DNA of 64,000 bases, taken from NCBI RefSeq assembly GCF_006345805.1, contig NC_043011.1, positions 40,436,464 through 40,500,463 of the forward strand, written 5' to 3'. Shown here piece after piece: positions 1 to 64,000 of this stretch. Under the pieces are notes generated by a model that ran no database searches, was not told the DNA's origin, and saw nothing but the letters and a program-made list of their open reading frames with translations. Numbering within the stretch: the first letter of the stretch is position 1; every line of letters begins with the position of its first letter. The position numbers were made by a program, and so were the translations under genes. Source of the DNA: Octopus sinensis. Its lineage: Eukaryota.

Positions 1-265
1 TGGGCAAGGTTGTTTTATGGAAGACCAGTAGTCGCCCATGCAATACCGGCCTCCCCTCTCCACGCCACCAGTGTTATCCAAGGGAAAGACAAAGCCGATA
101 CAGCTTGTCACTTGTGACGTCGCAACTCATTTCTACAGCTGAGTGAACTGGAGCAACGTGAAATAAAGTGTCTTGCTCAAGAACACAACACGCAGCCCGG
201 TCCGGGATTCGAGCTCAAACCTCACGATCGTAAGCTCGACGCTCTAACCATGAGCCATGCGCCTC
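1..265 (-). mobile_element. tRNA-derived SINE, family A (CORE-like centre), runs off window edge
   Basis: Minus strand reads GAGGCGCATGGCTCA-TGGTTAGAGCG (A box), then GCTCGAATCCC (B box-like), then CTTGAGCAAGACACTT. Homologous copies at 1145, 51629 and 55375. Confidence 0.8.
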
Positions 266-600
<335 letters not shown>

Positions 601-858
601 TCACACATACGTAGGTCCATTATTGTTAGCTTTTACTCTTCATTATTCCTTTCAAAATCGTGAATTCGAATTGATTCTGTCTTAATTACCAAAGAACGTG
701 ATACGCATGGTGGTGCAACATTAATTGAACTGTAGCAGCGGGCTGTGGGACTGCATTGTTGCTTCTGAGCCAACGACGAAACCTCAACGCAGCCACTCTA
801 CCTGCTAGAAGTAGCAGCCGATGCTCCTCTCTTAAAAGGCACCCTACTATGTTGCTTT

Positions 859-1089
859 GGCGGCGAGCTGGCAGAATCGTTAGCACGCCGGGCGAAATGC
901 GTAGCAGTAGTTCGTCTGCCGCTACGTTCTGAGTTCAAATTCCTCCCAGGTCGATTTTGCCTTTCATCCTTTCGAGATCGATACATTAAGTACCAGTTAC
1001 GCACTGGGATCGATATAATCGACTTAATCCGTTTGTCTGACCTTGTTTGTCCTCTCTGTGTTTAGCCCCTTGTGGGTAGTAAAGAAATA
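859..1089 (+). mobile_element. SINE family B (GGCGGCGAGCTGGCAGAA...GAGTTCAAATTCC...AAAGAAATA)
   Basis: A/B-box-like head; more than 10 homologous copies in the window. Confidence 0.8.
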
Positions 1090-1144
1090 TATTATAATTC
1101 CTTGTACATTTGGTTGGCAATGTAGAAATAGTAAATCCATTCTG

Positions 1145-1416
1145 AGACCCCCTTCGGTCACGACACAGAGCATGGAATAGCACCTAGAAAGTTTCCCAGG
1201 CACAAGTCTGGGCAAGGTTGTTTATAGAAAACCAGCAGTCGCCCATGCATACTGGCCTCCTCTCTCCACGCCACCAATGTTTTCCAAGGGAAAGGCAAAA
1301 GCCGATACAGCTTGGCACCAGTGACGTCGCAACTCATTTCTACAGCTGAGTGAACTGGAGCAACGTGAAATAAAGTGTCTTGCTCAAGAATACAACACAC
1401 AGCCCGGTCCGGGATT
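1145..1416 (-). mobile_element. SINE family A, 5'-truncated
   Basis: High identity to 1-210. Confidence 0.8.
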
Positions 1417-1469
1417 AGTAAATCCATTAAAGAAGTGTTAAATCAGCCCAAATATTTCAATGGTTCTTA

Positions 1470-1690
1470 AGGCGGCGAGCTGGTAGAATCGTCAGTACGC
1501 CGGATGAAGGGCTTAACGGTATTTCATTTGTCTGCACGTTTTGAATTCAAATTCCGCCCAGGTTGACTTTAATCTTTCAGCATTTCGGGATCGATAAAAT
1601 AAGTACCAGTTGAGCACTGGGGTCAGTGTAATCGACTCACCCCATTCCCAGAATTTGCTGGACTTGTGCCAAAATTTGAAACCGATATTT
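1470..1690 (+). mobile_element. SINE family B variant
   Basis: Same head; alternative 3' part ending CTTGTGCCAAAATTTGAAAC. Confidence 0.7.
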
Positions 1691-2024
1691 GAGTGGTTCT
1701 TTATTTTATCGACGCATGAAGAAAATGAAAAGTAGAGTTAATCTCGGATGGATTTGGACTAAAAGTGTATGGAAGTGGACCAAATATATCGCAAAACATA
1801 TTGTTCTTGTGCTGTAACGATTCTGCCAACCACGACAACCAATGTCGCAGTAAGCTAACGAAGACGTCTTTTTGTGGTCGTTTGCCTTGCTAGAAATAAT
1901 AGGCAAATCTTCTCTTTCGAATCATACCATATCGTTTTATAAGGCAGATAGCGTATAAGGAAAAAAGGACAAAACACACACACAAAAAAAAAAAAATTTA
2001 CGAGACTATAAGGTCAAGGCTGAA

Positions 2025-2044
2025 CAGCAGCAACAACAACAACA

Positions 2045-2090
<46 letters not shown>

Positions 2091-2201
2091 GCACCACCGC
2101 CACCACCGCCTCCGCCGCAACCACCACCGCCTCCGCCGCCACCACCACCGCCTCCGCCGCCACCACCACCGCCACCGCCATTACCGCTGCTGCTACTGCT
2201 G

Positions 2202-2234
<33 letters not shown>

Positions 2235-2242
2235 ACTACTAC
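2025..2242. repeat. compound trinucleotide microsatellite (CAA/CTA/CCA/CCG)
   Basis: Direct reading. Confidence 0.9.
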
Positions 2243-2329
2243 TATCACAAGCATTTTGATACATTAACACAGCCACGGTGTCGTTGCCTTTCAGCCATTA
2301 TGCTGTTGACCGGTGCGCTTTCGAAAAAT

Positions 2330-2620
2330 ATAGCCCACAGCTACCGAAAGCCAACCAACTGCCCACTAGGAAACCCTATCTCCCAGAAGATGTAGTCTAC
2401 AGAACCACCCTCAGACTACCTGGTATCATCACATCAAAAAACACTAACACAAGAATGACAAGCAATAATTTCGGGAGACTTGGGGCCCATGGAAATGACA
2501 TCCTCAACATCAAATGTCAGGGCCCTCCATACTCGCTCGAAGAATTGTAATTTCCAACACTGCCTCCATACTCCTCTATCTTCCATTATCTATCAACAAG
2601 AAATATATTATTGTTGCCCT
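2330..2620 (+). pseudogene. possible decayed PLE GIY-YIG endonuclease C-terminal fragment
   Basis: Translation fragments VVYRTT...TNTRMTSNNF...ILNIKCQGPPYS and NCN..C...SII...EI..CC loosely resemble PLE endonuclease ends; frameshifted. Confidence 0.3.
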
Positions 2621-2649
2621 GATGTATACAGACATATATGCATGTGTTT

Positions 2650-2706
<57 letters not shown>

Positions 2707-2829
2707 TGTATGAATAACACGTATAGAAATACATACATACACGAATATATAGAGAGCTGGTAGAATCAGTAGAGCTTCTGTGTCAATTTATTGTGTTGAC
2801 CGTTTTTATTTATTTTACACTCAAACGTA

Positions 2830-3605
2830 ATGCTATATGCATACATACATACATACATACATACATACATACATAATACACTCACACACACACACACACA
2901 CACACATATACATCAGTTGTCTGTCCGTCTGTTTGTATGTATGTATGTATGTATGTATGTATGTATGTATGTATGCATGTATGTATGTATGCATGTATGT
3001 ATGCATTTATATATGTATCTATATATGTTATGTTATGCATGTATGTATTTATATATTTATGTTATGTATGCATGTATGTATGTATGTATGTATGTATGTA
3101 TGTATGCATGCATGTATTATTATGTAGTATGTAGGCTTTATATATGTTATGTATGTATGTATGTATGCATGTTATGTAATATGTAGGTATGTATGCATGT
3201 ATGTATGTATGTATGTATGCATGTATATATGTATCTATATATGTATGTATGCATGTCTGTATGTATGTATGTATGTATGTATGTATGGATGTATGTATGC
3301 ATGTATGTATGTATGTATGTATGTATGCATGCATGTATGTATGTATGTATGTATGCATGTATATATGTATCTATATATGTATGTATGCATGTATGTATGT
3401 ATGTATGTATGTATGCATGTATGTATGTATGTAGTATGTGGTATGTATGTATGGATGTATGTATGCATGTATATATGTATCTATATATGTATGTATGTAT
3501 GTATGTATGCATGTATGTATGTATGTATGTATGTATGTATGGATGTATGTATGCATGTATATATGTATCTATATATGTATATACGCATGTATGTATGTAT
3601 GTATG
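2830..3605. repeat. (TACA)n/(TATG)n microsatellite with higher-order subunits
   Basis: Direct reading; GCATGTATATATGTATCTATATATGT recurs. Confidence 0.9.
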
Positions 3606-4206
3606 AACTTACATAAGAAAATGTTCGCCAGTGATTCATTATTTGTTGTACAGTATTCTTTTGTCAACTTTGTCATTAAAATATCACTATTGTAAAGTTT
3701 TTTTAACCAAGAAAAAGAGTCCCAATAAACTATTTAGAATCGAGTTTTCCTTCCATTTTATATATTTCTTACATTTGTCTTAGTTATTGATCATTTTTCT
3801 AAAAATTTCTGGAAGACGAATATGTTTTAACTAAATTTCGACGCGTGTGGAACTTCTTCAATGAAACGTTGGTTCTGAATTGCTGCTTTTTATTCTTTTT
3901 TTTGATCTCCAACCTCAAAAGAGGTTTAAGACGTTTTGCATAAATCTAATGCTTGTTTGAATACATACATTACACACACACACACACGTATATACGTATG
4001 TATATCCATACGTACATACATTACTACATACCTACGTACAACCATATATGCATGCATATAGATATACATATATAGACATACATACACAAATATATATATG
4101 TAAATATATATGTATGTATATATAATATATATATAAATATATGTGTATGTATGTGTATATATATTATATATATATATATATATATATGTATAGGTATATA
4201 TATGTA

Positions 4207-4275
<69 letters not shown>

Positions 4276-4283
4276 ATATATTA

Positions 4284-5174
4284 TTCTTTTACTTGTTTCA
4301 GTCATTTTGACTGTGGCCATGTTGGGGCACCGCCTTTTAGTCGAAGAAATTGATCCCTGGGCTTATTCTTTGTAAGCCTGGTACGTATTCTATCGATCTC
4401 TTTTGCGGAACCGTTAAGTTACGAGGACGTAAACACACCAAGATCGGCTATCAAGCGATGGTGGAGGGATGAACACAGACACCAACACACAAATACATAC
4501 ATACATACATATATATATATAATAACAAATTAATAAATAAAACATATGCATATATACATACATATATGTACATACCTACATCTACATGTATATATACATG
4601 CATATATGGGTACAGGATACCCCAAAAACGCCGAACACGATGAGAAACGAAAACATACACACAAAACCATGGAAATGGACATTTTTCTTAAACAACGAAA
4701 AAATAGAGTACAGGACATACAAGACAAGGAAAATTTCCCTTCTTTAGTCGCCTCTGTTTCATCTACTCCGCGTTTCGAAGGTCAAGGCGAGACACGACTT
4801 CATTGAAACATTCCTTCCCGCAAAAAGCAAATTATATAAAATTTGAGATTTTTTTGCGGAGGGGTAAAAATGGTAACAAAAACAGGACAGTAAAGACAGT
4901 ACAAAATATAAACAGTAAAAGACAGGACAAGGAGATTAACAGTAACACAAACATTGAGAGCTGTTAAGCCAGAACGAAAGAAAAAATATTATGAATGCTT
5001 TTGAGGACGGCAAGAGAGAGACAGGAAAGCCATCCACACTTGAAGGAAGCCAGGTCAGAAAGACAGTAGCAGAGCTCTCGTCGCGGGTCAACGACGGGAG
5101 GGAGGAGGAGGAGCAAGAGAAAGGAAGAGAAAAAAAGGGAATGATTGTAGAGAAAACCAGAAAGAATGAAGAAT

Positions 5175-5208
<34 letters not shown>

Positions 5209-5762
5209 CAGTAAGGTAGAAGAAAAGGAATCCAGAAAGGATGAAGGCTGAGAAAGGGAGGGGGACAGAAAGGTTAAGAATGCGCATCATTATTAATATT
5301 AAGAACAAACTTACTTAGAAATGGATGCGTTCGTTCCGTCATATAATAACAAATTATTAAATAAAACATATGCATATATACATACATATATGTACGTACC
5401 TACATCTACATGTATATATACATGCATATATGGGTACAGGACACCAAAAAAACGTCGAACACAATGAGAAACGAAAAAATAAACACAAAACCAAGGAAAT
5501 GGACATTTATCTTAAGCAACAAAAAAATAGAGTACAGGACATACAAGACAAGGAAAATTTCCCTTCCTCAGTCGCCTCTGTTTCATCTACTCCGCGTTTC
5601 GAAGGTCAAGGCGAGACACGACTTCTTTGAAACATCCCTTCCCGCAAAAAGCAAGCGAGGGGCTTCTTTCAGTTTTCGCCTACCAAATCCTCGGCCCGAA
5701 GCTATAGTAGAAGACACTTGCCCAAGGTGCCACGAAGTGGCACTGAACCTGGAATCATGTGT
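4284..5762 (-). mobile_element. SINE family C, interrupted at its internal (TA)n by a 1.1-kb insertion
   Basis: Matches intact copies (19893, 20512, 46410) on both sides of 4516-5654. Confidence 0.75.
4516..5654 (-). mobile_element. partial-tandem non-coding element (824-bp unit, ~1.4 copies), PLE pseudo-LTR-like
   Basis: 4521-4828 is repeated at 5345-5654 with offset 824. Inserted in (TA)n. Loosely related to 26990-27748. Strand inferred from HHR-like motifs. Confidence 0.6.
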
Positions 5763-5827
5763 GAGTGTGTGTGTGTGTATATATATATCTATGCATATAC
5801 TTATATATATGTGTGCGTGCATGTAGG

Positions 5828-5877
<50 letters not shown>

Positions 5878-5982
5878 TGTGTATAAACATATATTTATGT
5901 ATATATGTATATGTACACACACACACGCACACACATATACATATGTATATATGTATACATGTATATAATAGATAGATAGGTG

Positions 5983-6017
<35 letters not shown>

Positions 6018-6027
6018 ATATATATAT

Positions 6028-6069
<42 letters not shown>

Positions 6070-6119
6070 ATATATCTAGTTTTCGTTTCGCACTTACTTT
6101 CTACTCTTTAATTCTTTAT

Positions 6120-6565
6120 TCTTTAACTCGCCTCAGTCAATGACGTGCGGTCATGCTGGTACAACACCGCCTCGAGATGTCTATTCGAATAAATCCACCT
6201 CAGTTCTAATGTTATGTCTGGTACTTTTTTTTATATCATTCGCTTATTCGCCAAAAAGCTATGTTACAGGGAATTAACCAAACCAACACTGGTTTTGAAG
6301 CTGTGTGATGCAAACACAAAGATTCTTTCACACATACATATTCATATACATACAAGCACACGCTCATGCCCATATACACACCCACACACAAATACATCAC
6401 AGGCTTCCTCATCATTTTTCGACTAGTAAATGTAGACACAAGGGTTTGGTCGGTTCGTTGGTTGGTTAGCTGGTTGGTTGGAAGACCCATGTCCAAGGCG
6501 TCTCGTACCATGACTGGACCCAAAGCCACAGGTTGTGATTGCGACGTGAACTACTTCACCAGTCA
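6120..6565 (-). mobile_element. SINE family C, degenerate
   Basis: CAGTCAATGACGTGCGGTCATGCTGG ... GAAGACCCATGTCCAAGG match family C. Confidence 0.55.
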
Positions 6566-7511
6566 GCCATCTCTGCTCAAGCAAAGGTGATGGAAAAATA
6601 TATACGCCATAAGATTTACAGTTATGTAATAATGATTGATACTTGTAGGAACACGAAGATAGAAACTGCGAGAAGAAAGAATTAAGTAAGAAAAACGAAT
6701 TAGTTTTCTATACAAACGACAAAACAAATACAAACCCGATGAGAATAGAAGAAAATATTTTAAAACACTTTAGTTAAATTCTTACCGGCATATCAACTTA
6801 TTTTTAAAATTTCATTTTGCTTTAAAACAGACTCAGAATGCTGCAAAGACCTTAATATTTCCCATGACGCGTTAGCAGAAAGAGAATATATATTTGATCA
6901 CAAAAAATGATTTCAAAATAAACATAAATAAACCTAAGATTTAACATAAAATCACTGGCATTCATAACAACAAGTCTATAATCGGATATTTTTTAAAAAC
7001 TTCCATATTAAAATTGAAGCTAGTTTCAACCAGGAGAATGGACTGCCGTATTTTCGTCGTATGCAAAAAAAAAAAAATGCTGAAAAATAACACGAAGCGA
7101 AAATAGAATTCTAGACATTAGATAGTGAAATGCAACAGGTAAGGAAATATATTTCAAGAAAGATTGATAACCATTATAGTTCCTGTACACACTCACTGCA
7201 CCCGATACTTTTGGTGGTCGACGTAGTTAATAATAATTTCATTATTATAATATATGGCGAACGTATGGAACGCGATTGCATACAATGGAACAGTCAGAAG
7301 AGCGATAGAGTCAAGCGTCAGCTTGGTATATATCTGTAAATGTGTGTGTGTGTGTGTGTGTGGTGTGTGTGTGTGCGTGCGTGTGTGCGTGTATGTGTGT
7401 GTGTGTATGCACACATATACAAAGAAAGAAAGATGATAGATAGGTAGAGAATATAGATTATACGTAAATATGCATATATATATGTATATATATGTATATA
7501 TATATGTGTAT

Positions 7512-7564
<53 letters not shown>

Positions 7565-7672
7565 ATAAATATTAGGGAATAAATCCAATTTACAGGGAAA
7601 ATCAGATTTATGATTGAATCCAATTTTATAGTATTTCTTTGTTGATTTGCAAAATAGTGGTTTTAGCTCTAA

Positions 7673-7703
<31 letters not shown>

Positions 7704-7981
7704 ATTAATTAATAAGGGTGAGAGAATTAGATACTAATTTAATAGTATATCTATTCTACATCAAGTGGCCTGTGCTCCGAGAACCTGGATTATTATAATA
7801 TTTTATATATATTATAATATTTTTACAAAATAAATATAAGAGAGTGGTCACTATATGGCTCACTCTAGCAGCAGTTAATCCAATAGGTTTCAACCACAAA
7901 AATACATGTTTCCCATGAAAGTCAGTACGATTGTTAGCTCACACGGACAGAGCAAATAAAAAATAACAAAAATACAGATTA

Positions 7982-8063
7982 TTTTGGGACAATTGTTTCG
8001 CTATTAATGAATTAAATGTAATTTTACTTACAAAAAAATCCACTTGTAGCTCCTCAGCCAAAA
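7982..8063 (-). ncRNA. type I hammerhead ribozyme (array 1 left arm; also near 8522, 9056, 9587, 10120)
   Basis: UUUUGG-CUGAGGA-GCUA[hairpin]UAGC-GAAAC-AAUU-GUC^CCAAAA; all core nucleotides canonical. Confidence 0.88.
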
Positions 8064-11000
8064 CTATCTGGATGAAATCCACTCAATCAATCACACGCCA
8101 GATTTTATCATAACGATAAATACGCGTGTGGTTCAATTGATTACATCCGACGTTAAATTCAAATGCCCCAACCAACAGCGCGCCAAATTTTCACGGAAAA
8201 CAAATACAGCATTTAGAAATAAATGCAGCATAATTATAATTAATAATAAGGGTGAGAGAATTAGATACTAATTTAATAGTATATTCTATTCTACACCAAG
8301 TGGCCTAGTGCTCCGAGAAACCTGGATTATTATAATATTTTATAATATATTATAATATTTTTACAAAATAAATATAAGAGAGTGGTCACTATATGGCTCA
8401 CTCTAGCACCAGTTAATCTAATAGGTTTCACACACACAAAAATACATGTTTCCCATGAAAGTCAGTACGATTGTTAGCTCACACGGACAGGGCAAATAAA
8501 AAATAACAAAAATACAGATTATTTTGGGACAATTGTTTCGCGCTATTAATGAATTAAATGTAATTTTACTTACAAAAAAATCCCACTGTAGCTCCTCAGC
8601 CAAAACTATCTGGATGAAATCCACTCAATCACACGCCAGATTTTATCATAACGATAAATACGCGTGTGGTTCAATTGATTACATCCGACGTTATAATTCA
8701 AATGCCCCAACCAACAGCGCGCCAAATTTTCACGGAAAACAAATACAGCATTTAGAAATAAATGCAGCATAATTATAATTATTAATAAGGGTGAGAGAAT
8801 TAGATACTAATTTAATAGTTAATCTATTCTACACCAAGTGGCCTAGTGCTCGCGAGAAACCTGGATTATTATAATATTTTATAATATATTATAATTTTTT
8901 ACAAAATAAATATAAGAGAGTGGTCACTATATGGCTCACTCTAGCACCAGTTAATCCAATAGGTTTCAACCACAAAAATACATGTTTCCATGAAAGTCAG
9001 TACGATTGTTAGCTCACACGGACAGGGCAAATAAAAAATAACAAAAATACAGATTATTTTGCGACAATTGTTTCGCTATTAATGAATTAATGTAATTTTA
9101 CTTACAAAAAAATCCACTTGTAGCTCCTCAGCCAAAACTATCTGGATGAAATCCACTCAATCACACGCCAGATTTTATCATAACGATAAATACGCGTGTG
9201 GTTCAATTGATTACATCCGACGTTATAATTCAAATGCCCCAACCAACAGCGCGCCAAATTTTCACGGAAAACAAATACAGCATTAGAAATAAATGCAGCA
9301 TAATTATAATTAATTAATAAGGGTGAGAGAATTAGATACTAATTTAATAGTATATCTATTCTACACCAAGTGGCCTAGTGCTCCGAGAAACCTGGATTAT
9401 TATAATATTTTATAATATATTATAATATTTTTACAAAATAAATATAAGAGAGTGGTCACTATATGGCTCACTCTAGCACCAGTTAATCCAATAGGTTTCA
9501 ACCACAAAAATACATGTTTCCCATGAAAGTCAGTACGATTGTTAGCTCACACAGGACAGGGCAAATAAATAACAAAAATACAGATTATTTTGGGACAATT
9601 GTTTCGCTATTAATGAATTAAATGTAATTTTACTTACAAAAAAATCCACTTGTAGCTCCTCAGCCAAAACTATCTGGATGAAATCCACTCAATCACACGC
9701 CAGATTTTATCATAACGATAAATACGCGTGTGGTTCAATTGATTACATCCGACGTTATAATTCAAATGCCCCAACCAACAGCGCGCCAAATTTTCACGGA
9801 AAACAAATACAGCATTTAGAAATAAATGCAGCATAATTATAATTAATTAATAAGGGTGAGAGAATTAGATACTAATTTAATAGTATATCTATTCTACACC
9901 AAGTGGCCCGTGCTCCGAGAACCTGGATTATTATAATATTTTATATATATTATAATATTTTTACAAAATAAATATAAGAGAGTGGTCACTATATGGCTCA
10001 CTCTAGCACCAGTTAATCCAATAGGTTTCAACCACAAAAATACATGTTTCCCATGAAAGTCAGTACGATTGTTAGCTCACACGGACAGGGCAAATAAAAA
10101 ATAACAAAAATACAGATTATTTTGGGACAATTGTTTCGCTATTAATGAATTAAATGTAATTTTACTTACAAAAAAATCCACTTGTAGTTCCTCAGCCAAA
10201 ACTATCTGGATGAAATCCACTCAATCACACGCCAGATTTTATCATAACGATAAATACGCGTGTGGTTCAATTGATTACATCCGACGTTATAATTCAAATG
10301 CCCCAACCAACAGCGCGCCAAATTTTCACGGAAAACAAATACAGCATTTAGAAATAAATGCAGCATAATTATAATTAATTAATAAGGGTGAGAGAATTAG
10401 ATACTAATTTAATAGTATAATCTATCTACACCAAGTGCCTATTAACTGGTGCTAGAGTGAGCCATATAGTGACCACTCTCTTATATATTTGTAAAAATAT
10501 TATAATATATTATAATATTATAATAATCCAGGTTTCTCGGAGCACTAGGCACTTGGTGTGTAGAATAGATATACTATTAAATTAGTATCTAATTCTCTCA
10601 CCCTTATTAATTAATTTAATTATGCTGCATTTATTTCTAAATGCTGTATTTGTTTTCGTGAAAATTTGGCGCGCTGTTTGTTGGGGCATTTGAATTATAA
10701 CGTCGGATGTAATCAATTGAACCACACGCGTATTTATCGTTATGATAAAATGGGCGTGTGATTGAGTGGATTTCATCCAGATAGTTTTGGCTGAGGAGCT
10801 ACAAGTGGATTTTTTTGTAAGTAAAATTACATTTAATTCATTAATAGCGAAACAATGTCCAAAATAATCTGTATTTTTGTTATTTTTTATTTGCCCTGTC
10901 CGTGTGAGCTAACAATCGTACTGACTTTCATGGGAAACATGGATTTTGTGGTTGAAACCTATTGGATTAACTGGTGCTAGAGTGAGCCATATAGTGACCA

Positions 11001-12374
11001 CTCTCTTATAATTTATTTTGTAAAAATATTATAATATATTATAAAATATTATAATAATCCAGGTTTCTCGGAGCATTAGGCCACTTGGTGTAGAATAGAT
11101 ATACTATAAATTAGTATCTAATTCTCTCACCCTATTAATTAATTATAATTATGCTGCATTTATTTTAATGCTGTATTTGTTTTCCGTGAAAATTTGGCGC
11201 GCTGTTGGTTGGGGCATTTGAATTATAACGTCGGATGTAATCATTGAACCACACGCGTATTTATCGTTATGATAAAATCTGGCGTGTGATTGAGTGGATT
11301 TCATCCAGATAGTTTTGGCTGAGGAGCTACAAGTGGATTTTTTTGTAAGTAAAATTACATTTAATTCATTAATAGCGAAACAATTGTCCAAAATAATCTG
11401 TATTTTTGTTATTTTTTATTTGCCCTGTCCGTGTGAGCTAACAATCGTACTGACTTTCATGGGAAACATGTATTTTGTGTGGTTGAAACCTATTGGATTA
11501 ACTGGTGCTAGAGTGAGCCATATAGTGACCACTCTCTTATATTTATTTTGTAAAAATATTATAATAATATAAAATATTATAATAACCAGGTTTCTCGGAG
11601 CACTAGGCCACTTGGTGTAGAATAGATATACTATTAAATTAGTATCTAATTCTCTCACCCTTATTAATTAATTATAATTATGCTGCATTTATTTCTAAAT
11701 GCTGTATTTGTTTTCCGTGAAAATTTGGCGCGCTGTTGGTTGGGGCATTTGAATTATAACGTCGGATGTAATCAATGAACCACACGCGTATTTATCGTTA
11801 TGATAAAATCTGGCGTGTGATTGAGTGGATTTCATCCAGATAGTTTTGGCTGAGGAGCTACAAGTGGATTTTTTTGTAAGTAAAATACATTTAATTCATT
11901 AATAGCGAAACAATTGTCGCAAAATAATCTGTATTTTTGTTATTTTTTATTTGCCCTGTCCGTGTGAGCTAACAATCGTACTGACTTTCATGGGAAACAT
12001 GTATTTTTGTGGTTGAAACCTTTGGATTAACTGGTGCTAGAGTGAGCCATATAGTGACCACTCTCTTATATTTATTTTGTAAAAATATTATAATATATTA
12101 TAAAATATTAAATAATCCAGGTTTCTCGGAGCACTAGGCCACTTGGTGTAGAATAGATATACTATTAAATTAGTATCTAATTCTCTCACCCTTATTAATT
12201 AATTATAATTATGCTGCATTTATTTCTAAATGCTGTATTTGTTTTCCGTGAAAATTTGGCGCGCTGTTGGTTGGGGCATTTGAATTATAACGTCGGATGT
12301 AATCAATTGAACCACACGCGTATTTATCGTTATGGTAAATCTGGCGTGTGATTGAGTGGATTTCATCCAGATAG

Positions 12375-12456
12375 TTTTGGCTGAGGAGCTACAAGTGGAT
12401 TTTTTTGTAAGTAAAATTACATTTAATTCATTAATAGCGAAACAATTGTCCCAAAA
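12375..12456 (+). ncRNA. type I hammerhead ribozyme (array 1 right arm; also near 10785, 11313, 11844, 12906, 13437)
   Basis: TTTTGG CTGAGGA GCTA...TAGC GAAAC AATT GTC CCAAAA; stem I extends by CAGAT/ATCTG. Confidence 0.88.
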
Positions 12457-13671
12457 TAATCTGTATTTTTGTTTTTTTATTTGCCCTGTCCGTGTGAGCT
12501 AACAATCGTACTGACTTTCATGGGAAACATGTATTTTTGTGGTTGAAACCTTTTGGATTAACTGGTGCTAGAGTGAGCCATATAGTGACCACTCTCTTAT
12601 ATTTATTTTGTAAAAATATTATAATATATTATAAAATATTATAAAATCCAGGTTTCTCGGAGCACTAGGCCACTTGGTGTAGAATAGATATACTATTAAT
12701 TAGTATCTAATTCTCTCACCCTTATTAATTAATTATAATTATGCTGCATTTATTTCTAAATGCTGTATTTGTTTTCCGTGAAAATTTGGCGCGCTGTTGG
12801 TTGGGGCATTTGAATTATAACGTCGGATGTAATCAATTGAACCACACGCGTATTTATCGTTATGGTAAAATCTGGCGTGTGATTGAGTGGATTTCATCCA
12901 GATAGTTTGGGCTGAGGAGCTACAAGTGGATTTTTTTGTAAGTAAAATTACATTTAATTCATAATAGCGAAACAATTGTCCCAAAATAATCTGTATTTTT
13001 GTTATTTTTTATTTGCCCTGTCCATGTGAGCTAACAATCGTACTGACTTTCATGGGAAACATGTATTTTTGTGGTTGAAACCTATTGGATTAACTGGTGC
13101 TAGAGTGAGCCATATAGTGACCACTCTCTTATATTTATTTTGTAAAAATATTATAATATATTATAAAATATTATAATAATCCAGGTTTCTCGGAGCACTA
13201 GGCCACTTGGTGTAGAATAGATATACTATTAAATTAGTATCTAATTCTCTCACCCTTATTAATTAATTATAATTATGCTGCATTTATTTCTAAATGCTTA
13301 TTTGTTTTCCGTGAAAATTTGGCGCGCTGTTGGTGGGGCCTTTGAATTATAACGTCGGATGTAATCAATTGAACCACACGCGTATTTATCGTTATGATAA
13401 AATCTGCGTGTGATTGAGTGGATTTCATCCAGATAGTTTTGGCTGAGGAGCTACAAGTGGATTTTTTTGTAAGTAAAATTACATTTAATTCATTAATAGC
13501 GAAACAATTGTCGCCAAAATAATCTGTATTTTTGTTATTTTTTATTTGCCCTGTCCGTGTGAGCTAACAATCGTACTGACTTTCATGGGAAACATGTATT
13601 TTGGTGGTTGAAACCTATTGGATTAACTGGTGCTAGAGTGAGCCATATAGTGACCACTCTCTTATATTTAT

Positions 13672-13705
<34 letters not shown>

Positions 13706-14589
13706 ATATAATATATATATATATATGTATATGGATATGGATATGATATTATATAAATGTGTAGAGGTAACAGATAGTAGTAATTTGCATTCACAGACAG
13801 TTCAACTGTCATGCCATGAAAATTAACGGAAATTACCATGTGCTCTTCTAGAAAAAAGGAAAGTAAACTATGACTTGATTTTAATTTTAATTTAATTTTA
13901 TTAATACCTCCTTTTTTTATCTCTACATATTCAATTTTAGATCATTTTTTTGATAAGGTTTTTCAAAAACCGAAATATGTAAAACGTAACCAAAACATTC
14001 TTCCTTAATATATTTATTTAAAGGGAAATTAAAATGTTCCCAATTTTAAAAATGTAGCATTTTCGTTCTTCTTTTTCATATATATATATAAGAAATAATT
14101 GATAGAGAATGTAGAATATACTGGAAACTTATTTATCACGACGGTTGTTTCTAGACATCCTGCGCAACTCTCTTCCGCATTGATTGTTTCTACTATACTC
14201 AACCTGCACTGTGGAATTCCTAACGTAGATCCAGCGGCGATTGTGCAGTTACCGTGGATGACGCCTGCTAGCCATAAACAGTGAACGTGCTTTGCCGGCA
14301 TACATCTAGGGACATACTAAAACGCAGTTTAAATTTAAAATGTAAATTTAAACTTTAATTATAACACACACTCACAGACACGCACACATTTATATATATA
14401 GATATAAGAGAACAAAATATGAACATACAGTTGCAAGGTATCACATACTCAATATTTTTATATACCACATCGAAGTGACAACAAGATCATATAAATATAT
14501 CTGGAAGTCAGGAAGATACGGATGGTAAAATTTTATAGTGATTTGGTGAAGACGGCTTCTCCAGAACGAGATGGAAGAAAATATGTATG

Positions 14590-15050
14590 TGTGTATGTAT
14601 GTATATCGTCATCGGCGTTAACTCGTATCCGAGTGGTAGATCTGTAGATATTGAGCTTCTTTCTCTTGATGAGTATAAGGAGCGAAGACAAGGCCCAGAC
14701 ATCTGGCCACCCGCCTTCACCAGCAGCGCCACTGGGACTGGTGATACGTCGGATCTGGTCAGGGTGTTTGCAGAGGGTTGCCGGATGTCTCAGATATAAT
14801 CGTAATCTGCCTTTTTCGCGCTAGCCTGCATGACAGCTGTGGTTTTATATGGGAGTTTCCTTCTCCGAGATGGACTGCCTTCCAGGTTAACGAGCTCGAC
14901 TACCTGCAAGCATCTGTTTTTGGGCGCCAGTAACCCGCCCTTTCCCTTTCTCCTGTCAATATGAAGCAGCTCTGCCAGGAACCTAGCCGTCAAGCAGGCC
15001 AGGAGATGAACTTGGTTGCCATTGTTCGTATTTGAGACGCACGCCTTATG
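14590..15050 (-). mobile_element. GC-rich repeat resembling an RTE LINE 5' region or a non-autonomous derivative
   Basis: Sharp GC-rich island; TTTCCTTCTCCGAGATGGACTGCCTTCCAGG resembles RTE 5' regions as I recall them; no ORF. Confidence 0.35.
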
Positions 15051-15209
15051 ACAATATTTTCTAAATAGGTACAAAGCCTGAAATTCGTAGGAGAAACAAA
15101 TACTCCGTTATTTCAACCTATGTACTTGACATCTGTATATACATACATGTATGCGTATATATATATATATATTTATCTAAGTATCTGTTTATATTACTAT
15201 TTATATAAA

Positions 15210-15250
<41 letters not shown>

Positions 15251-15639
15251 TCACTCACTCACTCACGTTCGTAGGTATAGTGAAGCAGAGGGTTGCACAA
15301 TTCACGTATTGAGTCGACAAAAACATATTTGGTTAATTAAATTTAGACCCGTGTTGGAAATAAAAGTTATTAGCTATCATTAGTAATAATTCTCGTCTAA
15401 AAAGAACTCTCCGAAATGCAAATTGAATATAATTTCTATAGGATTATGTAGTGGTGTGGGAGATTGATCTTGGGCAAGTGTAGGGATTATGAGTGACATG
15501 TTTCTAATTTATTCAGCCACTTCAGTTTTATTCTTACTAGAAAAATTTCTAGAAACAGTGAAAATATTCAAAAAAAAATTAATAAAAATCTATTATATAA
15601 ATTATCTTCAAAAGAAGATTAGCAAACACCTGTTGAACT

Positions 15640-16126
15640 ATTTACATTTGACGGATATTTGTCCTCATCTTGTTTGTCGGGAGACCGTACATGTGTGGTG
15701 GTTTATCGTAGTGTCAAGTCAGTTGACTGTATTTCATTGGTGTAAAGTGATCCTTAATCAAGATCTGTGACAACTTCCTCTCTGTTTTCAGAGATGGGTC
15801 TTTCTTTACTTTGCTGTAGCTACCATCACTTATAAGACTTGCCAAGTTTTCCGAGCAGCCATACTTGTTCATCACCAATGTAGCATTTCCTTTGTCTGAC
15901 AACTCGAAAAACTTGGCAAGTCTTATAAGTGATGGTAGCTACAGCAAAGTAAAGAAAGACCCATCTCTGAAAACAGAGAGGAAGTTGTCACAGATCTTCA
16001 TCAAGAACAAGGGTCACTTAACACCAATGAAATATAGACAACTGACTCGACACTACACTAAACTACCTCACATGTACGGTCTCCCAAACAAACAAGATAA
16101 GGAGAAATATCCGTCAAATGTAAATA
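15640..16126. mobile_element. inverted pair of Penelope-like RT N-terminal fragments
   Basis: Minus: DKGNATLVMNK...LISDGSYSKVKKDPSLKTERKL. Plus: LISDGSY...KLPHMYGLP. DKG and P.xYGLPK are PLE RT motifs. Arms 15640-15850 and 15910-16126. Confidence 0.8.
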
Positions 16127-16334
16127 ATCTAAATAATGTACATAATTCCTCATCTCTTAAATATTGAACTGTATTACACCTGTTGGAAGTAAATTTTTGT
16201 GTAGGCGCGTTTCAGTATTCTCAGCTTTTGAAACCCACCTGTTTTAAGGTGTGTGTATACATACACATGCCGTGCACACACATGCGTGCATACACACATA
16301 CATATATCTATATACATGTGTGCATGTGTGGATG

Positions 16335-16365
<31 letters not shown>

Positions 16366-16420
16366 TCAGGGTGAGTACTTGATAATTGTAAGCACCTGTA
16401 TATACCGTTTATAAAACAAA

Positions 16421-16582
16421 ATGATGCCAAGGATTCAGCGGTACATATGTTTCGGGCCTTTATTAGACGGATTTATAACAATGCATAATGTGTGTCTATG
16501 GCCTTAGACACACATTATGCATTGTTATAAATCCGTCTAATAAAGGCCCGAAACATATGTACCGCTGAATCCTTGGCATCAT
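16421..16582. repeat. perfect ~78-bp-arm hairpin containing the 3' half of a hammerhead
   Basis: ATGATGCCAAGG...TGTGTCTA / TAGACACA...CCTTGGCATCAT; each arm carries GGCCC-GAAAC-ATAT-GTA. Confidence 0.85.
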
Positions 16583-16605
16583 GTTTTTATTTTGATTAAT
16601 TTATT

Positions 16606-16636
<31 letters not shown>

Positions 16637-16868
16637 ATATATTTGTGTGTGTCCGTGTGTATATGTTTATGTATGATTATATGCTTTTATGTATATGTCT
16701 GTATGTGTGTATATATATTTGTTATGTTTGTGTGTTTTGTGTGTGCACGCATATGTGTATGTTTATAATTATATAAAAAAACAGTGGCTTTATACTTAGT
16801 GTTTTTGAGTCTTGTCAATTAGAATGCCAGGAAATATGCGTCTCTCTCACACACACGTGCGTGTGTGC

Positions 16869-17091
16869 ATTGTATAAAAGATCGTGGGTAAGGCCAAAAC
16901 AATGCTAAGTAAATGCAAGGTAAATCACCAGAAAACAAATATGTGAATTAATATAGACTTACCTTATATTCAGTATTTCGGGGTTATTGAATACAAGATA
17001 AGTCTACATTAATTCACATATTTGTTTTCTTGTGATTTCCCTTGCATTTACTTCGCATTGTTTTGGCCTTACCCACGATCCTTTATACAAT
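16869..17091. repeat. inverted repeat, ~93-bp arms, ~37-bp spacer
   Basis: 16869-16961 is the reverse complement of 16999-17091 with a few mismatches. Confidence 0.85.
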
Positions 17092-17514
17092 ATATTCTAC
17101 ACAATGCTTCATAATAATTATTCCATTATATATAACTACGAGCAAAACGCCCCCCGTCCAATGGACGGTGCTGAGTTGTCAAACATCTAAACCAAAGTTT
17201 CTCAAAACAACTTGTCCGACCGTCTCATAGGCCTCCCCTTTGAGAAACATTGATTTAACCTAAATTTGAGACACCAACAAAAGAAATAAAGATAGACTTT
17301 TTTCTATTCCAAAGACAAACGATTTTATTCACACAAATATGCAACCGAAGAGTTTAAAGTACCAGTAATGATAAGGCTGTTGACTGGGAGAACACAAACA
17401 TGGTTTAAATAGTAAGCTTGGCAGGAAAGAAACGTGCCTTTAAGCAGTACAAAAACAACAAAAAATGGAAGGTGCAGTTATGTATATGTTGACGGAAGAA
17501 AAGCAGGACAAAAA

Positions 17515-17686
17515 ACGGCTTCATCGATTGCATTCTCACCTGGAATCGATATTTGTAATTTTTTCAAGACTTATACACGCCCTGATACCGTCGGTATCTA
17601 CATATCAAATTTGAGCGCAATCGGATGGAGGATGTCCGAGATCCGAGAAGACACACAGACAGACAGAACGGATTTTATATAAGAGA
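17515..17686 (-). mobile_element. probable non-autonomous Helitron 5' end
   Basis: Minus strand starts (A)TCTCTTATATAAAA, then TCTGTCTGTCTGTG...CCGATTGCGCTCAAATTTG. No 3' CTAG found. Confidence 0.45.
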
Positions 17687-17727
17687 TATATATGTATTTT
17701 TGTTTGTATATATATATATATACATAC

Positions 17728-17756
<29 letters not shown>

Positions 17757-17758
<2 letters not shown>

Positions 17759-17885
17759 ACTTAGAATAACTTAGAATAACTTAGAAAGGTTTTGGCCAGT
17801 ATTGGCCCAGGCCATGTCTAACTTAATAGCACCACCTGGCGAAGTCTTTCAGTTCAGGATTTGGGCACCAAGGCCCATTCGAGCA
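17757..17885 (-). mobile_element. 3' end of a non-LTR element with (TCTAAGTTAT)n tail, in (TA)n
   Basis: Tandem 10-mer tail; homologous shorter copy at 26604-26669 with ATCAAAGT tail. Confidence 0.6.
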
Positions 17886-17903
17886 ATATACATATATATA
17901 TAC

Positions 17904-17935
<32 letters not shown>

Positions 17936-17975
17936 TATATTAAATTATATATATACACGCATATATATATTCATA

Positions 17976-18014
<39 letters not shown>

Positions 18015-18041
18015 TATATATATACATATATATATACATAT

Positions 18042-18106
<65 letters not shown>

Positions 18107-18156
18107 TATACATGTATATATATATATTATAATACATACATACATACATACATACA

Positions 18157-18238
<82 letters not shown>

Positions 18239-18548
18239 GTATGTATGCTCTGAAATCTGTATGAATGATGTCAAGATGGATTGTTAACCCAAACCAAGAT
18301 GGCTGCTGTCCAATGACTAACCGTTATGTTTTTATATTATAAACATAACGTGAATATGTTAGAAAGTTTATAGAAATTTGATTGCTGCAAACGTACGATT
18401 TGTTTTCCCCTTATTACGAGCTAGCTCTTTATTGTACGTGACTTTACAGCTGCCCTGAAGAACAGAATAATAATTCTATACATATATGCATACGTAAGTA
18501 CATACATACATAAATACATGCATACATACATACATAATACATACATCA

Positions 18549-18579
<31 letters not shown>

Positions 18580-18700
18580 CATACATACATACATACATAC
18601 AAGTTTACAGTCGGAGAGAGAAAAGAAATGGAAAAAATTAGCGGATAGATAGATAGACAGACAGATAGACAGATAGATAGATATAAAGAGAGAGAGAGAG

Positions 18701-18732
<32 letters not shown>

Positions 18733-19461
18733 AAAATGAGAGAGAGGGAGTGAGAAAAAGAAGGGCAGAGAGAGAAAAATAGTATGGCCGATATTACTTA
18801 ATCTTATTCAGTCATATGAAATAAGTGACACATGTACTGCATGTACAGAAATCATTATTATTCTAAAGTTAGACCTCGCAACAACGAATAAAATATTGCC
18901 ACCTTACAGCATCTACGAAACGAAATACTAAAGATGCAATCAAAACTATAGAAGCAAGCAATTAACATGTCTAGTGTCTTATATGTAGCTGGACTATAAC
19001 ATTAAGAATTGTTTCTGAATCTTGTCTATCCGTACGATTTCTCTTCGTAAAATTTATTTCCGTTACTCTTGGCCTAAGCTGTCAAATTTACGTCAAATAT
19101 ATAAGCAACTGAATTTTAACTAGAATAATGGTATTTTTCGTTCATTTCTATTAAATTTTGCTAAATTTTATTCATATTTTTGTACATACACATATAATAT
19201 AGAGAGGCATATGTGCTTACATCCGTACTTACGTACCATCATGCACACATACATATATGTGAGTATGAGTGTGTGTGTGTGTGCATTCGTGGGCGTGCGT
19301 GTGTGTTTGAAAATCTCATTTTCTTGATATTTTACAGTGTCAATTAGAGTGTCTACAAGATGTATCAGGTGTTCGTACAAGGTATTTTAGCCTTGACTAT
19401 TTTTCAGAAAGTGTGAAACCTATACCAGCACACATACACCTGCTGGTGCGCGCGCGCACAC

Positions 19462-19496
<35 letters not shown>

Positions 19497-19600
19497 ACAC
19501 ACTCACACACACACACACACACTTACACACACACACACACAACACACACACACACACACACTTACACACACGCACACACACACACATTCACACATATATA

Positions 19601-19856
19601 TGAGAGTTGTATCGAAAGTAATGCAAAAAATACGCATACATTAACAAATGTAATTCGTTCAACTTGCGCATCTTGATAGGTTAACGCTTCCTCTGTAGCA
19701 ACTCTTTTCTCCGTCCTTCTTCGTTGCGGGTAAATATTTGCTTCCTAGTAGAAGCGACATCCCGTCGTTGAGTTCTTGACTGAAAAAGGGTGAGCTTTGT
19801 CTGACATCCACAGAAAGCTATGGGATTTTACCAAGATGACATTATTGACGAAAGTC
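19601..19856 (+). mobile_element. mariner 5' fragment
   Basis: Follows TA; decayed translation VVEFLTEKG*ALSDIHRKL...YQDDIIDES resembles a mariner transposase N-terminus. Confidence 0.5.
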
Positions 19857-19892
19857 TTCCGGTAGATTTCGACTTTTTAACTTTCGGGGTCA

Positions 19893-20309
19893 CTCTTTTA
19901 CTTGTTTCAGTCATTTGACTGTGGCCATGCTGGAGCACCACCTTTAGTCGAGCAAATTGGGGACTTATTCTTTGTAAGCCTAGTACTTATTCTATCGGTC
20001 TTTGGCCGAACCGCTAAGTTACGGGGACGTAAACACACCAGCATCGGTTGTCAAGCGATGTTGGGGCGACAAACACAGACACACACACACAGACACACAC
20101 ACACACACACGCGCGCACACACACACACTCACACACACACACATACATATATATATACATATATACGACGGGCTTCTTTCAGTTTCCGTCTACCAAATCC
20201 ATTCTCAAGGCTTTGTTCGACTCGCGGCTATAGTAGAAGACACTTGCCTGTACCCGGAACCATGTGGTCGGTAAGCAAGCTACTTACCACACACCTACTC
20301 CTACGCCTA
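19893..20309 (-). mobile_element. SINE family C, nested in a family-B copy
   Basis: tRNA-like head, internal (CA)n/(TA)n, AAAGAGT tail; family-B sequence on both sides. Confidence 0.8.
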
Positions 20310-20511
20310 CGGGTTGATAAATCATTCTTTTCTACTCCAGGCACAAGGCTCGAAATTTTTGGGGAGGTGTCAAGTCGATTAGATCTACCCCAGTACTCAA
20401 CTGGTACTGATAGACAAAGTATTATTTGAACACTGGTATCGATGTAGTCGACTTCCTTCATCTCCTTAAAATTGCTGACTTTGTACTAAAAATTAGAAAG
20501 AATTATTGACA

Positions 20512-20660
20512 AGGAGTGGTTGTGTGGTAAGAAGCTTTCTTACCAACTACATGATTCTAGGTTCAGTCCCACTGCGTGGCACCTTGGACGACTGTCTTCT
20601 GCTATAGCCTCGGGCCGACTGAAGCCTTGTGGGTGGTAGACAGAAACTGAAATAAGCTCG

Positions 20661-20694
<34 letters not shown>

Positions 20695-20900
20695 TTGTAT
20701 GTCTGTTTGTTCCTCCTCCACCGTCGCTTGACAACCGATGTTGGTGTGACTACGTCCCCGTAACTTAGCAGTTCAGCAATAGAGACCGATAGAATAAGTA
20801 CTAGGCTTACAAAGAATAAGTTCGATTTGTTCGACTAAAGGCGGAGCTCCAGCATGGCTGCAGTCAAATGACTGAAACAAATAAAAGAGTAAAAGAGTAA
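20512..20900 (+). mobile_element. SINE family C
   Basis: AGGAGTGGTTGTGTGGTAAG...GGTTCAGTCCC...CACCTTGGACG; tail (AAAAGAGT)2. Confidence 0.8.
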
Positions 20901-21038
20901 TTATGTGTCGATGGATGAAGAATTTTAAAGAAACGGTAACTAGTACGGAAGCAAGCCATGCCGTGGGAGACCATCAACTGCGACCATTTACACGAATGTC
21001 GAATGAACAAATGATCGACAGCTAGCAAGCCTTGCTAC

Positions 21039-21081
21039 TCCAGATTGATGATGAGCAATGACTCTGAAACTAGTCTCTGGA
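21039..21081 (+). ncRNA. minimal type I hammerhead, C3U variant or decayed
   Basis: TCCAGA-TTGATGA-TGAG CAATGA CTCT-GAAAC-TA-GTC-TCTGGA. Confidence 0.65.
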
Positions 21082-22874
21082 TGCTGGCTATGCTGGGTGG
21101 AGGTGCTTATCTCCCCTTTGAAAACATAAGGACACAGAAAATGTGCCATGGCCAACTGGAAACGGTGTTTCCTTGGGCTAAATAGCAGTAGCATTCTTCC
21201 TATTCATAGGACGGCCACATTAAGTTGGCAGCATACCATCAGTTTATCTTACTGCTACTGTATAAATCTCTCTGAAAGATTTAGAAATATCATATTTCTA
21301 AAATCAAAATAAGCAACAGGATATCGAGTAGTGATGCAGTACGACCGTTTCAAGTAGTTCCATTTAATTGAACAATGCAATCATTACATCGATTTAAATG
21401 TAGTGCAATCTTCAGCTGCACAAATAAATAAATAGAATTTTAACAAGTAGGACACATTAATATAATTTTTCTCAAATATTTTAACAGAAAAAGATGGAAG
21501 AAATTTATGATGTCGCTATTGTAGCTAAGAATAGACTACACTTCCGAAAATCATATGAAGCCTATTGGGGTAATAGTATTGTAAGGGATTGTAATTCATT
21601 TCTAATTCATTTATCTCTTTATCAATTACTAAATCTAAGACTAGAAGACTGATTCTACTTTGAATAAAGGAGAAGAGTTAGTTGACAGCCCATGGCTAGG
21701 TATGGTCATAAATATTATCGTATGTATCCCTTTTCCCCAGGGAGGAAAGAAGACATTAGGAGTAGTCAATTGGATATAAGTAACCGTCTATAAAAAGAGG
21801 TTGGGTAGGGAAGACTTTAAATCACGATGTTAATTACCAGTTAAAGGGGAAAGACGCTAAGAGAGCTAAGATGTTAATACAGAGTAAATTTTATTTTGGG
21901 GCACTATGGGTGATTGTTTATAAACAATATTGTTATGTTGTATAAAAATAAAATTTAAGATTTTTCAAAAATGATATCATAACCAAAATAGGCAAAATGT
22001 GTGTATATATCACTTATAAACATTAAAAATGAAAGATTACATAGAACCAGTTTAATATTCATTCCTGTACTTAATTAATTACTTATAAGGTGGTTTGTAC
22101 AAATACTGCTCGAGGCATTTACTTATGGAATAACTGGAAAGATATACATGTTATCTATTAATTTTAAGCCATGAATCAGAAAAAAGTAAAGATGCATACA
22201 GATACACACACATTTATATATGTTCTTATATGCACATACACAGATATTTATACGTTTATAAGGATATAGTATAATCATCTCGCATAGACCTAAGTAACTG
22301 AAAAATATCTATTTAAGAATAAGGAAAGTAACAATTTATAAGGGATAAGAGGTTAATAGGAAAGGATATGAAAATAAGAAAACAAAATAATAAGTATTTA
22401 TAGAACCGTATAAATATTTGTGTAAGTGTATTTATGCGTATATGCACATAACCTATGAGCATATATGCACATTACCAATTTGGGGATTGGTATAGTTTTC
22501 ATTACCGAAGTTTGGTGCGAGCCCTTTAAGGGTCTGCCACGTAAAGATCAACGCATATCTTCTCTTTAGGGAGTAGAGTTTCAATGCTTTCAACGACTCG
22601 CAGCAGCTTAGCTCTTTCCTTAAAGCGTGCGAAGCATCTTTGGATTGCTTCAGGTTTTGTTGTTAATTTAATACTGTTTGGCGACTATCATTATGAGCAG
22701 TAGTCCAGGCAACAAACGGTAAAGTTTTCGCCATAAATGTAGAATGGTATTTTGCTCCCTGGTACTAAATGATCTCAGGTTTCAACCCGCCTTCCTTTTA
22801 CATATCGTTGCTGCAGTGGTAATGTGTACATCAAAAGACCCCTCATAACTCATTTATATCCCAAATAGATTATT

Positions 22875-23340
22875 CTTTTCTACTCTAAGTACAAGGCCCG
22901 AACTTTTTGGTGTGGGTGCCAGTCAATTAGATTGACCCCAGTATGCAACTGGTACATAATTTATCGACCCCGAAAGGTTGAAAGGCTAAGTCGACCTCGA
23001 TGGAATTTGAACTCAGAACGTAAGGACAGACGAAATACCTATTTCTTTACTACCCACAAGGGGCTAAACACAGAGAAGAGAAACAAGGACAGACAAACGG
23101 ATTAAGTCGATTATATCGAACCCAGTGCGTAACTGGTACTTATTTAATCGACTCCGAAAGGATGAAAGGCAAAGTCGACCTCGGCGGAATTTGAACTCAG
23201 AACGTAACGGCAGACGAAATACGAATTTCTTTATTGCCCACCGGGGGCCAAACATAGATATGGACAGTACAACTGATGGGATCAGTCCGGCTACGCATTT
23301 CGCCCGGCGTGCTAACGTTTCTGCCAGCTCGCGCCGCCTT
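22875..23340 (-). mobile_element. nested family-B SINEs
   Basis: Three family-B segments joined at GAAATA/GTATTTC. Confidence 0.8.
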
Positions 23341-23804
23341 CCCAGATAATTTATTGACGTAGACTACATAGAAGCCGTCTCACATTGTATGCATGTGTGT
23401 GTGTGTGTGTGTGTGTTTGCGTGTGTGTGTGTGTGTGTGCGTGCGCGGGGGGGGGGCTATTTGTCCTTATCTCACCGCTTGAGATACAGTGCTGTTTTTT
23501 ATGTCCCGTGACATGGTCGTTGAGCAAAACAGGATAGAATAAGTATCAGATTTTAAAATAAAAACCGTGACAGCAAGATTGGAGTTTTGAAACCTCATAG
23601 ACATATATTGCAAACTCGCCATGTCTTCTCTCTTTCCTGTTAATATTGAATATAACATATTTCGCTAAATGAATTTCTGCGTCAGCTATATTTGTTATTA
23701 AGTTGGTATTTTTTTTATTGCCATGTATATTGCATAATTGCATTTAGTGGTAAATATATTGTAGCAAATGTACTATGCGTCTGAAAAACGAAATGTCTTT
23801 AATT

Positions 23805-24155
23805 TAATAGTAACTGTATCGAAACCTCCCGACGATCCACTAAATAATTTGGTCAAATATACAGTGTGGCTAAATGAATAAGCATTTTTATAACTGTTAC
23901 ATATTTCGCAGCTAAACAAGCAGTAACTATGTTCAACAGTAGATGATGCGACGAACAGTCACCGAAACATCTAACTGTTCCGCAAGGTAACTTGTAGTAA
24001 ATACATTGTACAACTGAATGAATAAACCCCTATATAACTGTTATATACTGTACAGATAAACTATTAACTATCTTTAATTCAACAGCGACTGAGAAGGCGG
24101 AGAGTCGTCGAAACATCTAGCTGCTCCACAAGATGACTTGTGCTAAATGTTCAAC
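23805..24155 (+). repeat. decayed ~145-bp tandem repeat (~2.4 units) with hammerhead remnants
   Basis: GAAAC at 23821, 23964, 24110; TAACTGTTA and GAATAA recur; AACAGCGA-CTGAGAA-GGCGG AGAG TCGTC-GAAAC-ATCTA-GCTG. Confidence 0.6.
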
Positions 24156-25108
24156 GCAAACTTTTACTTTTCTTAATTTAGAATAATAACATCTGGAGAA
24201 CATTTCCAGAAAGTGTAAATTTATCGATTTTTTTTCAAGCATATATCCTTCGCCATCTGTAAGAAGAATAAGTAACAACAACGAGGAGGCGGTTTATTTA
24301 TAATTTCTTTCGAAAGACGTAGAGCGAAGGAAAGTAACATTCTTTTGTTCTCTCAGTTCTCTTCAGTTTTGAAGAGCGAATACAATAGCAGAAGATGCAA
24401 AGATTGAATGACACAATCGAAACGATTTTGTTTATGCTTTTGTTTTTCAGGAGGTTTGAGAATATTAAAGAAAGCTATAAAACAATAAAGATTAAACTGA
24501 ACGTAAAGAAGTGGGCTACGATGACAACGATGACGACGACGATGAGGAGGACGACAAAGACGCGGACGACAACAACGATGGCGAAGGCAACGACAACGAT
24601 GATGATGATGGTGACAAAACGAGGCTGTACAAATTCATTAGGAAACATCTACCGACGCATATCTAATAGTATACACCATGCTTCGATATATCAAATACAA
24701 ACAATCACACATATACACTTATAAAGAAGTACACACACAGGCACGATTTTTGCATGGTTATATATGTATAAAGAAAACTCCGAATGACCCGTCCTTGTTT
24801 TCTTTGTATCCTCTATCTGGATGTTTTGTTGTCCCTTTCTTGTATCACCTAACTGTCTGGATGTTTTGCGTTCTTGTTCCATTTTGTATTATATATATAT
24901 ATATATATATATTATGTGAAATAGAAAGATGAATAATCTTGTAGCAGATTAATCAAAAGTTTAACCGATACCTTGGTAGCAAAAATCACAGCAGAAGACA
25001 GCACAGTTGGAGGTACAACCATATGGTGTTGCAACCGTGCGTTGGTGCGGATAATTGAATTTTAATATTATTAGTGAAATGAAGAAATGGAGCTGAACGA
25101 AATCGTTT

Positions 25109-25201
25109 TATTTCATTCTACACGTGTTTCGAAAGGCACAATTTACCAAAATCCGACTGAATAATGAGACCATATTGTGTCTTTCTCTTCAGGAAGAAAT
25201 A
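25109..25201 (-). ncRNA. type I hammerhead ribozyme
   Basis: Reverse complement of 26314-26406. Confidence 0.9.
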
Positions 25202-26313
25202 GGAAATCCGTTGGAAAAAACAAAAACAGAACAGAGGCGGAGCAAAACAAATCGAACTAGGCTCCTAAGAGCCCATGGCCAAACTGTTTATCAGTGTATA
25301 TTGAGAACGGGTGGTGGGTGCGTTGAAGAATTTAACGGGTCAGGCAGCGGTCATTCCTGTGGGTGAGGGCACGAGGTGTGTAGATGTTCTTTGTGACCGA
25401 GAGTAAAGTTCTGACTATTTAAAGAATATTGGATGTATTATATGGGGCGAGTCAAAATCTACTTAGAGACATGTGTGTGTTTACTGTTCTATATATGTGT
25501 GCTGGCGCGAGTTGGTAAGAAGCGCTATTTTCTGGTCACTGCTGAGAACTCCGTCAAGGGGTAGAAAACATTTTTTGTGTACGTGTGTGCGTTTGATCGC
25601 GCGGCTGTCAGTTGTTAAACAGCTCTACACAATGGTCACTGCAGTAAAAACCGTCGGGCGGCAGAAAAATATTTTATGTTTTATGTGTGCGTGTGTTCGT
25701 CTAATCATGCCTTGTCAAAGAGACCCCCCGTCGTCAAAAACAAAGCCCCATTCATCTCACAGGAGTAGTGAGATGAGCATGATTAGACGAACATGATTGA
25801 CAAGGCATGATTAGACGAACACACGCACACATAAAACATAAAATATTTTTCTGCCGCCCGACGGTTTTTACTGCAGTGACCATTGTGTAGAGCTGTTTAA
25901 CAACTGACAGCCGCGCGATCAAACGCACACACGTACACAAAAAATGTTTTCTACCCCTTGACGGAGTTCTCAGCAGTGACCAGAAAATAGCGCTTCTTAC
26001 CAACTCGCGCCAGCACACATATATAGAACAGTAAACACACACATGTCTCTAAGTAGATTTTGACTCGCCCCATATAATACATCCAATATTCTTTAAATAG
26101 TCAGAACTTTACTCTCGGTCACAAAGAACATCTACACACCTCGTGCCCTCACCCACAGGAATGACCGCTGCCTGACCCGTTAAATTCTTCAACGCACCCA
26201 CCACCCGTTCTCAACATACACCGATAAACAGTTTGGCCATGGGCTCTTAGGAGCCTAGTTCGATTTGTTTTGCTCCGCCTCTGTTCTGTTTTTGTTTTTT
26301 CAAACGGATTTCC

Positions 26314-26406
26314 TATTTCTTCCTGAAGAGAAAGACACAATATGGTCTCATTATTCAGTCGGATTTTGGTAAATTGTGCCTTTCGAAACACGTGTAGAAT
26401 GAAATA
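26314..26406 (+). ncRNA. type I hammerhead ribozyme
   Basis: TATTTCTTC-CTGAAGA-GAAAGACACAAT...ATTGTGCCTTTC-GAAAC-ACGT-GTA^GAATGAAATA. Confidence 0.9.
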
Positions 26407-26454
26407 AAACGATTTCTGTTCAATCTTCGTTCAGCTCCATTTCTTCATTTCACT

Positions 26455-26499
<45 letters not shown>

Positions 26500-26500
26500 A

Positions 26501-26913
26501 GGCCCAGGAGTGGCTGTGTGGTAAGTAGCTTGCTTACCAACCACATGGTTCCGGGTTCATTCATTGTGAGTGGATTTGGTAGACAGAAACTGAAAGAAGC
26601 CTGTGGTGCTATTAAGTTAGACATGGCCTGGGCCAATAATGGCCGAAACCTATCAAAGTATCAAAGTATATATGTATATATATGTGTGTACGTATATGTT
26701 TGTGTGTCTGTGTTTGTCCCCCCAACATCGCTTGACAACCGATGCTGGTGTGTTTACGTTCCCGTAACCTAGCGGTTCGGCAAAAGAGACCGATAGAAAA
26801 GTACTAGGCTTATAAATCCTGGGGTCGATTTGGTCGACTAAGGTGGTGCTCCAGCATGGCCGCAGTCAAATGACTGAAACAAGTAAAAGAGTAAAGAGTA
26901 AAGAGTAAAAAGA

Positions 26914-26914
<1 letters not shown>
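26501..26914 (+). mobile_element. SINE family C with internal deletion and nested non-LTR tail (26604-26669)
   Basis: Family-C head and (AAAGAGT)n tail. Confidence 0.8.
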
Positions 26915-26979
<65 letters not shown>

Positions 26980-26989
26980 TGTATATATA

Positions 26990-27745
26990 TAGCGGCGTAC
27001 GTACACTTTGGTCTCTTATATGTAAGTATATATTCATCTAAATCTTGTACGACTCTATTCTTTTATTCTTTCCTACTTTCTATCGGCCCTTGCACGCTTC
27101 GTTTCATTCCACTCTTCGTTCTTTCGTTACTCCCCTCTCACATTTCATTGCCTTCTCTTCATGCTCCCTTTCTCCCCTCTTTTCACTTCACTGTGTCCCT
27201 GTCATTTTTTTCTTGCGCTTCCTTATTTCTTCTGTCCCTCTGCCTCTACCTCTCTCTATTCTCTCCCCACGTGTTGGGTATTCGGCCAAGCCTGACCATT
27301 CTTTCTTGTTTCAACTGCTGTCCGTGCAACATCTATATTCTTCTCTGTGCCTGCGAAATCTTGTATCCCTGCCGTAAGGCTTTACTTCCACACACGCCAG
27401 CTTAATGTAATTTGTCCTTAGTCGAAAGACACCTGTTGTTATGTCCTGTTATTTGTATTTGTGTAACTTTTTCCGTTTTTTTCCTGTCCCTGTTTTCGTA
27501 TACATTCGCTGCTTTCTTCCAAGTAATCTAATGCTCTTAGCTTAGTTTTTCCTTGGGGCTGGCCAGATTGGAGCAATCTCGAATATAACCAGCGGAAATT
27601 GTAAAGATAATCTGGATCTCGACTGAGGAAAGAAAACTCCGAATGACCCGTCTTTGTTTTCTTTGTATCATCTATCTGGATATTTTGTCGTCCCTTTCTT
27701 ATATCACCTAACTGTCTGGATGTTTTGCGTTCTTGTCCCATTTTG

Positions 27746-27748
<3 letters not shown>
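26990..27748 (+). mobile_element. pyrimidine-rich non-coding repeat between (TA)n tracts; its last ~118 bp also at 24771-24888
   Basis: 27630-27748 matches 24771-24888; CGACTGAGGAA motif shared with the 824-bp unit. Confidence 0.55.
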
Positions 27749-27792
<44 letters not shown>

Positions 27793-27852
27793 ATATATAT
27801 ATGGAAAAACAAGTCAAGATAGAAAATGCTAAAATAATTCTATAAAGAACAT

Positions 27853-27894
27853 TTCAGTACCGGTTTCGGTCATTTGAGACCTTTTCAACTGTAA
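27853..27894 (-). ncRNA. decayed minimal hammerhead in a (TA)n-flanked fragment (27802-28037)
   Basis: TTACAG-TTGAAAA-GGTC TCAAAT GACC-GAAAC-CG-GTA-CTGAA; core has C3U and G8A. Confidence 0.65.
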
Positions 27895-28033
27895 CTATTA
27901 AATAATTAATTTAGTAAAATTAAAAGAAAGGTTTTTTTAAAAGAATATTTGTATAGGGTTCAAATATAAGTGGCATTTTCCTTGTTTCTGCCTTTCTCTG
28001 TGTCTCTTGTTTAGACCTATGATCACATACATG

Positions 28034-28077
<44 letters not shown>

Positions 28078-28942
28078 TATATATTTAGTCAGTTTAAATA
28101 AGTAAGCAACCCAAATAAACGAATAAAAAAAACGTAAAAGAAAAAAAACGAACGTAATGGATTAGCTTGACGCTCGGTAAAAGGAGAGAGTTTGACGTTT
28201 CGCGCATAGCTCTCCGTAGGAAAGGAGAAAGGGAAAAGTCCAAAGATGAAGAAGAAATCATCAACGGCACACATGTAGTTACATCACACACACACACACA
28301 CACCCACCCATCCACACACACACATGTTTCTGGCGATGAATTATTCAAACACCAACGAATTCCTCTCCACACATGGCCATGATGCTCCCCCACTACTTCT
28401 GCTCGTGATCAGAGATGCACATTTCGTCAGCCACCAAGAGACATGCTCAACTGGCTATGGTCAAACAACTGACAAGCAAATCTGAGGTACTGAGCTGTAG
28501 CCCATCTTTTATATCAAGACAAAACAATGTACATGATAACACTTCCAATTAGTTAAAATCAGAAGCCATGAGAGACAGTACCTAGTATTGCATATATAAG
28601 GCCGAGAGCTGGCAGAACCGTTACTACGCCGGACAAAATGCTTAACAGCATTTCGTCCATGTATACAGGTTTCTGGCATCAAATCCTCATTTCTGGCACA
28701 GTTTCCAGGGTAAAACTTTTACAACCTGGTCGTACCTCCATTTCTTATACTCTTCCTGTGCCAACTTGGTGTATATGTGTATGCATATGTGAGTGTTCAT
28801 GTGTGCGTATGTTTGTATACACACACACATAAATATATATACTCATATATATATACATCCATCCATCCATCCATCCAGCCATATATACATAAATACATAA
28901 ATACATACATGCATGCATACATACATACGTACACATAGAGAC

Positions 28943-28984
<42 letters not shown>

Positions 28985-29267
28985 TTAATTCAGATAAACA
29001 ATTAAGAAACATGAATAAAATGAACGGGAGGACGTGCACAAGAAATATATGAATTTGACTCTTGGTGAAGCGGGAGAGTTGTTTTTAACGTTTCGTGCGT
29101 TGCTCTTCGTCGGAAACAGGGAAGTCCAAAGAAAAAGAAGGAAAAATTGCCAACAGTCCATGTGCAGTTACATTTCTGAAGTATATATTATACATATATA
29201 TGAATTGTGGAGCCATACAATCCACACACACACACACACAAGCACACACAGACATATGGGTGTATGT

Positions 29268-29317
<50 letters not shown>

Positions 29318-29561
29318 CTGTGTGTGTCTCTCGCTCTTTATATATCTTTATACATACCAGTCGCACATATATGTATATGGGTTGTGTCAGATCTACAATC
29401 CACGTGCGTGTATGTTCATAGAATTTTCTATGATGCTTTTACCTGAACAATGCAGCACACGACACCATCACCTTATTCCTGTTCTTCTCCTTTCATCAAA
29501 CCATACTAATACCACTACAACTACTACTACTACGACAACGACGACGAATACAACCACTACT

Positions 29562-29620
<59 letters not shown>

Positions 29621-29738
29621 ACCGCTGTTGCTGTTGCTGCTGCTGCTACTACTTCTGCTGAACATAGCAATGATAAACCTCTGGAGACAAAGTCTTGAAT
29701 ATCTTTCTTTGTAGCCTTAAAAGGGTTAAGAGACGAAT

Positions 29739-29781
<43 letters not shown>

Positions 29782-29874
29782 GAGAGAAGCGTTTGCGAGA
29801 TACAGAAAAAGAAATTACCCAATGGAAGCTACAAACATAGCAAATCAAAACACGACACTCGATGAAATAAATGA

Positions 29875-29886
29875 CTAATAATGATC

Positions 29887-29934
<48 letters not shown>

Positions 29935-30137
29935 GTAATAATAACAATAATAACAATACCAATAACAATAACAAAAATAACAATAATAATAATAATAATA
30001 GTAGTAGTAGTAGTAGTAGTAGTAATAATAATAATAATAATAATAATAGTAGTAGTAGTAGTAATAATAATAATAATAGTAATAATAATAATAATAATAA
30101 CAATAATAACAATACCAATAACAATAACAAAAATAAC

Positions 30138-30178
<41 letters not shown>

Positions 30179-30270
30179 CACCGACAACAACAGCAATAAC
30201 TGCAATAATAATAATAGTAATAATAATAATAGTAATAATAATAATAGTAATAATAATAATAATAGTAATA

Positions 30271-30329
<59 letters not shown>

Positions 30330-30348
30330 TATAATAATAATAATAATA
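29875..30348. repeat. (AAT)n/(AGT)n/(AAC)n microsatellite
   Basis: Direct reading; gives poly-N/I/Y/L ORFs. Confidence 0.95.
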
Positions 30349-30705
30349 AAGCGACAAGGGAAATGTATGGAGTTTGGATGCCAGCGAAAATAGCTGGGAG
30401 GCAATTTAAAAATCGATCTTTAAAGCAGAAATGTCAATATAACTAAAATAGCTATTTCTTATTATGAATAATTGTTATAACAAAAATAATAGGCTGATAG
30501 GCAAGGAGAAAGGTTTACATGAATAAAATAAATAATGAAAAATAGAGGAAACAAAGAGAAAAGAAGAGAAAGAAAAAGAAGAAACTCTAACCAGCTTTCT
30601 ATAGTATTCTTATACAAGGCTTTAATGCATTCTCAACGGCTTCTTGCGTTGTAATGATTTCAAATGTAGACTTAGAGGCCGTGGATTTTTTGTCGTACAG
30701 TACTT

Positions 30706-31212
30706 CTCTATGGTTGTGAAACGTGGCCTATGCGGGTGGTCGATCAACGAAGGCTCGAAGTCTTCGACAATGACTGCCTCCGGTGCATTCTTCGCTGCCA
30801 TCGGGTGGATCGAGTTCCCACCGCCAATCTCCGACTTCGCCTGTCTCTGCGGCCCCTTCCATCTGTCCTTCTGCAACGGCGCTTGCGGTGGTTTGGCCAT
30901 GCATGTAGGCATCCGGTGGGTGAACTGAGCCGTGATGTCCTTCTCCCAACTCCACTTCCCAACTGGCGGAAACGCGCGGGCGGGCAGCTGAAGACCTGGG
31001 TTACGACGATCAAGGAGGACCTCTCTGTGCTCACGGGACCGCAGGTGGTCGGCCTGCGCCAGTGGAACCGTGACTGGCTCGCTATCTCTAGTGAACTGGC
31101 GCACGACCATCGTGCGTGGGCTGCCATGGTTCGAGATGCCTCGAGGATGGTAGAAGAAGCCGACTCAACCCGCCCAGGGTGAATGTCGCCACAAGTACAA
31201 GTACAAGTAAGT
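30706..31212 (+). mobile_element. RTE-clade LINE 3' end, 5'-truncated
   Basis: LYGCETWP...CLRCIL...RRLRWFGHACR...W C-terminus with open frame and stop at 31182, then (CAAGTA)3 tail. Confidence 0.9.
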
Positions 31213-31339
31213 AGTTGTGCTTTAGGATTGACAAAAGAACTGTTGTACAGTTTGTAGATGGATGAGTTGGTCACCCATCATATGTCTAACACAAGTTGGA
31301 TAACTCTTGATCTTATCTAAATTTCTTTCATCTTTTGTC

Positions 31340-31547
31340 ATTTACTTGTTTCATTCATTAGACTGCAGCTATGCTGGGGTACTGCGTTGAAAGATTTTAG
31401 TCGATCGAATCGACCCCAAAACTTCTTTGTTTTTGTTCTCTCCTTTAAACCTGGTACTTATTATAGCGACCTCTTTTGCAGAACGACTAAGTTACGGGTA
31501 CGTAAACATACCAATATCGGGTGTCAAGCAGTGATGGAGGACAAACA

Positions 31548-31585
<38 letters not shown>

Positions 31586-31740
31586 ACACACACACACACA
31601 CGACAGGCTTCTTTCAGTTTCCACTCACAAGGCTTTGGTCGGCCCGAGGATACAGTAGAAGACATTAGCCCAATGTGCCACGGAGTGGGATTGAACCCAG
31701 AATCATGTGGTTGAGAAGCAAACTTCTTAACACAGAACCA
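31340..31740 (-). mobile_element. SINE family C, diverged (second partial copy to ~32095)
   Basis: Homology to family C. Confidence 0.65.
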
Positions 31741-32124
31741 AACCTCCAATTTACGGTTTAGTCGAACAAATAATCCCCACTACTTATGTTCTAAGTGTGG
31801 AGCTTGTACTCATTTTGTCAGTCGTTTTCATAGAAGCGCTAAGTTACGGGAACGCAAACAAACCAACAATGGTTATCAAGGGATAATGACTGCTGGACAA
31901 AGACAAACACACGCACACGCACACTCCCACACACACACATATCACGGATTTCCACACAGTTTCCTTGTCAAATTCACTGTCAAGGTAATTGGTTAACCCG
32001 AGGCTATAGTAGAAAACATTCGTCCAAAGTGCCTTGCGGTGAGACTGAACCAGAAACCATCTGGTTACAAAGCAAGCTTCTTAATCGCACAACTATGATT
32101 TATTTAATATTATATCAGTGCCAA

Positions 32125-33220
32125 GGCGGCGAGCTGGCACAAACGTTAGCACGCCGGGCGAAATGCTTAGCCGTATTTCGCCCGGTGCTGCGTTCTGAGT
32201 TCAAATTCCGCCGAGGTTGATTTTGTCTTTCATCCTTTTGAGGTCAATTAAATAAGTACCAGTTACGCACTGGGTCGATATAATCGACTTAATCCGTTTG
32301 TCCGTCCTTGTTTGTCCCCTCTGTGTTTAGACCCTGGTGGGTAGTAAAGAAATAGGTATTTCGCCTGTGTTTACGTTCTGAGTTCAAATTCCGCCTTTTG
32401 GGGTCGATAAATTAAGTACCAGTTGCATACTGGGGTCGATCTAATCGACTGACCCCCTCCCCAAAACTTTCGAGCCTTGTGCCTAGAGCAGAAAAGAATA
32501 TTATATCAGTGCCAAGGCGATGAGCTGGCAGAAACGTTAGCCAGCCGGGTGAAATTCTTAGCGGTATTTCGTCTGTCTTTATGTTCTGAGTTCAAATTCC
32601 GTCGAGGCCGACTTTGCCTTTCATCTTTTCGGGGTCGATAAATTATGTACCAGTTGCGTACTAGGGTCGATCTAATCGACTGGACCCCTCCTCCAAAATT
32701 TCAGGCCTTGTGCCGAGAGTAGAAAAGAATATTTTCTACAATGAATTTTCATCTATCACACCTGACGAACTAATCTATCGACATTCTAAGAATTTTGTAG
32801 TATTGATGACACTGGTGTAAACTTTAATACGGTAAAAAGGAGAATCGAAAAGAATATTTTATTTCATTTGTCTTTACGTTCTGAGTTCAAATTCTGCCGA
32901 GGTCGACTTTGCCTTTCACCCTTTCGGAGTCGATAAATTAAGTACGAGTTGCGTATTGGGGTCGATCTCATCGACTGGAGCCCCTCATCCAAAATTAAAA
33001 TATAGGGCCTTGTGCCGAGAGTAGAAAAGAATGTTTTATTTCGTTTGTCTTTACGTTCTGAGTTCATATTCCACCGAGGTCGACTTTACCTTTCATCACT
33101 TCAGGGTCGATAAATTAAGTACCAGTTGCGTACTGCGGTCGAATTAATCGATCCCCAGCCCCCTCACAAGAAAAAATTTCGGGCCTTGTACCTAGAGTAG
33201 AAAAGAAAAGAAAATATTTC
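32125..33220 (+). mobile_element. cluster of about 5 head-to-tail or nested family-B SINEs
   Basis: GTTCTGAGTTCAAATTC recurs near 32192, 32376, 32583, 32878 and 33055. Confidence 0.85.
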
Positions 33221-34279
33221 GTTCCAAGTTCCCCCTGAAATGCTTAAACAAAAATATAAATATAAATCGGGAAAGTTGAAATTACTATCCATGGCGAATA
33301 AAGACAAAACGCATTTATCAACTCTTTCAAGACAATCTGAAAATGTATAAAGCAAATGGTATGCAACTTTAAAATCAATTCCGCGTTTTTGTATGTGGTT
33401 AAAAAACAACAACAACAACAACTGGAAGAGGGGAATACAGACTAGTTTAATAAGATGATGGATTAGGCTATCAAAGAAAGCGTATAAGATTTATAGTTAA
33501 TACAAATAAACTGACTCGGATATAACTTAAATAAGAGATTTATAACACGAAGGATTTCCATTTTATAGGCATTTGTTCGTGGACTGCAATGCATGAGAGA
33601 GTGAAAGAGATAGAAAGAGAGAGGAAGAGAGAGGAAGAGAGAGAGAGAGACAGAGTGTGGAAAGAGAAGTGAAGAATGGGTACTTTGAAAAACGAATTAA
33701 TGTGATTTGAAAAACTAATTTGAATAGTAACAACATTATTACTGCCATTAATGCAATTTCTAAACCAACGATGGCATCCAGTTTTGTATTAATATTGGAG
33801 AGAAACATTAGCAAATTAGACACAATAGATCTCTAAATGAGAAATCTGTTAATTGAGCCGTGATATATACTGACGCAAGTCAGACTTTACAACGATTGCA
33901 TCAGCTCAAAAGAGGAAAGAAGCAGTGGTTTTACTGAGCATTACAGAGAAACAGTGCAAGCTGTATGTAACTGTATAATTCCCATAAAACGCTGTTGTGT
34001 GTCATTGTGATGTATGATGGGAAGCTAAAAGCAATAAGTCACGAATCGGGAAAGTAATGAATTGAAATTCTCGCCAGAAATTAGATTAGATTTGCTAAAA
34101 TGTAAAGTTAAAATGTAAAGTTATTATAGCAATTAAACGGAAATAAATATACAACAAGATATGGATCCAATACGAACAAAGAAGTTTGAACATGGTTACT
34201 CGACCTATCAGAACAAATAGTAGCTAAAATCCCTCAAATCACAGCCTAGCAATGCCCAATATATATATATGTATATATG

Positions 34280-34315
<36 letters not shown>

Positions 34316-34320
34316 ATATA

Positions 34321-34365
<45 letters not shown>

Positions 34366-34577
34366 GTGAAGGGAAGAAATGGAGCCGAACGAAGATTCTT
34401 CCCTTCACTAAATATATAAAACTTCAAGTATCCGCGCTAAAGCACGGGGGCGAAACCCCATGGTCGTAACCTCAACCGTGTCTTTTCTGGTGTGGTTTTT
34501 GCTACACAGGTATCGGTTAAATTTTGAATAATCCGTAACAAGATAATTCATTTATCCATTTCATTATGTATATATAC

Positions 34578-34649
<72 letters not shown>

Positions 34650-34742
34650 ATAGTGCCAACAGAGAACTTATGAAGTATTTTGCTCAGATTGGTAATCCCT
34701 CATAAATAACTCCGTTGTATATATGTATATATGTATATAATA

Positions 34743-34785
<43 letters not shown>

Positions 34786-35093
34786 ATATATATTATGTAT
34801 GTATGTATATATATATATATATACATATACTATATATATATACATTTTATATATATGTATATATATGTCTATATATGTATATATATGTGTATATATATTA
34901 TATATATATATATTATATAAAAGGGCTTAGTAAAATAAATTACTTTGCCGCATACTGAACTCATTAGAAATAGCAGCTAAAAAACTTTTTTAAGGCTATT
35001 TCTAATACTTAAAGAAAATCTCTCTCATATATAGTGTTTGCATAATTTAACTCACAAAAGTTTGGGGGTAATGACATCGAAAAATCAAATGCT

Positions 35094-35163
35094 AAGGTTA
35101 TTCGAGAACGTACGTTTCAAGATTAGTCAAAACAACATTCTATCATCGGCTCGGAAATTCCTT
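35094..35163 (-). ncRNA. variant type I hammerhead (array 2 left arm; also near 35635, 36181, 36721)
   Basis: Reverse complement of the motif at 37429. Confidence 0.6.
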
Positions 35164-37428
35164 GGTTGGATTTGGAAACACTGAAAATAAGAACATACCC
35201 TCTCGAAGATCTGCTCCCAACTAACAGTGCCAACAAATTCAAAATAAGCAAGCGAAGAATCTCTGTTCTCCCCTTTCCACCAGCGTGGGTTAAAATCATC
35301 AAACTCTATGCTTATTTCGGTAAAGTCCGAAGCATTAATCAGAGGGAGATTAATTATAATTTCAACAATTGAGGGCAAAATTAATTAATTATTAATCAAT
35401 TTCACCAAGTGTTCAGTATGCAAAGGGACCATTCAAGGCGAATTCAAATTATTACATTATATAAAAGGGCTTAGTAAAATAAATTACTTTGCCGCATACT
35501 GAACTCATTAGAAATAGCAGCTAAAAAACTTTTTTAAGGCTATTTAATACTTAAAGAAAATCTCTCTCATATATAGTGTTTGCATAATTTAACTCACAAA
35601 AGTTTGGGGGTAATGACATCGAAAAATCAAATGCTAAGGTTATTCGAGAACGTACGTTTCAAGATTAGTCAAAACAACATTTCTATCATCGGCTCGGAAA
35701 TTCCTTGGTTTGGATTTGGAAACACTGAAAATAAGAACATACCCTCTCGAAGATCTGCTCCAACTAACAGTGCCAACAAATTCAAAATAAGCAAGCGAAG
35801 AATCTCTGTTCTCCCCTTTCCACCAGCGTGGGTTAAAATCATCAAACTCTATGCTTATTTCGGTAAAGTCCGAAGCATTAATCAGAGGGAGATTAATTAT
35901 AATTTCAACAATTGAGGGCAAAATTAATTAATTATTAATCAATTTCACCAAGTGTTCAGTATGCAAAGGGACCATTCAAGGCGAATTCAAATTATTACAT
36001 TATATAAAAGGGCTTAGTAAAATAAATTACTTTGCCGCATACTGAACTCATTAGAAATAGCAGCTAAAAAACTTTTTTAAGGCTATTTCTAATACTTAAA
36101 GAAAATCTCTCTCATATATAGTGTTTGCATAATTAAATCACAAAAGTTTGGGGGTAATGACATCGAAAAATCAAATGCTAAGGTTATTCGAGAACGTACG
36201 TTTCAAGATTAGTCAAAACAACATTTCTATCATCGGCTCGGAAATTCCTTGGTTTGGATTTGGAAACACTGAAAATAAGAACATACCCTCTCGAAGATCT
36301 GCTCCCAACTAACAGTGCCACAAATTCAAAATAAGCAAGCGAAGAATCTCTGTTCTCCCCTTTCCACCAGCGTGGGTTAAAATCATCAAACTCTATGCTT
36401 ATTTCGGTAAAGTCCGAAGCATTAATCAGAGGGAGATTAATTATAATTTCAACAATTGAGGGCAAAATAATTAATTATTAATCAATTTCACAAGTGTTCA
36501 GTATGCAAAGGGACCATTCAAGGCGAATTCAAATTATTACATTATATAAAAGGGCTTAGTAAAATAAATTACTTTGCCGCATACTGAACTCATTAGAAAT
36601 AGCAGCTAAAAAACTTTTTTAAGGCTATTTCTAATACTTAAAGAAAATCTCTCTCATATATAGTGTTTGCATAATTTAACTCACAAAAGTTTGGGGGTAA
36701 TGACATCGAAAATCAATGCTAAGGTTATTCGAGAACGTACGTTTCAAGATTAGTCAAAACAACATTTCTATCATCGGCTCGGAAATTCCTTGGTTTGGAT
36801 TTGGAAACACTGAAAATAAGAACATACCCTCTCGAAGATCTGCTCCCAACTAACAGTGCCAACAAATTCAAAATAAGCAAGCGAAGAATCTCTGTTCTCC
36901 CCTTTCCACCAGCGTGGGTTAAAATCATCAAACTCTATGCTTATTTCGGTAAAGTCCGAAGCATTAATCAGAGGGAGATTAATTATAATTTCAACAATTG
37001 AGGGCGCAAACACTATATATGAGAGAGATTTTCTTTAAGTATTAGAAATAGCCTTAAAAAAGTTTTTTAGCTGCTATTTCTAATGAGTTCAGTATGCGGC
37101 AAAGTAATTTATTTTACTAAGCCCTTTTATATAATGTAATAATTTGAATTCGCCTTGAATGGTCCCTTTGCATACTGAACACTTGGTGAAATTGATTAAT
37201 AATTAATTAATTTTGCCCTCAATTGTTGAAATTATAATTAATCTCCCTCTGATTAATGCTTCGGACTTTACCGAAATAAGCATAGAGTTTGATGATTTTA
37301 ACCCACGCTGGTGGAAAGGGGAGAACAGAGATTCTTCGCTTGCTTATTTTGAATTTGTTGGCACTGTTAGTTGGGAGCAGATCTTCGAGAGGGTATGTTC
37401 TTATTTTCAGTGTTTCCAAATCCAAACC

Positions 37429-37499
37429 AAGGAATTTCCGAGCCGATGATAGAAATGTTGTTTTGACTAATCTTGAAACGTACGTTCTCGAATAACCTT
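37429..37499 (+). ncRNA. variant type I hammerhead (array 2 right arm; also near 37969, 38510, 39054)
   Basis: AAGG..TTCCGAG-CCGATGA-TAGA...TCTT-GAAAC-GTAC-GTT^CTCGAA..CCTT; U4C core and GUU triplet. Confidence 0.6.
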
Positions 37500-40400
37500 A
37501 GCATTTGATTTTTCGATGTCATTACCCCCAAACTTTTGTGAGTTAAATTATGCAAACACTATATATGAGAGAGATTTTCTTTAAGTATTAGAAATAGCCT
37601 TAAAAAAGTTTTTTAGCTGCTATTTCTAATGAGTTCAGTATGCGGCAAAGTAATTTATTTTACTAAGCCCTTTTATATAATGTAATAATTTGAATTCGCC
37701 TTGAATGGTCCCTTTTGGTGAAATTGATTAATAATTAATTAATTTTGCCCTCAATTGTTGAAATTATAATTAATCTCCCTCTGATTAATGCTTCGGACTT
37801 TACCGAAATAAGCATAGAGAGTTTGATGATTTTAACCCACGCTGGTGGAAAGGGGAGAACAGAGATTCTTCGCTTGCTTATTTTGAATTTGTTGGCACTG
37901 TTAGTTGGAGCAGATCTTCGAGAGGGTATGTTCTTATTTTCAGTGTTTTCCAAAAACCAAGGAATTTCCGAGCCGATGATAGAAATGTTGTTTTGACTAA
38001 TCTTGAAACGTACGTTCTCGAATAACCTTAGCATTTGATTTTTCGATGTCATTACCCCCAAACTTTTGTGAGTTAAATTATGCAAACACTATATATGAGA
38101 GAGATTTTCTTTAAGTATTAGAAATAGCCTTAAAAAAGTTTTTTAGCTGCTATTTCTAATGAGTTCAGTATGCGGCAAAGTAATTTATTTTACTAAGCCC
38201 TTTTATATAATGTAATAATTTGAATTCGCCTTGAATGGTCCCTTTGCATACTGAACACTTGGTGAAATTGATTAATAATTAATTAATTTTGCCCTCAATT
38301 GTTGAAATTATAATTAATCTCCCTCTGATTAATGCTTCGGACTTTACCGAAATAAGCATAGAGTTTGATGATTTTAACCCACGCTGCTGGTGGAAAGGGG
38401 AGAACAGAGATTCTTCGCTTGCTTATTTTGAATTTGTTGGCACTGTTAGTTGGGAGAGCAGATCTTCGAGAGGGTATGTTCTTATTTTCAGTGTTTCCAA
38501 ATCCAAACCAAGGAATTTCCGAGCCGATGATAGAAATGTTGTTTTGACTAATCTTGAAACGTACGTTCTCGAATAACCTTAGCATTTGATTTTTCGATGT
38601 CATTACCCCCAAACTTTTGTGAGTTAAATTATGCAAACACTATATATGAGAGAGATTTTCTTTAAGTATTAGAAATAGCCTTAAAAAAGTTTTTTAGCTG
38701 CTATTTCTAATGAGTTCAGTATGCGGCAAAGTAATTTATTTTACTAAGCCCTTTTATATAATGTAATAATTTGAATTCGCCTTGAATGGTCCCTTTGCAT
38801 ACTGAACACTTGGTGAAATTGATTAATAATTAATTAATTTTGCCCTCAATTGTTGAAATTATAATTAATCTCCCTCTGATTAATGCTTCGGACTTTACCG
38901 AAATAAGCATAGAGTTTGATGATTTTAACCCACGCTGGTGGAAAGGGGAGAACAGAGATTCTTCGCTTGCTTATTTTGAATTTGTTGGCACTGTTAGTTG
39001 GGAGCAGATCTTCGAGAGGGTATGTTTATTTTCAGTGTTTCCAAATCCAAACCAAGGAATTTCCGAGCCGATGAAGAAATGTTGTTTTGACTAATCTTGA
39101 AACGTACGTTCTCGAATAACCTTAGCATTTGATTTTTCGATGTCATTACCCCCAAACTTTTGTGAGTTAAATTATGCAAACACTATATATGAGAGAGATT
39201 TTCTTTAAGTATTAGAAATAGCCTTAAAAAAGTTTTTTAGCTGCTATTTCTAATGAGTTCAGTATGCGGCAAAGTAATTTATTTTACTAAGCCCTTTTAT
39301 ATAATGTAATAATTTGAATTCGCCTTGAATGGTCCCTTTGCATACTGAACACTTGGTGAAATTGATTAATAATTAATTAATTTTGCCCTCAATTGTTGAA
39401 ATTATATATATATATTATATATATAATATATATATATATACATATATATATATGAAAGAAAGTTATTTTATTCCATGTGCGTAAAAATATATGAGCAAAG
39501 AAGTTGAAAACGCACTGGCAGTCTTTTATCTGTTTTATTTTTAATGGCTTAACCGGTTTCACACATTTTTCTGAGTTTCAAAATTTGAGATAGAAAGACG
39601 TGCGGCTATGGCGCAGCTATTTTGCATTTGACTGAAGTTCGAAAATTCTCTTTTGTTTTTATAGAGAGCTCATGACTCAAATTAATATTTGTTTAGAATA
39701 CACTTTGGCTGATACGCATGTTAGCCTAAACTTAGAGTGCAAAAAATATTGTTATATTATATTAACGCACGGACGTAGTTGGGAACATGCAAACATTTCT
39801 AAGGCTAATCACGTGATAATTCTCTACTGATTAAAAAAAAATATATCCATTTAATGGATATTAATTTAAGTCATTTTGTCTCTACAAATACGCGAATTTT
39901 CGAACTCCAGTCAGAAGCAAGACATTCGCGGCATAGCCCCCCCCCCCACGTCTTTCCATCTCACTTAATTTAAGAAAATCAGAAAAATCTATGAAACGGG
40001 TTGAGCATTCAAAAACCAACCATTTCAAAAATTCCCACTGAATTTCTCCCTTCAGGAAGGAGGAGTTAATACAAACTGGCCAACCCTGGAATTTACAGAT
40101 ACTAGGAAAACTAAGAAATAACACCATCTTAGTTGTTTGATGAAAATATTATGGTATGTGTTATGGAATGCTTCTGTCATTCCATTAGTAATAGACACTG
40201 GATTGATACACAGCCATTTTTGTAAAGACACTGAAAAGTTCCCTGTAACGATAGACAGCCATGTTCAAGAAAATAGCAGTGCTATTAGAATCAGTAAATT
40301 ATTGTTAGTGCATTCTCATACAGCATTTGATCATGAAAATTCTTATTGATCTTCAACATCTTCGTTAATCATGAATACGTTTATGCATGTTGTCAAAGAC

Positions 40401-41136
40401 GTGCCTAATTTTCAAACCATGGATAATAAAGATACTAAATATGGTTGAGAAAATTTGGGGGTCTGCTGATGGATGCTGCGTAAGTGATGTACTATTGTTG
40501 GTTTCGGCTGGAAACTTATTTACCGAATTTTACTGCGCTTTGATTAATCTACATGAGATTTGTATTGCTGATACATACACTAATTGCTAATTGGTAGTCA
40601 TGAAATTCGGTTAAGAAAAATGCATTAAAGTAAAAAAGCCAAAACAAAAATAAACAGTGATATCTTAGGTAAAAAACAAACAAACAGTCAATTGTAATTG
40701 AATTGGACTAATAACTCTTGCAAATACATCAGAATCAAAGAACCAGACAGTGGACGACACACACAGACGAAAGAAAAGATTAGGATGTAATATTAGAGAC
40801 GCATTAAATTAATACTTTAAGCAGATGTAAATGCTATAAATGAGACAAAGATATCACTACGATAAGCTATTCCAGGAAAAAAGTTTTTAAGTTATAATAT
40901 TATCAAGTGAAAACTAAATGAATTAGCAAGACTAGACGAAAAAAAGAAGATGGTGATTGCATTTGAAATATTAAAAGCCGACAAATATATTATATTTACT
41001 ACAACTACAGAGAAGTTATTGTTGTGGTTCTAAAATAGAAAAGAAAAACATCAAGTACTCCACCACATATTAGTGAAATAATTTGCTTATACATCAATCT
41101 TTATTAGTGAGAAGACAGAGTTCGCGTTCACATGAT

Positions 41137-41445
41137 TAAGTGATTGTCTGTCGGTTACGACGACAAGGGTTCCAGTCGATCAAATTAACCAAACGGCCTG
41201 TTCGTCTGAGCATTCTACAGACACGCATACCACTAACGAAAGTCTCATTGGTATTTAGTAGACAGAGACTGTGACAAGACAGGCCCTTTGAAAAACAGGC
41301 ACTATTCATTTTTGCCAGCTGAGTGGACTGGAGTAACGTGAAATAAAATGTCTTGTTCAAAGGCATAACGCGCCGCCAGGAATCGAACTCACAACGTTAC
41401 GATCGTGAGCCGAATACCCTAGCCACTAAGCCACGCACCTTCACT
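41137..41445 (-). mobile_element. tRNA-derived SINE (family A-like head, different tail)
   Basis: GGCTTAGTGGCTAGGG A box, GAGTTCGATTCC B box, TTGAACAAGACATTT centre. Confidence 0.75.
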
Positions 41446-42634
41446 CTTCACTTTTCTTCACAAAGGTGTTGGAAAAGTTTAAAGTATTTAAAGCCATCAA
41501 CATTTTATAAAACATGGTAATTGTCTCGACCTTACTTTAATCCTATTGAAGTTAGTATGCAGTGTGTCAGACGAAATATCACTAGGTGTTGTTTCTGTCA
41601 CTGTAATGGTCCTGATTCTGCCAATTCACAGTCCTCGTTGTTTATAGTTTAGCCACAGACTCCCATTATCATGGCGGTCATTAGGACCTGCATGATAATG
41701 TACACTCCGTCCGTCCACATGTTGCAGGTCACCTCCATGTTCAAGCATATGTCAATAATGTTGAGCAAAGGTAATCAAAAGCTAGTGGCCGACATCCGTG
41801 TCATTGTCCTGACGCCTTGATCACCATGTTCCTGAGACCTATGTAATGTGGCACGTAACTGTGCTCAGGTGTGTTTAGCAAAGGGACCAAAGCCCAAGAG
41901 TCAACGTCTGTGCCAATAACTCTAGTCTATGGTCATATTCTTGTGACCTGCGTAATATGGCACCTGACAGTGGCCAGAAGTGTCTCACCAGCTCTAAACC
42001 TCATCTCTTCACCTCATCGTTAGCCTTACAACCTATGACCATGCTTCCAAACGGTCTGCTTCGCTCGGTAGAGCACACATGATATCATATATCGATGAAA
42101 GTTTATTTTAACACCTTTTCCAAGAAAACATGAAGGTTCCTCTTTTTAGCCCCACCCCTGAAGTATGCCACATTCCACGAGGCCCCTTCTTGGTAAAATT
42201 TGTCAGACAAAGAGGTCATTGTTCTTTCTAACATACCCGGCCACTTTCTACTTCCTTTCCTGAGCTGGTTCGAGTAGAGATTCACCTTAAAATGTCGTAC
42301 GGCTCTACTTTAGAAGTTACTGATATATTTTCCATTAAAGTAATTTTTGGCATCTCAACTACAGAGACTCAAGAGCTCCAAACTACTGAAGCGGTAAATT
42401 GCTTGAAGGAACTATTAGTGAGTGATAATCGAATTAGTGAAATTGGCCAAAAGTCTTTGAATGCAAAATGTTTCCTTTATTCGAATAAGCAAAAGTTATA
42501 AATGACAGAATTTTGACGTTGGTGTTGATGTCGTTGTTGTTGCAGTTAGCTGTCCATACTGCTTTTCTTATACAAGTCAATAGATTCAACATTAATCGTT
42601 TTTGAATCTTCTATTGAACAATTTTATAGCTCAT

Positions 42635-43400
42635 TCAGTTAGCGAATTTGCAGAGTCGTTAGAGAATGGGATCAAATATGTTTAAAATTTTATTCCGATT
42701 CCAAATCCTGCTAGGGCCACCTCTCTAGAGGTTGGCAACAAAACCTTCCCTTCAAAATTGTTAGCGTTGTGCTTTAACCAGAAACAATTAATTTCGCCTG
42801 ATTGGTAGACTCGTTATAGCGTCGAATATAATTACTATGCGATACTTTTTTCCGGCTTTTTACGCATTGAGTTCAAATACTACTGATATCATCGCCGCTT
42901 TTCATCCTTCTGGGGCCGATAAAAAAAGTAACTTCCGTCAATCATAGAACTCTTGAAAGAGCTGAGTTCAAATCTCGCAAAGGCCACCTTTGGCTTTCAT
43001 CTCTCTGGGGTCGATAAACTGAAGTGCCAGTCATGCACTGAGGTTGATGCTATCGATTAACTCTCAACGTTATTGGTTTTGTTTCTACAAAGGGCGGTGG
43101 GTTGGTAGGATTCGTAGAGCATCGGGAAATACTTTGCAGTATTCCTTTCGGATCTTAACGTTGTGAGTTCAAATATCACTGCAATCAACTTTGCTTTTTG
43201 TATCCATTCAAGGTTCGATAAAATTAGGTGCCAGGCAAACACTAGAATCAAGGATATCGATTGAAACCCGCTCCTTAGGGTTAAGGCTTTTTGCCTATGC
43301 TTCAGAGAGTTATATGTTCCGTCTTTCCGGAGATTTCATTCAACTCTCAGCGAAGTCAACTATTTTTTTCGTTCATTAAGCGGTCGATAAATTCTCTGCC
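42635..43400 (+). mobile_element. several old family-B SINE remnants
   Basis: Repeated GAGTTCAAAT...TTTCATCC...GTCGATAAA. Confidence 0.5.
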
Positions 43401-43525
43401 ACAAACTAGGAACAATTCTTTCTTCCGTTCATTTGTTTGCTTGTTTGTTTGTTTCTTTCTTTTTCTTCCACGGAGCTACGTTTGAATATGTCTGATCGAA
43501 AGAATCCTAAATTTGTTTCCGAAGC

Positions 43526-43612
<87 letters not shown>

Positions 43613-43630
43613 TATAATTATTATAATTAT
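43526..43630. repeat. (CAT)n microsatellite
   Basis: Direct reading. Confidence 0.95.
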
Positions 43631-43632
43631 AA

Positions 43633-44010
43633 AGGCGGTGAGCTGGCAGAAACGTTAGCACGCTGGGCGAAATGCGTAGCCGTATTTCGTCTGCCGCTAC
43701 GTTCTGAGTTCAAATTCCGCCGAGGTCGACTTTGCCTTTCATCCTTTCGGGGTCGATAAATTAAGTACTAGTTACGCACTGGAGTCGATATAATCGACTT
43801 AATCCGTTTGTCTGTCCTCGTTTGTCCTCTCTGTGTTTAGCCCCTTGTGGGTAGTAAAGAAATACGTATTTCGTCTGCCGCTACTTTCAAAGTCAACTTT
43901 CCTTTCATCCTTTCAGGGTCGACAAAATAAGTACCAGTTGTACACTGGGGTCGATGTAATCGACTTAACCCCTCCCCCAAAATTGCTGCAATTGTGGCAA
44001 AATTTGAAAC
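43633..44010 (+). mobile_element. nested family-B SINE pair, followed by (TTA)n and a further copy at ~44198-44380
   Basis: Junction AAAGAAATACGTATTTCGTC. Confidence 0.8.
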
Positions 44011-44024
44011 TATTATTATTATTA

Positions 44025-44063
<39 letters not shown>

Positions 44064-44073
44064 CATTATTATC

Positions 44074-44126
<53 letters not shown>

Positions 44127-44738
44127 CGTTATTATTATTATTATTATTATTAGTAGTAGTAGTAGCAGTAGTAGTAGTAGTGGTAGTAGTATTGTTAAGG
44201 CAGTGGGTTGGTAAAATTGCTACCGGGTCAGACAAAATACTTACCGGTATTTCGTCTGCCGCTACGTTCTGAGTTCAAATTCCGCCGAGGTCGACGTCAC
44301 CTTTCATCTCTTCACGGATCCATAAGGCAAGTAAGTACAGTTGCGTACTGAGGTCGTTCATTGTGCCAAAATATGAAACTGTTATGAATAACAATGAGAA
44401 TAAACCCCTATATATCTTTTCCAAACTGAAATACAATATGCATAAACAGTAAAAAAAACAACAACCTAAAAGTCAAAACAAAAACAACACTATCAAACTA
44501 CTAATATCTAGAAAGGGAAATAAAGAGAGTCAGGTGTGATGGTGGCGGCGATGGGGTGGGGTGGGGGTTGGTTGGATATTTCGGATGTTACCGATTAAAT
44601 ATCACCAGCCATATCTAATGGACTACTTGAAATAACTTGATGGAAATACTTGCTTAATGCGTTATTGTAGTCGGGATTTTAGTAAAGCATGCTTCAGCGA
44701 TGAAGAGCTGTTTCTCTTTTATACACACTTCGGTGGAT

Positions 44739-44800
<62 letters not shown>

Positions 44801-44984
44801 TATATATATATATATATACATGCATATATATATATATCTGCTATATATACTAATATATATATATACATATATTATACATACACACAAACCTGTGCACACA
44901 CACATACACACGCACATATGCATATATAACCCCCAAATATTAGACAGACAGGATATATAGAGATAAGATAAATATAGGTATATA

Positions 44985-45084
44985 NNNNNNNNNNNNNNNN
45001 NNNNNNNNNNNNNNNNNNNNNNNNNNNNNNNNNNNNNNNNNNNNNNNNNNNNNNNNNNNNNNNNNNNNNNNNNNNNNNNNNNNN
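44985..45084. other. assembly gap (100 N)
   Basis: Run of N. Confidence 1.
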
Positions 45085-45125
45085 CTGTCTGTGTGCAGCC
45101 CTGTGTGGCTAATAAAGAACATATC

Positions 45126-45173
<48 letters not shown>

Positions 45174-45459
45174 CTATCTCTCTATCTATGTGTGTATGTA
45201 CAAGAATGCAGTATTATACACCCATTATGACTGGTCTTATCAACCAGTTTCCCGCAGGATGCTTGCTCTGACGTGTATTTACTTAAACCTGTTATCCGGT
45301 TTAGCATGCATTACGAAACCGATTGGGAATATCACCCGTAATGAATATATATTTACTATATACTTCGATTAATATATCCACTCTATTCACAAATATAGCA
45401 ACTACATGTTGTTTTTCTGACTGATGAATCCATAGAAGAATATGTGTGTGTGTGTGTGT

Positions 45460-45516
<57 letters not shown>

Positions 45517-46353
45517 TGTGTGTGTGTGTTTCAGACTCCGAGGAAATACGATTTACCGTCACATACATCAATCCTATCAAACTTTAATTCATTGCGGAAT
45601 TCTCTTGAAGATTTAATGTCCTTACGAATATTAGCTCCCTAATCAAATACATAATGAAAGGGATTTTATTGTAAATTTTTGCAATATCCGAATTTTTCTT
45701 GCTTTTTTCTTAAATATGCTAAAGCAATATTAGCACATTCTACGTTATTATCAGCAGTAAAATTAAAGAGAATCGGTATAACATGTTTATATATTGGAAT
45801 AGTAAGTTATTGAAGTGATGTGTTTACGTGATGGAAGATGACTGGTAAATGTGAGTCTACAGGGAGGGATACAGCTATGAATACGGGATTATAGGAATAT
45901 AGCAAACTATACACAAACGTACATATCTATTCTTTTACACCAACTCTTAAATATATACTTCTCTGTCTATAAGTTACTCTCTCTCTTTCTCCCTCTTTCT
46001 ATCTCTCTCTTTCACTCTTTCTCCCTCTCTCTCAATTATATATATAACTATATAGATATATATGTATGTATGTATACATATATATGTTTACACATATAGA
46101 CATATATATTTATTATATCATGTATATTGTATATATTATATATCATATATATGTATATACATGTAGATATATATATGTGTACATGCATATATATATACAC
46201 ACATACATGTATACTATATACATATAATATGCACACATATATATAATAATATATACATACATGTATATATATATATATATATAATATAATATATATACAT
46301 ATATATATACATATATATGCATATATGTATATAAACATATAATACAGACATGC

Positions 46354-46401
<48 letters not shown>

Positions 46402-46409
46402 CATACATA

Positions 46410-46803
46410 GGCGCAGGCATGGCTGTGTGGTAAAAGCTTTTTTTCCCACCCACATAGTTCCGGGTTCAGACCCACTGCGTAGCACCTTGTGCAAGTGTCT
46501 TCTACTATAGCCTCGGGCAGATCCAAACCTTGTGAGTGGATATGGTTGACTGAAACTGAAAGAAGTCGTATATACACACACACATGCACACATATATATT
46601 TGTATGTGTTTGTGTGTGCTTTCCCACCATTGCTTGATAATTGATGTCGGTGTGTTTATGTCCCCGTCACTTTGCGGTCCGGCAAAAGAACCCGATAGAA
46701 TAAGTATAAGGCTTACAAAGAATAAGTTCTGGAGGTCAATGTGCTCGACTAAAGGCGGTACTCCAGCATGGTCGCAGTCAAGTGACCGAAACAAGTAAAA
46801 GAA
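46410..46803 (+). mobile_element. SINE family C (opposite partial copy at 46960-47160)
   Basis: GGCGCAGGCATGGCTGTGTGGTAA head, CACCTTGTGCAAGTGTC centre. Confidence 0.8.
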
Positions 46804-47191
46804 AAATGTATAAAAGAATACAAAGCAAACATTAATATTGTATATACATGTGTGTGTGTGTGTATGCATGAATGTATATGTATATATATACATACATATA
46901 TATATATATTATATATATATGTGTGTATATATAATAGATAAATATAGATATATTTTGATTCCTACTTGTTTAATTCATTTCAATGCGGCCATGCCGGAGC
47001 ACTGGCTTAAAGTGTTATTAGTCGAGGAAGTTCACACCATGACTTATTCTTTGTAAGCTGGGTACTTATTCTATCGAAGTCTTTTGACGAACCGCTAATG
47101 TTACAGGGATTTAAACACACCAACATCCGTTGTCAAACGATTGTGAATGCACAAACACACAAAAACATATGTATATATGTATATAAAACAC

Positions 47192-47730
47192 AATAAATAA
47201 TATTAAGGGTAATAAGAATTATAGAAATTATTATTACCAGTGGCCTAGCACAAAAAAATTAGTCAATAGATTATATATTATTCGCATAAAAATATCGTAT
47301 ACATTAAAACACATTAAGAGGCTTCCAAATAGGAAAGCTTTGTGCTAGAAGGAGCAGTAGAAAACTCAAACCACTAATTAGGGATAAATTCTCGAAAAGA
47401 ATAAAAATCGAAAACGTTTACCATCTAATTTAGTTCCTAGACCATGGTTTCCGACTAATTCCAGTAAAAAAATATTTACTGAGGCCAGCTTCGTCAGTAG
47501 GGAGCCTTTAGATTTCAAATATACACACAACTAGATTCACATGTAAACTAGCTGCCTGTATATCTTAACTTTTCAAAACCACTGCGCAGATGCAGTTTAT
47601 TTCCGGCGACAGAGGGGATGTACACGATATTTTTATGTGAATAATATATAGTCTATTGACTAATTTTTGTTGTGCTAGGCCACTGGTAATAATAATTTCT
47701 ATAATTCTTATTACCCTAATATTATTTATT
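47192..47730. mobile_element. fold-back element with ~90-bp inverted ends and an internal hammerhead; related to the array 1 unit
   Basis: 47192-47283 mirrors 47637-47730; TAAGGGT...ACCAGTGGCCTAG shared with array 1. Confidence 0.8.
47435..47502 (-). ncRNA. type I hammerhead, stem II base degenerate
   Basis: CCTA-CTGACGA-[..TCAGTAAA/TTTACTGG..]-GAAAC-CATG-GTC^TAGG. Confidence 0.75.
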
Positions 47731-47777
47731 ATGTTTAAATATTTTTTGATAAATTTGTTCGAAATTTTACCAGCATG

Positions 47778-47839
<62 letters not shown>

Positions 47840-47903
47840 TCTATTTATCTATCTCTATCTGTCTGTCTGTCTATCTCTCTCTTACTCCCTCTCTTTCTCT
47901 CTA

Positions 47904-47979
<76 letters not shown>

Positions 47980-48043
47980 CCTACCTACCTACCTACCTAC
48001 ATATCTACCTACCTACCTACCTAACTACCTACCTACCTATCTC

Positions 48044-48086
<43 letters not shown>

Positions 48087-48412
48087 GTATATATGTGTGC
48101 GTCTGTGTGTGTTTGGGTGTACATACACATACTGTGTGTGTGTCTGTACATGTATATACCATGTGTATGTGTGTGTGTATGAGTGTGTACATGCATATAC
48201 TATGTATATATATATGTGTGTGTGTGTGTATGAGTGTGTATATAGATATAATACGTGTTTGTGTAAAGGTAAGGATATTTAATTAATAGATATTGGAAAT
48301 GAATTTATGAAGTGAAACAATATTTGAAGATCAAACGATCAAGCATGCCGCGTATGTAGTAGTAGTGGTAGTAGTAGTAGTATTAGTATTAGTAGTAGTA
48401 GTGGTAGTTGTG

Positions 48413-48453
<41 letters not shown>

Positions 48454-48636
48454 TATTGTTGTTGTTGTTCTTGTAGTATCGTGGCGAAGAAAACTCACCC
48501 GATATTGATTTTAATACATATGAAAAATAATAGTTTATGTAATCAAATCTCGGTGCAAATAAACGGAAATCATAGAAAAATTGTTGTTTCGTATGAATTT
48601 TCTGCGGTTTTAAATATCTGTGAGTATAGGTATATA

Positions 48637-49344
48637 TTGGGTTGGCAACTAAGTTCCCGCCGTTTTTTAAAATTTTGGAATCTAAGAATCTAAGAATACA
48701 TTATTGATTGACTAATTAATCAATAATGTATTCACGTTTGTTGTTTACAACTTCTTTCCAACGTTCAACTAGATTTTCAATACTTCGTTGGTAGAAATCA
48801 CCCGATTTCACCGCGAAAAATTGATCCAACCAAGCTCTCAATTCTGCACCAGTATTGAACGAAACTCCGCGCATAGCATTGCTTGTGTCCATGAGTTGAG
48901 CAGTGACGAGCAAGCAAACCAGCGGAGATTGTGGCTCGATGATTTTTGTTGTCGTGACTTAAAGCATGCGGAACCCATGCTCCATATTTCTGAACCTTTC
49001 CCATCGAGGTGCGTCTTTGAGGTCAAAATTTCCATTTTTGAACTTAGCATACCAATCACGATCGGTTCTTTCAGCTATGGCACCCTCTCCATACACAACA
49101 GAAATGTTGCGAGCAGCTTTTGCAGCCTTAGAACCTTGATTAAAAGCAAAAAGGAGGTGTCGAAAATGCTCATTTTTCTTAACTGGATATTCCATTTTAA
49201 TGATCTGAAAATAAAAGAAAATTAACTAAAATTAACTAGAAGAAAAAACAAAATAGATTCCAAAATAATTCAAAAATAGAATTCTCGAAAAAAAAAAAGA
49301 TTCCAAAATTTAAAAACACGGCGGGCACCTTATTGCAAACCCAA
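48637..49344 (-). mobile_element. internally deleted mariner (mellifera-like)
   Basis: TIRs TTGGGTT(G/T)GCAA..AGG/AAGT.CCCGCCG in TA context; NEHFRHLL...KFKNGNFDL.D.PR, WVPHAL, IENLVERW. Confidence 0.9.
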
Positions 49345-49428
49345 ATATATAATGTATTATATTTATGTATGTATGTGTATATATATATATATATATATTT
49401 ACACACACACACATACATACATACATAC

Positions 49429-49487
<59 letters not shown>

Positions 49488-49606
49488 CGTTTGACTTTAT
49501 ATATATATATATATATATACACATAGATACATACATATATACACACACATATATATATATATATATTATATATATACATATACATATCTATATATACATA
49601 TATATA

Positions 49607-49644
<38 letters not shown>

Positions 49645-49669
49645 ATTATATATGCAAAACTATTGTGTA

Positions 49670-49735
<66 letters not shown>

Positions 49736-49741
49736 TATATA

Positions 49742-49894
49742 TTGGGTTTGCAACTAGGTGCCCGCCGTGTTTTTAAATTTTGGAATCTTTTTGTTTTTTT
49801 TTCGAGAATTCTATTTTTGAATTATTTTGGAATCTATTTTGTTTTTTCTTCTAGTTAATTTTAGTTAATTTTCTTTCATTTTCAGATTATTAAA
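49742..49894 (+). mobile_element. second copy of the same mariner 5' end, inverted
   Basis: Near-exact reverse complement of 49197-49344. Confidence 0.85.
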
Positions 49895-50872
49895 TTCAAC
49901 CCGTTTAATTAACTGAAATATCCGTGTTAAACAGGGGAGCAATAATAAATGATAAACTTTTTAAAAAAAAATATACTTAATATCATCTCATAAATAAAGT
50001 GTTAAAAAAGAGGCAAATAAATAAATGTTGTTTTGCAATAAAATATTATTGTTGCTGTTATGAATTGAAAATTGTTTCAATGGTTAGGAAATCCTTGTAA
50101 AGAAATTGGTTCTTTTACGTTTGATAATCATTTGAAAACCAACTCTAATATTTCCTCTTTCTATGAACCTGTTCAGTTTCATATTGAAATATATGAAGCC
50201 ATAACAATTTATGACTCCTCTCTCGAGCATCATAAATATGAATCCACATGACCTGTACATAATACTATATCATTTGGCCTGTGTACATCCCATGAAATGT
50301 TTTTTTATTTGCATTGTTCAATAACTAATAAGTTTTATGCGGTAATCAATCCGGTTGAGATAATGGGGGTTAATTATTGATAGCGTATTGCTTTTCTGCC
50401 ATATTTTTCCATCCTTAACAGATAATGTCTTTACTGTATCATTCAAATTAGGATAAATCTAACGTGAAGGAGGGAAACAGAGAAATGATGGTGCTGATGG
50501 GATTGTCATTAAAACTTTATTGTTGCCATTGTTTTTCTTTTACTCTTTGTCAATCCAGATCGAATAGATTTTATGACGCAAGTTATTTCCAGCAGCGATC
50601 ATAAGGTATGTGTTGTTTTTTTTTTTTCCTACGTGAAGATGACTCTGAACTACATTATGCAACAAGTCCTCTTCTAAGTCGACTAAATTGCAGATTTAGT
50701 TACTGCTTGTGACAGATTGTGAATAACTTGATCACAGGTCAATTATCTCGGGATTGATACTGAATAAAACAACTAAATCAAGAAACACGCACACACGCAC
50801 ACATACACATACATACATAATACATAATACATATATATATATATATATATATATACCTACATATGCATACAA

Positions 50873-50911
<39 letters not shown>

Positions 50912-51628
50912 CAAACATACATGTATACGTACATGCATATGTATATATACATATATACACATATATACAAAGTTATATATATGTATATGCATATATGCGT
51001 ATATATCATTTATATTTGTGAGTTTATATGTATTTACATGAATATGTATGTAAATATATCGAATAGCCCTGTGTACATCTATATGTCATCACACAAAATT
51101 CCACACACAAACACGCATCCCCAAGCACACACACACACACACACACACACGCATATTTGCTAGTGAACCCGTGCTGTGAATATAAATATCTGATTCTGAA
51201 GTTAAAATCAGAAACGATTACTCACGTCACGGGAACACTAATGTCGTCAAATATAGTTTTCTTTATTAAATGCAATGAAAAGGCTAATAAAGTGAAGTAG
51301 AGGAAGCCAACGTAATTTCTATTTATGTTTTTGTATACTTGGCAGTGAACAATCTTGCAAAAAAAAAAATGACCCTCACCACTCATAAACAAACAACACC
51401 AAAAAATAAACAAAAACCTCTTTCGGTTCAATATCTTTCTTACAGTTTTACACAAACTGAAAACTTACCGATTCTTTTTGGATTCGCACCTCTTACATTG
51501 GTTATCCCCATAAAAGTCTTCAATTTGGCTTTCACGAGAGTCATTGGGTTTCCAATGCTCTTTTATTACATCTGCACTTGAGAAGCTCTGTAATATCTTT
51601 ATCCATTAGGTTATTTTATGATATAGTA

Positions 51629-52200
51629 TGAAGGCACATGGCTCAGTGGTTACAGCTTCAGGCTCGCAATCATGAGGTAATGAGTTCCTGGACTGGGCTG
51701 TGTGTTGTGTTCTTGAGCAAGGCACTTATTTCTCGTGGCTTCATTTCACTCAGCTCTAGAAATGAGTTGCAACTGGGGTCAAGCTGTATCGGCCTTCGCT
51801 TTTCCCTTAGATGACATTGGTGGTGTGGATATGGAAGGCTGGTATTCATGGGTGAAATTAGGGCGGCGAGCTGGCAGAAACGTTAGCACGCCGGGCGAAA
51901 TGCTTAGCGGTATTTCGTCTGCGTTACGTTGTGAGTTCAAATTCCGCCGAGGTCGACTTTGCCTTTCATCCTTTCGGGGTCGATAAATTAAGTACCAGTT
52001 ACGCACTGGGGTCGATATAATCGACTTAATACCTATGTCTGTCCTTGTTTGTCCCCTCTGTGTTTAGCCCCTTGTGGGTAATAAAGAAATAGGTATTCAT
52101 GGGTGACGGCTGGTCTTATATAAACAACGTTGCTCGGACTCGTGCTTCGGAAGGGAACTTTCTAGGTATAATCCCATGATCATTCCTGACCGAAGGGTTT
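51629..52200 (+). mobile_element. SINE family A carrying a full family-B SINE (51856-52091) with a 15-bp TSD
   Basis: GGTATTCATGGGTGA at 51841-51855 and 52092-52106. Confidence 0.88.
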
Positions 52201-52995
52201 TTTTTACCTTTACCTATGATATAATATTTTGAGAGAAGTTTTACCCTTTCAAAGAAAAGTAATCAAATGCTTCAGAGAAATGTGAAACTCGGCATAACAT
52301 TCTAGGGATTTGGTCTACTTATAACAAATTCTTGGAACTTTGTGATCATTCACTTCTATCTGAAAAGGGATAATTAAAGATTTTTCACATTTTCTAATTA
52401 TTAGTCCACTATGCTTTCTTTGGAACAATAACTTTTTAATCCAGCTGAATGAAGTTTCTGTCTGATTTTCATTTCAAGCTGTAGTATCGGTGTGTAGTCA
52501 TGAAATCTACTAGGATTTACAGTGATATAATTTTTTAAACAAGTGTTGACAATTTTAGGAGTTATAAAAATATTTTCAAGAGTAGGACTGCAGGTCTTCT
52601 CGCCGTTGCAAAACTTTCATTTGAAAATAAGATTTTGCAGGTTTTGTAACATCAACTTAAAGGATTTAAGAATTTAGGACATATAAAGAAAAAGGGAAAT
52701 ACTTAAATAATTCTTCTTTTTTAAACATAACATGTTTGAAAGAAAATTTACCCCCCTTCCACACGTGTATGAATTCGTTTTGAGATTCGACTAGGAATTT
52801 AAATTTTGCTCAAGGTTCATTGAATAAGCTATGAAGCGGTAAAGGCGAATTTGTATTAAAAATGACTCTGCTTTTAGTACGCAGTCATCTCGTCAGCATA
52901 TGTTTCGTTAAAATTGCTTTAAAATAGAGTCCTAAGCATATATATATATATATATTATATAATATATATATATATATATATTATATAATATATAT

Positions 52996-53029
<34 letters not shown>

Positions 53030-53848
53030 GGTATATATATATAGGTGTATATATACATGTGTGTGCACAGTGATATAGATATGGAAGATCCAGAAGGTTT
53101 AGTTTCCAACTTAGGAATCGAAAGCTATACCAACCACCGAACTGGGCGACACGGTATAGTACTAAAGATTTCGACTTTTGATATTTTCTACCATTTAGAA
53201 AATTGTGTGCTTAAAATTATTCTTTACATTTTTGTCTCTATGTATGTATGTATGTATGTATGTATGTATGTATGTATGTATGCATGTATGTATGCATGTA
53301 TGAATGTGTGTGTGTGTGTGTAGTTTATGGTTGACATCTGATTTATAAATACAATGGCTGTCGCTCAGAAATTTTATCAATAAATTTAATTGTTAACTAT
53401 GAAAGGATAACAAAATACGCTTTATTTCTTTACGGATAGAAATGTTGTTTATTTATTCATTTCAAAATATAGTTTGATAAATGCTATTTGCATATTCAGT
53501 TCGTTGGATACCAATTATGATAGAAAAAATATGGCTTCATAAATTGATTCAAGCCAGTCATTCGAATATTACAAATATTGCATTGTGGAGATTTAATTTG
53601 CAAAAGGTTGAGTTGTATAAATATTCAACTGATTTCTATAATTATCGTTAGCAATATTTGTAATTTATATAAAAATTAATCATTGAATTATAATTGAAAG
53701 CAATTCATTAAACAAATAATAATTACGGAGTTATCCATATTTGGTTTATCACTTGAAAAAATATTTAAATATTTTCATTATTAATAGTTTTGTTCCCTAA
53801 TGTCCTTGGTTGATCATTGTGGTTATGTAAACTAATCGGGTACCTCAA

Positions 53849-54065
53849 AATTGGTTTCAAATTTTGGCACAAAGCCGGCAATTTCGGGGAGAGGTAAGTC
53901 GATTAGATTGATTCCAGGTCTTAATTGATACTTATTTTATCGATCTCGAAAGGATGAAAATGAAAGTTGACCTCGGCGGAATTTAAACTCAGAATGTAAA
54001 GACGGACGATATGCTGCTAAATATTTTCCCCGGTGTATTAAATATTCTGACTGCTCACCAACTTC
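53849..54065 (-). mobile_element. SINE family B, diverged
   Basis: Homology to 1470-1690. Confidence 0.65.
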
Positions 54066-55374
54066 GGTTACCACTACATTAAAAGAAAAAAAATGAGTTA
54101 ACAGAAATAAGTAACTAGTATATGTATGTATTTGAATAACATAGAAAAATAAAAGTATGTCAAATAACATACAATATAAATTCTTGATTTATTAAAACGA
54201 TCTCTGCCTCTAGAGATGTGTCATAATTGTCAAATGGCAATTAAGACCGGTTTCATTTGAAAATGGGGTATAATCTCAAGAGTCAAGAGCTCTATAAAAC
54301 TGATGTGCCATTAAGGAAAAGAACATATTTTCCTATTGTCTGGAAATAATAGAATAATCGTGGAGATGCGTTCCTAGATTAATAACCGTCATCAGCATAA
54401 CAATTTCTAACCTTATCCAAAGTGGCCAAAGGTCATAGATTTATAAAAGAAAAAGAGGAGAAAATATTTATGAACTAGTAATTTGCATAATTTAATGAAA
54501 AATGAACTCGCAGCCTTCAAGCAAAACGAAGGAATATAAGATAAAGCGGAATCCAAACAGACAAGTGACGATCTACTTCGACAAGACTAGTATAATTTGG
54601 AAATAGCAACAGAAAGAGTATAAGGAAATTGTCGTGGAATGGGTGAAATATATAACGTTTCGGACGCAATCGTTTCTTCAGAGGAAAGCTGTCTTGCTTT
54701 TATTTCCTTTCTATTTACTTTATTCTCAAGAAGCATGTTCGAAATATTGGCTATTCCACTTCAACAGAGATTTCTCTGTACTTTTTCTATCGTCTGTTCG
54801 AAATTAACGCATATTACCATCGTAAGCTATAACATTACCAGACACTTCTTAAGACGAAAACTTCTATTTTAGATATCAAAATATAATAAGATAAAAAAAA
54901 AACCCATAAATTAAAAGGAAACTACAAAAGACTTGAAACATAAAATACTTTAGGAAGTAACAATATAGCAATACTCTAAATGTGTGATTGCCATATGTTC
55001 ACAGTAGTACGTGATAAAAAAAAAATGCAATAAAAATTGTAGTCTAAAACTTTTATCGCAACGTCATTCACTAATTTTTATATTTTGTAAATGTAGACGT
55101 TTTGCGTTAAATTATAATTCTTCTCCAGACTTTTTGCTGCCGGTTATGCGTCATCAGTCGATTAGTTGTCTTCACGTTGAAGTGACACAGAAAATATATC
55201 GACAGAAAATATACAAAGAGGTAAAAAAAAAATATTTCACTAAAAATGTAAATATAGTACCAACAATCACTGGGAACTAAAATCGTAATTGAATTTATTT
55301 GTTGTAATAATTATCAAATTTCTATAATCTGGTTTTAAAATGTTGTGTTGCATTACAACTATGTTCCATAGCCT

Positions 55375-55710
55375 GAAGGCTCATGGCTCAGTGGTTAGAG
55401 CGTTGGTCTTACAATTATGAGGTAGTGAGTTCGATTCCCGGACAGAGCTGTGTGTTGTATTCTTGAGCAAAACACTTTATTTTCACGTTGCTCCAGTTCA
55501 CTCAGCTGTAGAAAGGAGTTGTGATGTTACTGGTGCCAAGCTGTATCGGTATTTCCCTTTCACTTGGATAACAATGGTGGCATGGAGGGAGCAGGCTGGT
55601 ATACTTGGGCGACTGCTGGTCTTCCATAGACACCCTTGCCTAGACTTGTGCCTCGGAGGGGATCTTTCCTGGTGCAATCCCATCGTCGCTCATGACAGAA
55701 GCGGGCTTTT
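55375..55710 (+). mobile_element. SINE family A, full length
   Basis: TGGCTCAGTGGTTAGAGCG A box, GAGTTCGATTCCC B box. Confidence 0.85.
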
Positions 55711-56087
55711 ATTTATGCTTAATAAAATCCCACAAATCGAATATAAACACATGCCTCACTATTTATATAGGAGAGAGAGAGAGAGTTCTGTGTGCTTCTG
55801 TATCTCTAACTGGCTGTGTGGTTAAGAAGGTCGCTTTGCAACTAGATGAATCCGAGCTTTAGCTCTCTGCTTTGCATCTTGGCTAACCGTCATCTTTTAC
55901 ACTCTCTAACCGACTAATTTCATTGAGAGTGAACTTGGTTTATCCTGTTCAGGCTATATTATTAGCATTATCCTGCGTTTGAGAATTTATATTCACTTCT
56001 TTAACTTTCTAAGACATCTCAACGCTTCTAAAGCAAACTTCGTTTGTTTGTTTACGTTCATCGAAATTTGAATTATATATATATATA

Positions 56088-56725
56088 TATGATGGCTTCC
56101 CCCTCGTTATCGGGTATGGCCATTGCACGAAGCTTAACTGTTATTGGTGTTGTGATCGAATATGACTTTTATTTGCTTTTTAAGGCTACAGCCAGCCATT
56201 CAGTTGAGACTCACAGCACCATAACAATCATGAAAAATGTTGTTATCGTGCAATGCCTGTGCAAGAAGATTTTTTAAAGTGAGGAAAGGCTGTGCACTGA
56301 GTCAATCCCACTCACTAAGCAACAGCAGCCATAATCCGAAAAGAACAAGTCAACATCATCGGTATCCACTGAGCCGCAGGTTTTATGTCGGAGTTATCCC
56401 AGTTACCTGAGTTACCGTCTCCTAGAAAGATGCCCTAACAAAGGCTAGGAGTCCTTCACTATCAATGGTTTAACCGCGCGATCGGGTATTCAGTCCGATT
56501 ATTTCTATGTCCCCGCGTATGATACAACCTTAAGCCTTAAGAAAAAAAAAACATGTAACCTAGTACAACCTGTTGCATGGTCGGGCCGTCGGTGACTAAA
56601 CCGGCAACCTCACCAAGCTTGATTGGTGAGGAAGGTGTTTATTGGACACCCTGCGGGATGAAAAATAAAACCCGTCAAAGGGCGGAGGAACTCTTGAGAG
56701 TCAACGGCCATCCAATAAATGTGTA
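56088..56725 (-). mobile_element. GC-richer repeat between TA tracts, possibly RTE 5'-derived
   Basis: Composition shift; TCTCCTAGAAAGATGCC motif loosely parallels 14860; no ORF. Confidence 0.3.
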
Positions 56726-57017
56726 ATATATATATGTATATATATATATAGATTTACATATATATATTACACATTTACAAAATTTCGGATAATCTTCTTG
56801 CTCATTACATCCCATTCGGCCTTGGGTTATAAATAGAGAACAAATTTAGAGTGGATTGTTGGTATTTGACATCTTCTAGCGTATAGGCACTGACATTTCA
56901 GCGTCTTTAATTATAGTTACATTTTTATAATTATATAATTAAAAATTCATTTTACCGGTATGGCCATTTTTTTATACGCAAGCCAGATATAATTATTTTA
57001 ATGACCATAACCTCAAT

Positions 57018-57078
<61 letters not shown>

Positions 57079-57082
<4 letters not shown>

Positions 57083-58305
57083 GATATCAAGAAAGTTCTT
57101 GCGGAATTTTTAATATTGGTTTCAAATTAATTTTCGTTAAATTACTTTGACTTTATATATCATTTTAAAACCGGTTTTTCGCTCTATCTAATCGTGTTAC
57201 TTTTTGAATAATTAGGCCATTTTGTCCTGGACGTTGAATACAACATGGACAAAAAGCAAATTCGCACAATTTTCTTATTCCAGTTCAACCTAGGCCGAAA
57301 AGCTGCTGAAACAGCTCGCGTGCGCTTGGCTCAGGAACCACTAATGAACGTACAGCACAATGGTGGTTCAAGAAATTTCATAGCGGTGACGAGAGTCTTG
57401 AAGATGATAAGCCTAGTGGTTGGCCATCGGATGTTTACAACGATCAACTAAGAGCCTTAGTGGAAGCCAATCCACGCCCAACTGTTCGAGAGCTTGCTTC
57501 TGAATTAGACGTAACGTATACAATTTCCAACCATTTGAAAGAAATTGGAAAAGCAAAAATACTTGAGAAATGGGTGCCGCACGAATTGAGCGACAGCCCC
57601 CCCCCCAAAAAAAAATGCCGTTTTGAAGTGCCGTCTTCCCTTCTTTTACGCGACAAGAACGACCTGTTTCTCGACCGGATTGTGACTTGCGATGAAAAGT
57701 GGATTCTTTACGACAACCGGCGACGCTCAGCTCAGTGGTTGGACGCCGATAAAGCTTCACGGCACTTTCCGAAGCCGAAGTTGCACCAAAAGAAAGTCGT
57801 GGTGAGTGTTTAATGGTCTGTGGCTGGTCTCATCCATTGACAGCTTTTTGGATCCAGGCGATACCATTACGGCGGAGAAGTACTGTCAGCAAATGGATGA
57901 AATGCATAAGAAACTCCGACAACAACAGTCAGCAATGGTCAATAGAAAAGGACCAATTCTTCTCCACGACAACGCTCGGCCGCACGTCGCACAACTGACC
58001 TTGCAGAATTTCAACGAATTTGGCCACGAAACTCTGCCTCATCTGCCATACTCACCAGACCTCTCGCCTACCGACTACCACTTTTTCAAGCATCTCTACA
58101 TCTTCCTGTGTGAGAAATGCTTCAAAAACCAAGACGATGCCAAACACGCCTTCAACGACTTCATCGGCAGCAGAATGCAGGATTTTACACGTTGGCAAAA
58201 GTGTGTTGATTCAGTGTTTATTTCGATTAATAACATTTTGTTGAGCCGAGATATGTGCATCTAAATTTAAAGGTTAAAAATGCAAGAACTTTCTTGACAA
58301 CCTAA
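57079..58305 (+). mobile_element. near full-length decayed mariner (cecropia/Hsmar1-like) in (TA)n
   Basis: TIRs TTGGGATATCAAGAAAGTTCTTGC / GCAAGAACTTTCTTGACAACCTAA. Confidence 0.93.
57245..58230 (+). pseudogene. mariner transposase, frameshifted
   Basis: [49 protein letters not shown]; spread over several frames and third catalytic D lost. Confidence 0.92.
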
Positions 58306-58324
58306 TATATATATATATATATAT

Positions 58325-58855
58325 ATAAATATAATCATTACAGATATAGGGTAAAGAATTATTAATTTAATATATTTTACCAAGTAGTTTCGGTATGGAA
58401 AAGAACCATATTCGGTAAAAACTTATACAAAAAGTGTTTTTATATATAATTATAACAATAATTAAGGGTTTAGCAACAAGTTACTTAACCACATACCGAA
58501 AATTTAGAAATAGCAGCCAAAAGACCGCTATTTCTTTTTCCTACAAAATCCGTCTCGACAGATAACAATATAACTTCTAAATTTTCGGTATGTGATGTTG
58601 CTAAACCCTTAATTATTATTATAATTATATACTCTTTTTTTTATTACTCTTTTTACTTGTTTCAGTCATTTGACTGTGGCCATGCTGGAGCACCGCCTTT
58701 AATCGAGCAACTCGACCCCGGGACTTATTCTTTTGTAAGCCCAGTACTTATTCTACCGGCCTCTTTTGCCGAACCGCTAAGTAACGGGGACATAACACAC
58801 CAGCATCGGTTGTCAAGCAATGCTAGGGGGACAAACAAAGACACGAACACACACA

Positions 58856-58912
<57 letters not shown>

Positions 58913-59520
58913 GACGGGCTTCTTTCAGTCTCCGTCTACCAAATCCACTCACAAGGCTTTGGTTGGCCCGAGGCTATAGTAGAAGACACTTGCCCAAGGT
59001 GCCATACCGAAACTACTTGGTAAAATTTATTAATTTATTAAATTAATAATTCTTTACCCTATATCTGTAATGATTATTTTACTCCCTGGTAACAAAATTG
59101 TGGATCTCTTTCTACGGTACTATCTTGTGACGCACATGGTAAACTTGAGGGAAATACGAATTCAGTCGTCTATATAAGTTTGGATATGCTGACTACCTTG
59201 TGTTATGTTCTGATGGCGCGTGATCAGAAATGCAAAGGGTAAGTTTTCCTAGCATTTTCAAATTTATAATTTTCGAAATATTATGTTGACAATGGAAATG
59301 AATTTTTATAATTCTAATCCAGAAACGCGTCCATAATTAATCGAAGACTGTTTGATTTAATTATTTTTCTTCTTTTTACCTATGTGTGTTACAAATATTG
59401 CTATCTGTGGAGACATATTTTGTAGGAAAAAGAAATAGCAGTCTTTTGGCTGCTATTTCTAAATTTTCGGTATGTGGTGAAGCAACAAGTTGTTAAAACC
59501 CTTAAGTATTGTTATATATA
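58325..59520. mobile_element. older fold-back element of the array 2 family, interrupted by a family-C SINE (58633-59003)
   Basis: 58330-58397 mirrors 59004-59076 and 58450-58570 mirrors 59395-59520. AAGGG.TTAG...TTAGAAATAGCAGC...GCTATTTCT shared with array 2. Confidence 0.8.
59280..59337 (+). ncRNA. decayed type I hammerhead
   Basis: ATTATG-TTGACAA-TGGA...TCCA-GAAAC-GC-GTC^CATAAT. Confidence 0.65.
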
Positions 59521-59532
59521 GTTTGTATGATG

Positions 59533-59624
<92 letters not shown>

Positions 59625-60257
59625 ATACATATACATGTGTATGTGTGTGTGTGTTGTGTTTGTTCGATCACCGCTTGACAAAGTTTGTTTACGTTCTCCT
59701 AACGTACAAGTTCAACAAGAGAGACAAACCGAACAAATATCAGGAATCAAAATAGGTATTGGGGCCGATTCCCCACCCACATTAAACCTTTCACAACGTT
59801 GCTCCAGCATGGCTGCAGTCTAATGACTGAAACAGATAAGTGATACAAGCTATAATCATTTACGCGTAGAGCTAAAATACAGTCATATCATGGCAGTTGA
59901 TGAGTTTAATCATTTAATTTGATTCTTAGAAAATAGCCATAGCTTAGTCTAATGCTATGGATTGAGGTAAAACAAAAACGAACATATCTCCTTTGATGAG
60001 CGGTTAGCAAACTTCGAAACATTTCATCAGGATCCTAATTACCAATTTTCTCAGCACAATGAAAGCATTAGAAGGAGTGTTTTTACATTCATATAACTTA
60101 CTCTCACAGCTATGCTTTCTAATATTTAAATTTATTTTAGCCTTTCTCATTCTCATTTTGTAGCGTATAATATATATCTCTCTCTCTCAATGTATACACA
60201 CACAGATACACTCACACACACGCATATATATATATATGTATGTATATTTTCTTTCTT

Positions 60258-60542
60258 TCTTGACCAGTCCATCAGATGTAGTTACACATCGCTGGTCACA
60301 ATGCGTTCGCCGTGTTTTAGCCTTCGAACGACGCCACCCCGCTGGCTAAGTGAGCCAACAGAAGAAAGAGTGGGAGAAAGAGTGGTGAAAGAGTACAGCA
60401 GGGATCACCACCCCACTGCCGGAGCCTCGTGGAACTTTTAGGTGTTTTAGCTCAATAAACACAACGCCCGGTCTGGGAATCGAAACTGCGATCCTACGAC
60501 CGCGAGTCCGCTGCCCTAATCATTGGGCCATTGTGCCTCCAC
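60258..60542 (-). mobile_element. tRNA-derived SINE, family D
   Basis: GGAGGCACAATGGCCCAATGATTAGGG A box, GTTTCGATTCCC B box. Confidence 0.75.
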
Positions 60543-60606
60543 ATGTATGTATATGTATATATTAAACTAATGACGAACCATCAAAAGTAAACCCATGCAA
60601 ATTAAG

Positions 60607-61345
60607 CTATCCACTACAGTCCTTGTAGCGCTTCATTTGTGTCCCCCTGTTGCAGTGGCCAGTTGTGAGCTCACCGTACATGATGATATGGGGTAGGCGG
60701 TGGTCTTTCATTCTGCCAACGAGCCCTACCCAACGCAGTCCTGTCTCAAGTAAAATGGCTTCCAGACTTGTGACCTTTGTTCGCTCAAGGACCTCAGTGT
60801 TGACGATGTAGCCACTCCAGTAAATGTTGAGGATGGTACAGTGGCGGCGTTGGTGAAAATCTTCAAGGAGCCTGAGATGACAGCAGTAAGGGATCCTGTA
60901 CTCAGAGCCATATAGCAGCATCGTGAGAACGATAGTCCTGTAGACGCTAACTTGTGTGCTAATCTTAAGATGCTTGTTGTTACACATGCGCTTGTACAGT
61001 CTGCCAAATGCTTTGTTAGTCTTTGCAAGTCTGTTGTCAGTTTCTTTGTCGATACTCGCATCTGAAGAAATGGTACATCCAAGATAAGTTAACTGCTGTA
61101 CCGACTTCAGTTCTGTTTCCGCAAAGTTGATGTGGGGCGAGCTGTACTCTTCCTGAGGAGCCCGTTGGTGTAGGACTTCAGTCTTTTTCAACCTTACTTC
61201 CAGCACGAAGAGCTGGACGACCTCTGCAAAGCAGGATGTGATGCGCTGCAGGGCTCTTTCTGCGTGTGCGACAAGTGTCGCATCATCTGAAAAGAGGAGG
61301 TGGTGGATCGGTTGTTCTTGAGTTTTGGAAACGACTGCCATCTAG
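60607..61345 (-). mobile_element. RTE-clade LINE, RT C-terminal part
   Basis: LLFSDD, KKTEV, TYLGCTIS, LLYGSE, LRWVGLVGRMKDHRLP, RYKD. Confidence 0.9.
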
Positions 61346-61349
61346 ACGG

Positions 61350-62125
61350 TATCTAATGTAGACGCTTTACGAAGAAAAAGAACTAGGATTGTTTTGACGA
61401 AAACGATTGACTGATCCAGGAATTATTAAAGAAGACGTCTGCCCACCAAGTACACCTGGCACAACCGCCCTGCCCAGAGAAGAAAGTGGCGTTTCGCCAA
61501 ACGCGAAGCTTTCTGCAGCGCAAACTCCCTGAAGTTCAGAATAAGTGGTAAACCAATTGCACATGGAGAACCCAGTTGTGTTCTGACTCTGGCGACTATA
61601 GGGGATTCTACAAAGCTTTCAAGGCAGTTTGCGGCCGAACACATCAAGTCTTGAGTCCCCTACGCAGCTCAGATGGCCAGGCGCTTCTCACAGACACAGC
61701 ATCCATTCTCAACCGTTGGTCTGAAAACTTTCAGGCCCTCTTCACTGCAAACCGAGTTGTTCAGCAAAACGCAATTCTCCACATCCAGCAGCATCCATTC
61801 AGCGTGGAACTAGATGAGCTTCCAGCCCTGGAAGAGACCAAATTTTCCATAGAATGGCTGAAGAGTAGAAAGACAGCAGGAGTCGATGGCATACCACCAG
61901 AGATATGGAGACATGGAGATCCTGTCATACATGCTAAACTCCACGATCTCCTTGTCGCATGCTGGAAACAGGGCAAGCTGCCACAAGATCTCCACAATTC
62001 TGTCATCATTAGACTGTACAAAAACAAAGAGGGAAAGTCAGACTGCTCAAACTACCGGGGGATCACCCTGCCTTCCAGTGCAGGAAAAGTTCTTGCAAGA
62101 TTACTCCGCAACAGACTTGCTCAGT
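61350..62125 (+). mobile_element. RTE-clade LINE, linker and RT N-terminal part, inverted relative to neighbour
   Basis: FDEND, LNRWSENF, KTAGVDGIPPEIW, LYKNKEGKSDCSNYRGITL. Confidence 0.9.
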
Positions 62126-62350
62126 CGACATACATACATACATACATTTAGTTAATAAACTAATTCTTGATTTCATGTAGTCTTTTTTTTTGCCATTGTT
62201 AATGTTTTGTCTAACTCCTGGTTACATACAACAGATCGAATAGATATGTACACAAATTCATTGCACATACATACATGCATATATATATATATGTTTTCAT
62301 TGTTTGATTTGCCTAATAGTGGTTTTATCTCTAATTTAATATAATATAAT

Positions 62351-62400
<50 letters not shown>

Positions 62401-62469
62401 CATATATACATACATGCGCATATATATATATATACATACATATATACATACATGCGCATATATATATAT

Positions 62470-63000
62470 TATATAAAATTAATGTACATTTATACACAAA
62501 AGAGGACACTTTACATGATAAATGGAACAGTCAAATCCCAAACCACGGTTAAGAGTAATTTCGAAGGGGATGAAAATAAAATCATTTTAGATAGTTACCA
62601 TTTCTACCTAGGTTTCGAACATTAATGAACAAATAAAATAATTTGTTATCCGTGTTCTTCATCAGCAAGAGCGCTAATAATCAACGTTTAATTATGTGAC
62701 AAATAAAGAGCACATGTCTCATCTTTATACGTTATAATTTTTCAAATCTACAGCGCAAGCGTAGTTATCGCCGGCAGCAAATAAAAATTTATGTGCCGAC
62801 TTTCTTCAAAAGTACTAAAATATATACAGGGTAGAGAAAATTTCTACCAGTGGTTAGCATGCATAAAATAGTCGATAGACAACATATTTCATATAAAATT
62901 AGTGTACATTTATACACAAAAGAGGTGATCCTAACAGGACACCTTACATGCTAGAAGGAACAAACAAAGCCCAAACCACGGTTAAGAATAATTTCGAACA
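62470..63000 (-). mobile_element. partial tandem element (~420-bp unit, ~1.25 copies) with hammerhead
   Basis: TATAAAATTA.TGTACATTTATACACAAAAGAGG at 62472 and 62892; starts at (TA)n. Confidence 0.75.
62601..62670 (-). ncRNA. type I hammerhead, weak stem I
   Basis: CTGATGA-AGAACA...AACAAAT/ATTTGTT...TGTTC-GAAAC-CTAG-GTA. Confidence 0.65.
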
Positions 63001-63243
63001 CACATACAAAATTATATTAAATTAATTAACTCAAAACTCTGCATAAAGCATTACCGGTAATGTTTAAGAAAAGACGAAAGAAAGTAGAATATTAATGCTG
63101 TTTTTTTCTTTGTCCTTTATATTTTTTAAAACTTTTTATTAATGGTCGGAAGAGCCTTAACAAGGAATCATGTCCTTAACGCGGGTAATCCTTTGTTGAT
63201 TCTAATACTCTCTCATTCTTTCACGGTGATAAACTTTATATTG

Positions 63244-63303
<60 letters not shown>

Positions 63304-63336
63304 TTATTTATTTATATATTTATATATATATATATT

Positions 63337-63371
<35 letters not shown>

Positions 63372-64000
63372 TTATGTATATATATAAATACTATATGTAT
63401 GTATTTGTGTGTGTGTGCATATATATGTATGTATATATAAATATTACTAAAATATATATTAGTTTCATATATATGCTTATACACGTATACGTGTACACAC
63501 ATATATGCTCATATAAATACATACACGTATACATGCACACACACACACACACACACACATACACACATACACACATATATATTACTATGAATGTCCGAAT
63601 AGTCTCCAGAAGACCATAAACGTGATTCCTTCGAACCTGTTTGTAATAGCATATCATTTCAGGGAACATGATCCAAACGGAACTAAGAAAACATTGGATT
63701 ATTTGTTCTGCTCAGTCACCGATAAGTTTTATGCGATATCTGGTTGAGATAATAAAGGATTAAACTTTGATAGTTTATTGATTCCATGCAATGTTATTTT
63801 TCCACGCTTGACTGATTGGTTTTTACTATATGGATTAACATGGGAGAGATTTGAGAGGGCAGTGTATATCTAGTATTTTATTTTTGAACGATCTTGTGTG
63901 TTAATTAATCTGCTGTTATGGTTTTCTATAAAACCTGTAATCATTATTATTTGTTTAATTTCCAATAGAGACCTCTTAAATTTGAAAACTATATCCTACA

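What the first reader, a model, noticed from the sequence alone, without database searches (positions are those of the whole stretch)
7701..13672. 6-kb palindromic tandem array of a ~533-bp unit, each unit carrying a hammerhead ribozyme
Seen: about 5 units, an abrupt strand switch at 10441/10442, then about 6 inverted units, with (TA)n on both flanks and 11 HHR motifs (CUGAGGA...GAAAC-AAUU-GUC) but no credible ORF. Known: Penelope-like elements carry minimal type I HHRs in their pseudo-LTRs, and metazoan non-LTR retrozymes are tandem HHR repeats that give circular RNAs. Inference: this is a young retrozyme-like insertion copied in rolling-circle fashion from a circular or multimeric RNA. The multi-unit palindrome and the large unit size go beyond the head-to-tail arrays I know of.
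Basis: partly seen in the sequence, partly recalled or inferred. Interest (0 to 1): 0.92.

Follow-up and report, generated by a model that had tools for sequence, protein, structure and literature searches.

The report
Two-armed hammerhead retrozyme insertion
A young non-coding parasite of Penelope-like transposons, made of 535-base units that each carry a self-cleaving RNA motif, inserts as two back-to-back arms, each anchored at its own fixed start site, which shows how such palindromic insertions are probably built.

Summary
The array is in the sequence as described: 5.1 antisense units (7700-10441), 6.0 sense units (10442-13672), 11 type I hammerhead cores and (TA)n flanks. It is one copy of a dispersed young family; a second family with the same build lies at 34909-39406. 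In 42 of 42 inverted loci of the two families the arms point away from the junction. One arm always ends at fixed site A, the other at fixed site B, 100-130 nt further on. An autonomous Penelope-like element (PLE) of this genome follows the same rule (7 of 7). The two arms share their locus haplotype, and 93 of 101 arms run through the cleavage site. Best reading: a non-LTR retrozyme moved by a PLE enzyme that primes on both target strands, probably on a circular monomer. Retrozymes, units of this size, inverted PLE copies and the 'tail' are all published; I found no paper on multi-unit twin arms or the one-A-one-B rule. Cleavage, circular RNA, the partner PLE and reads across 10441 are not shown. 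The scan noted a similar, ribozyme-free case in another genome (e1-7881736).

The parts
7664..7699 (.). Left (TA)n target flank
   Evidence: a target-site duplication cannot be read in pure TA
7700..10441 (-). Left arm: 5.1 units whose sense strand is the - strand; sense 3' end at 7700 = fixed site B (unit position 291); 5' truncation at unit position 219
7700..7830 (-). About 130-nt 'tail' between site A (159-161) and site B (291), present at the end of this arm only; contains the hairpin that precedes site B
10441..10442 (.). Head-to-head junction, unit positions 219/109, 1-nt overlap; the same junction occurs at one other place in the genome (L022/L060)
10442..13672 (+). Right arm: 6.0 sense units; 5' truncation at unit position 109; 3' end at 13672 = fixed site A (unit position 159)
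12370..12461 (+). Representative intact type I hammerhead: stem I, CUGAGGA core at 12381, long stem II, GAAAC-AAUU-GUC, predicted cleavage after 12450
10780..13524 (+). Six hammerheads of the right arm (cores 10791, 11319, 11850, 12381, 12912, 13443; predicted cleavage after 10859, 11388, 11918, 12450, 12980, 13512)
7977..10206 (-). Five hammerheads of the left arm (cores 8057, 8599, 9131, 9663, 10195; predicted cleavage at 7988, 8528, 9063, 9594, 10126)
13673..13755 (.). Right (TA)n target flank, followed by unique DNA unlike the left flank
34909..39406 (.). Second family (546-nt unit, variant hammerhead CCGAUGA...GAAAC-GUAC-GUU), same two-arm build: antisense arm ending at A (195), junction 37005/37006 (275/66), sense arm ending at B (296)

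Best explanation
A non-autonomous Penelope-like element of the non-LTR retrozyme kind. SHOWN: a dispersed, about 98-99% identical, non-coding family inserted in (TA)n; two fixed sense 3' ends, A and B, each just 3' of a predicted hairpin; in inverted copies the arms always point away from the junction and always end one at A and one at B; both arms carry one locus haplotype; arms pass the cleavage site without a scar. INFERRED: an autonomous PLE RT/GIY-YIG protein, probably a dimer, nicks both strands of an AT-rich target. One active site starts reverse transcription at A on one target strand, the other at B on the other strand. Each copies antisense for a variable length, through several units. 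The two cDNA ends are then joined head to head by 0-4 nt microhomology or a short filler. If one side aborts, a plain head-to-tail array results. INFERRED, less sure (about 0.6): the template is a ligated circular monomer made by two hammerhead cuts in a tandem transcript, copied round and round, which makes a new mutation appear in every unit of both arms.
For: Polarity: 42 of 42 inverted loci are antisense-left/sense-right, none the other way (26 family 1, 16 family 2, out of 59 loci). This is the polarity target priming on both strands predicts. Ends: one A and one B in 42 of 42 (about 2e-13 if arms chose freely at 50:50), including L090, fetched for another reason. An autonomous 717-aa PLE of this genome has one short and one long end in 7 of 7 inverted loci. 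PAc protein cuts and extends both target strands, is predicted to be a dimer, and starts RT at two internal sites that bound the tail (PMC11167929). A 15-bp target duplication encloses both arms of L033, and 11 bp encloses L035. Junction overlaps are 0-4 nt in 22 of 25 family-1 loci, with short fillers in 3 (window read by eye). Arm haplotypes disagree in 2 of 26 and 0 of 16 loci, against 20.3 and 10.1 on shuffled pairing. Locus-private substitutions are fixed in all or nearly all units: 7 in 4 family-1 loci and 12 in 7 family-2 loci, 11 of the 19 on both arms; singletons are only 80 in 75,252 bases. The cleavage junction is exact in 133 of 133 family-2 passes and 119 of 136 family-1 passes, the rest mostly homopolymer noise. 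The only commonly variable core base is the free N7 (G 91, C 40, U 3, A 1). Circular monomers fold far better than shuffles (z -6.4 and -4.8).
Against: No autonomous PLE with sequence homology to the family-1 unit was found among about 8 young families, so the enzyme is assigned by behaviour only. No independent record spanning 10441 was seen (the tool warns that a hole proves nothing). Window units are not fully uniform: site 419 differs in 2 of 11 copies and site 104 in 2 of 10. Minor variants recur with periods of 2, 3 or 5 units in L059, L058, L025, L028 and L056, so multi-unit blocks are also duplicated, by DNA recombination, multimeric templates or assembly. The window's junction is shared with L022 although A/B are swapped, which independent twin priming would rarely give (my estimate 0.002-0.02). 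In vitro, PAc used uncleaved RNA and did not need its hammerhead (PMC11167929), and 8 of 9 Xenopus retrozymes did not cleave (Li et al. 2026). Loci were the best-scoring of 992 and 606 candidates (40 and 34 scored), so they are biased to young, long copies. Five family-1 and nine family-2 inverted loci had no informative site. Covariation in the B hairpin is not above shuffle.
Confidence: 0.75

Rival explanations
1. Same PLE twin priming, but the template is an uncleaved linear multimer read through a parent array; the hammerhead is a passenger and arrays are homogenised or lengthened afterwards at DNA level. (A variant of the best explanation that replaces only the circle step.)
For: Uncleaved RNA was the main substrate of PAc in vitro (PMC11167929). 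Periodic minor variants occur. A junction shared by two loci could be inherited through a read-through transcript. A scar-free cleavage junction fits this too.
Against: A linear multimer passes on unit-specific variants of the parent unfixed, and cannot easily fix 3-4 private substitutions in every unit of both arms (L078, L080, also L058) at a singleton rate of about 0.1%. Constraint on the catalytic core with a free N7 suggests cleavage matters.
Confidence: 0.3
2. One cDNA folds back or self-primes on an antisense template to make the head-to-head copy, and the endonuclease trims the intermediate at fixed sites (published proposals for PLE inversions and tails).
For: Proposed in PMC3846280 (self-priming on an antisense template) and PMC8557442 (tail from EN-mediated resolution). 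It explains shared haplotypes on both arms trivially. Five of 42 junctions are within 15 nt of symmetric (with L068 corrected to 506/515).
Against: 37 of 42 junctions are asymmetric by 38 nt or more, arm lengths are uncorrelated (rho 0.10, p 0.51), and neither A nor B arms are the longer (Wilcoxon p 0.35). PAc start sites match the tail ends directly (PMC11167929).
Confidence: 0.13
3. The window's palindrome is an assembly artefact (fold-back read, or a join of two loci through the repeat).
For: Consensus quality drops near the junction (95-96%). The junction equals that of L022, whose reads could have leaked in. No bridging record was seen in three contig sets.
Against: Flanks differ and match no other fetched flank. 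The junction and ends are asymmetric. Both arms share a haplotype (104A/353G/419A) not seen as a locus majority in the other 39 loci. 41 other loci follow the same rules. A true mirror-image locus (L134: same end and same flank on both sides) looks quite different. At most, the exact junction bases or the unit count may be wrong.
Confidence: 0.06
4. A DNA-level satellite or Helitron-like tandem repeat whose inversion arose after insertion (breakage and snap-back repair).
For: Tandem units, AT-rich targets, and evidence of block duplication.
Against: It does not explain fixed polarity (42 of 42), one-A-one-B ends, a conserved hammerhead, or a target duplication enclosing both arms.
Confidence: 0.03

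Closest known systems
Metazoan non-LTR retrozymes (Cervera and de la Pena 2020, PMC7229834; Li, Clavereau and Pollet 2026, bioRxiv 10.64898/2026.07.22.740005)
   Same: Non-coding, low-GC tandem units each with a canonical type I hammerhead; dispersed dimers to multimers; proposed circular RNA template and PLE mobilisation; unit length inside the 51-972 bp range.
   Different: Those papers describe head-to-tail arrays (the word 'inverted' does not occur in the main text of PMC7229834) and give no insertion ends. Li et al. link retrozymes to PLEs by co-occurrence and pLTR homology; here the link is the insertion signature, and no homologous pLTR was found. Host is probably a cephalopod, which neither study sampled in the parts I read.
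EN+ Penelope-like elements, inverted 5'-truncated copy plus 'tail' (Arkhipova et al. 2013, PMC3846280; Craig et al. 2021, PMC8557442)
   Same: Head-to-head inverted copy, tail on only one end, (TA)n targets, hammerhead upstream of the 3' ends, 5' truncation, occasional target duplication.
   Different: No ORF; both arms are multimers; tail of 130 nt (family 1) and 100 nt (family 2) against 30-40 bp in print, though autonomous PLEs in this genome have about 70 and about 150 nt.
PAc Poseidon element in vitro (Frangieh et al. 2024, PMC11167929)
   Same: Two internal RT start sites downstream of the hammerhead that bound the tail; cleavage and extension of both strands of AT-rich DNA; predicted dimer.
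   Different: They saw no difference in start site between strands and did not explain inversions; the genomic data here say the two ends of one insertion always use different sites.
Non-autonomous Chlamys elements such as MRC1 (PMC8557442)
   Same: Non-autonomous PLE derivatives with multicopy head-to-tail insertions.
   Different: The paper reports no canonical hammerhead in most Chlamys; algal host; 3' homology to autonomous partners is known there.

Membership tests
Non-LTR retrozyme | Tandem units each holding a complete type I hammerhead | tested here: met
   11 of 11 cores with stems I-III by motif and folding; several window copies have small defects as assembled
Non-LTR retrozyme | No protein-coding capacity, low GC (<45%) | tested here: met
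   One 108-aa stop-to-stop frame in one unit only; GC 0.32-0.33
Non-LTR retrozyme | Dispersed, mobile family of dimers to multimers | tested here: met
   992 candidates, 40 scored, 40 loci on many contigs; two loci proved to be duplicates by flank
Non-LTR retrozyme | Self-cleavage of the transcript | not testable with these tools
   Only indirect: conserved core with free N7
Non-LTR retrozyme | Monomeric circular RNA in vivo | not testable with these tools
   No raw RNA reads were available; contigs cannot show a circle
Rfam hammerhead families | Match to a curated covariance model | tested here: not met
   0 hits at gathering score; no hammerhead among 6 weak hits at E<=10. A long stem II is the likely reason (inference)
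Minimal PLE hammerhead (Cervera 2014) | Helix III/loop 3 absent or reduced to the core | tested here: not met
   2-bp helix III with palindromic AAUU loop is the canonical type as defined in PMC4209133; co-folding gives the dimer helix
PLE-mobilised non-autonomous element | Head-to-head inverted, 5'-truncated copy | tested here: met
   42 of 42 inverted loci head to head
PLE-mobilised non-autonomous element | Two fixed 3' ends, tail on one end only | tested here: met
   42 of 42; length 100-130 nt, not the 30-40 bp in print
PLE-mobilised non-autonomous element | AT-rich/(TA)n target, target duplication where readable | tested here: met
   Nearly all ends run into (TA)n; 15 bp at L033 and 11 bp at L035; unreadable in the window
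PLE-mobilised non-autonomous element | Sequence homology to the pLTR of an autonomous PLE | tested here: inconclusive
   No match beyond AT-rich noise in 34 PLE loci of about 8 families; each protein search scored only 59-150 of 10,000-41,000 candidates
Assembly fold-back artefact | Mirror-image junction, same end and same flank on both sides | tested here: not met
   Junction 219/109, ends B and A, unrelated flanks; compare L134

The most novel reading that the evidence does not exclude
A dimeric Penelope-like RT-endonuclease loads on one circular ribozyme RNA at two hairpin-marked start sites, one per subunit, primes each on one strand of a (TA)n target, and both subunits roll round the circle several times before their products are joined head to head. 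These arrays would then be a direct genomic record of twin-primed rolling-circle reverse transcription. That would explain the PLE tail, the inverted copy and the tandem structure in one mechanism, and would be genomic evidence that retrozyme circles are the transposition template.
Probability: 0.4. Interest if true: 0.8.

Novelty: new variant of a known kind. Interest (0 to 1): 0.55.

Why it matters
The element class is known. Two questions about it are open in print: how PLEs make tandem/inverted insertions ('still undefined features', PMC8557442), and whether retrozyme circles are really the templates (proposed, not shown, in PMC7229834). These young families give sharp, countable rules: fixed polarity, one A end and one B end, one haplotype on both arms, and passage through the cleavage site. 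Each can be tested in the existing PAc-type in vitro system with a 535-nt RNA. They also tie retrozymes to PLE enzymes by insertion signature and not only by homology. Practically, multi-kilobase palindromes of this kind are likely to be dismissed as assembly errors in mollusc genomes, and Rfam misses their ribozymes.

Tried and rejected
Rfam scans: nothing. Ligation scar at the cleavage site, expected if the RT jumped between linear monomers or crossed a modified junction: not found; the site ranks 35th of 535 and 475th of 546 positions for variation. Partner PLE: four protein searches and DNA comparison of 34 PLE loci found no homology with family 1. A 72% match to family 2 led to a third, older hammerhead family with no ORF seen in the 20 short loci cut out. 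A chimeric PLE/retrozyme insertion at L025 was rejected: about 370 nt of other DNA lies between the two, and both end at their long site. At L045 the array sits in (TA)n after a PLE 3' end, not in its pLTR. General inheritance of junctions: two other junctions tested are unique in the genome; one search was void. Sequencing runs: no RNA holder listed. Run X10 is only guessed to be RNA; 74 of its contigs lay on the unit, which shows no transcription. X1 (organism A) and X3 (organism B) hold the family in 2885 and 816 contigs, but no listed piece bridges 10441. X22 (raw DNA, organism A label) gave 2 partial reads in 1,934 Mb, unexplained. Four of 24 listed runs were laid. Hairpin covariation before site B: all 20 cells pair, one change on both sides, but 297 of 500 shuffles do as well. 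An apparent lack of 5' breakpoints inside the hammerhead in family 1 was not pursued because locus choice is biased. Earlier-findings look-ups by sequence and by genome were empty. bioRxiv supplements are closed and PMC supplements were not opened; element lists there could include these families.
Full report
Observation. The array is as described. The left arm (7700-10441) holds 5.1 units read on the - strand and the right arm (10442-13672) 6.0 units read on the + strand, between (TA)n tracts. Counting from the base after the predicted GUC cleavage site, the left arm runs from position 219 at the junction to 291 at its outer end. The right arm runs from 109 to 159. Eleven CUGAGGA cores are present. 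Folding gives stems I and II, and co-folding two copies pairs the palindromic helix III between them. By the definition in PMC4209133 (passages) this is a canonical type I hammerhead, not a minimal one. Rfam does not detect it. One 108-aa frame in one unit is the only frame of 100 aa or more inside the array.

It is a family. A search of the own genome (2.72 Gb, 13,516 contigs) gave 992 candidates, of which 40 were scored. I fetched 39 other loci at 10 kb. Two are duplicates of others by their flanks (L027 of L026, L052 of L042) and were dropped from counts. L025 was left out only. L042 and L051 each contain the whole insertion twice and were counted once. The host is probably an octopus; this is recalled from genome size and repeat content, not tested. 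A second array in the window (34909-39406) belongs to another family with a 546-nt unit and a variant hammerhead. It gave 606 candidates, 34 scored, and I fetched 20 loci.

Rules of the insertion. Of 59 loci scored (38 family 1, 21 family 2), 42 are inverted and 17 are plain head-to-tail arrays. All 42 have the antisense arm on the left and the sense arm on the right, so both sense 3' ends touch the flanks and the 5' ends meet at the junction. Sense 3' ends fall at two fixed sites: A (about 161) and B (291) in family 1, A (195) and B (296) in family 2. Every one of the 42 has one A and one B end. This includes L090, fetched for a neighbouring PLE gene. 5' breakpoints are scattered. Junctions show 0-4 nt overlap in 22 of 25 family-1 loci and short fillers in 3. 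Arm lengths are uncorrelated, and 37 of 42 junctions are far from symmetric. Where the target is not pure TA, a duplication is readable: 15 bp around both arms of L033 and 11 bp at L035. A predicted hairpin lies just 5' of both A and B in three families. The B hairpin aligns across families, but its covariation is not above shuffle.

Link to Penelope-like elements. An inverted 5'-truncated copy, a tail on one end and (TA)n targets are the known marks of EN+ PLEs (PMC8557442, passages; PMC3846280, passages). PAc protein cuts and extends both strands, is predicted to be a dimer, and starts RT at two internal sites that bound the tail (PMC11167929, parts 1-2 of 4). This genome has several young PLE families with intact 717-784 aa frames. 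Pfam found GIY-YIG in 2 of 8 frames scanned; the labels Hydra-like and Neptune-like are recalled, not tested. The 717-aa family has one short and one long end in 7 of 7 inverted loci, with a tail of about 70 nt. The 778-aa family has ends about 150 nt apart. So 100-130 nt tails are within the local range. No family was homologous to the family-1 unit, so the partner is unidentified.

Template. 93 of 101 arms run through the cleavage site, and the site shows no scar, so cleaved linear monomers are not the template. Loci differ in haplotype while units within a locus agree. The two arms disagree in 2 of 26 and 0 of 16 loci, against 20.3 and 10.1 when arms are paired at random (2000 shuffles, none as low). 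Nineteen substitutions are private to one locus and fixed in it, 11 of them on both arms, while singletons number 80 in 75,252 bases. A monomer bottleneck, most simply a circle, explains this. The window carries 104A/353G/419A on both arms. The only commonly variable core base is N7, and circular monomers fold strongly (z -6.4 and -4.8). Against a pure single-circle model: two adjacent window units carry the genome-majority bases at sites 104 and 419, and five loci show minor variants with periods of 2, 3 or 5 units. Consensus polishing could also exaggerate uniformity within a locus.

Artefact check. The flanks differ from each other and from all other fetched flanks, the ends are B and A, and the arms share a private haplotype. 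A mirror-image locus met by chance (L134) has the same end and the same flank on both sides. No independent record across 10441 was seen in the four runs laid, so the exact junction and unit count rest on the assembly. The same junction occurs at exactly one other place, L022, with A and B swapped and a haplotype one site away. Two other junctions tested are unique. Descent through a read-through RNA, gene conversion, a structural hot spot (the two breakpoints flank a predicted stem, 114-121 with 213-220) or read leakage could each explain it; I cannot choose.

Comparison and novelty. Non-LTR retrozymes are published as tandem hammerhead repeats that yield circles and are probably moved by PLEs (PMC7229834, passages and Discussion). 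Li et al. 2026 tie them to pLTRs and report units of 51-972 bp (parts 1-3 of 5). Hammerheads on opposite strands 100-700 bp apart were noted in 2014. The Octopus vulgaris repeat paper counts Penelope families and does not mention ribozymes or retrozymes in its main text (PMC13282606, passages). PMC6765202 was read in passages; pDo500 was seen in a search listing only. Ten full-text searches found no paper describing multi-unit two-armed retrozymes, the one-A-one-B rule or shared arm haplotypes; (retrozyme, inverted, tandem, palindrom) returned 0. The library lacks most subscription papers, including the 2005-2006 PLE reviews, and supplements were not seen. Verdict: it works like a PLE-mobilised element (well supported). 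It meets the sequence criteria of a non-LTR retrozyme, with cleavage and circles untested. The two-armed multimer is a new variant that makes an open mechanistic question testable. Interest 0.55.

Noticed in passing
window 34909-39406: Second two-armed array of a different young family (546-nt unit, about 99% identical genome-wide) with an unusual, invariant hammerhead: CCGAUGA core and GUU cleavage triplet. Its A-B region is about 75% like a third, older family (L102-L121).
   Followed up: yes
window 25065-26462: Another head-to-head inverted element between (TA)n tracts, with hammerhead-like motifs at 25192 (-) and 26323 (+) (CUGAAGA...GAAAC-ACGU-GUA); single-unit arms of about 700 nt.
   Followed up: partly
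window 15639-16126: Inverted fragment with a 115-aa frame (15820-16167) that resembles the region upstream of a PLE RT (recalled; no Pfam hit).
   Followed up: partly
window 16415-16588 and 16869-17091: Two short palindromes next to (TA)n; the first contains the 3' half of a hammerhead (GAAAC-AUAU-GUA) on both strands.
   Followed up: no
window 7562-7663: A short element directly beside the left flank, also seen in L106; probably an older insertion into the same (TA)n, suggesting repeated use of these tracts.
   Followed up: partly
window 49196-49894: Inverted repeats of about 140 nt pointing at a 400-nt (AT)n tract; type unknown.
   Followed up: no
L022 (G000:C11:35847755) and window 10441: Identical inversion junction at two unlinked loci, with A and B ends swapped; the only two in the genome.
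   Followed up: partly
L059, L058, L025, L028, L056: Minor variants repeat every 2, 3 or 5 units, pointing to multimeric circles, block duplication or assembly duplication.
   Followed up: partly
L122-L131; L132, L135; L034, L101: Three young autonomous PLE families (717, 778 and about 760 aa frames) with hammerheads; the 717-aa one has a CCGAAGA core and GUU triplet like family 2, making it or a relative a candidate partner.
   Followed up: partly
L084, L085, L099: PLE copies with an upstream 436-481 aa frame before the RT frame; the L085 family has a UUGAAAA-type core and a tail of about 30 nt whose end resembles site B of family 1 over 10 nt.
   Followed up: no
L134: Perfect mirror-image PLE locus with the same end and same flank on both sides; probably an assembly fold-back or a DNA-level palindrome.
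   Followed up: no
window 57310-58264, 60607-62151, 30676-31182: Decayed mariner-like transposase and LINE RT fragments (recalled from the translations; not searched). An N gap lies at 44985-45084.
   Followed up: no

Follow-up and report, generated by a model that had tools for sequence, protein, structure and literature searches.

The window analysed here is a 64,000-nt stretch of Octopus sinensis NC_043011.1, and all coordinates below are positions within it. It carries seven fold-backs, at 7.7k, 15.6k, 16.4k, 25k, 34.9k, 47.2k and 58.3k. When read in the sense of the hammerhead ribozyme (HHR) or of the open reading frame, their left arms lie on the minus strand and their right arms on the plus strand. 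The first-pass annotation had described all seven in this way, and correctly so (7/7; p=0.008, one-sided, for the window alone). The RNA sense of the arms is itself inferred from predicted hammerheads. These elements are best explained as head-to-head insertions of Penelope-like elements (PLEs), the sister group of telomerase, and of their non-coding hammerhead derivatives.

Two of the fold-backs are made of long retrozyme arrays. The one at 7.7k belongs to family A, and its left arm (7700–10419, minus strand) comprises about five units of 535 nt with a type I hammerhead, while its right arm (10441–13672, plus strand) comprises about six. The outer 3' end of the left arm, on the 7700 side, is a site denoted here as long (+291 from the predicted cleavage site), that of the right arm is a short site (+159), and (TA)n follows both. 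Hammerhead cores are found at 8057–10195 on the minus and at 10791–13443 on the plus strand, and the 21-nt junction (10420–10440) looks as if the left arm carried on there in degraded form. The array at 34.9k, from family B, has a 546-nt unit; its left arm (34912–37005, minus strand) ends at the short site (+195) and its right arm (37006–39406, plus strand) at the long site (+296), with a blunt junction and (TA)n outside both arms. The variant core of this family, CCGAUGA, was present in 204/204 units, on the right-arm strand only.

Two old retrozymes lie further on. At 47.2k, family F has a left arm at 47186–47617 (minus strand, hammerhead at 47497, long end) and a right arm at 47618–47775 (plus strand), which passes the long site by about 40 nt, reaching (TCTG)n/(TCTA)n, and whose end fits neither class; the hammerhead sense is supported in 15/20 loci. 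At 58.3k, family G, which is related to family B, has a left arm at 58328–58574 (minus strand, long end, (TA)n outside) and a right arm at 58575–59520 (plus strand, short end), the latter interrupted at about 58632–59001 by a common dispersed repeat; a decayed core was found on the plus strand in 7/20 loci and on the opposite strand in none. In descriptor scans, families A, B, F and G proved to be tandem non-coding units with a type I hammerhead fold, the core being variant in B and decayed in G. Among the matches listed from an Rfam scan (150 of 212) there was no hammerhead, only microsatellite-driven miRNA.

The remaining hammerhead elements are shorter. Family C, a linear element with one hammerhead near its end, forms the fold-back at 25k, with a left arm (24912–25783, minus strand) that includes a tail of about 150 nt, a right arm (25797–26462, plus strand) with the short end, and (TA)n outside both; cores lie at +26323 and -25192, and the sense of the right arm is backed by 27/30 family C loci. 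At 16.4k, a family E stub within (TA)n consists of a left arm with a tail (16355–16505, minus strand, long end) and a right arm with the short end (16500–16603, plus strand). Its fold sits on the self-complementary GGCC of hammerhead stem II, and this copy has lost the hammerhead core at the junction; in the family, the hammerhead is on the right-arm strand in 17/20 loci and on the other strand in 0. Two fold-backs of the same layout, missed by the first-pass annotation, exist beyond the seven: one of family H (16869–17135), whose RNA sense has no ribozyme anchor, with a left arm at 16869–16975 (short end) and a right arm at 16985–17135 (tail of about 40 nt), and a minimal family C-like one in (TA)n (about 34357–34563), with a minus arm of about 40 nt (short end) and a plus arm that is mostly tail. 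Inverted pairs at 19.9–20.9k, 46.6–47.2k and 49.2–49.9k resemble other repeat types and were left uncounted.

The fold-back at 15.6k is an internally deleted Penelope-like element, in which a reverse transcriptase (RT) fragment is joined to the pLTR end. The left arm (15639–15905, minus strand) has the short end, and the right arm (15904–16175, plus strand) carries the same deletion junction, the long end and a tail of about 50 nt. There is no TA at this site; instead, a 10-bp direct repeat has one copy outside each arm. The right arm holds a Penelope-type RT frame on the plus strand; this fragment on its own gave no Pfam match, and relatives of the element matched RVT_1 at E=1e-9 (Pfam), classed as PLE-type RTs and weakly matched RT structures of group II introns and of telomerase. 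The RT of the family contains DKG and YGLPKIH, which we take to be motifs typical of PLEs. Pfam gave no GIY-YIG match in the family; atlas look-alikes (0.96–0.97) carry GIY-YIG in 22–31% of members. One relative (L131) presents a hammerhead-like core, a short end and a tail ahead of a 320-aa open frame, the arrangement of a pLTR that bears a hammerhead and lies in partial tandem before the ORF.

Polarity, outer ends and targets across the genome

The strong bias towards 5'-in/3'-out polarity that the first-pass annotation had expected for HHR-containing inverted repeats was indeed found. In the young retrozyme families A and B, 55/55 independent junctions were 3'-outward (56 junction calls vs 0, p=3e-17), with 29 calls (28 independent) in 40 loci of family A and 27 junctions in 34 loci of family B. 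These loci are the best-scoring 40 of 966 and 34 of 746 candidates, so that the sample favours long young arrays; fold-backs account for 28/40 and 26/34 of them, about three quarters. Four further families contributed 40/40 3'-outward junctions (10/10 pairs in C, 11/11 in E, 12 calls in F, 11 of them independent, and 8 in G), and no 3'-inward junction was found genome-wide among the relatives sampled in the six families. The second view of L032, the extensions L083 and L084 and the duplicate loci L092, L096, L186 and L193 were dropped prior to counting. A plus-then-minus adjacency at L170 (family F) is not an inward junction: an insertion is duplicated there, and its two copies lie about 100 nt from each other with TA between them.

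The outer ends of the fold-backs correspond to two different fixed sites, 100–150 nt apart, one per arm. Short was paired with long in 51/51 classifiable pairs of families A and B (26/28 and 25/27, the other four being cut short or off-class), the same site was never used twice, and the long end fell on the left or right arm equally often. The same pairing was seen in 10/10 family C and 11/11 family E pairs, in 8 pairs of family F, 4 of family G and 8/9 of family H, and the tail was present on one end only in all 51 A/B and 21 C/E pairs. Two long+long calls in family F were cut-offs, namely the window copy, where the query ended, and the first L170 copy, at the locus edge. By analogy with the Anolis element studied in vitro, both ends are probably priming sites. 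In family A a more TA-like tract lies between the two sites and is never used as an end, and in predicted circular folds the short and long sites were not close (29th and 45th percentiles of graph distance).

TA-rich flanks were found at 104/111 ends (A 51/58, B 53/53) vs a 4% background. The association with (TA)n noted in the first-pass annotation is the rule among these ends. In the window it held only in part: both flanks are TA at 7.7k, 16.4k, 25k and 34.9k, the right of 58.3k has just a few TA bases, the right of 47.2k is (TCTG)n/(TCTA)n, and 15.6k lies in a 10-bp target duplication. (TA)n is a preference and not a requirement for insertion. Two insertions interrupt a repeat that has TA at that point in most of its intact copies (39/57, 38/59). 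An empty-site test yielded colinear flanks in just 4/71 insertions, two of them convincing, and flank strings common to both sides, many of low complexity, occurred in 14/71 insertions vs 41/761 mismatched pairs (L032, L066 and L074 being left out of the flank test).

Template and junctions

Arms of the same locus are closer to each other than to arms of other loci. The difference was 0.30% within loci (n=21) vs 0.77% between loci (n=1841) in family A, and 0.08% (n=24) vs 0.41% (n=1677) in family B (p about 1e-7). Moreover, nine single-locus variants of these families were present in both arms, and private variants held in common point to one RNA molecule. The deletion junction at 15.6k, found solely in its two arms, fits copy-back or conversion equally well. 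In family A the arms differ at 27/66 variant sites. As for minority substitutions, 80/81 were unmirrored, the remaining one, at 7.7k, lying near mirror positions in both arms, and arm indels of at least 8 nt were all unmirrored (10 calls, 0 common to both arms); many of these unmirrored minority variants may be assembly errors.

The junction microhomology that the first-pass annotation had proposed to tabulate is present: 21/38 insert-free junctions (8/16 in A, 13/22 in B) have at least 2 nt, vs 19% expected, with lengths of 2–5 nt, and 13 further A/B junctions carry inserts. Junction positions in both families are uniform and mostly non-palindromic, as are fold offsets uniform (9/51 within 40 nt vs about 8 expected). 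Either arm may be the longer one (14/26 in A, 13/25 in B), and in 11/51 loci neither arm contains the other. Arms extend past the predicted cleavage site in 116/132 cases, up to 16.7 units, and their 5' ends are not piled at this site (6 vs 3.9 expected), as would fit a circular RNA template. In family C, whose RNA is linear, the arms overlap by at least 600 nt. A reverse-transcription scar at the ligation site was considered and rejected, given that it appeared in 1/219 units of B and that the excess in A (10/77) lies in a homopolymer.

A proposed route of insertion and its rivals

Part of this layout is already known: the head-to-head arrangement, the one-sided tail and the TA preference have been published, and two start sites have been seen in vitro. 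Passages of the PLE literature describe head-to-head as the common form of insertion (PMC3846280) and report that endonuclease-bearing (EN+) PLEs insert with a tail on one side and with a pLTR that is inverted and truncated at its 5' end (Arkhipova et al. 2013, PMC3846280; Craig et al. 2021, PMC8557442). The octopus insertions share with the elements of these passages the head-to-head copy, the tail at one end, the (TA)n preference and the hammerhead near the end, as well as target duplications of 8–10 bp outside TA (10 bp at 15.6k). They differ from them in having tails of up to 100–150 nt and a one-tail rule with hardly any exception, where the passages say "often"; in addition, non-coding arrays of many units share the layout, and fold-backs make up about three quarters of the best-scoring young loci. 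For metazoan non-LTR retrozymes, a circular template and a PLE origin were proposed (Cervera and de la Pena 2020, PMC7229834; bioRxiv 10.64898/2026.07.22.740005), and the tandem AT-rich units described there, with a type I hammerhead each and no ORF, resemble those found here. The word "inverted" is absent from the main text of the former and, in the cited portion of the latter, occurs just in a reference title; no description of fixed insertion ends was found in these parts of either source.

A biochemical precedent is provided by PAc, a Penelope/Poseidon protein of Anolis, which cleaves and extends both strands at AT-rich DNA in vitro (Frangieh et al. 2024, PMC11167929); initiation is internal, two start sites delimit the tail, and the protein is predicted to be a dimer. 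That text is silent on inverted insertions and on the pairing of both sites on one molecule, and PLE second-strand synthesis was still unvalidated in it; a passage of the 2021 survey (PMC8557442) called the formation of tandem and inverted PLE insertions undefined.

On balance, we favour a model in which a Penelope-like enzyme uses a single RNA to prime from both strands of the cut, beginning at the two sites that delimit the known tail. At an AT-rich target, the element enzyme would nick the two strands, and reverse transcription of that one RNA would start from either cut end, at the short site in one case and, in the other, at the long site 100–150 nt further on. The two cDNAs would follow each other around a small circular RNA, the one behind displacing the one ahead, until they halt at random, pair by 0–5 nt and prime each other's second strand; failure of one priming would give a single-arm insertion. 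The earlier suggestion that both 3'-OH ends prime and that the cDNAs join centrally survives as the best-supported model, with polarity, TA flanks and microhomology all fitting it, while the notion of equivalent primings on the same RNA species gave way to two different fixed sites, one each, and to private variants indicative of one molecule.

According to passages on L1 twin priming (Ostertag and Kazazian model; bioRxiv 10.1101/2024.08.27.596794, PMC2837659), both nicks prime on one RNA, the 3' ends face outward and the cDNAs are joined by microcomplementarity. The one-RNA feature fits the shared private variants and unlike ends of the octopus loci, with which copy-back and sibling RNAs are also compatible. 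However, the second L1 site is a chance annealing, the first arm is longer and the arms barely overlap (duplications have a median of 22 bp; bioRxiv 10.1101/2024.08.27.596794), whereas here the second site is fixed, the overlap amounts to hundreds to thousands of bases and either arm may be longer; insertion would work like twin priming but differ from the L1 form. Counting against the favoured model, a long overlap on one RNA requires strand displacement, and the start site of PAc did not differ between strands (PMC11167929); the separation of the two end sites in the predicted folds and the family A variant sites that differ between arms also speak against it. More tentatively, two-site twin priming could be the normal EN+ Penelope route, with an enzyme dimer seated on a single RNA (a single circle in the case of retrozymes), one site per strand, tandem displacing RTs and mutual second-strand priming. 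If so, the inverted pLTR and the one-sided tail, together with tandem arrays and the synthesis of the second strand, would all go back to one mechanism.

Neither the strict short+long pairing nor a twin-priming model for Penelope elements was found in the literature covered, though an earlier statement may exist. The favoured model would account, in a way open to testing, for a familiar layout that has lacked an explanation; through the insertion footprint it would link the circles of animal retrozymes with the Penelope machinery, and it would identify a major origin of the kilobase palindromes of this genome; the one-short-one-long rule and the same-template signal make the question directly testable in the existing assay.

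Head-to-head polarity alone does not separate twin priming from copy-back, in which a target-primed cDNA folds, is copied back and joins the other end at the second site, its centre being later trimmed by microhomology-mediated deletion. This would account for the private variants common to both arms, the unique deletion junction at 15.6k, the unlike ends, the GGCC tip at 16.4k and the near-mirrored variant at 7.7k, and central deletion could erase hairpin tips and yield the 11 non-contained loci. We nevertheless regard it as unlikely: short loops are not in excess, 11/51 loci require the later deletion, both site orders must be equally common, the TA-like tract between the family A sites is unused, and nearly all minority substitutions and all the longer arm indels are unmirrored, although assembly errors may contribute many of these. 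Slightly less likely is dual priming in which the two templates are sibling RNAs of one source locus, held by an enzyme dimer whose halves are asymmetric and use different start sites. Siblings would have variants in common, would need no displacement on linear RNAs such as those of family C, and have a parallel in an L1 variant proposed in part of PMC2837659; yet with two free RNAs the ends should be alike in about one pair out of two, against 0/51 seen, and a mixed pool would give unlike variants, contrary to the arms, so that unlike ends and shared variants would each need an extra assumption. A third rival, put forward for rotifer Penelope elements to explain the head-to-head bias (PMC3846280), is an antisense transcript on which priming starts from a central palindrome of its own. 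Such self-priming would suit the palindromic fold at 16.4k, but it is improbable given the uniform, mostly non-palindromic junctions of A and B, the strictly unlike ends, which it leaves unexplained, and the target-primed initiation at tail boundaries in vitro (PMC11167929).

An assembly artefact from fold-back long reads is largely refuted, despite the many small indels, typical of noisy reads, in the window arms and the lack of a short-read contig across the 7.7k junction in 4 runs (the 7.7k, 16.4k and 16.9k junctions being unbridged by any listed contig), because the polarity of chimeras would be random and their flanks mirror images of each other, whereas these loci have fixed unlike ends and flanks that are unrelated. 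The divergence of the arms, invoked earlier for the same purpose, is a weaker argument than these ends and flanks. Furthermore, a contig of run X16, which may be the source sample, reads without any difference across the centre of the 15.6k fold-back, covering 82 letters on one side and 33 on the other.

Polarity and flanks of the fold-backs

The window is part of a 2.7-Gb animal genome with abundant (TA)n, and its self-comparison displayed inverted repeats at all seven places considered (7.7k, 15.6k, 16.4k, 25k, 34.9k, 47.2k and 58.3k). The first-pass annotation had attributed to them a uniform polarity, left arm minus and right arm plus with the 3' ends outermost, and (TA)n flanks. When arm direction was determined independently of the ends, by running a hammerhead descriptor on both strands or from the reverse transcriptase (RT) frame, this polarity was recovered in 7/7 cases. 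For 16.4k and 58.3k the direction was taken from relatives, in which the hammerhead lay on the right-arm strand in 17/20 and 7/20 loci, respectively, and in none on the other strand; for 34.9k it was taken from a variant, predicted core (non-canonical CCGAUGA, with a GUU cleavage triplet) conserved in 204/204 units scored (window 37215-39406 and relatives). Two additional fold-backs, at 16.9k and 34.4k, share the layout. The claim on flanks stood in part: (TA)n borders most window fold-backs, while 15.6k has a 10-bp direct repeat instead and 47.2k lacks it on the right side.

Several neighboring sequences were also recorded. To its left, the 25k insertion is bordered by the TA tract of another repeat family (24770-24912 and 27623-27775), which terminates in (TA)n and presents a CTGAGGA core-like motif at 27623. 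A frameshifted mariner-like transposase (57310-58264) directly adjoins 58.3k; it was identified by eye, as were pieces resembling RTE-type LINE reading frames (30676-31182 and 60607-62151). An inverted pair at 49196-49894 and 48631-48683, with arms of ~170 nt on either side of an extended (TA)n, seems to belong to another kind of repeat, MITE-like or TA-facing.

Genome-wide, the listed best matches to the units of retrozyme families A (that of 7.7k) and B (that of 34.9k) were surveyed, and inversion played no part in their choice. The 40 family A loci yielded 29 outward junction calls (28 independent) and 12 single arms, and the 34 family B loci 27 outward junctions and 8 single arms. Inward junctions numbered 0 in both sets. 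Outward arrangements were likewise found in families C (25k; 10 pairs in 28 loci), E (16.4k; 11 pairs in 18), F (47.2k; 12 calls, 11 independent, in 20), G (58.3k; 8 in 19) and H (16.9k; 9 in 15). The sole opposite-polarity adjacency, in family F, was rejected as such, being a duplicated insertion. The outward bias anticipated by the annotation was thus borne out in families A and B, and so was (TA)n enrichment, with 51/58 (A) and 53/53 (B) outer ends being TA-rich versus 4% of window 20-mers. Two family A insertions interrupt an abundant repeat, most intact copies of which have TA at the insertion point, indicating that TA pre-exists as the target, at least sometimes. Elsewhere in the genome, several independent fold-backs are crowded within a few hundred bases (L066, 1990-7940, and L180-L193), which suggests that the same TA-rich sites were targeted repeatedly. 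At L032 (3232-8048) and L170, entire fold-back insertions occur in direct tandem duplicate with identical junctions, reflecting either real duplication or assembly overlap.

Unlike ends and a probable common template

Family A arms end at ~+161 or ~+291 from the predicted cleavage site, and family B arms at ~+195 or ~+296; neither the short nor the long end coincides with the predicted ribozyme cut. In 51/51 classifiable A/B fold-backs, one arm had the short end and the other the long end, the latter being equally frequent on left and right; in 4 more, one arm was cut short or off-class. If the two primings took place independently, each on its own RNA, about half of the pairs should have like ends, versus the 0/51 observed (p ~4e-16). 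The rule extends to families C (~150 nt between the two ends), E (~75 nt), F, G and H, and the internally deleted Penelope-like element (PLE) at 15.6k likewise has unlike ends, ~50 nt apart. This stretch is what is called the "tail" of PLEs, which PMC3846280 and PMC8557442 describe as optional or as frequently present at one end, and which was mapped in vitro for an Anolis element as the interval separating two RT start sites (PMC11167929).

Arms of one locus differ less than arms of different loci (A, 0.30 vs. 0.77%; B, 0.08 vs. 0.41%), and nine single-locus variants are present in both arms of their locus. At 15.6k, a deletion from the RT to the pLTR is common to both arms and had no other occurrence in an exact-pattern search. 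Agreement is incomplete (39 shared versus 27 discordant sites in A, 21 versus 6 in B), probably owing in part to short single-unit arms and assembly errors. In 116/132 arms the array runs through the cleavage site, with lengths of up to 16.7 units, and 5' ends do not pile up at that site; a circle or an uncleaved multimer therefore fits, and a cleaved monomer does not. The family A unit also occurs in sequencing runs X3 and X18, on one contig each (565 and 563 letters); such lengths would be expected if a tandem had collapsed or if the 535-nt unit were circular, and the contigs may derive from RNA. Two family B arrays with no relation to each other, one in the window 37715 region and the other at L050, each have one unit with an identical 14-nt deletion.

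Central junctions and mechanism

The junction microhomology that was to be checked did appear: 8/16 (A) and 13/22 (B) insert-free junctions overlap by 2-5 nt, versus 19% by chance, and 13 A/B junctions carry inserts of 1-21 nt. The phases of the two 5' ends are unrelated (KS p 0.59 and 0.12), and either arm may be the longer. At 11/51 loci, neither arm in its present form could have served as the template for its partner. Of the minority substitutions within arrays, 1/81 was found in both arms, near mirror positions at 7.7k, where a third unit bears a related change, and no larger indels were common to both arms; this comparison is weak because many changes may be assembly errors. Copy-back followed by a later central deletion is a less probable alternative to the reading set out below, and a pair of sibling RNAs held by an asymmetric dimer is slightly less probable still. 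Antisense self-priming, put forward for rotifer PLEs (PMC3846280), is unlikely, as is an assembly artefact; a single short-read contig spans the 15.6k center.

In the 7.7k array, a G directly follows the predicted cleavage site in 3/10 units, in both arms (approximately 9060-9065, 11916-11921 and 13510-13516), and in 0/115 units elsewhere; a sequencing error, mirror copying, or a ligation site on one RNA that was misread repeatedly could account for it.

The explanation toward which we lean is two-site priming on one RNA. Briefly, the RT-endonuclease would nick both target strands, and the two 3' ends would prime on a single RNA, one of them at its short site and the other at its long site, by analogy with the Anolis element in vitro. 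Both cDNAs would be extended, for retrozymes round the circle with the required strand displacement, and would halt at random, pair via a few bases and finish each other's second strand. We infer the priming, displacement and joining steps; cleavage of both strands with extension, and two start sites, have been shown for the Anolis element only, in vitro (PMC11167929).

The fold-backs are a real feature of already known shape, with the layout seen in endonuclease-bearing PLEs. In sequence, families A, B, F and G fit the definition of non-LTR retrozymes. The proposed process operates like L1 twin priming, yet departs twice from its definition (bioRxiv 2024.08.27.596794; PMC2837659): the second site is fixed and the overlap is long. 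Our literature searches, which did not cover two older PLE reviews, found neither strict end pairing nor twin priming stated for PLEs. What the analysis adds is quantitative evidence that reduces the choice of mechanisms, still open, to a model that can be tested directly.

Family H (window 16869-17135) forms a fold-back with a tail of ~40 nt and has relatives with a splice-donor-like sequence; no hammerhead was seen within the part read, and its end may be Naiad-type. Finally, a CCCT-like pyrimidine tract, a possible start signal, precedes many short and long ends by 10-20 nt in families A, B, E, F and G, and is also present at unused places.

What the first reader, a model, noticed from the sequence alone, without database searches (positions are those of the whole stretch)
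12375..12456. Hammerheads combine a palindromic mini stem III with an unusually long stem II
Seen: stem III regions are self-complementary in each family (ACAATTGT, ACACGTGT, ACGTACGT, ACCATGGT, ACCTAGGT, ACATATGT, ACGCGT, ACCGGT, ACTAGT) despite differing sequence. Stem II is a 25-55-nt hairpin in six of them. Known: short palindromic stem III allows dimeric double-hammerhead cleavage. Inference: cleavage may need tandem copies, and the long stem II may hide these motifs from standard searches.
Basis: partly seen in the sequence, partly recalled or inferred. Interest (0 to 1): 0.7.

Follow-up and report, generated by a model that had tools for sequence, protein, structure and literature searches.

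The report
Long-armed hammerheads in Penelope-type retroelements
This animal genome holds tens of thousands of hammerhead-ribozyme motifs whose second arm is 30 to 100 bases long instead of the usual 10 to 25, in Penelope-type jumping genes and their non-coding passengers; their palindromic third arm suggests they likely cut best in pairs, a known trick, but cutting is untested.

Summary
Largely confirmed. 12375-12456 is a type I hammerhead motif (51-nt stem II, stem III ACAATTGT), one of 11 copies in a head-to-head array of 531-bp non-coding units in (TA)n. All nine palindromes exist; one motif lacks its 5' half and several are altered. Genome-wide, exact-core motifs with a 30-118-nt stem II region exceed a reversed-pattern control by about 52,800 (76% of the excess). 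In 100 sampled, 80 loops are palindromic (7% expected), and the central pairs, which can only form between two copies, covary. The long stem II covaries too and reaches about 100 nt. Long-stem motifs sit in both terminal repeats of an intact Hydra-clade-like Penelope element and in non-coding derivatives. Palindromic stem III, dimer cleavage and retrozymes are published; this scan already noted two-armed retrozymes here and a long-stem-II one in another genome. New: the scale, the length range and the Hydra link; a published descriptor cannot see them. 'Needs tandem copies' is unproven: published 2-bp-plus-tetraloop monomers cleave, 85 of 100 copies lack a same-strand partner nearby, and no insertion starts at the cut site. 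New variant of a known kind.

The parts
12375..12456 (+). F1 type I hammerhead motif of the finding: stem I 12375-12380/12451-12456, core 12381-12387, stem II 12388-12438, stem III 12442-12449, predicted cut after C12450
   Evidence: covariation in 27 relatives
12388..12438 (+). 51-nt stem II: 4-bp basal helix, small internal loop whose 3' side ends in UUAA, two further helices, 6-nt loop
   Evidence: MFE -12.6 kcal/mol, z -4.0; 3' UUA invariant and final A at least 90% in alignment A4 (the final A was fixed by the search pattern for most rows)
7700..10441 (-). Left arm of the F1 insertion: 5.2 units of about 531 bp, hammerhead cores at 10195, 9663, 9131, 8599, 8057; 3' end joined to (TA)n at unit position 287
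10441..13662 (+). Right arm of the F1 insertion: about 6 units, cores at 10791 (palindrome lacks one base), 11319, 11850, 12381, 12912, 13443; 3' end joined to (TA)n at the second end site
24915..26462 (.). F2: inverted pair of 3' ends of a Hydra-clade-like Penelope element; hammerheads at 25119-25192 (-) and 26323-26396 (+), 55-nt stem II, ACACGTGT
   Evidence: 93% identity to the 3' end of the RT/GIY-YIG element in L049
34915..39405 (.). F3: head-to-head array of about 545-bp non-coding units, 8 hammerhead motifs, 24-25-nt stem II, ACGTACGT, core variant U4C
47440..47497 (-). F4 solo motif, 39-nt stem II, ACCATGGT, imperfect basal stem
62605..62665 (-). F5 solo motif, 42-nt stem II, ACCTAGGT, stem I broken
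16354..16603 (.). F6: small inverted fragment of the 3' end of the intact Hydra-like element (L224 family); only the 3' half of the hammerhead (ACATATGT) is left
   Evidence: 93-94% identity to L224 terminal repeats
59286..59331 (+). F7 solo motif, U3-A8 core, 29-nt stem II, ACGCGT
27858..27888 (-). F8 motif, U3-A8 core, ordinary 14-nt stem II, ACCGGT; same core in L061 and L113
21045..21075 (+). F9 motif, 14-nt stem II, ACTAGT, U3 with G8 (listed relatives have C3)

Best explanation
These are type I hammerhead motifs in the terminal repeats of Penelope-like retrotransposons and in their non-coding tandem derivatives, with a folded stem II of 25 to about 100 nt, and they likely cleave best as double hammerheads, two copies on one long transcript pairing their palindromic stem III. 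Shown: motif, palindromes, covarying long stem II, place in both terminal repeats of an intact element. Inferred: double cleavage would free a unit-length RNA (531 nt for F1) that is likely circularised and copied round repeatedly by a Penelope RT from two fixed start sites into (TA)n, giving head-to-head arrays. The long stem II is likely a tolerated, structurally selected extension beyond a 3-5-bp basal helix (in F1 with an internal loop ending in A, placed where loop 2 normally contacts stem I), not a new catalytic principle; monomers probably keep some activity.
For: Palindromic inner 4 nt in 80 of 100 first-listed 30-58-nt hits, ten different 4-mers, 7% expected; 14 of 14 multi-copy subfamilies. 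Central pairs covary: UA10/CG4/UG2 in 16 of 16; CG4/UA4 and GC7/AU1 in 8 of 8. Double fold -40.4 versus 2 x -14.6 or -15.6 kcal/mol. Stem II covariation: 7 of 12 pairs change on both sides in A1, 3 of 3 basal and 2 of 7 distal pairs in A3, 3 of 4 basal pairs in A4; 86-93% of cells paired against 31-50% when slid. An 842-aa RT/GIY-YIG ORF is framed by two direct repeats, each with the 51-nt-stem motif, 4,769 nt apart in L224, and a tandem in L222/L223. F1: 60 of 63 arm 3' ends fall at two sites, 19 of 22 two-armed loci use one site per arm; 83 variants are fixed in all units of an array, 40 on both arms, 8 of these seen in one locus only. Published: dimer cleavage of short palindromic helix III, PLE hammerheads, retrozyme circles, two RT start sites and both-strand priming; internal loop 2 with a 3' A in CChMVd (-).
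Against: No cleavage or circle was measured. Monomers with 2 bp plus tetraloop cleave in coral (0.8/min) and mussel (0.1/min); axolotl Amex2 gives 22% as monomer though more as dimer. Only 15 of 100 sampled hits have a same-strand, same-subfamily partner in their 10-kb locus; 27 have only an opposite-strand one, 58 none. None of 63 F1 arm 5' ends lies within 10 nt of the cut site (range 12-499 of 530), so the DNA gives no footprint of cutting. A U4C subfamily spread widely (99 of the first 100 of 490 matches). In a lizard PLE the ribozyme was not needed for insertion in vitro; 8 of 9 Xenopus dimer elements did not cleave. Homogeneous arrays could also come from homogeneous parent arrays not among my 38 loci. 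Covariation counts include related sequences and structures that I drew by hand from these alignments; A4 was biased by its search pattern. The enzyme that moves F1 is not identified.
Confidence: 0.62

Rival explanations
1. The motifs cleave adequately as monomers through a tertiary contact between the internal loop of stem II and stem I; the palindrome only boosts cleavage in multimers or is inherited.
For: 2 bp plus tetraloop stem III is the type that cleaves as a monomer in coral and mussel; F1 relatives keep an unpaired 3' A after a 4-bp basal stem II and a 2x2 internal loop 7 bp out in stem I, like the CChMVd (-) internal loop 2; one subfamily set has an almost invariant AGG 5' of stem I complementary to CCU in loop 2 (22 of 24 cells paired, no covariation).
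Against: Central pairs that cannot form in a monomer covary in two alignments and at least twelve different palindromic 4-mers are used; closing stem III in the F1 monomer costs +1.0 kcal/mol; the Hydra-linked A1 group has a near-continuous 12-bp stem II with no loop near the core.
Confidence: 0.2
2. The long stem II is mainly a binding site for the Penelope RT/endonuclease protein, which folds or gates the ribozyme; RNA alone cuts little.
For: The lizard PLE hammerhead cleaved only with its protein; PLE hammerheads are slow in vitro even as dimers; the long stem is kept by covariation in several unrelated groups and sits 100-300 nt from the 3' end in Hydra-like elements.
Against: Lengths run from 11 to about 100 nt with no shared sequence across groups; published Hydra hammerheads manage with 11-25 nt; no binding data.
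Confidence: 0.12
3. The motifs are mostly inactive passengers; Penelope enzymes copy uncut multimeric transcripts and the fold is kept for another reason.
For: No insertion starts at the cut site; U4C subfamily is successful; ribozyme dispensable for insertion in vitro.
Against: Tens of thousands of copies in many unrelated families keep the exact core, GUH and complementary stem I; C3-G8 is replaced by the compensating U3-A8 in 24 of 30 loci chosen by protein similarity alone.
Confidence: 0.06

Closest known systems
Hammerheads of Hydra-clade Penelope-like elements (Craig et al. 2021, PMC8557442; seen: passages, section 11, supplement parts 1-2 of 59 incl. File S2)
   Same: Type I, palindromic 8-10-nt stem III, near the 3' end, (TA)n targets, inverted 5'-truncated copies; protein motifs DKT, CxCX5C, C-terminal GIY-YIG
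   Different: Listed Hydra stem II regions are about 11-25 nt; here 51-60 nt in ORF-linked families and up to about 100 nt elsewhere; element 4.4-4.8 kb rather than under 3 kb. The same table lists one plant PLE-X motif (PLE-X1_sMoe) with a 34-nt loop 2 on a 9-bp stem, flagged non-canonical: a precedent for a long stem II in a PLE
Metazoan PLE min-HHRs and variants (Cervera and de la Pena 2014, PMC4209133; seen: text parts 1-2 of 4, passages, supplement file 2 part 2 of 3 and passages; file 1 not searched)
   Same: Palindromic stem III, proposed dimers, U3-A8 variant, opposite-strand pairs, most copies solo
   Different: Helix II 6-8 bp with short loop; descriptor allows at most 7 bp plus a 10-nt loop and only two bases between A15.1 and U16.1
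Animal non-LTR retrozymes (Cervera and de la Pena 2020, PMC7229834, seen: passages and parts 2-3 of 6, supplements not seen; Li et al. 2026, bioRxiv 10.64898/2026.07.22.740005, seen: parts 1-3 of 5, supplements closed)
   Same: Non-coding, low-GC tandem units with one type I hammerhead each, derived from or moved by PLEs; Amex2 has the same 2 bp plus tetraloop stem III and U-U at the base of stem II
   Different: Units of 531-545 bp (150-450 in the 2020 paper, within 51-972 in the 2026 one); long stem II; head-to-head two-armed insertions; circles and cleavage not shown here
ASBVd and newt double hammerheads; CChMVd (-) hammerhead; Clec2 discontinuous hammerhead (passages of PMC6155905, PMC2632901, PMC3088659)
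   Same: Dimer mechanism with unstable helix III (ASBVd, newt); internal loop 2 with 3' A in an extended domain II (CChMVd); very long peripheral helix tolerated (Clec2, helix I)
   Different: Those are single motifs in viroids or mammalian mRNA; here long stem II is the majority form in a retroelement population

Membership tests
Type I hammerhead ribozyme, dimer-type | Core CUGANGA, GAAA, UH in type I order | tested here: met
   F1, F2, F4, F5 exact; F7, F8 U3-A8; F3 U4C; F9 U3 with G8; F6 incomplete
Type I hammerhead ribozyme, dimer-type | Stems I and II form, supported by covariation | tested here: met
Type I hammerhead ribozyme, dimer-type | Short, fully self-complementary stem III plus loop | tested here: met
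   80 of 100, 28 of 50 and 11 of 30 strict palindromes in the three length classes (88, 38, 16 with G-U)
Type I hammerhead ribozyme, dimer-type | Self-cleavage at the predicted site | not testable with these tools
   no biochemical test; no 5'-end footprint in 63 arms
Type I hammerhead ribozyme, dimer-type | Faster cleavage as dimer than as monomer | not testable with these tools
   only an energy model
PLE min-HHR (Cervera 2014 descriptor) | Stem II 3-7 bp, loop 2 of 3-10 nt, GAAANNUH | tested here: not met
   51-nt stem II region and 8-nt stem III against the descriptor
Animal non-LTR retrozyme (F1) | Tandem units each with a type I hammerhead | tested here: met
   11 copies in the window; 123 in 37 other loci
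Animal non-LTR retrozyme (F1) | No protein coding, low GC, dispersed in the genome | tested here: met
   no ORF of 120 aa in the array; GC 31-32%; 828 candidates, 204 matches at up to 99% on many contigs; no PLE protein match within 1.5 kb of 38 relative loci
Animal non-LTR retrozyme (F1) | Unit size 150-450 bp | tested here: not met
   about 531 bp; inside the wider 51-972 range of the 2026 preprint
Animal non-LTR retrozyme (F1) | Expressed as circular RNA | not testable with these tools
   only indirect: array homogeneity
Hydra-clade PLE (L224 family, source of F6; L049 family, source of F2) | Single ORF, RT with DKT, C-terminal GIY-YIG with CxCX5C linker, CxxC and CxH, no CCHH | tested here: met
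   read by eye in the 842-aa ORF of L224 against section 11; RWK appears as RWA; Pfam GIY-YIG only weak (E 0.003-0.004) in two related pieces and absent for five others
Hydra-clade PLE (L224 family, source of F6; L049 family, source of F2) | Insertion in (TA)n, hammerhead in the terminal repeat | tested here: met
Hydra-clade PLE (L224 family, source of F6; L049 family, source of F2) | Generally under 3 kb | tested here: not met
   repeat-to-repeat 4.4-4.8 kb with a 2-kb 3' untranslated part
Hydra-clade PLE (L224 family, source of F6; L049 family, source of F2) | Groups with Hydra RTs in a phylogeny | not tested
   no reference proteins on hand as files

The most novel reading that the evidence does not exclude
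A long, rod-like stem II is a functional module of a large overlooked hammerhead class: it docks the Penelope protein, and together with family-specific palindromes and stem I it acts as an address code so that each retroelement family cuts and circularises only its own multimeric RNA; similar classes are missed in other animal genomes because descriptors cap stem II at about 25 nt.
Probability: 0.17. Interest if true: 0.72.

Novelty: new variant of a known kind. Interest (0 to 1): 0.45.

Why it matters
Hammerhead censuses and Penelope annotation rely on descriptors that cap stem II near 25 nt. In this genome about three quarters of the exact-core motifs with an 8-nt stem III lie beyond that cap, so ribozyme counts in some animals may be far too low, and truncated Penelope copies and their passengers may go unrecognised. 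The set also offers natural covarying variants (at least twelve palindromes, stem II from 11 to 100 nt, an intact autonomous element) for testing two open questions: whether Penelope hammerheads work as dimers and what they do in transposition. It does not change hammerhead chemistry.

Tried and rejected
Rfam found no hammerhead in 12250-12600 even at E 10, none at gathering score in the window and 8 loci including short-stem-II ones, none among the 150 of 212 rows shown for the whole window: uninformative about stem II length. The repeat finder was swamped by microsatellites. A second motif in each F1 unit (GAA-ACATGT) and one at 54241 have two core mismatches: rejected. U3-A8 cores with 25-54-nt linkers show no excess (6,063 against 8,119 control). 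A kissing pair between loop-2 AUUA and stem-I UAAU was considered; those stem I bases are partly paired within stem I and nothing covaries: not supported. The pattern was mis-specified and gave only 8 matches. Protein-selected Hydra loci (30) were too short to reach the hammerhead, 2 kb downstream; it was then seen in all 5 longer Hydra stretches fetched. No autonomous partner found for F1. Expression: no RNA holder listed; contigs of four runs cover the unit but cannot show ends, strand or circles. Sequence look-up in earlier findings returned nothing. Lunse et al. 2017 and Arkhipova et al. 2017 are not held, so I know the first only through a review passage and the second through a methods sentence on 'longer loops'; both could bear on novelty. 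Paper searches that found no description of this class.

Full report
Observation. Five of these six fold better than shuffles (z -1.8 to -4.0); the 25-nt one does not. One motif lacks its 5' half, one has a broken stem I, and four have variant cores. A loose descriptor found 28 palindromic hits in the window against 0-2 in each of 20 shuffles; I rejected 9 of the 28 for two core mismatches.

Setting. The window is microsatellite-rich animal DNA from a 2.72-Gb genome; earlier scan notes call it octopus-like, which I did not test. The motif is one of 11 copies in an insertion at 7700-13662: 5.2 units of about 531 bp on the minus strand and about 6 on the plus strand, head to head at 10441, both ends in (TA)n. 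The unit has no ORF of 120 aa and is a young dispersed family: 828 candidates, 40 scored, 204 matches at up to 99%. F3 (34915-39405) is built the same way; F2 (24915-26462) is an inverted pair.

Genome-wide census. Exact patterns CTGANGA-linker-GAAACNNNNGTH gave, against the reversed pattern: linker 6-29, 17,801 vs 1,223; 30-58, 29,405 vs 1,606; 59-88, 21,307 vs 1,256; 89-118, 6,315 vs 1,389. Linkers of 30 or more make up 52,776 of the 69,354 excess, 76%. With a 6-nt stem III and linker 6-29 the count was 6,088 vs 1,527; long linkers with 6-nt stem III were not counted. Caveats: the control is rough (for U3-A8 cores it exceeded the real count), a short motif can be counted again with a farther core (1 case seen, L239), and not all hits are intact. 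I fetched all 100 first-listed 30-58 hits, 50 hits of the 59-88 class in 40 stretches on contig C1 (listed hits that lay in earlier loci were left out) and the first 30 of the 89-118 class. Palindrome (G-U allowed), stem I of 3 bp or more and basal stem II of 3 bp or more were all present in 65 of 100, 19 of 50 and 5 of 30, roughly 28,000 well-formed long motifs if the samples are typical. Rod-like examples reach 85, 97, 100 and 103 nt.

Palindrome. The pattern left the four loop bases free. They are self-complementary in 80 of 100 (ten different 4-mers), 28 of 50 and 11 of 30 hits; about 7% is expected. All 14 multi-copy subfamilies have a palindromic majority loop, as do 9 of 27 singletons. 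The innermost pairs cannot form within one molecule, yet they covary among relatives: UA 10, CG 4, UG 2 in 16 sequences; CG 4/UA 4 and GC 7/AU 1 in 8. A subfamily with GATT stays fully paired through G-U. In F1's 27 relatives the palindrome is constant, with 2 single breaks. In an energy model, closing stem III in the F1 monomer costs 1.0 kcal/mol, while the double hammerhead gains 9-11 over two monomers. This is the published dimer arrangement.

Long stem II. In three hand-structured alignments 86%, 93% and 89% of cells pair, against 31-50% when partners are slid. The Hydra-linked group has a near-continuous 12-bp helix with 7 pairs changing on both sides. The 44-nt group and the F1 group have a 3-4-bp basal helix, then an internal loop or bulge, then further helices. 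In the F1 group the bulge is a conserved UUAA ending in A next to the basal helix, and the first pair is often U-U, a tolerated mismatch. An unpaired 3' A of loop 2 is the conserved contact in most natural hammerheads, and CChMVd (-) carries it in an internal loop, so F1 may keep the stem I/stem II contact (inference). Limits: rows are related, and A4 was selected by a pattern fixing part of stem II. Of 26 cluster representatives 20 had negative z, many weakly.

Carriers. Several long-stem groups lie 200-2,000 nt downstream of RT/GIY-YIG ORFs on the same strand and 100-300 nt before the (TA)n junction. [quoted passage not shown] These motifs match the Hydra clade description, apart from length; no tree was built. 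F2 and F6 in the window are 93-94% identical to 3' ends of such elements. A second PLE family, Neptune-like by my recall of its protein, has a U3-A8 core, a 20-nt stem II and a palindromic stem III in 24 of 30 loci chosen by protein only. F1 and its relatives are non-coding and share a terminal hairpin motif with F3 and other short families; their helper is unknown.

Insertion record of F1. In 38 loci (biased to full units), 60 of 63 arm 3' ends fall at unit positions 158-198 (31, blurred by TA flanks) or 275-293 (29); 22 loci are two-armed and 19 of these use one site per arm; two of them (L104, L114) are probably the same locus. This fits two RT start sites and priming of both target strands, shown in vitro for a lizard PLE. 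5' ends are scattered from 12 to 499; none is at the cut site. Eighty-three substitutions are fixed in all units of an array, 40 on both arms, 8 of those in one locus only; 27 are partial and 263 are singletons. Repeated copying of one template, most simply a circle, explains this, but a homogeneous parent array would too. Earlier scan notes reached the same reading for other families; I saw them only after these analyses.

Against the tandem requirement. Of 100 hits, 15 have a same-strand partner in their 10-kb locus, 27 only an opposite-strand one, 58 none; most are truncated, presumably inactive copies, so this limits but does not refute the idea. Published monomers with the same stem III size cleave. 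The F3 subfamily in the window carries U4C in 8 of 8 copies and in 99 of the first 100 of 490 genomic matches, so a non-consensus core did not stop its spread. Hammerhead mutants did not block insertion in vitro, and 8 of 9 Xenopus dimers did not cleave.

Hidden from searches? The published min-HHR descriptor allows 3-7 bp and a 3-10-nt loop, and a core search for Naiads used a 7-17-nt spacer: both miss these motifs. Rfam missed them but also missed short-stem controls.

Novelty. Palindromic stem III, dimers, PLE hammerheads, retrozymes, inverted copies and (TA)n targeting are in print. Long peripheral helices have precedents: PLE-X1_sMoe in a supplement, CChMVd (-), ASBVd and Clec2. Eight paper searches found no description of a majority class with 30-100-nt stem II; two relevant papers were not held and several supplements were not seen. 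Verdict: real, a new variant of a known kind, interest 0.45.

Noticed in passing
   Followed up: partly
window 10441 and L098:2769: Two insertions on different contigs share the same inversion junction (unit positions 216/107) but have swapped 3' end sites and different unit numbers; a hot spot or an inherited junction, unexplained.
   Followed up: no
window 12373-12459, run X3: 17 of 25 changed places in contigs of one run are A>G on the hammerhead strand, including the first A of the palindrome; could be A-to-I editing of fold-back RNA, but the run is only guessed to be RNA and no matched DNA was laid.
   Followed up: no
window 34915-39405: U4C core subfamily with a compensatory change in stem I, at least 490 matches genome-wide.
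   Followed up: partly
window 39351-39405 and about 5550-5616; L009, L016, L021, L049, L077: Unrelated short families end in a shared motif, TTGGTG/A, an AT-rich hairpin, then CCCT, just before (TA)n; candidate RT recognition signal.
   Followed up: partly
L113: Three copies of the F8 (U3-A8, ACCGGT) motif lie in the same 6-kb stretch as an F1 insertion.
   Followed up: no
window 57310-58264 (+): Mariner-type transposase fragments in two open frames (identity recalled from the translation, not searched).
   Followed up: no
window 30676-31182 (+), 60607-62151: Non-LTR RT fragments of RTE type by appearance (recalled, not searched).
   Followed up: no
window 15639-16126, 16869-17091, 19892-20890: Other small inverted-repeat insertions without a detected hammerhead.
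   Followed up: no
L222:5637-6528: In a tandem of the intact Hydra-like element two hammerheads lie only 891 nt apart, a possible source of a short non-coding circle.
   Followed up: no

Follow-up and report, generated by a model that had tools for sequence, protein, structure and literature searches.

Two tandem arrays of approximately 540-nt units are located at 7700-13672 and 34912-39406 of the window, the 64-kb stretch of DNA analyzed in the present study, which is AT-rich and dense in microsatellites. The arrays are likely to be tandem non-autonomous retrozymes that a Penelope-like element (PLE) inserted in trans through its RT/GIY-YIG protein; the link to PLEs is made through the layout of the insertions. 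Each array consists of two arms joined head-to-head, the 3' ends of the ribozyme strand face outward, and (TA)n adjoins all four array ends. Furthermore, two end sites recur in each family, each insertion carries one of each, and the units are nearly identical. The parts of the two arrays are as follows.

7700-10441, minus strand: array 1 left arm, 5.14 family 1 units; outer end at consensus 363 ("long", +291 from the cut)
10430-10452: array 1 head-to-head junction, 5' truncations at approximately consensus 291 and 181-183, with a 1- to 3-nt overlap
10441-13672, plus strand: array 1 right arm, 6.1 units; outer end at consensus 231 ("short", +159)
13657-13672, plus strand: array 1 right terminus, a pyrimidine tract followed by an 11-nt A/T run
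13673-13755: array 1 right flank, (TA)n target; candidate target-site duplication with 7678-7702
34912-37005, minus strand: array 2 left arm, 3.86 family 2 units; outer end at consensus 242 ("short", +195)
37006-39406, plus strand: array 2 right arm, 4.42 units; outer end at consensus 343 ("long", +296)

In both arrays, the ribozyme strand was minus in the left arm and plus in the right arm, with a single flip at approximately 10441 in array 1 and at 37005/37006 in array 2. All four outer ends are therefore 3' ends of the ribozyme strand, which is where target-primed reverse transcription would start, and the 5' ends meet inside the arrays. The junctions of both arrays bring together unrelated unit positions; the junction of array 2 contains a GCAAA stretch common to both arms and an extra GC.

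The consensus unit was 535 nt for family 1 (nine full units) and 546 nt for family 2 (six full units), with GC contents of 32 and 34%, respectively. Array 1 contains 21 substitutions across its 11.2 units and array 2 only 4 across 8.3 units; 82 and 20 indel events, respectively, were counted, many of which were in homopolymers. Protein-coding capacity was judged from frame lengths: the longest stop-to-stop frame within the arrays was at most 117 aa, and no ORF with an RT or a GIY-YIG endonuclease was found among the open frames checked in either array. Whole-unit folds were stable (z-scores of -4.9 and -4.6), and the models were not told apart by folding.

Both families carry a type I hammerhead motif.

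12374-12457, plus strand: family 1 hammerhead, type I; core CTGAGGA/GAAA, GTC triplet, predicted cut after 12450
37439-37490, plus strand: family 2 hammerhead variant; core CCGATGA, GTT triplet, predicted cut after 37486

The family 1 hammerhead has a stem I of 7 bp, a stem II of 4 bp, and a stem III of 2 bp with a palindromic loop; in its last copy in array 1, the predicted cut is after 13512. The CCGATGA core and GTT triplet were present in all eight family 2 copies examined (that at 37443 among them), and cleavage by this core variant may be slow. A descriptor scan of the window returned 14 hammerhead matches, in contrast to none in the reversed control, and recovered four family 1 and eight family 2 copies. 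The motif around the cut was readable in 11 of 11 units in array 1 and in 8 of 8 units in array 2, several of them with indels. An Rfam search of the window gave no match at the gathering threshold. On the consensus, the predicted cut is after position 72 in family 1 and after position 47 in family 2.

An earlier note on this DNA quoted the four array ends, placed them in TA-like patches well away from the cleavage site, and estimated that the two ends of an array were approximately 125 nt (array 1) and 100 nt (array 2) apart in the unit. All four quoted strings are present in the window, and the measured offsets of 132 and 101 nt agree with these estimates. In array 1, the start motif is located at 7701, and the end motif occupies 13657-13672, within the interval that the note gave; the corresponding positions in array 2 are 34914 and 39395-39406. 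On the ribozyme-strand consensus, the ends are at 363 and 231 (array 1) and at 242 and 343 (array 2). All four lie 159-296 nt downstream of the cut (+291/+159 in array 1 and +195/+296 in array 2), as claimed. However, this distance is weak evidence alone because random ends are often equally far from the cut (P=0.41 for family 1 and 0.29 for family 2). The TA-like patches were also borne out: all four ends close A/T-only runs (16, 11, 11, and 8 nt), and the probability that four random ends all sit in A/T runs of at least 8 nt was 1.1e-4 in a simulation. Priming inside the RNA, rather than at a ribozyme-cut end, is supported, as is the position of the ends in AT patches beyond chance. The flanks of array 1 share a 25-nt interrupted TA match (7678-7702) and those of array 2 a 19-nt interrupted match; in a control for target-site duplication, 128 of 1260 tract pairs reached at least 19 nt, which corresponds to a chance of approximately 10%. 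If the flanking matches are true duplications, each end of array 1 has a TA overlap of approximately 3 nt, and the end at 39406 has none.

Other head-to-head insertions are present in the same window.

15633-16170: E8, Penelope-type RT fragment in a head-to-head arrangement, with the sense strand facing outward
24911-26462: E3, head-to-head, with a hammerhead in both arms and predicted cuts at 25119 (minus) and 26396 (plus)
34361-34567: E4, a small head-to-head insertion related to E3 (78% identity), with the short end on the left and the long end on the right
47186-47736: E6, head-to-head, with a hammerhead-like motif on the minus strand (cut 47440, stem II imperfect)
58326-59516: E5, head-to-head and related to family 2 (62-65% identity), as detected in a BLAST search with the full unit

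The ends of E5 are at approximately 343-347 (left) and 240-248 (right) of the family 2 consensus. Its right side is approximately one unit long, an unrelated interspersed repeat lies inside it, and its decayed hammerhead (59280-59337, plus strand) has a stem I that differs in sequence, yet still pairs. E3 has a long left end (+208) and a short right end (+54 on the left-arm scale), and its junction contains a hairpin and a partial duplication; a three-frame translation of its right arm revealed no open frame. E3 and E4 use identical short and long sites, approximately 154 nt apart. No target-site duplication was found at E3, E4, or E5. E8 has a one-sided tail of 37 nt (16127-16163) and a 7-nt duplication (15633-15639/16164-16170). 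Its RT is 66% identical to P0001 (RVT_1; DKG and YGLPKIHK motifs), through which it was identified as an RT; a Pfam search with the E8 frame itself gave no family. The arms of the older inverted insertions are 85-95% identical, and their polarity is the same as that in the arrays.

Three small elements were also noted. At 16362-16600, a small palindrome between (TA)n tracts has approximately 50 additional bases on its left side, which terminate in CCCT and an A/T motif, and is probably another tailed head-to-head insertion. Immediately to the left of array 1, a 120-nt insert between (TA)n tracts (7560-7682) has an asymmetric appearance, ends on the minus strand in CCCT and an A/T run, and is possibly a miniature insertion of the array 1 kind. 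A 223-nt palindrome at 16869-17091 has arms that are 90% identical; no hammerhead was found in it.

The outward strand was the ribozyme or coding strand in all six inverted insertions with readable polarity (both arrays, E3, E5, E6, and E8). The ends of array 2 (343 and 242) were reused by the diverged E5, a coincidence with a chance of approximately 2/49 under free choice among the seven listed AT runs. Furthermore, positions 296-390 of family 1 align with 287-367 of family 2 (E=0.002), which places the long ends in register. This long-site module consists of a conserved ACTTGGT, an AT hairpin, CCCT, and then 16-19 mostly A/T bases; it also ends E5 and both arms of E6. More generally, a C/T tract and then 8-18 A/T bases make up each end site, and the long site has the AT hairpin just upstream; a local structure common to all six end sites was not seen in local folds. 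The short site of family 1 occurs once and was classed as such by analogy; a single public contig leaves the family 1 unit at consensus 230, near this site. One long and one short end were paired in all five mappable insertions (both arrays, E3, E4, and E5), for which the chance is 1/32 if ends are independent at 50:50. This count was confined to insertions with ends that could be located on a family reference; E6, which is without a second copy, and the asymmetric elements at 16362-16600 and 7560-7682 were outside it. The use of one module by both arms of E6 is a point against the proposed explanation. The long-short offset was 132 nt in array 1, 101 nt in array 2, and approximately 154 nt in E3/E4. 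The recurrence of the end sites is a result from one 64-kb window and few insertions.

We propose the following course of insertion. The PLE protein would cut both strands within (TA)n, and each cut 3' end would prime reverse transcription internally on an RNA of several units, either a circle or an uncut multimer. The short site would start one strand and the long site, located 100-155 nt further 3', the other. The two cDNAs would halt at unrelated points and be joined head-to-head in the middle, and the offset between the array ends would correspond to the PLE "tail". Pairing of 0-4 nt with the AT run may assist the primer in settling, without choosing the site.

The form of the template is a separate issue. 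The earlier note favored a circular or multimeric RNA over a cleaved linear monomer. Arms of 3.9-6.1 units exclude one pass over a cut monomer; however, the circle itself is not diagnosed, and the array ends are compatible with both a circular and a linear multimeric template. According to the available text of PMC11167929, reverse transcription of an ORF-bearing PLE begins within a linear RNA, at 111-118 nt of the ORF, and the cut is at 26. Therefore, ends away from the cut are not diagnostic of a circle.

The number of units may also have arisen at the DNA level. In this explanation, which we regard as unlikely, a short partial tandem of approximately 1.1 units per arm was inserted, and the arrays later grew by unequal exchange and arm conversion. 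Growth of this type is compatible with the end-site model, and the unit number would then be uninformative on the RNA template. The right side of E5, which is only approximately one unit long, is consistent with later growth, and local amplification is discussed in the available part of the preprint 10.64898/2026.07.22.740005. Moreover, two adjacent units of array 1 share A>G (12335 and 12865), with G being the majority letter in public contigs and the other array 1 units having A; a mixed template or gene conversion may account for this G. However, both arms of both arrays must have expanded and yet remained nearly identical (21 and 4 substitutions). The two arms of array 1 also share A at 11803 and 12254, which is rare in public contigs (approximately 95-100% G in three DNA-type runs, which may be from other species or individuals).

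The public contigs that were aligned to one family 1 unit (4 of the 24 listed runs) showed a very high copy number and covered all bins. The contig pieces are approximately 60-240 nt, and the loose ends listed are mostly alignment breaks at indels. None of the listed runs is recorded as RNA, which says nothing on expression. In run X4 (11740-12290), single contigs jump from 11853 to 11920, resuming at the cut site, and from 12075, one base off the short site, back to 11840; shorter subfamilies are a possible source of these jumps. A 20-nt family 1 motif had no match in an exact scan of metagenome, genome, and viral contigs, and two shorter motifs occurred in 119, 104, and 3 stretches, respectively. 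These 226 loci were rejected as relatives of the units because the BLAST matches were just 21-29 nt, as expected by chance.

The earlier note attributed priming to microhomology between the (TA)n target and internal AU patches; as a model, a nicked (TA)n would anneal to any matching AU patch of a circular RNA, and the ends would accordingly be permuted. The positions of all four ends in A/T-only runs of at least 8 nt are in its favor, as is the perfect TA overlap at the ends (4, 1, 2, and 4 nt), the sum of which (11 nt) exceeds that of random positions (P=0.013). In family 2, two of the three patches with a TA overlap of at least 4 nt carry ends. However, the overlap was not enriched over that of positions within AT runs (P=0.20), and none of the four ends is located in the longest TA patch of either family (6 nt at 239-267 in family 1 and 7 nt at 120-127 in family 2). 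We consider that the start sites therefore look signal-defined rather than picked by microhomology. Further points against the microhomology explanation are that the two sites are reused in independent, diverged insertions and in an unrelated third family, that long ends pair with short ends, and that the overlap at 39406 is zero if the 19-nt match of array 2 is a true duplication, a match that has a chance of approximately 10%. In the available text of PMC11167929, the PLE start site is described as being without homology to the cut DNA. The ends are "permuted" in the sense that the two ends of each array differ; they are not freely permuted because the sites recur. TA pairing may fine-tune the junction without, as it appears, selecting the site. 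We consider the microhomology explanation quite improbable.

We hold a similarly low opinion of a stricter version of the PLE model, in which each array results from two rolling-circle reverse transcriptions by a PLE dimer from two programmed sites on a ligated circle, and the cut-site differences in array 1 are scars of copying across the ligation junction. In array 1, changes fall precisely on the scissile bond in 5 of 11 units. Two units have G in place of C (9062 and 11919), one has gained a G (13513), and two have each lost a C (near 10859 and 11388). The cut site was the top hotspot among the 82 events of array 1. For a 2-nt window specified in advance, P was 2e-5, and for any window it was 0.01-0.06; because the clustering was noticed before testing, the second value is the fairer one. 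These differences are possibly ligation or template-jump scars, or are assembly errors. Against scars, none of the eight units of array 2 has such a change, both C deletions fall within a CCC run, the assembly is rich in errors, and C has a frequency of approximately 99.6-100% at 11919 in public contigs, with no indel at or above 1% at this position. A search for literature on RT errors at ligation junctions found nothing directly relevant among the papers listed, and the accessible part of PMC4918200 contains nothing on junction scars. If this version is true, the scars would be direct genomic evidence for circular RNA as a transposition template.

Self-priming on an antisense transcript, with outer ends made by endonuclease resolution, may also generate inversions. 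It was proposed for rotifer PLEs (PMC3846280, available text), and the hairpin and partial duplication at the junction of E3 are in line with it. However, the array junctions link unrelated positions with a 1- to 5-nt overlap and have no terminal palindrome, and tail ends matched RT start sites in vitro (PMC11167929, available text). Therefore, we consider self-priming to be very unlikely. It is barely credible that the inversions are long-read or assembly artefacts: many indels in the arrays are in homopolymers and the junctions were unseen in public contigs of approximately 60-240 nt, but the two flanks differ, the ends are at different unit positions, the older inverted insertions share the polarity, and the layout is published for PLEs.

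In LINE-1 twin priming, a single RNA is primed by both target strands, and the product carries an internal inversion joined at microhomology; the poly(A) end is used by the first primer, and the second site is variable. The arrays differ in that they have no poly(A) tail, their two start sites are internal and recurrent, and the truncations are not consistently beside the other start site. Twin priming with one arm stopping at the start of the other was considered; the best offsets were approximately +60 and -20 nt, which were not persuasive.

Among known systems, a close likeness is to endonuclease-positive PLEs (Penelope/Poseidon). According to the available text of PMC3846280 and PMC8557442, these elements share with the arrays an inverted, 5'-truncated head-to-head copy, a one-sided tail, and an AT-rich or (TA)n target. 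PMC3846280 describes a one-sided 31-bp tail, head-to-head as the commonest arrangement, and duplications of 8-10 bp, and PMC8557442 describes an inverted truncated copy, a 30- to 40-bp tail, a (TA)n bias, and multicopy non-autonomous elements. A hammerhead upstream of the end and an internal RT start are also shared (PMC11167929). In this in vitro study, as far as its available text extends, both strands were extended, ribozyme cleavage was dispensable, and a dimer was predicted. In contrast to PLEs, the arrays are without an RT/endonuclease ORF and have 4-6 units per arm. Their tails are 101-154 nt, whereas those published for PLEs are 30-40 nt (PMC8557442). The distance from the cut to the start is 54-296 nt in the window and approximately 85-92 nt in the anole element, and the start sites are AT-rich here instead of an AC-rich stem-loop (PMC11167929). 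The start site of the anole element was equal on both strands in vitro, from which strict long/short pairing is not predicted (PMC11167929, same excerpts). In pLTRs, hammerheads have been described, including opposite-strand pairs 100-700 bp apart (PMC4209133, available part). Non-autonomous PLEs of Chlamys, such as MRC1, are similarly non-coding PLE dependants that are multicopy head-to-tail and belong to a group favoring microsatellites; however, Chlamys elements are from green algae, and most of them are without canonical hammerheads and prefer (CA)n or (C)n (PMC8557442, available text).

The units themselves resemble animal non-LTR retrozymes in the accessible portions of PMC7229834 and Li et al. 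(10.64898/2026.07.22.740005): they are tandem, AT-rich, and non-coding, contain a type I hammerhead whose stem III is short and palindromic, and have a very high copy number. Their size (535/546 nt) is above the usual 150-450 nt of retrozymes and within the range of 51-972 nt in the preprint. The CCGATGA core and GTT triplet of family 2 are a difference from animal retrozymes. Head-to-head arrays, fixed end sites, or tails are not described in the available text of either paper, and the word "inverted" does not occur in PMC7229834 (Cervera & de la Pena 2020). A literature search that covered only a minority of subscription papers found no account of tailed head-to-head tandem retrozymes. It has been proposed that circular retrozyme RNAs are templates for RT and that PLEs may be their partners (PMC7229834), and a phylogenetic link of retrozymes to pLTRs has been reported (10.64898/2026.07.22.740005), both in the parts available.

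In these two sources, the movement of retrozymes by PLEs is argued from shared ribozymes, co-occurrence, and phylogeny. The anatomy of the insertion is a more direct fingerprint of PLE mobilization, and both tandem arrays carry it. The layout is largely explained by known PLE biology, and the arrays broaden an established kind of insertion instead of representing a new kind. The PLE signature on tandem retrozyme arrays, tails 3-5 times longer than those described, and the long-short end pairing are new. The recurring short and long sites are precise cis-signals that may be tested in an in vitro PLE assay. Moreover, the long/short pairing bears on the origin of the inverted repeats and tails of PLEs, which was left open in the available text of PMC8557442.

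Several other features of the window were noted. An abundant interspersed repeat is present at 19892-20890, 46420-47180, and 58640-59002, with some inverted pairs and one copy inside E5, and a run of N in the assembly covers approximately 44700-44980. Inverted arms of 150 nt face a central (TA)n tract at 49196-49894 and 48631-48683; we take their inner ends to resemble mariner-type terminal repeats. A broken mariner transposase (Pfam Transposase_1 and HTH_48) is located at 57310-58264. LINE-like RT fragments were found at 60607-62151 and 30676-31182, with a weak RVT_1 match for 60610-61341 only.

Follow-up and report, generated by a model that had tools for sequence, protein, structure and literature searches.

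Penelope-like elements (PLEs) are described in the literature as inserting with an inverted, 5'-truncated copy, a tail on one side only and a bias towards (TA)n, and their reverse transcriptase (RT) as starting at two internal positions that define the tail, cleaving AT-rich DNA and extending both strands in vitro. The endonuclease-bearing Penelope/Poseidon and Neptune groups (PMC3846280, PMC8557442, PMC11167929) show tandem and inverted head-to-head copies, a one-sided tail, AT-rich or (TA)n targets and hammerhead ribozymes (HHRs) with a palindromic helix III. Among their relatives (PMC8557442), Chlamys elements such as MRC1 are non-autonomous PLE derivatives of green algae, with multicopy head-to-tail insertions in microsatellites, and the Naiads combine (TA)n targeting with complex tandem and inverted insertions. 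The metazoan non-LTR retrozymes (PMC7229834; 10.64898/2026.07.22.740005) are non-coding tandem units of low GC and high copy number, each with a single type I HHR. Retrozymes are related to pLTRs, and the case for their mobilisation by PLEs rests in published work mainly on co-occurrence and pLTR similarity; the origin of the tandem and inverted structures of PLEs, and of their microsatellite preference, is stated to be unresolved (PMC8557442).

The array studied here (array 2), which lies in a 64,000-nt stretch of Octopus sinensis DNA (the window), shares all the listed features of the non-LTR retrozymes, and its 546-bp unit, longer than the typical 150-450 bp, falls inside the 51-972 bp range of a recent survey (Li et al. 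2026, 10.64898/2026.07.22.740005). Unlike in the described non-LTR retrozymes, both of its arms are multimeric and inverted; the word 'inverted' occurs nowhere in Cervera and de la Pena 2020 (PMC7229834) and once in 10.64898/2026.07.22.740005. Array 2 likewise resembles Penelope/Poseidon and Neptune in architecture, target and ribozyme, but it lacks an open reading frame for an RT or a GIY-YIG endonuclease, and its tail is 108 nt long as against 30-40 bp in published PLEs, a difference that counts against the explanation we prefer. It differs from Chlamys, with its (CA)n or (C)n targets and mostly absent canonical HHRs, and from the Naiads, which have no canonical HHRs and are reported in cephalopods only as remnants. 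Copies in tandem, a partner that is inverted and 5'-truncated, a tail at one side only, an AT-rich target and an HHR together make up the signature published for PLEs as well as non-LTR retrozymes, and array 2 belongs to this already described pattern of tandem and inverted insertions of PLEs and non-autonomous HHR repeats, which the initial annotation left unnamed. We consider it probable that array 2 is one young insertion of a non-autonomous PLE (a non-LTR retrozyme, that is, a free pLTR-like unit), made through two-ended priming by a PLE enzyme acting in trans.

Architecture of the array and its ends

The proposed unit of about 543 bp in some 3.85 plus 4.4 inverted copies holds up with slight adjustment: the consensus is 546 bp (530-551 bp in the copies as assembled), and the switch of orientation is confirmed at 37005/37006 (Table 1). 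Over about 4.5 kb the copies depart from the consensus by one substitution, 33 deleted and 8 inserted bases. All of them carry alleles that are in the minority by depth in contigs of public sequencing runs (at 36781, 36831, 37053 and 37157), which points to a single template for the array. The unit has a GC content of about 0.33 and no evident LTR/PBS/PPT layout. None of the four frames tested, including two from the unit, matched Pfam; no frame for a PLE RT with a GIY-YIG endonuclease occurs in the unit or the whole array, and in the consensus the longest frame without a stop codon, 92 aa, was put down to chance.

Table 1. Features of array 2 and of related insertions in the window (positions in the window; a dot marks features given no strand)
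Feature	Position	Strand	Remarks
Left (TA)n target tract	34718-34919	.	overlaps the element end by ~6 AT bases
Left arm	34915-37005	-	covers 3.85 units (2102 bases of the consensus); presumed RNA strand leftward (outward)
Type I HHR copy 1	35103-35153	-	core variant U4C; helix III palindromic
Type I HHR copy 2	35645-35696	-	
Type I HHR copy 3	36189-36240	-	
Type I HHR copy 4	36730-36781	-	family variant at 36776 gives canonical U4
Head-to-head junction	37004-37010	.	unit 458/121; GCAAA in both donors plus 2 extra bases
Right arm	37006-39404	+	2413 consensus bases = 4.42 units; inferred RNA strand rightward (outward)
Two-hairpin RNA structure, one copy	37083-37235	+	stem A followed by hairpin B; z = -5.5 for the fold
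Type I HHR copy 5	37439-37490	+	
Type I HHR copy 6	37969-38020	+	
Type I HHR copy 7	38520-38571	+	
Type I HHR copy 8	39064-39114	+	
One-sided 108-nt tail between two outer-end sites	39297-39404	+	includes stem A's 3' arm plus hairpin B
Right (TA)n target tract	39403-39453	.	
Array 1, unrelated 535-bp unit	7700-13668	.	HHR canonical; polarity as in array 2; only the left arm has a tail
Palindrome of PLE RT fragment, head-to-head	15639-16126	.	RT fragment outward-reading
Fourth family, head-to-head palindrome	24912-26462	.	canonical HHR core; (TA)n flanks; tail on left arm only
Fourth-family mini insertion	34362-34573	.	left arm ~34 nt without tail; right arm ~16 nt plus tail; arms not nested
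Third family	47186-47736	.	HHR-bearing arm of 432 nt, inverted arm of 119 nt; shares the two-hairpin end
Short head-to-head insertion, relative of array 2 unit	58332-58631	.	tail on left arm only
Monomer of that relative	59003-59520	+	59% identical to array 2 unit, collinear; HHR U3-A8; compensatory helices

As at PLE-type insertions, the partner is inverted, 5'-truncated and head-to-head, the tail stands at one end only and the target is an AT-rich microsatellite. The (TA)n flanks that had been claimed are both present; outside the TA run the flanks bear no mirror likeness to each other, and within it a target-site duplication is not discernible. The left arm starts, without a tail, at the inner of two outer-end sites (unit position ~541), and the right arm at unit position 439. 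These two sites recur, 108 nt apart, AU-rich and flanked by hairpins, and presumably correspond to two start sites of the RT. In contigs of public runs both sides of the base pair 37097-37170 vary, and loose contig ends enter (TA)n at 37125 and 37141, near the left-end site of array 2. A tail confined to one arm is found in five insertions: arrays 1 and 2 and those at 24912, 34362 and 58332. The GCAAA microhomology noted earlier at the inner junction is indeed present in both donors at the break, but it is not a clean 5-bp overlap, since two extra bases (GC) precede it; either a mistake of the assembly or a short insertion could account for these.

Hammerhead ribozymes and the wider family

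As the initial annotation had it, there are eight hammerhead-like motifs: each of the eight copies that span the HHR carries one, and every one reads outward. A motif of this kind arose in 5 out of 2000 shuffled versions of the unit (dinucleotide shuffling), by criteria fixed after the motif had been seen. Rfam scans focused on arrays 1 and 2 gave no hammerhead match, and the 150 matches listed for the whole window (62 further ones exist) are microsatellite-driven and of miRNA type. In the collinear relative at 59003 the helices are kept by compensatory changes, with a U3-A8 core, and canonical U4 accounts for 33, 49 and 25% of summed depth of the family in three runs. Because of these compensatory helices and the many family copies with canonical U4, we regard the predicted hammerhead as real at the level of the family, as judged from sequence. 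The version in array 2 carries C4, its helix II begins with a U-U pair at the base and its cleavage site is GUU, so that it may cleave poorly, which also counts against the explanation we prefer; published work associates U4C with considerably less HHR activity in vitro.

The description of array 2 as largely unrelated to array 1 holds, since the alignment score of the two units (233) is no better than that of shuffles (217 +/- 10, maximum 246). The same outward polarity is nevertheless seen in at least four sequence families of the window, and HHRs also read outward in array 1 and at 47186, 25065 and 16415. Contigs of three DNA-type runs hold 15 further inversion junctions of this polarity at depths of 15-104, four of them present in two runs each, so the head-to-head architecture is general, and the suggestion of two families sharing one mechanism, as a general system, is supported by at least four families plus these junctions. 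Among the joints listed (16 of 24, each side being only 21-30 bases at 90% likeness), 15 pass from a sense to an antisense arm and none is tail-to-tail. The breakpoints are scattered, with 1-5 shared bases at 6 of the 15 junctions and 2-15 added bases at 9. The distribution of spacer sizes in the contigs proved unusable, the searched stretch favouring cross-arm joints and only 16 of the 24 joints being listed.

The array 2 family is present in 20 of 24 listed runs from 11 studies, and its summed depth reaches 1e5-1e6 as against the 15-104 of the joints, depth not being copy number; it is a very high-copy family dispersed over many loci. Among the listed runs holding the unit, none is recorded as RNA. 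One run guessed to be RNA has contigs along the unit, which as contigs cannot reveal circularity. Among the contig pieces listed, from a search with array sequence alone, none shows an empty site or bridges 37005/37006, and both results count against the explanation we prefer. So does the search for an autonomous PLE partner, which came up empty: an exact 23-mer had no match in metagenome contigs, none of eight related RT loci (35-43% identity) has a unit match, the tail motif or an HHR, and a PDB search with P0003 returned only weak group II intron-like RT matches.

Origin of the palindrome

The kind of system is thus known, and what is gained is mechanistic detail: both arms are multimeric, the two-hairpin structure around the pair of outer-end sites is conserved in otherwise unrelated families, and the arm lengths are coupled, with a Spearman correlation of 0.93 over nine hand-picked insertions and 0.86 over seven with the arrays excluded. 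That set includes 16869-17091, although no HHR or RT was found there, and leaves out 49196-49894 (a TA run mid-element), 39538-40014 (old and lacking any PLE feature), pairs of SINEs and the single monomer at 59003-59520. In the mechanism that we consider probable, a PLE protein supplied in trans would bind the two-hairpin end and cut both strands within (TA)n; each of the two 3' ends would then prime cDNA, with synthesis beginning at the two internal start sites and leaving the one-sided tail, while the multimeric or circular template would give each arm several identical units. Finally the inner ends of the two cDNAs would be end-joined, via a few bases that pair or are added, producing the head-to-head palindrome. 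A more far-reaching and rather less likely version has reverse transcription proceed in a symmetric and coupled manner from the two ends of a single break, plausibly with a dimeric protein at work, the template being retrozyme RNA in circular or multimeric form and the two-hairpin element, conserved in shape across families unrelated in sequence, setting the two starts.

A possible, if rather doubtful, alternative retains the same PLE-type element and derives the inversion from fold-back self-priming, as proposed in the literature for the rotifer Penelope: one strand folds, is copied back, and the ends are resolved at either site. The coupling of arm lengths counts against simple independent priming, because fold-back predicts it and independent priming does not; moreover, the arms of each array differ by less than one unit, and at one junction in the contigs the sequence forms an almost perfect hairpin whose loop is 10 nt long. 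The remaining 14 contig junctions, however, are offset by 116-273 nt, though the searched stretch favours such offsets, and at 34362-34573 an inner extension on one arm and a tail on the other would fit fold-back only with separate trimming of the ends. Two variants of array 1 do occur in mirror-matched units, but these are 2 of 5 shared pairs and not significant, and such variants are uninformative here, array 2 having a single substitution and many differences in array 1 resembling assembly error.

Readings that dispense with two-ended or folded reverse transcription fare worse. End-joining repair, too, leaves short microhomologies and templated inserts, and these would fit an ordinary tandem array inverted later by DNA repair or replication template switching; this is very improbable given that polarity is the same at 15 of the 16 listed contig joints and in unrelated families, that the outer ends on both sides fall at constant AU-rich positions within (TA)n, and that insertions shorter than a unit have the same layout. 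An artefact of assembly or library (a fold-back read, an amplification chimera or a mis-join of two loci) is decidedly improbable: the copies differ almost entirely by indels, as is typical of noisy long-read consensus, the library types are unrecorded and no contig piece among those listed (there are 12,550 further ones) bridges 37005/37006, but the flanks are unmirrored, equivalent contig junctions have substantive depth and recur between runs, and older palindromes have arms diverged by substitutions, as at 15639 (15 in 224 columns). Helitron- or Replitron-like elements have tandem arrays and terminal hairpins, and such a rolling-circle DNA element could produce tandem and inverted copies; the presence in every unit of a conserved HHR constrained at the RNA level, the PLE-type tails and the PLE RT fragment with the same layout make this origin extremely unlikely.

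If coupled reverse transcription from both ends is the correct account, palindromic multimer arrays would preserve in the genome, at very many loci, a direct record of the rolling-circle integration of retrozymes by PLE enzymes. Non-coding HHR arrays here bear the complete insertion signature of PLEs, and their family has many junctions, which opens two-ended priming and fold-back to a computational test; the two-hairpin structure is a candidate cis element for an existing in vitro assay.

Structure and recurrence of the array

The window is eukaryotic, AT-rich and replete with microsatellites. Self-comparison recovers the tandem and inverted array of the initial annotation: 3.85 units in the left arm and 4.42 in the right, against about 3.85 and 4.4 claimed, with a consensus unit of 546 bp, close to the 543 bp proposed. 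As had been stated, the array runs into (TA)n at both ends, each with a few-base overlap between (TA)n and AT-rich unit sequence. The left arm begins at unit position 541 and the right at position 439, and the two join at positions 458 and 121. GCAAA, read as junction microhomology, is shared by both donors; at the junction itself, however, it follows two additional bases. The little likeness asserted with array 1, another tandem/inverted array, holds: its 535-bp unit aligns no better than shuffles. The array copies show 1 substitution and 41 bases of insertion or deletion, as is typical when the consensus of near-identical copies is built from noisy long reads. Compared with contigs of public runs, all array copies carry the same single minority haplotype; hence, they derive from one template lineage, either a circle or a homogeneous multimer.

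The unit was found in 20 of 24 listed runs, spanning 11 studies and 8 organism labels, and under seven labels more than half of the unit's words were matched; it is thus young and common to close relatives, or the labels overlap. We compared contigs of four runs, one perhaps the window's own sample, with one unit including the junction. The summed depth of the unit is 1e5-1e6 versus 15-104 at joints, whose sides are 21-30 bases long, in runs of unrecorded library type. Sixteen of the 24 contig joints are visible, four of them in two runs: 15 are head-to-head, leading from the sense into the antisense arm at breakpoints different from the array's, one is a deletion, and none is tail-to-tail. 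The head-to-head joints have 1-5 shared bases in six cases and 2-15 added bases in nine, and at 37125 and 37141 loose contig ends pass into (TA)n. None of the contig pieces listed from these four runs bridges the array's own junction. Other palindromes in the window, including those at 16415 and 15639, have the same polarity. Together with the same-polarity joints, they bear out the earlier proposal of a general system rather than a one-off event: the array is real and its arrangement general.

Hammerhead and two-hairpin end structure

Eight hammerhead (HHR)-like motifs had been claimed, and a custom scan finds a type I motif in eight copies, every one on the outward-reading strand; helix I is 4 bp long, the core reads CCGAUGA, helix III is self-complementary and the site is GUU. 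A comparable motif occurs in 5 of 2000 shuffles under criteria set post hoc, and an Rfam scan of the array reported no hammerhead. The motif is real at the family level because of two independent lines, namely the monomeric relative at 59003 and U4 variants in contigs. The relative is collinear with the array unit (identity at 315 of 536 columns; alignment score 301 versus 205 +/- 10 for shuffles) and bears a hammerhead at the corresponding place, where helix I has 6 bp, the core is U3-A8 and the site is GUC; its helix II consists of different paired stems enclosing the same 3x3 internal loop. U3-A8 covariation is known from hammerheads of Penelope-like elements (PLEs) (PMC4209133). In contigs of three DNA-type runs, 36776 reads as the canonical U4 in 33, 49 and 25% of the summed depth, and one pair of helix I is changed from C-G to U-G. 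As U4C is reported to considerably reduce in vitro activity (PMC3088659), the array's own copy may be weak. The cores are canonical in array 1 and in the 47186 and 25065 elements.

The motif said to be common to both arrays is indeed present, and marks a predicted pair of hairpins in RNA of the inferred strand: the first is a long stem enclosing an AU-rich region, and a short conserved linker then leads into the second. The same fold is predicted from differing stem sequences in array 1, the present array and the 47186 element (z = -3.3, -5.5 and -3.2), and in the 58332 relative, where a stem pair changes from A-U to G-C; both partners of the pair 37097-37170 vary within the family, from C-G towards U-A, with their phase not visible in contigs. 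One outer-end site lies in the AU-rich stretch inside this structure and the other in an AU-rich stretch just beyond it. The intervening 108 nt, the tail, are on one arm only in the array, and are likewise one-sided in array 1 and at 24912, 34362 and 58332; in the 47186 element the outer site is the start of both arms.

Origin of the inverted arrangement

Irrespective of the route of inversion, the array element is very probably of PLE type. According to published descriptions, PLEs insert as partial tandems that are frequently accompanied by an inverted, 5'-truncated copy and, at one end, by a tail of 30-40 bp, and Naiads and Neptune elements are biased towards (TA)n and microsatellites, respectively (PMC8557442); the commonest inverted form is head-to-head (PMC3846280). 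An anole PLE has been shown in vitro to cut AT-rich DNA and extend both strands; two internal RNA start sites delimit the tail, and HHR cleavage is dispensable (PMC11167929). pLTRs and tandem HHR repeats are related (10.64898/2026.07.22.740005), and other animals express such repeats as circles (PMC7229834). The array is a variant of an already known system.

We consider it reasonably probable that the inversion arose at a break in (TA)n, where both ends would prime synthesis and the two cDNAs would then be end-joined. This route is favored over fold-back because the breakpoints are scattered and the arms of the 34362 insertion are non-nested. Fold-back, in which we place limited credence, would fit the coupling between arm lengths (rho 0.93 for nine hand-picked insertions, partly confounded by family) and one hairpin-like junction, although dimer co-extension could, conjecturally, couple arm lengths likewise. 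That the array is instead an artefact of read fold-back is argued against by the substitutions between the arms of older palindromes and by array flanks devoid of mirror symmetry.

In the literature covered, mainly open papers and largely at the level of their listings, we found no description of palindromic multimer arrays of retrozymes (non-coding HHR repeats) or of the two-hairpin end structure; existing catalogues may already include such families. Recently active Penelope families are listed for Octopus vulgaris, with hammerheads and palindromes unmentioned in the accessible main text (PMC13282606).

Neighboring palindromes and repeats

The coding fragment at 15639 shows 65-70% identity to two unnamed proteins, one with an RVT_1 match and a DKG motif; in three of eight related loci a GIY-YIG-like motif lies 3' of the reverse transcriptase (RT), the canonical PLE order.

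Features of the window and their positions
Feature	Positions	Observation
Array, left arm (-)	34915-37005	switch at 37005/37006
Array, right arm (+)	37006-39404
Array 1	7700-13668
Third family	47186-47736
Fourth family	24912-26462	palindrome with HHR at 25065
Fourth family, mini insertion	34362-34573
Relative, head-to-head insertion	58332-58631
Relative, monomer	59003-59520
RT-fragment palindrome	15639-16126
Palindrome	16411-16590	88-bp near-perfect arms close to TA runs, holding the 3' half of a Penelope-type hammerhead (16415) reading outward
Older palindrome	16869-17091	107-bp arms, 8 substitutions, 9-nt spacer; neither HHR nor RT found
Palindrome	49196-49894	unique arms of ~150 bp flanking a central 400-bp (TA)n tract; layout opposite to arrays
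Spacer of 25065 palindrome	25719-25796	terminates in short templated copies of arm end, resembling polymerase-theta-type inserts (by eye)
Lone weak HHR-like match	21039-21081	U3 core, 6-bp helix I, without helix II
Mariner-like transposase	57310-58264	frame-broken (from translation)
LINE (RTE-like) RT-like fragments	60607-62151, 30676-31182	by eye; Pfam search of the 30676 frame without match
SINE-like repeats	859-1089, 19892-20890, 32106-33207, 43632-44010, 46420-47185, 51862-52097, 58640-59004
Scaffold gap	44985-45084	100 N

The SINE-like repeats, which we take to be octopus-like in appearance, comprise at least two abundant families frequently next to TA or CA runs, and one copy sits between the two relatives of the array unit.
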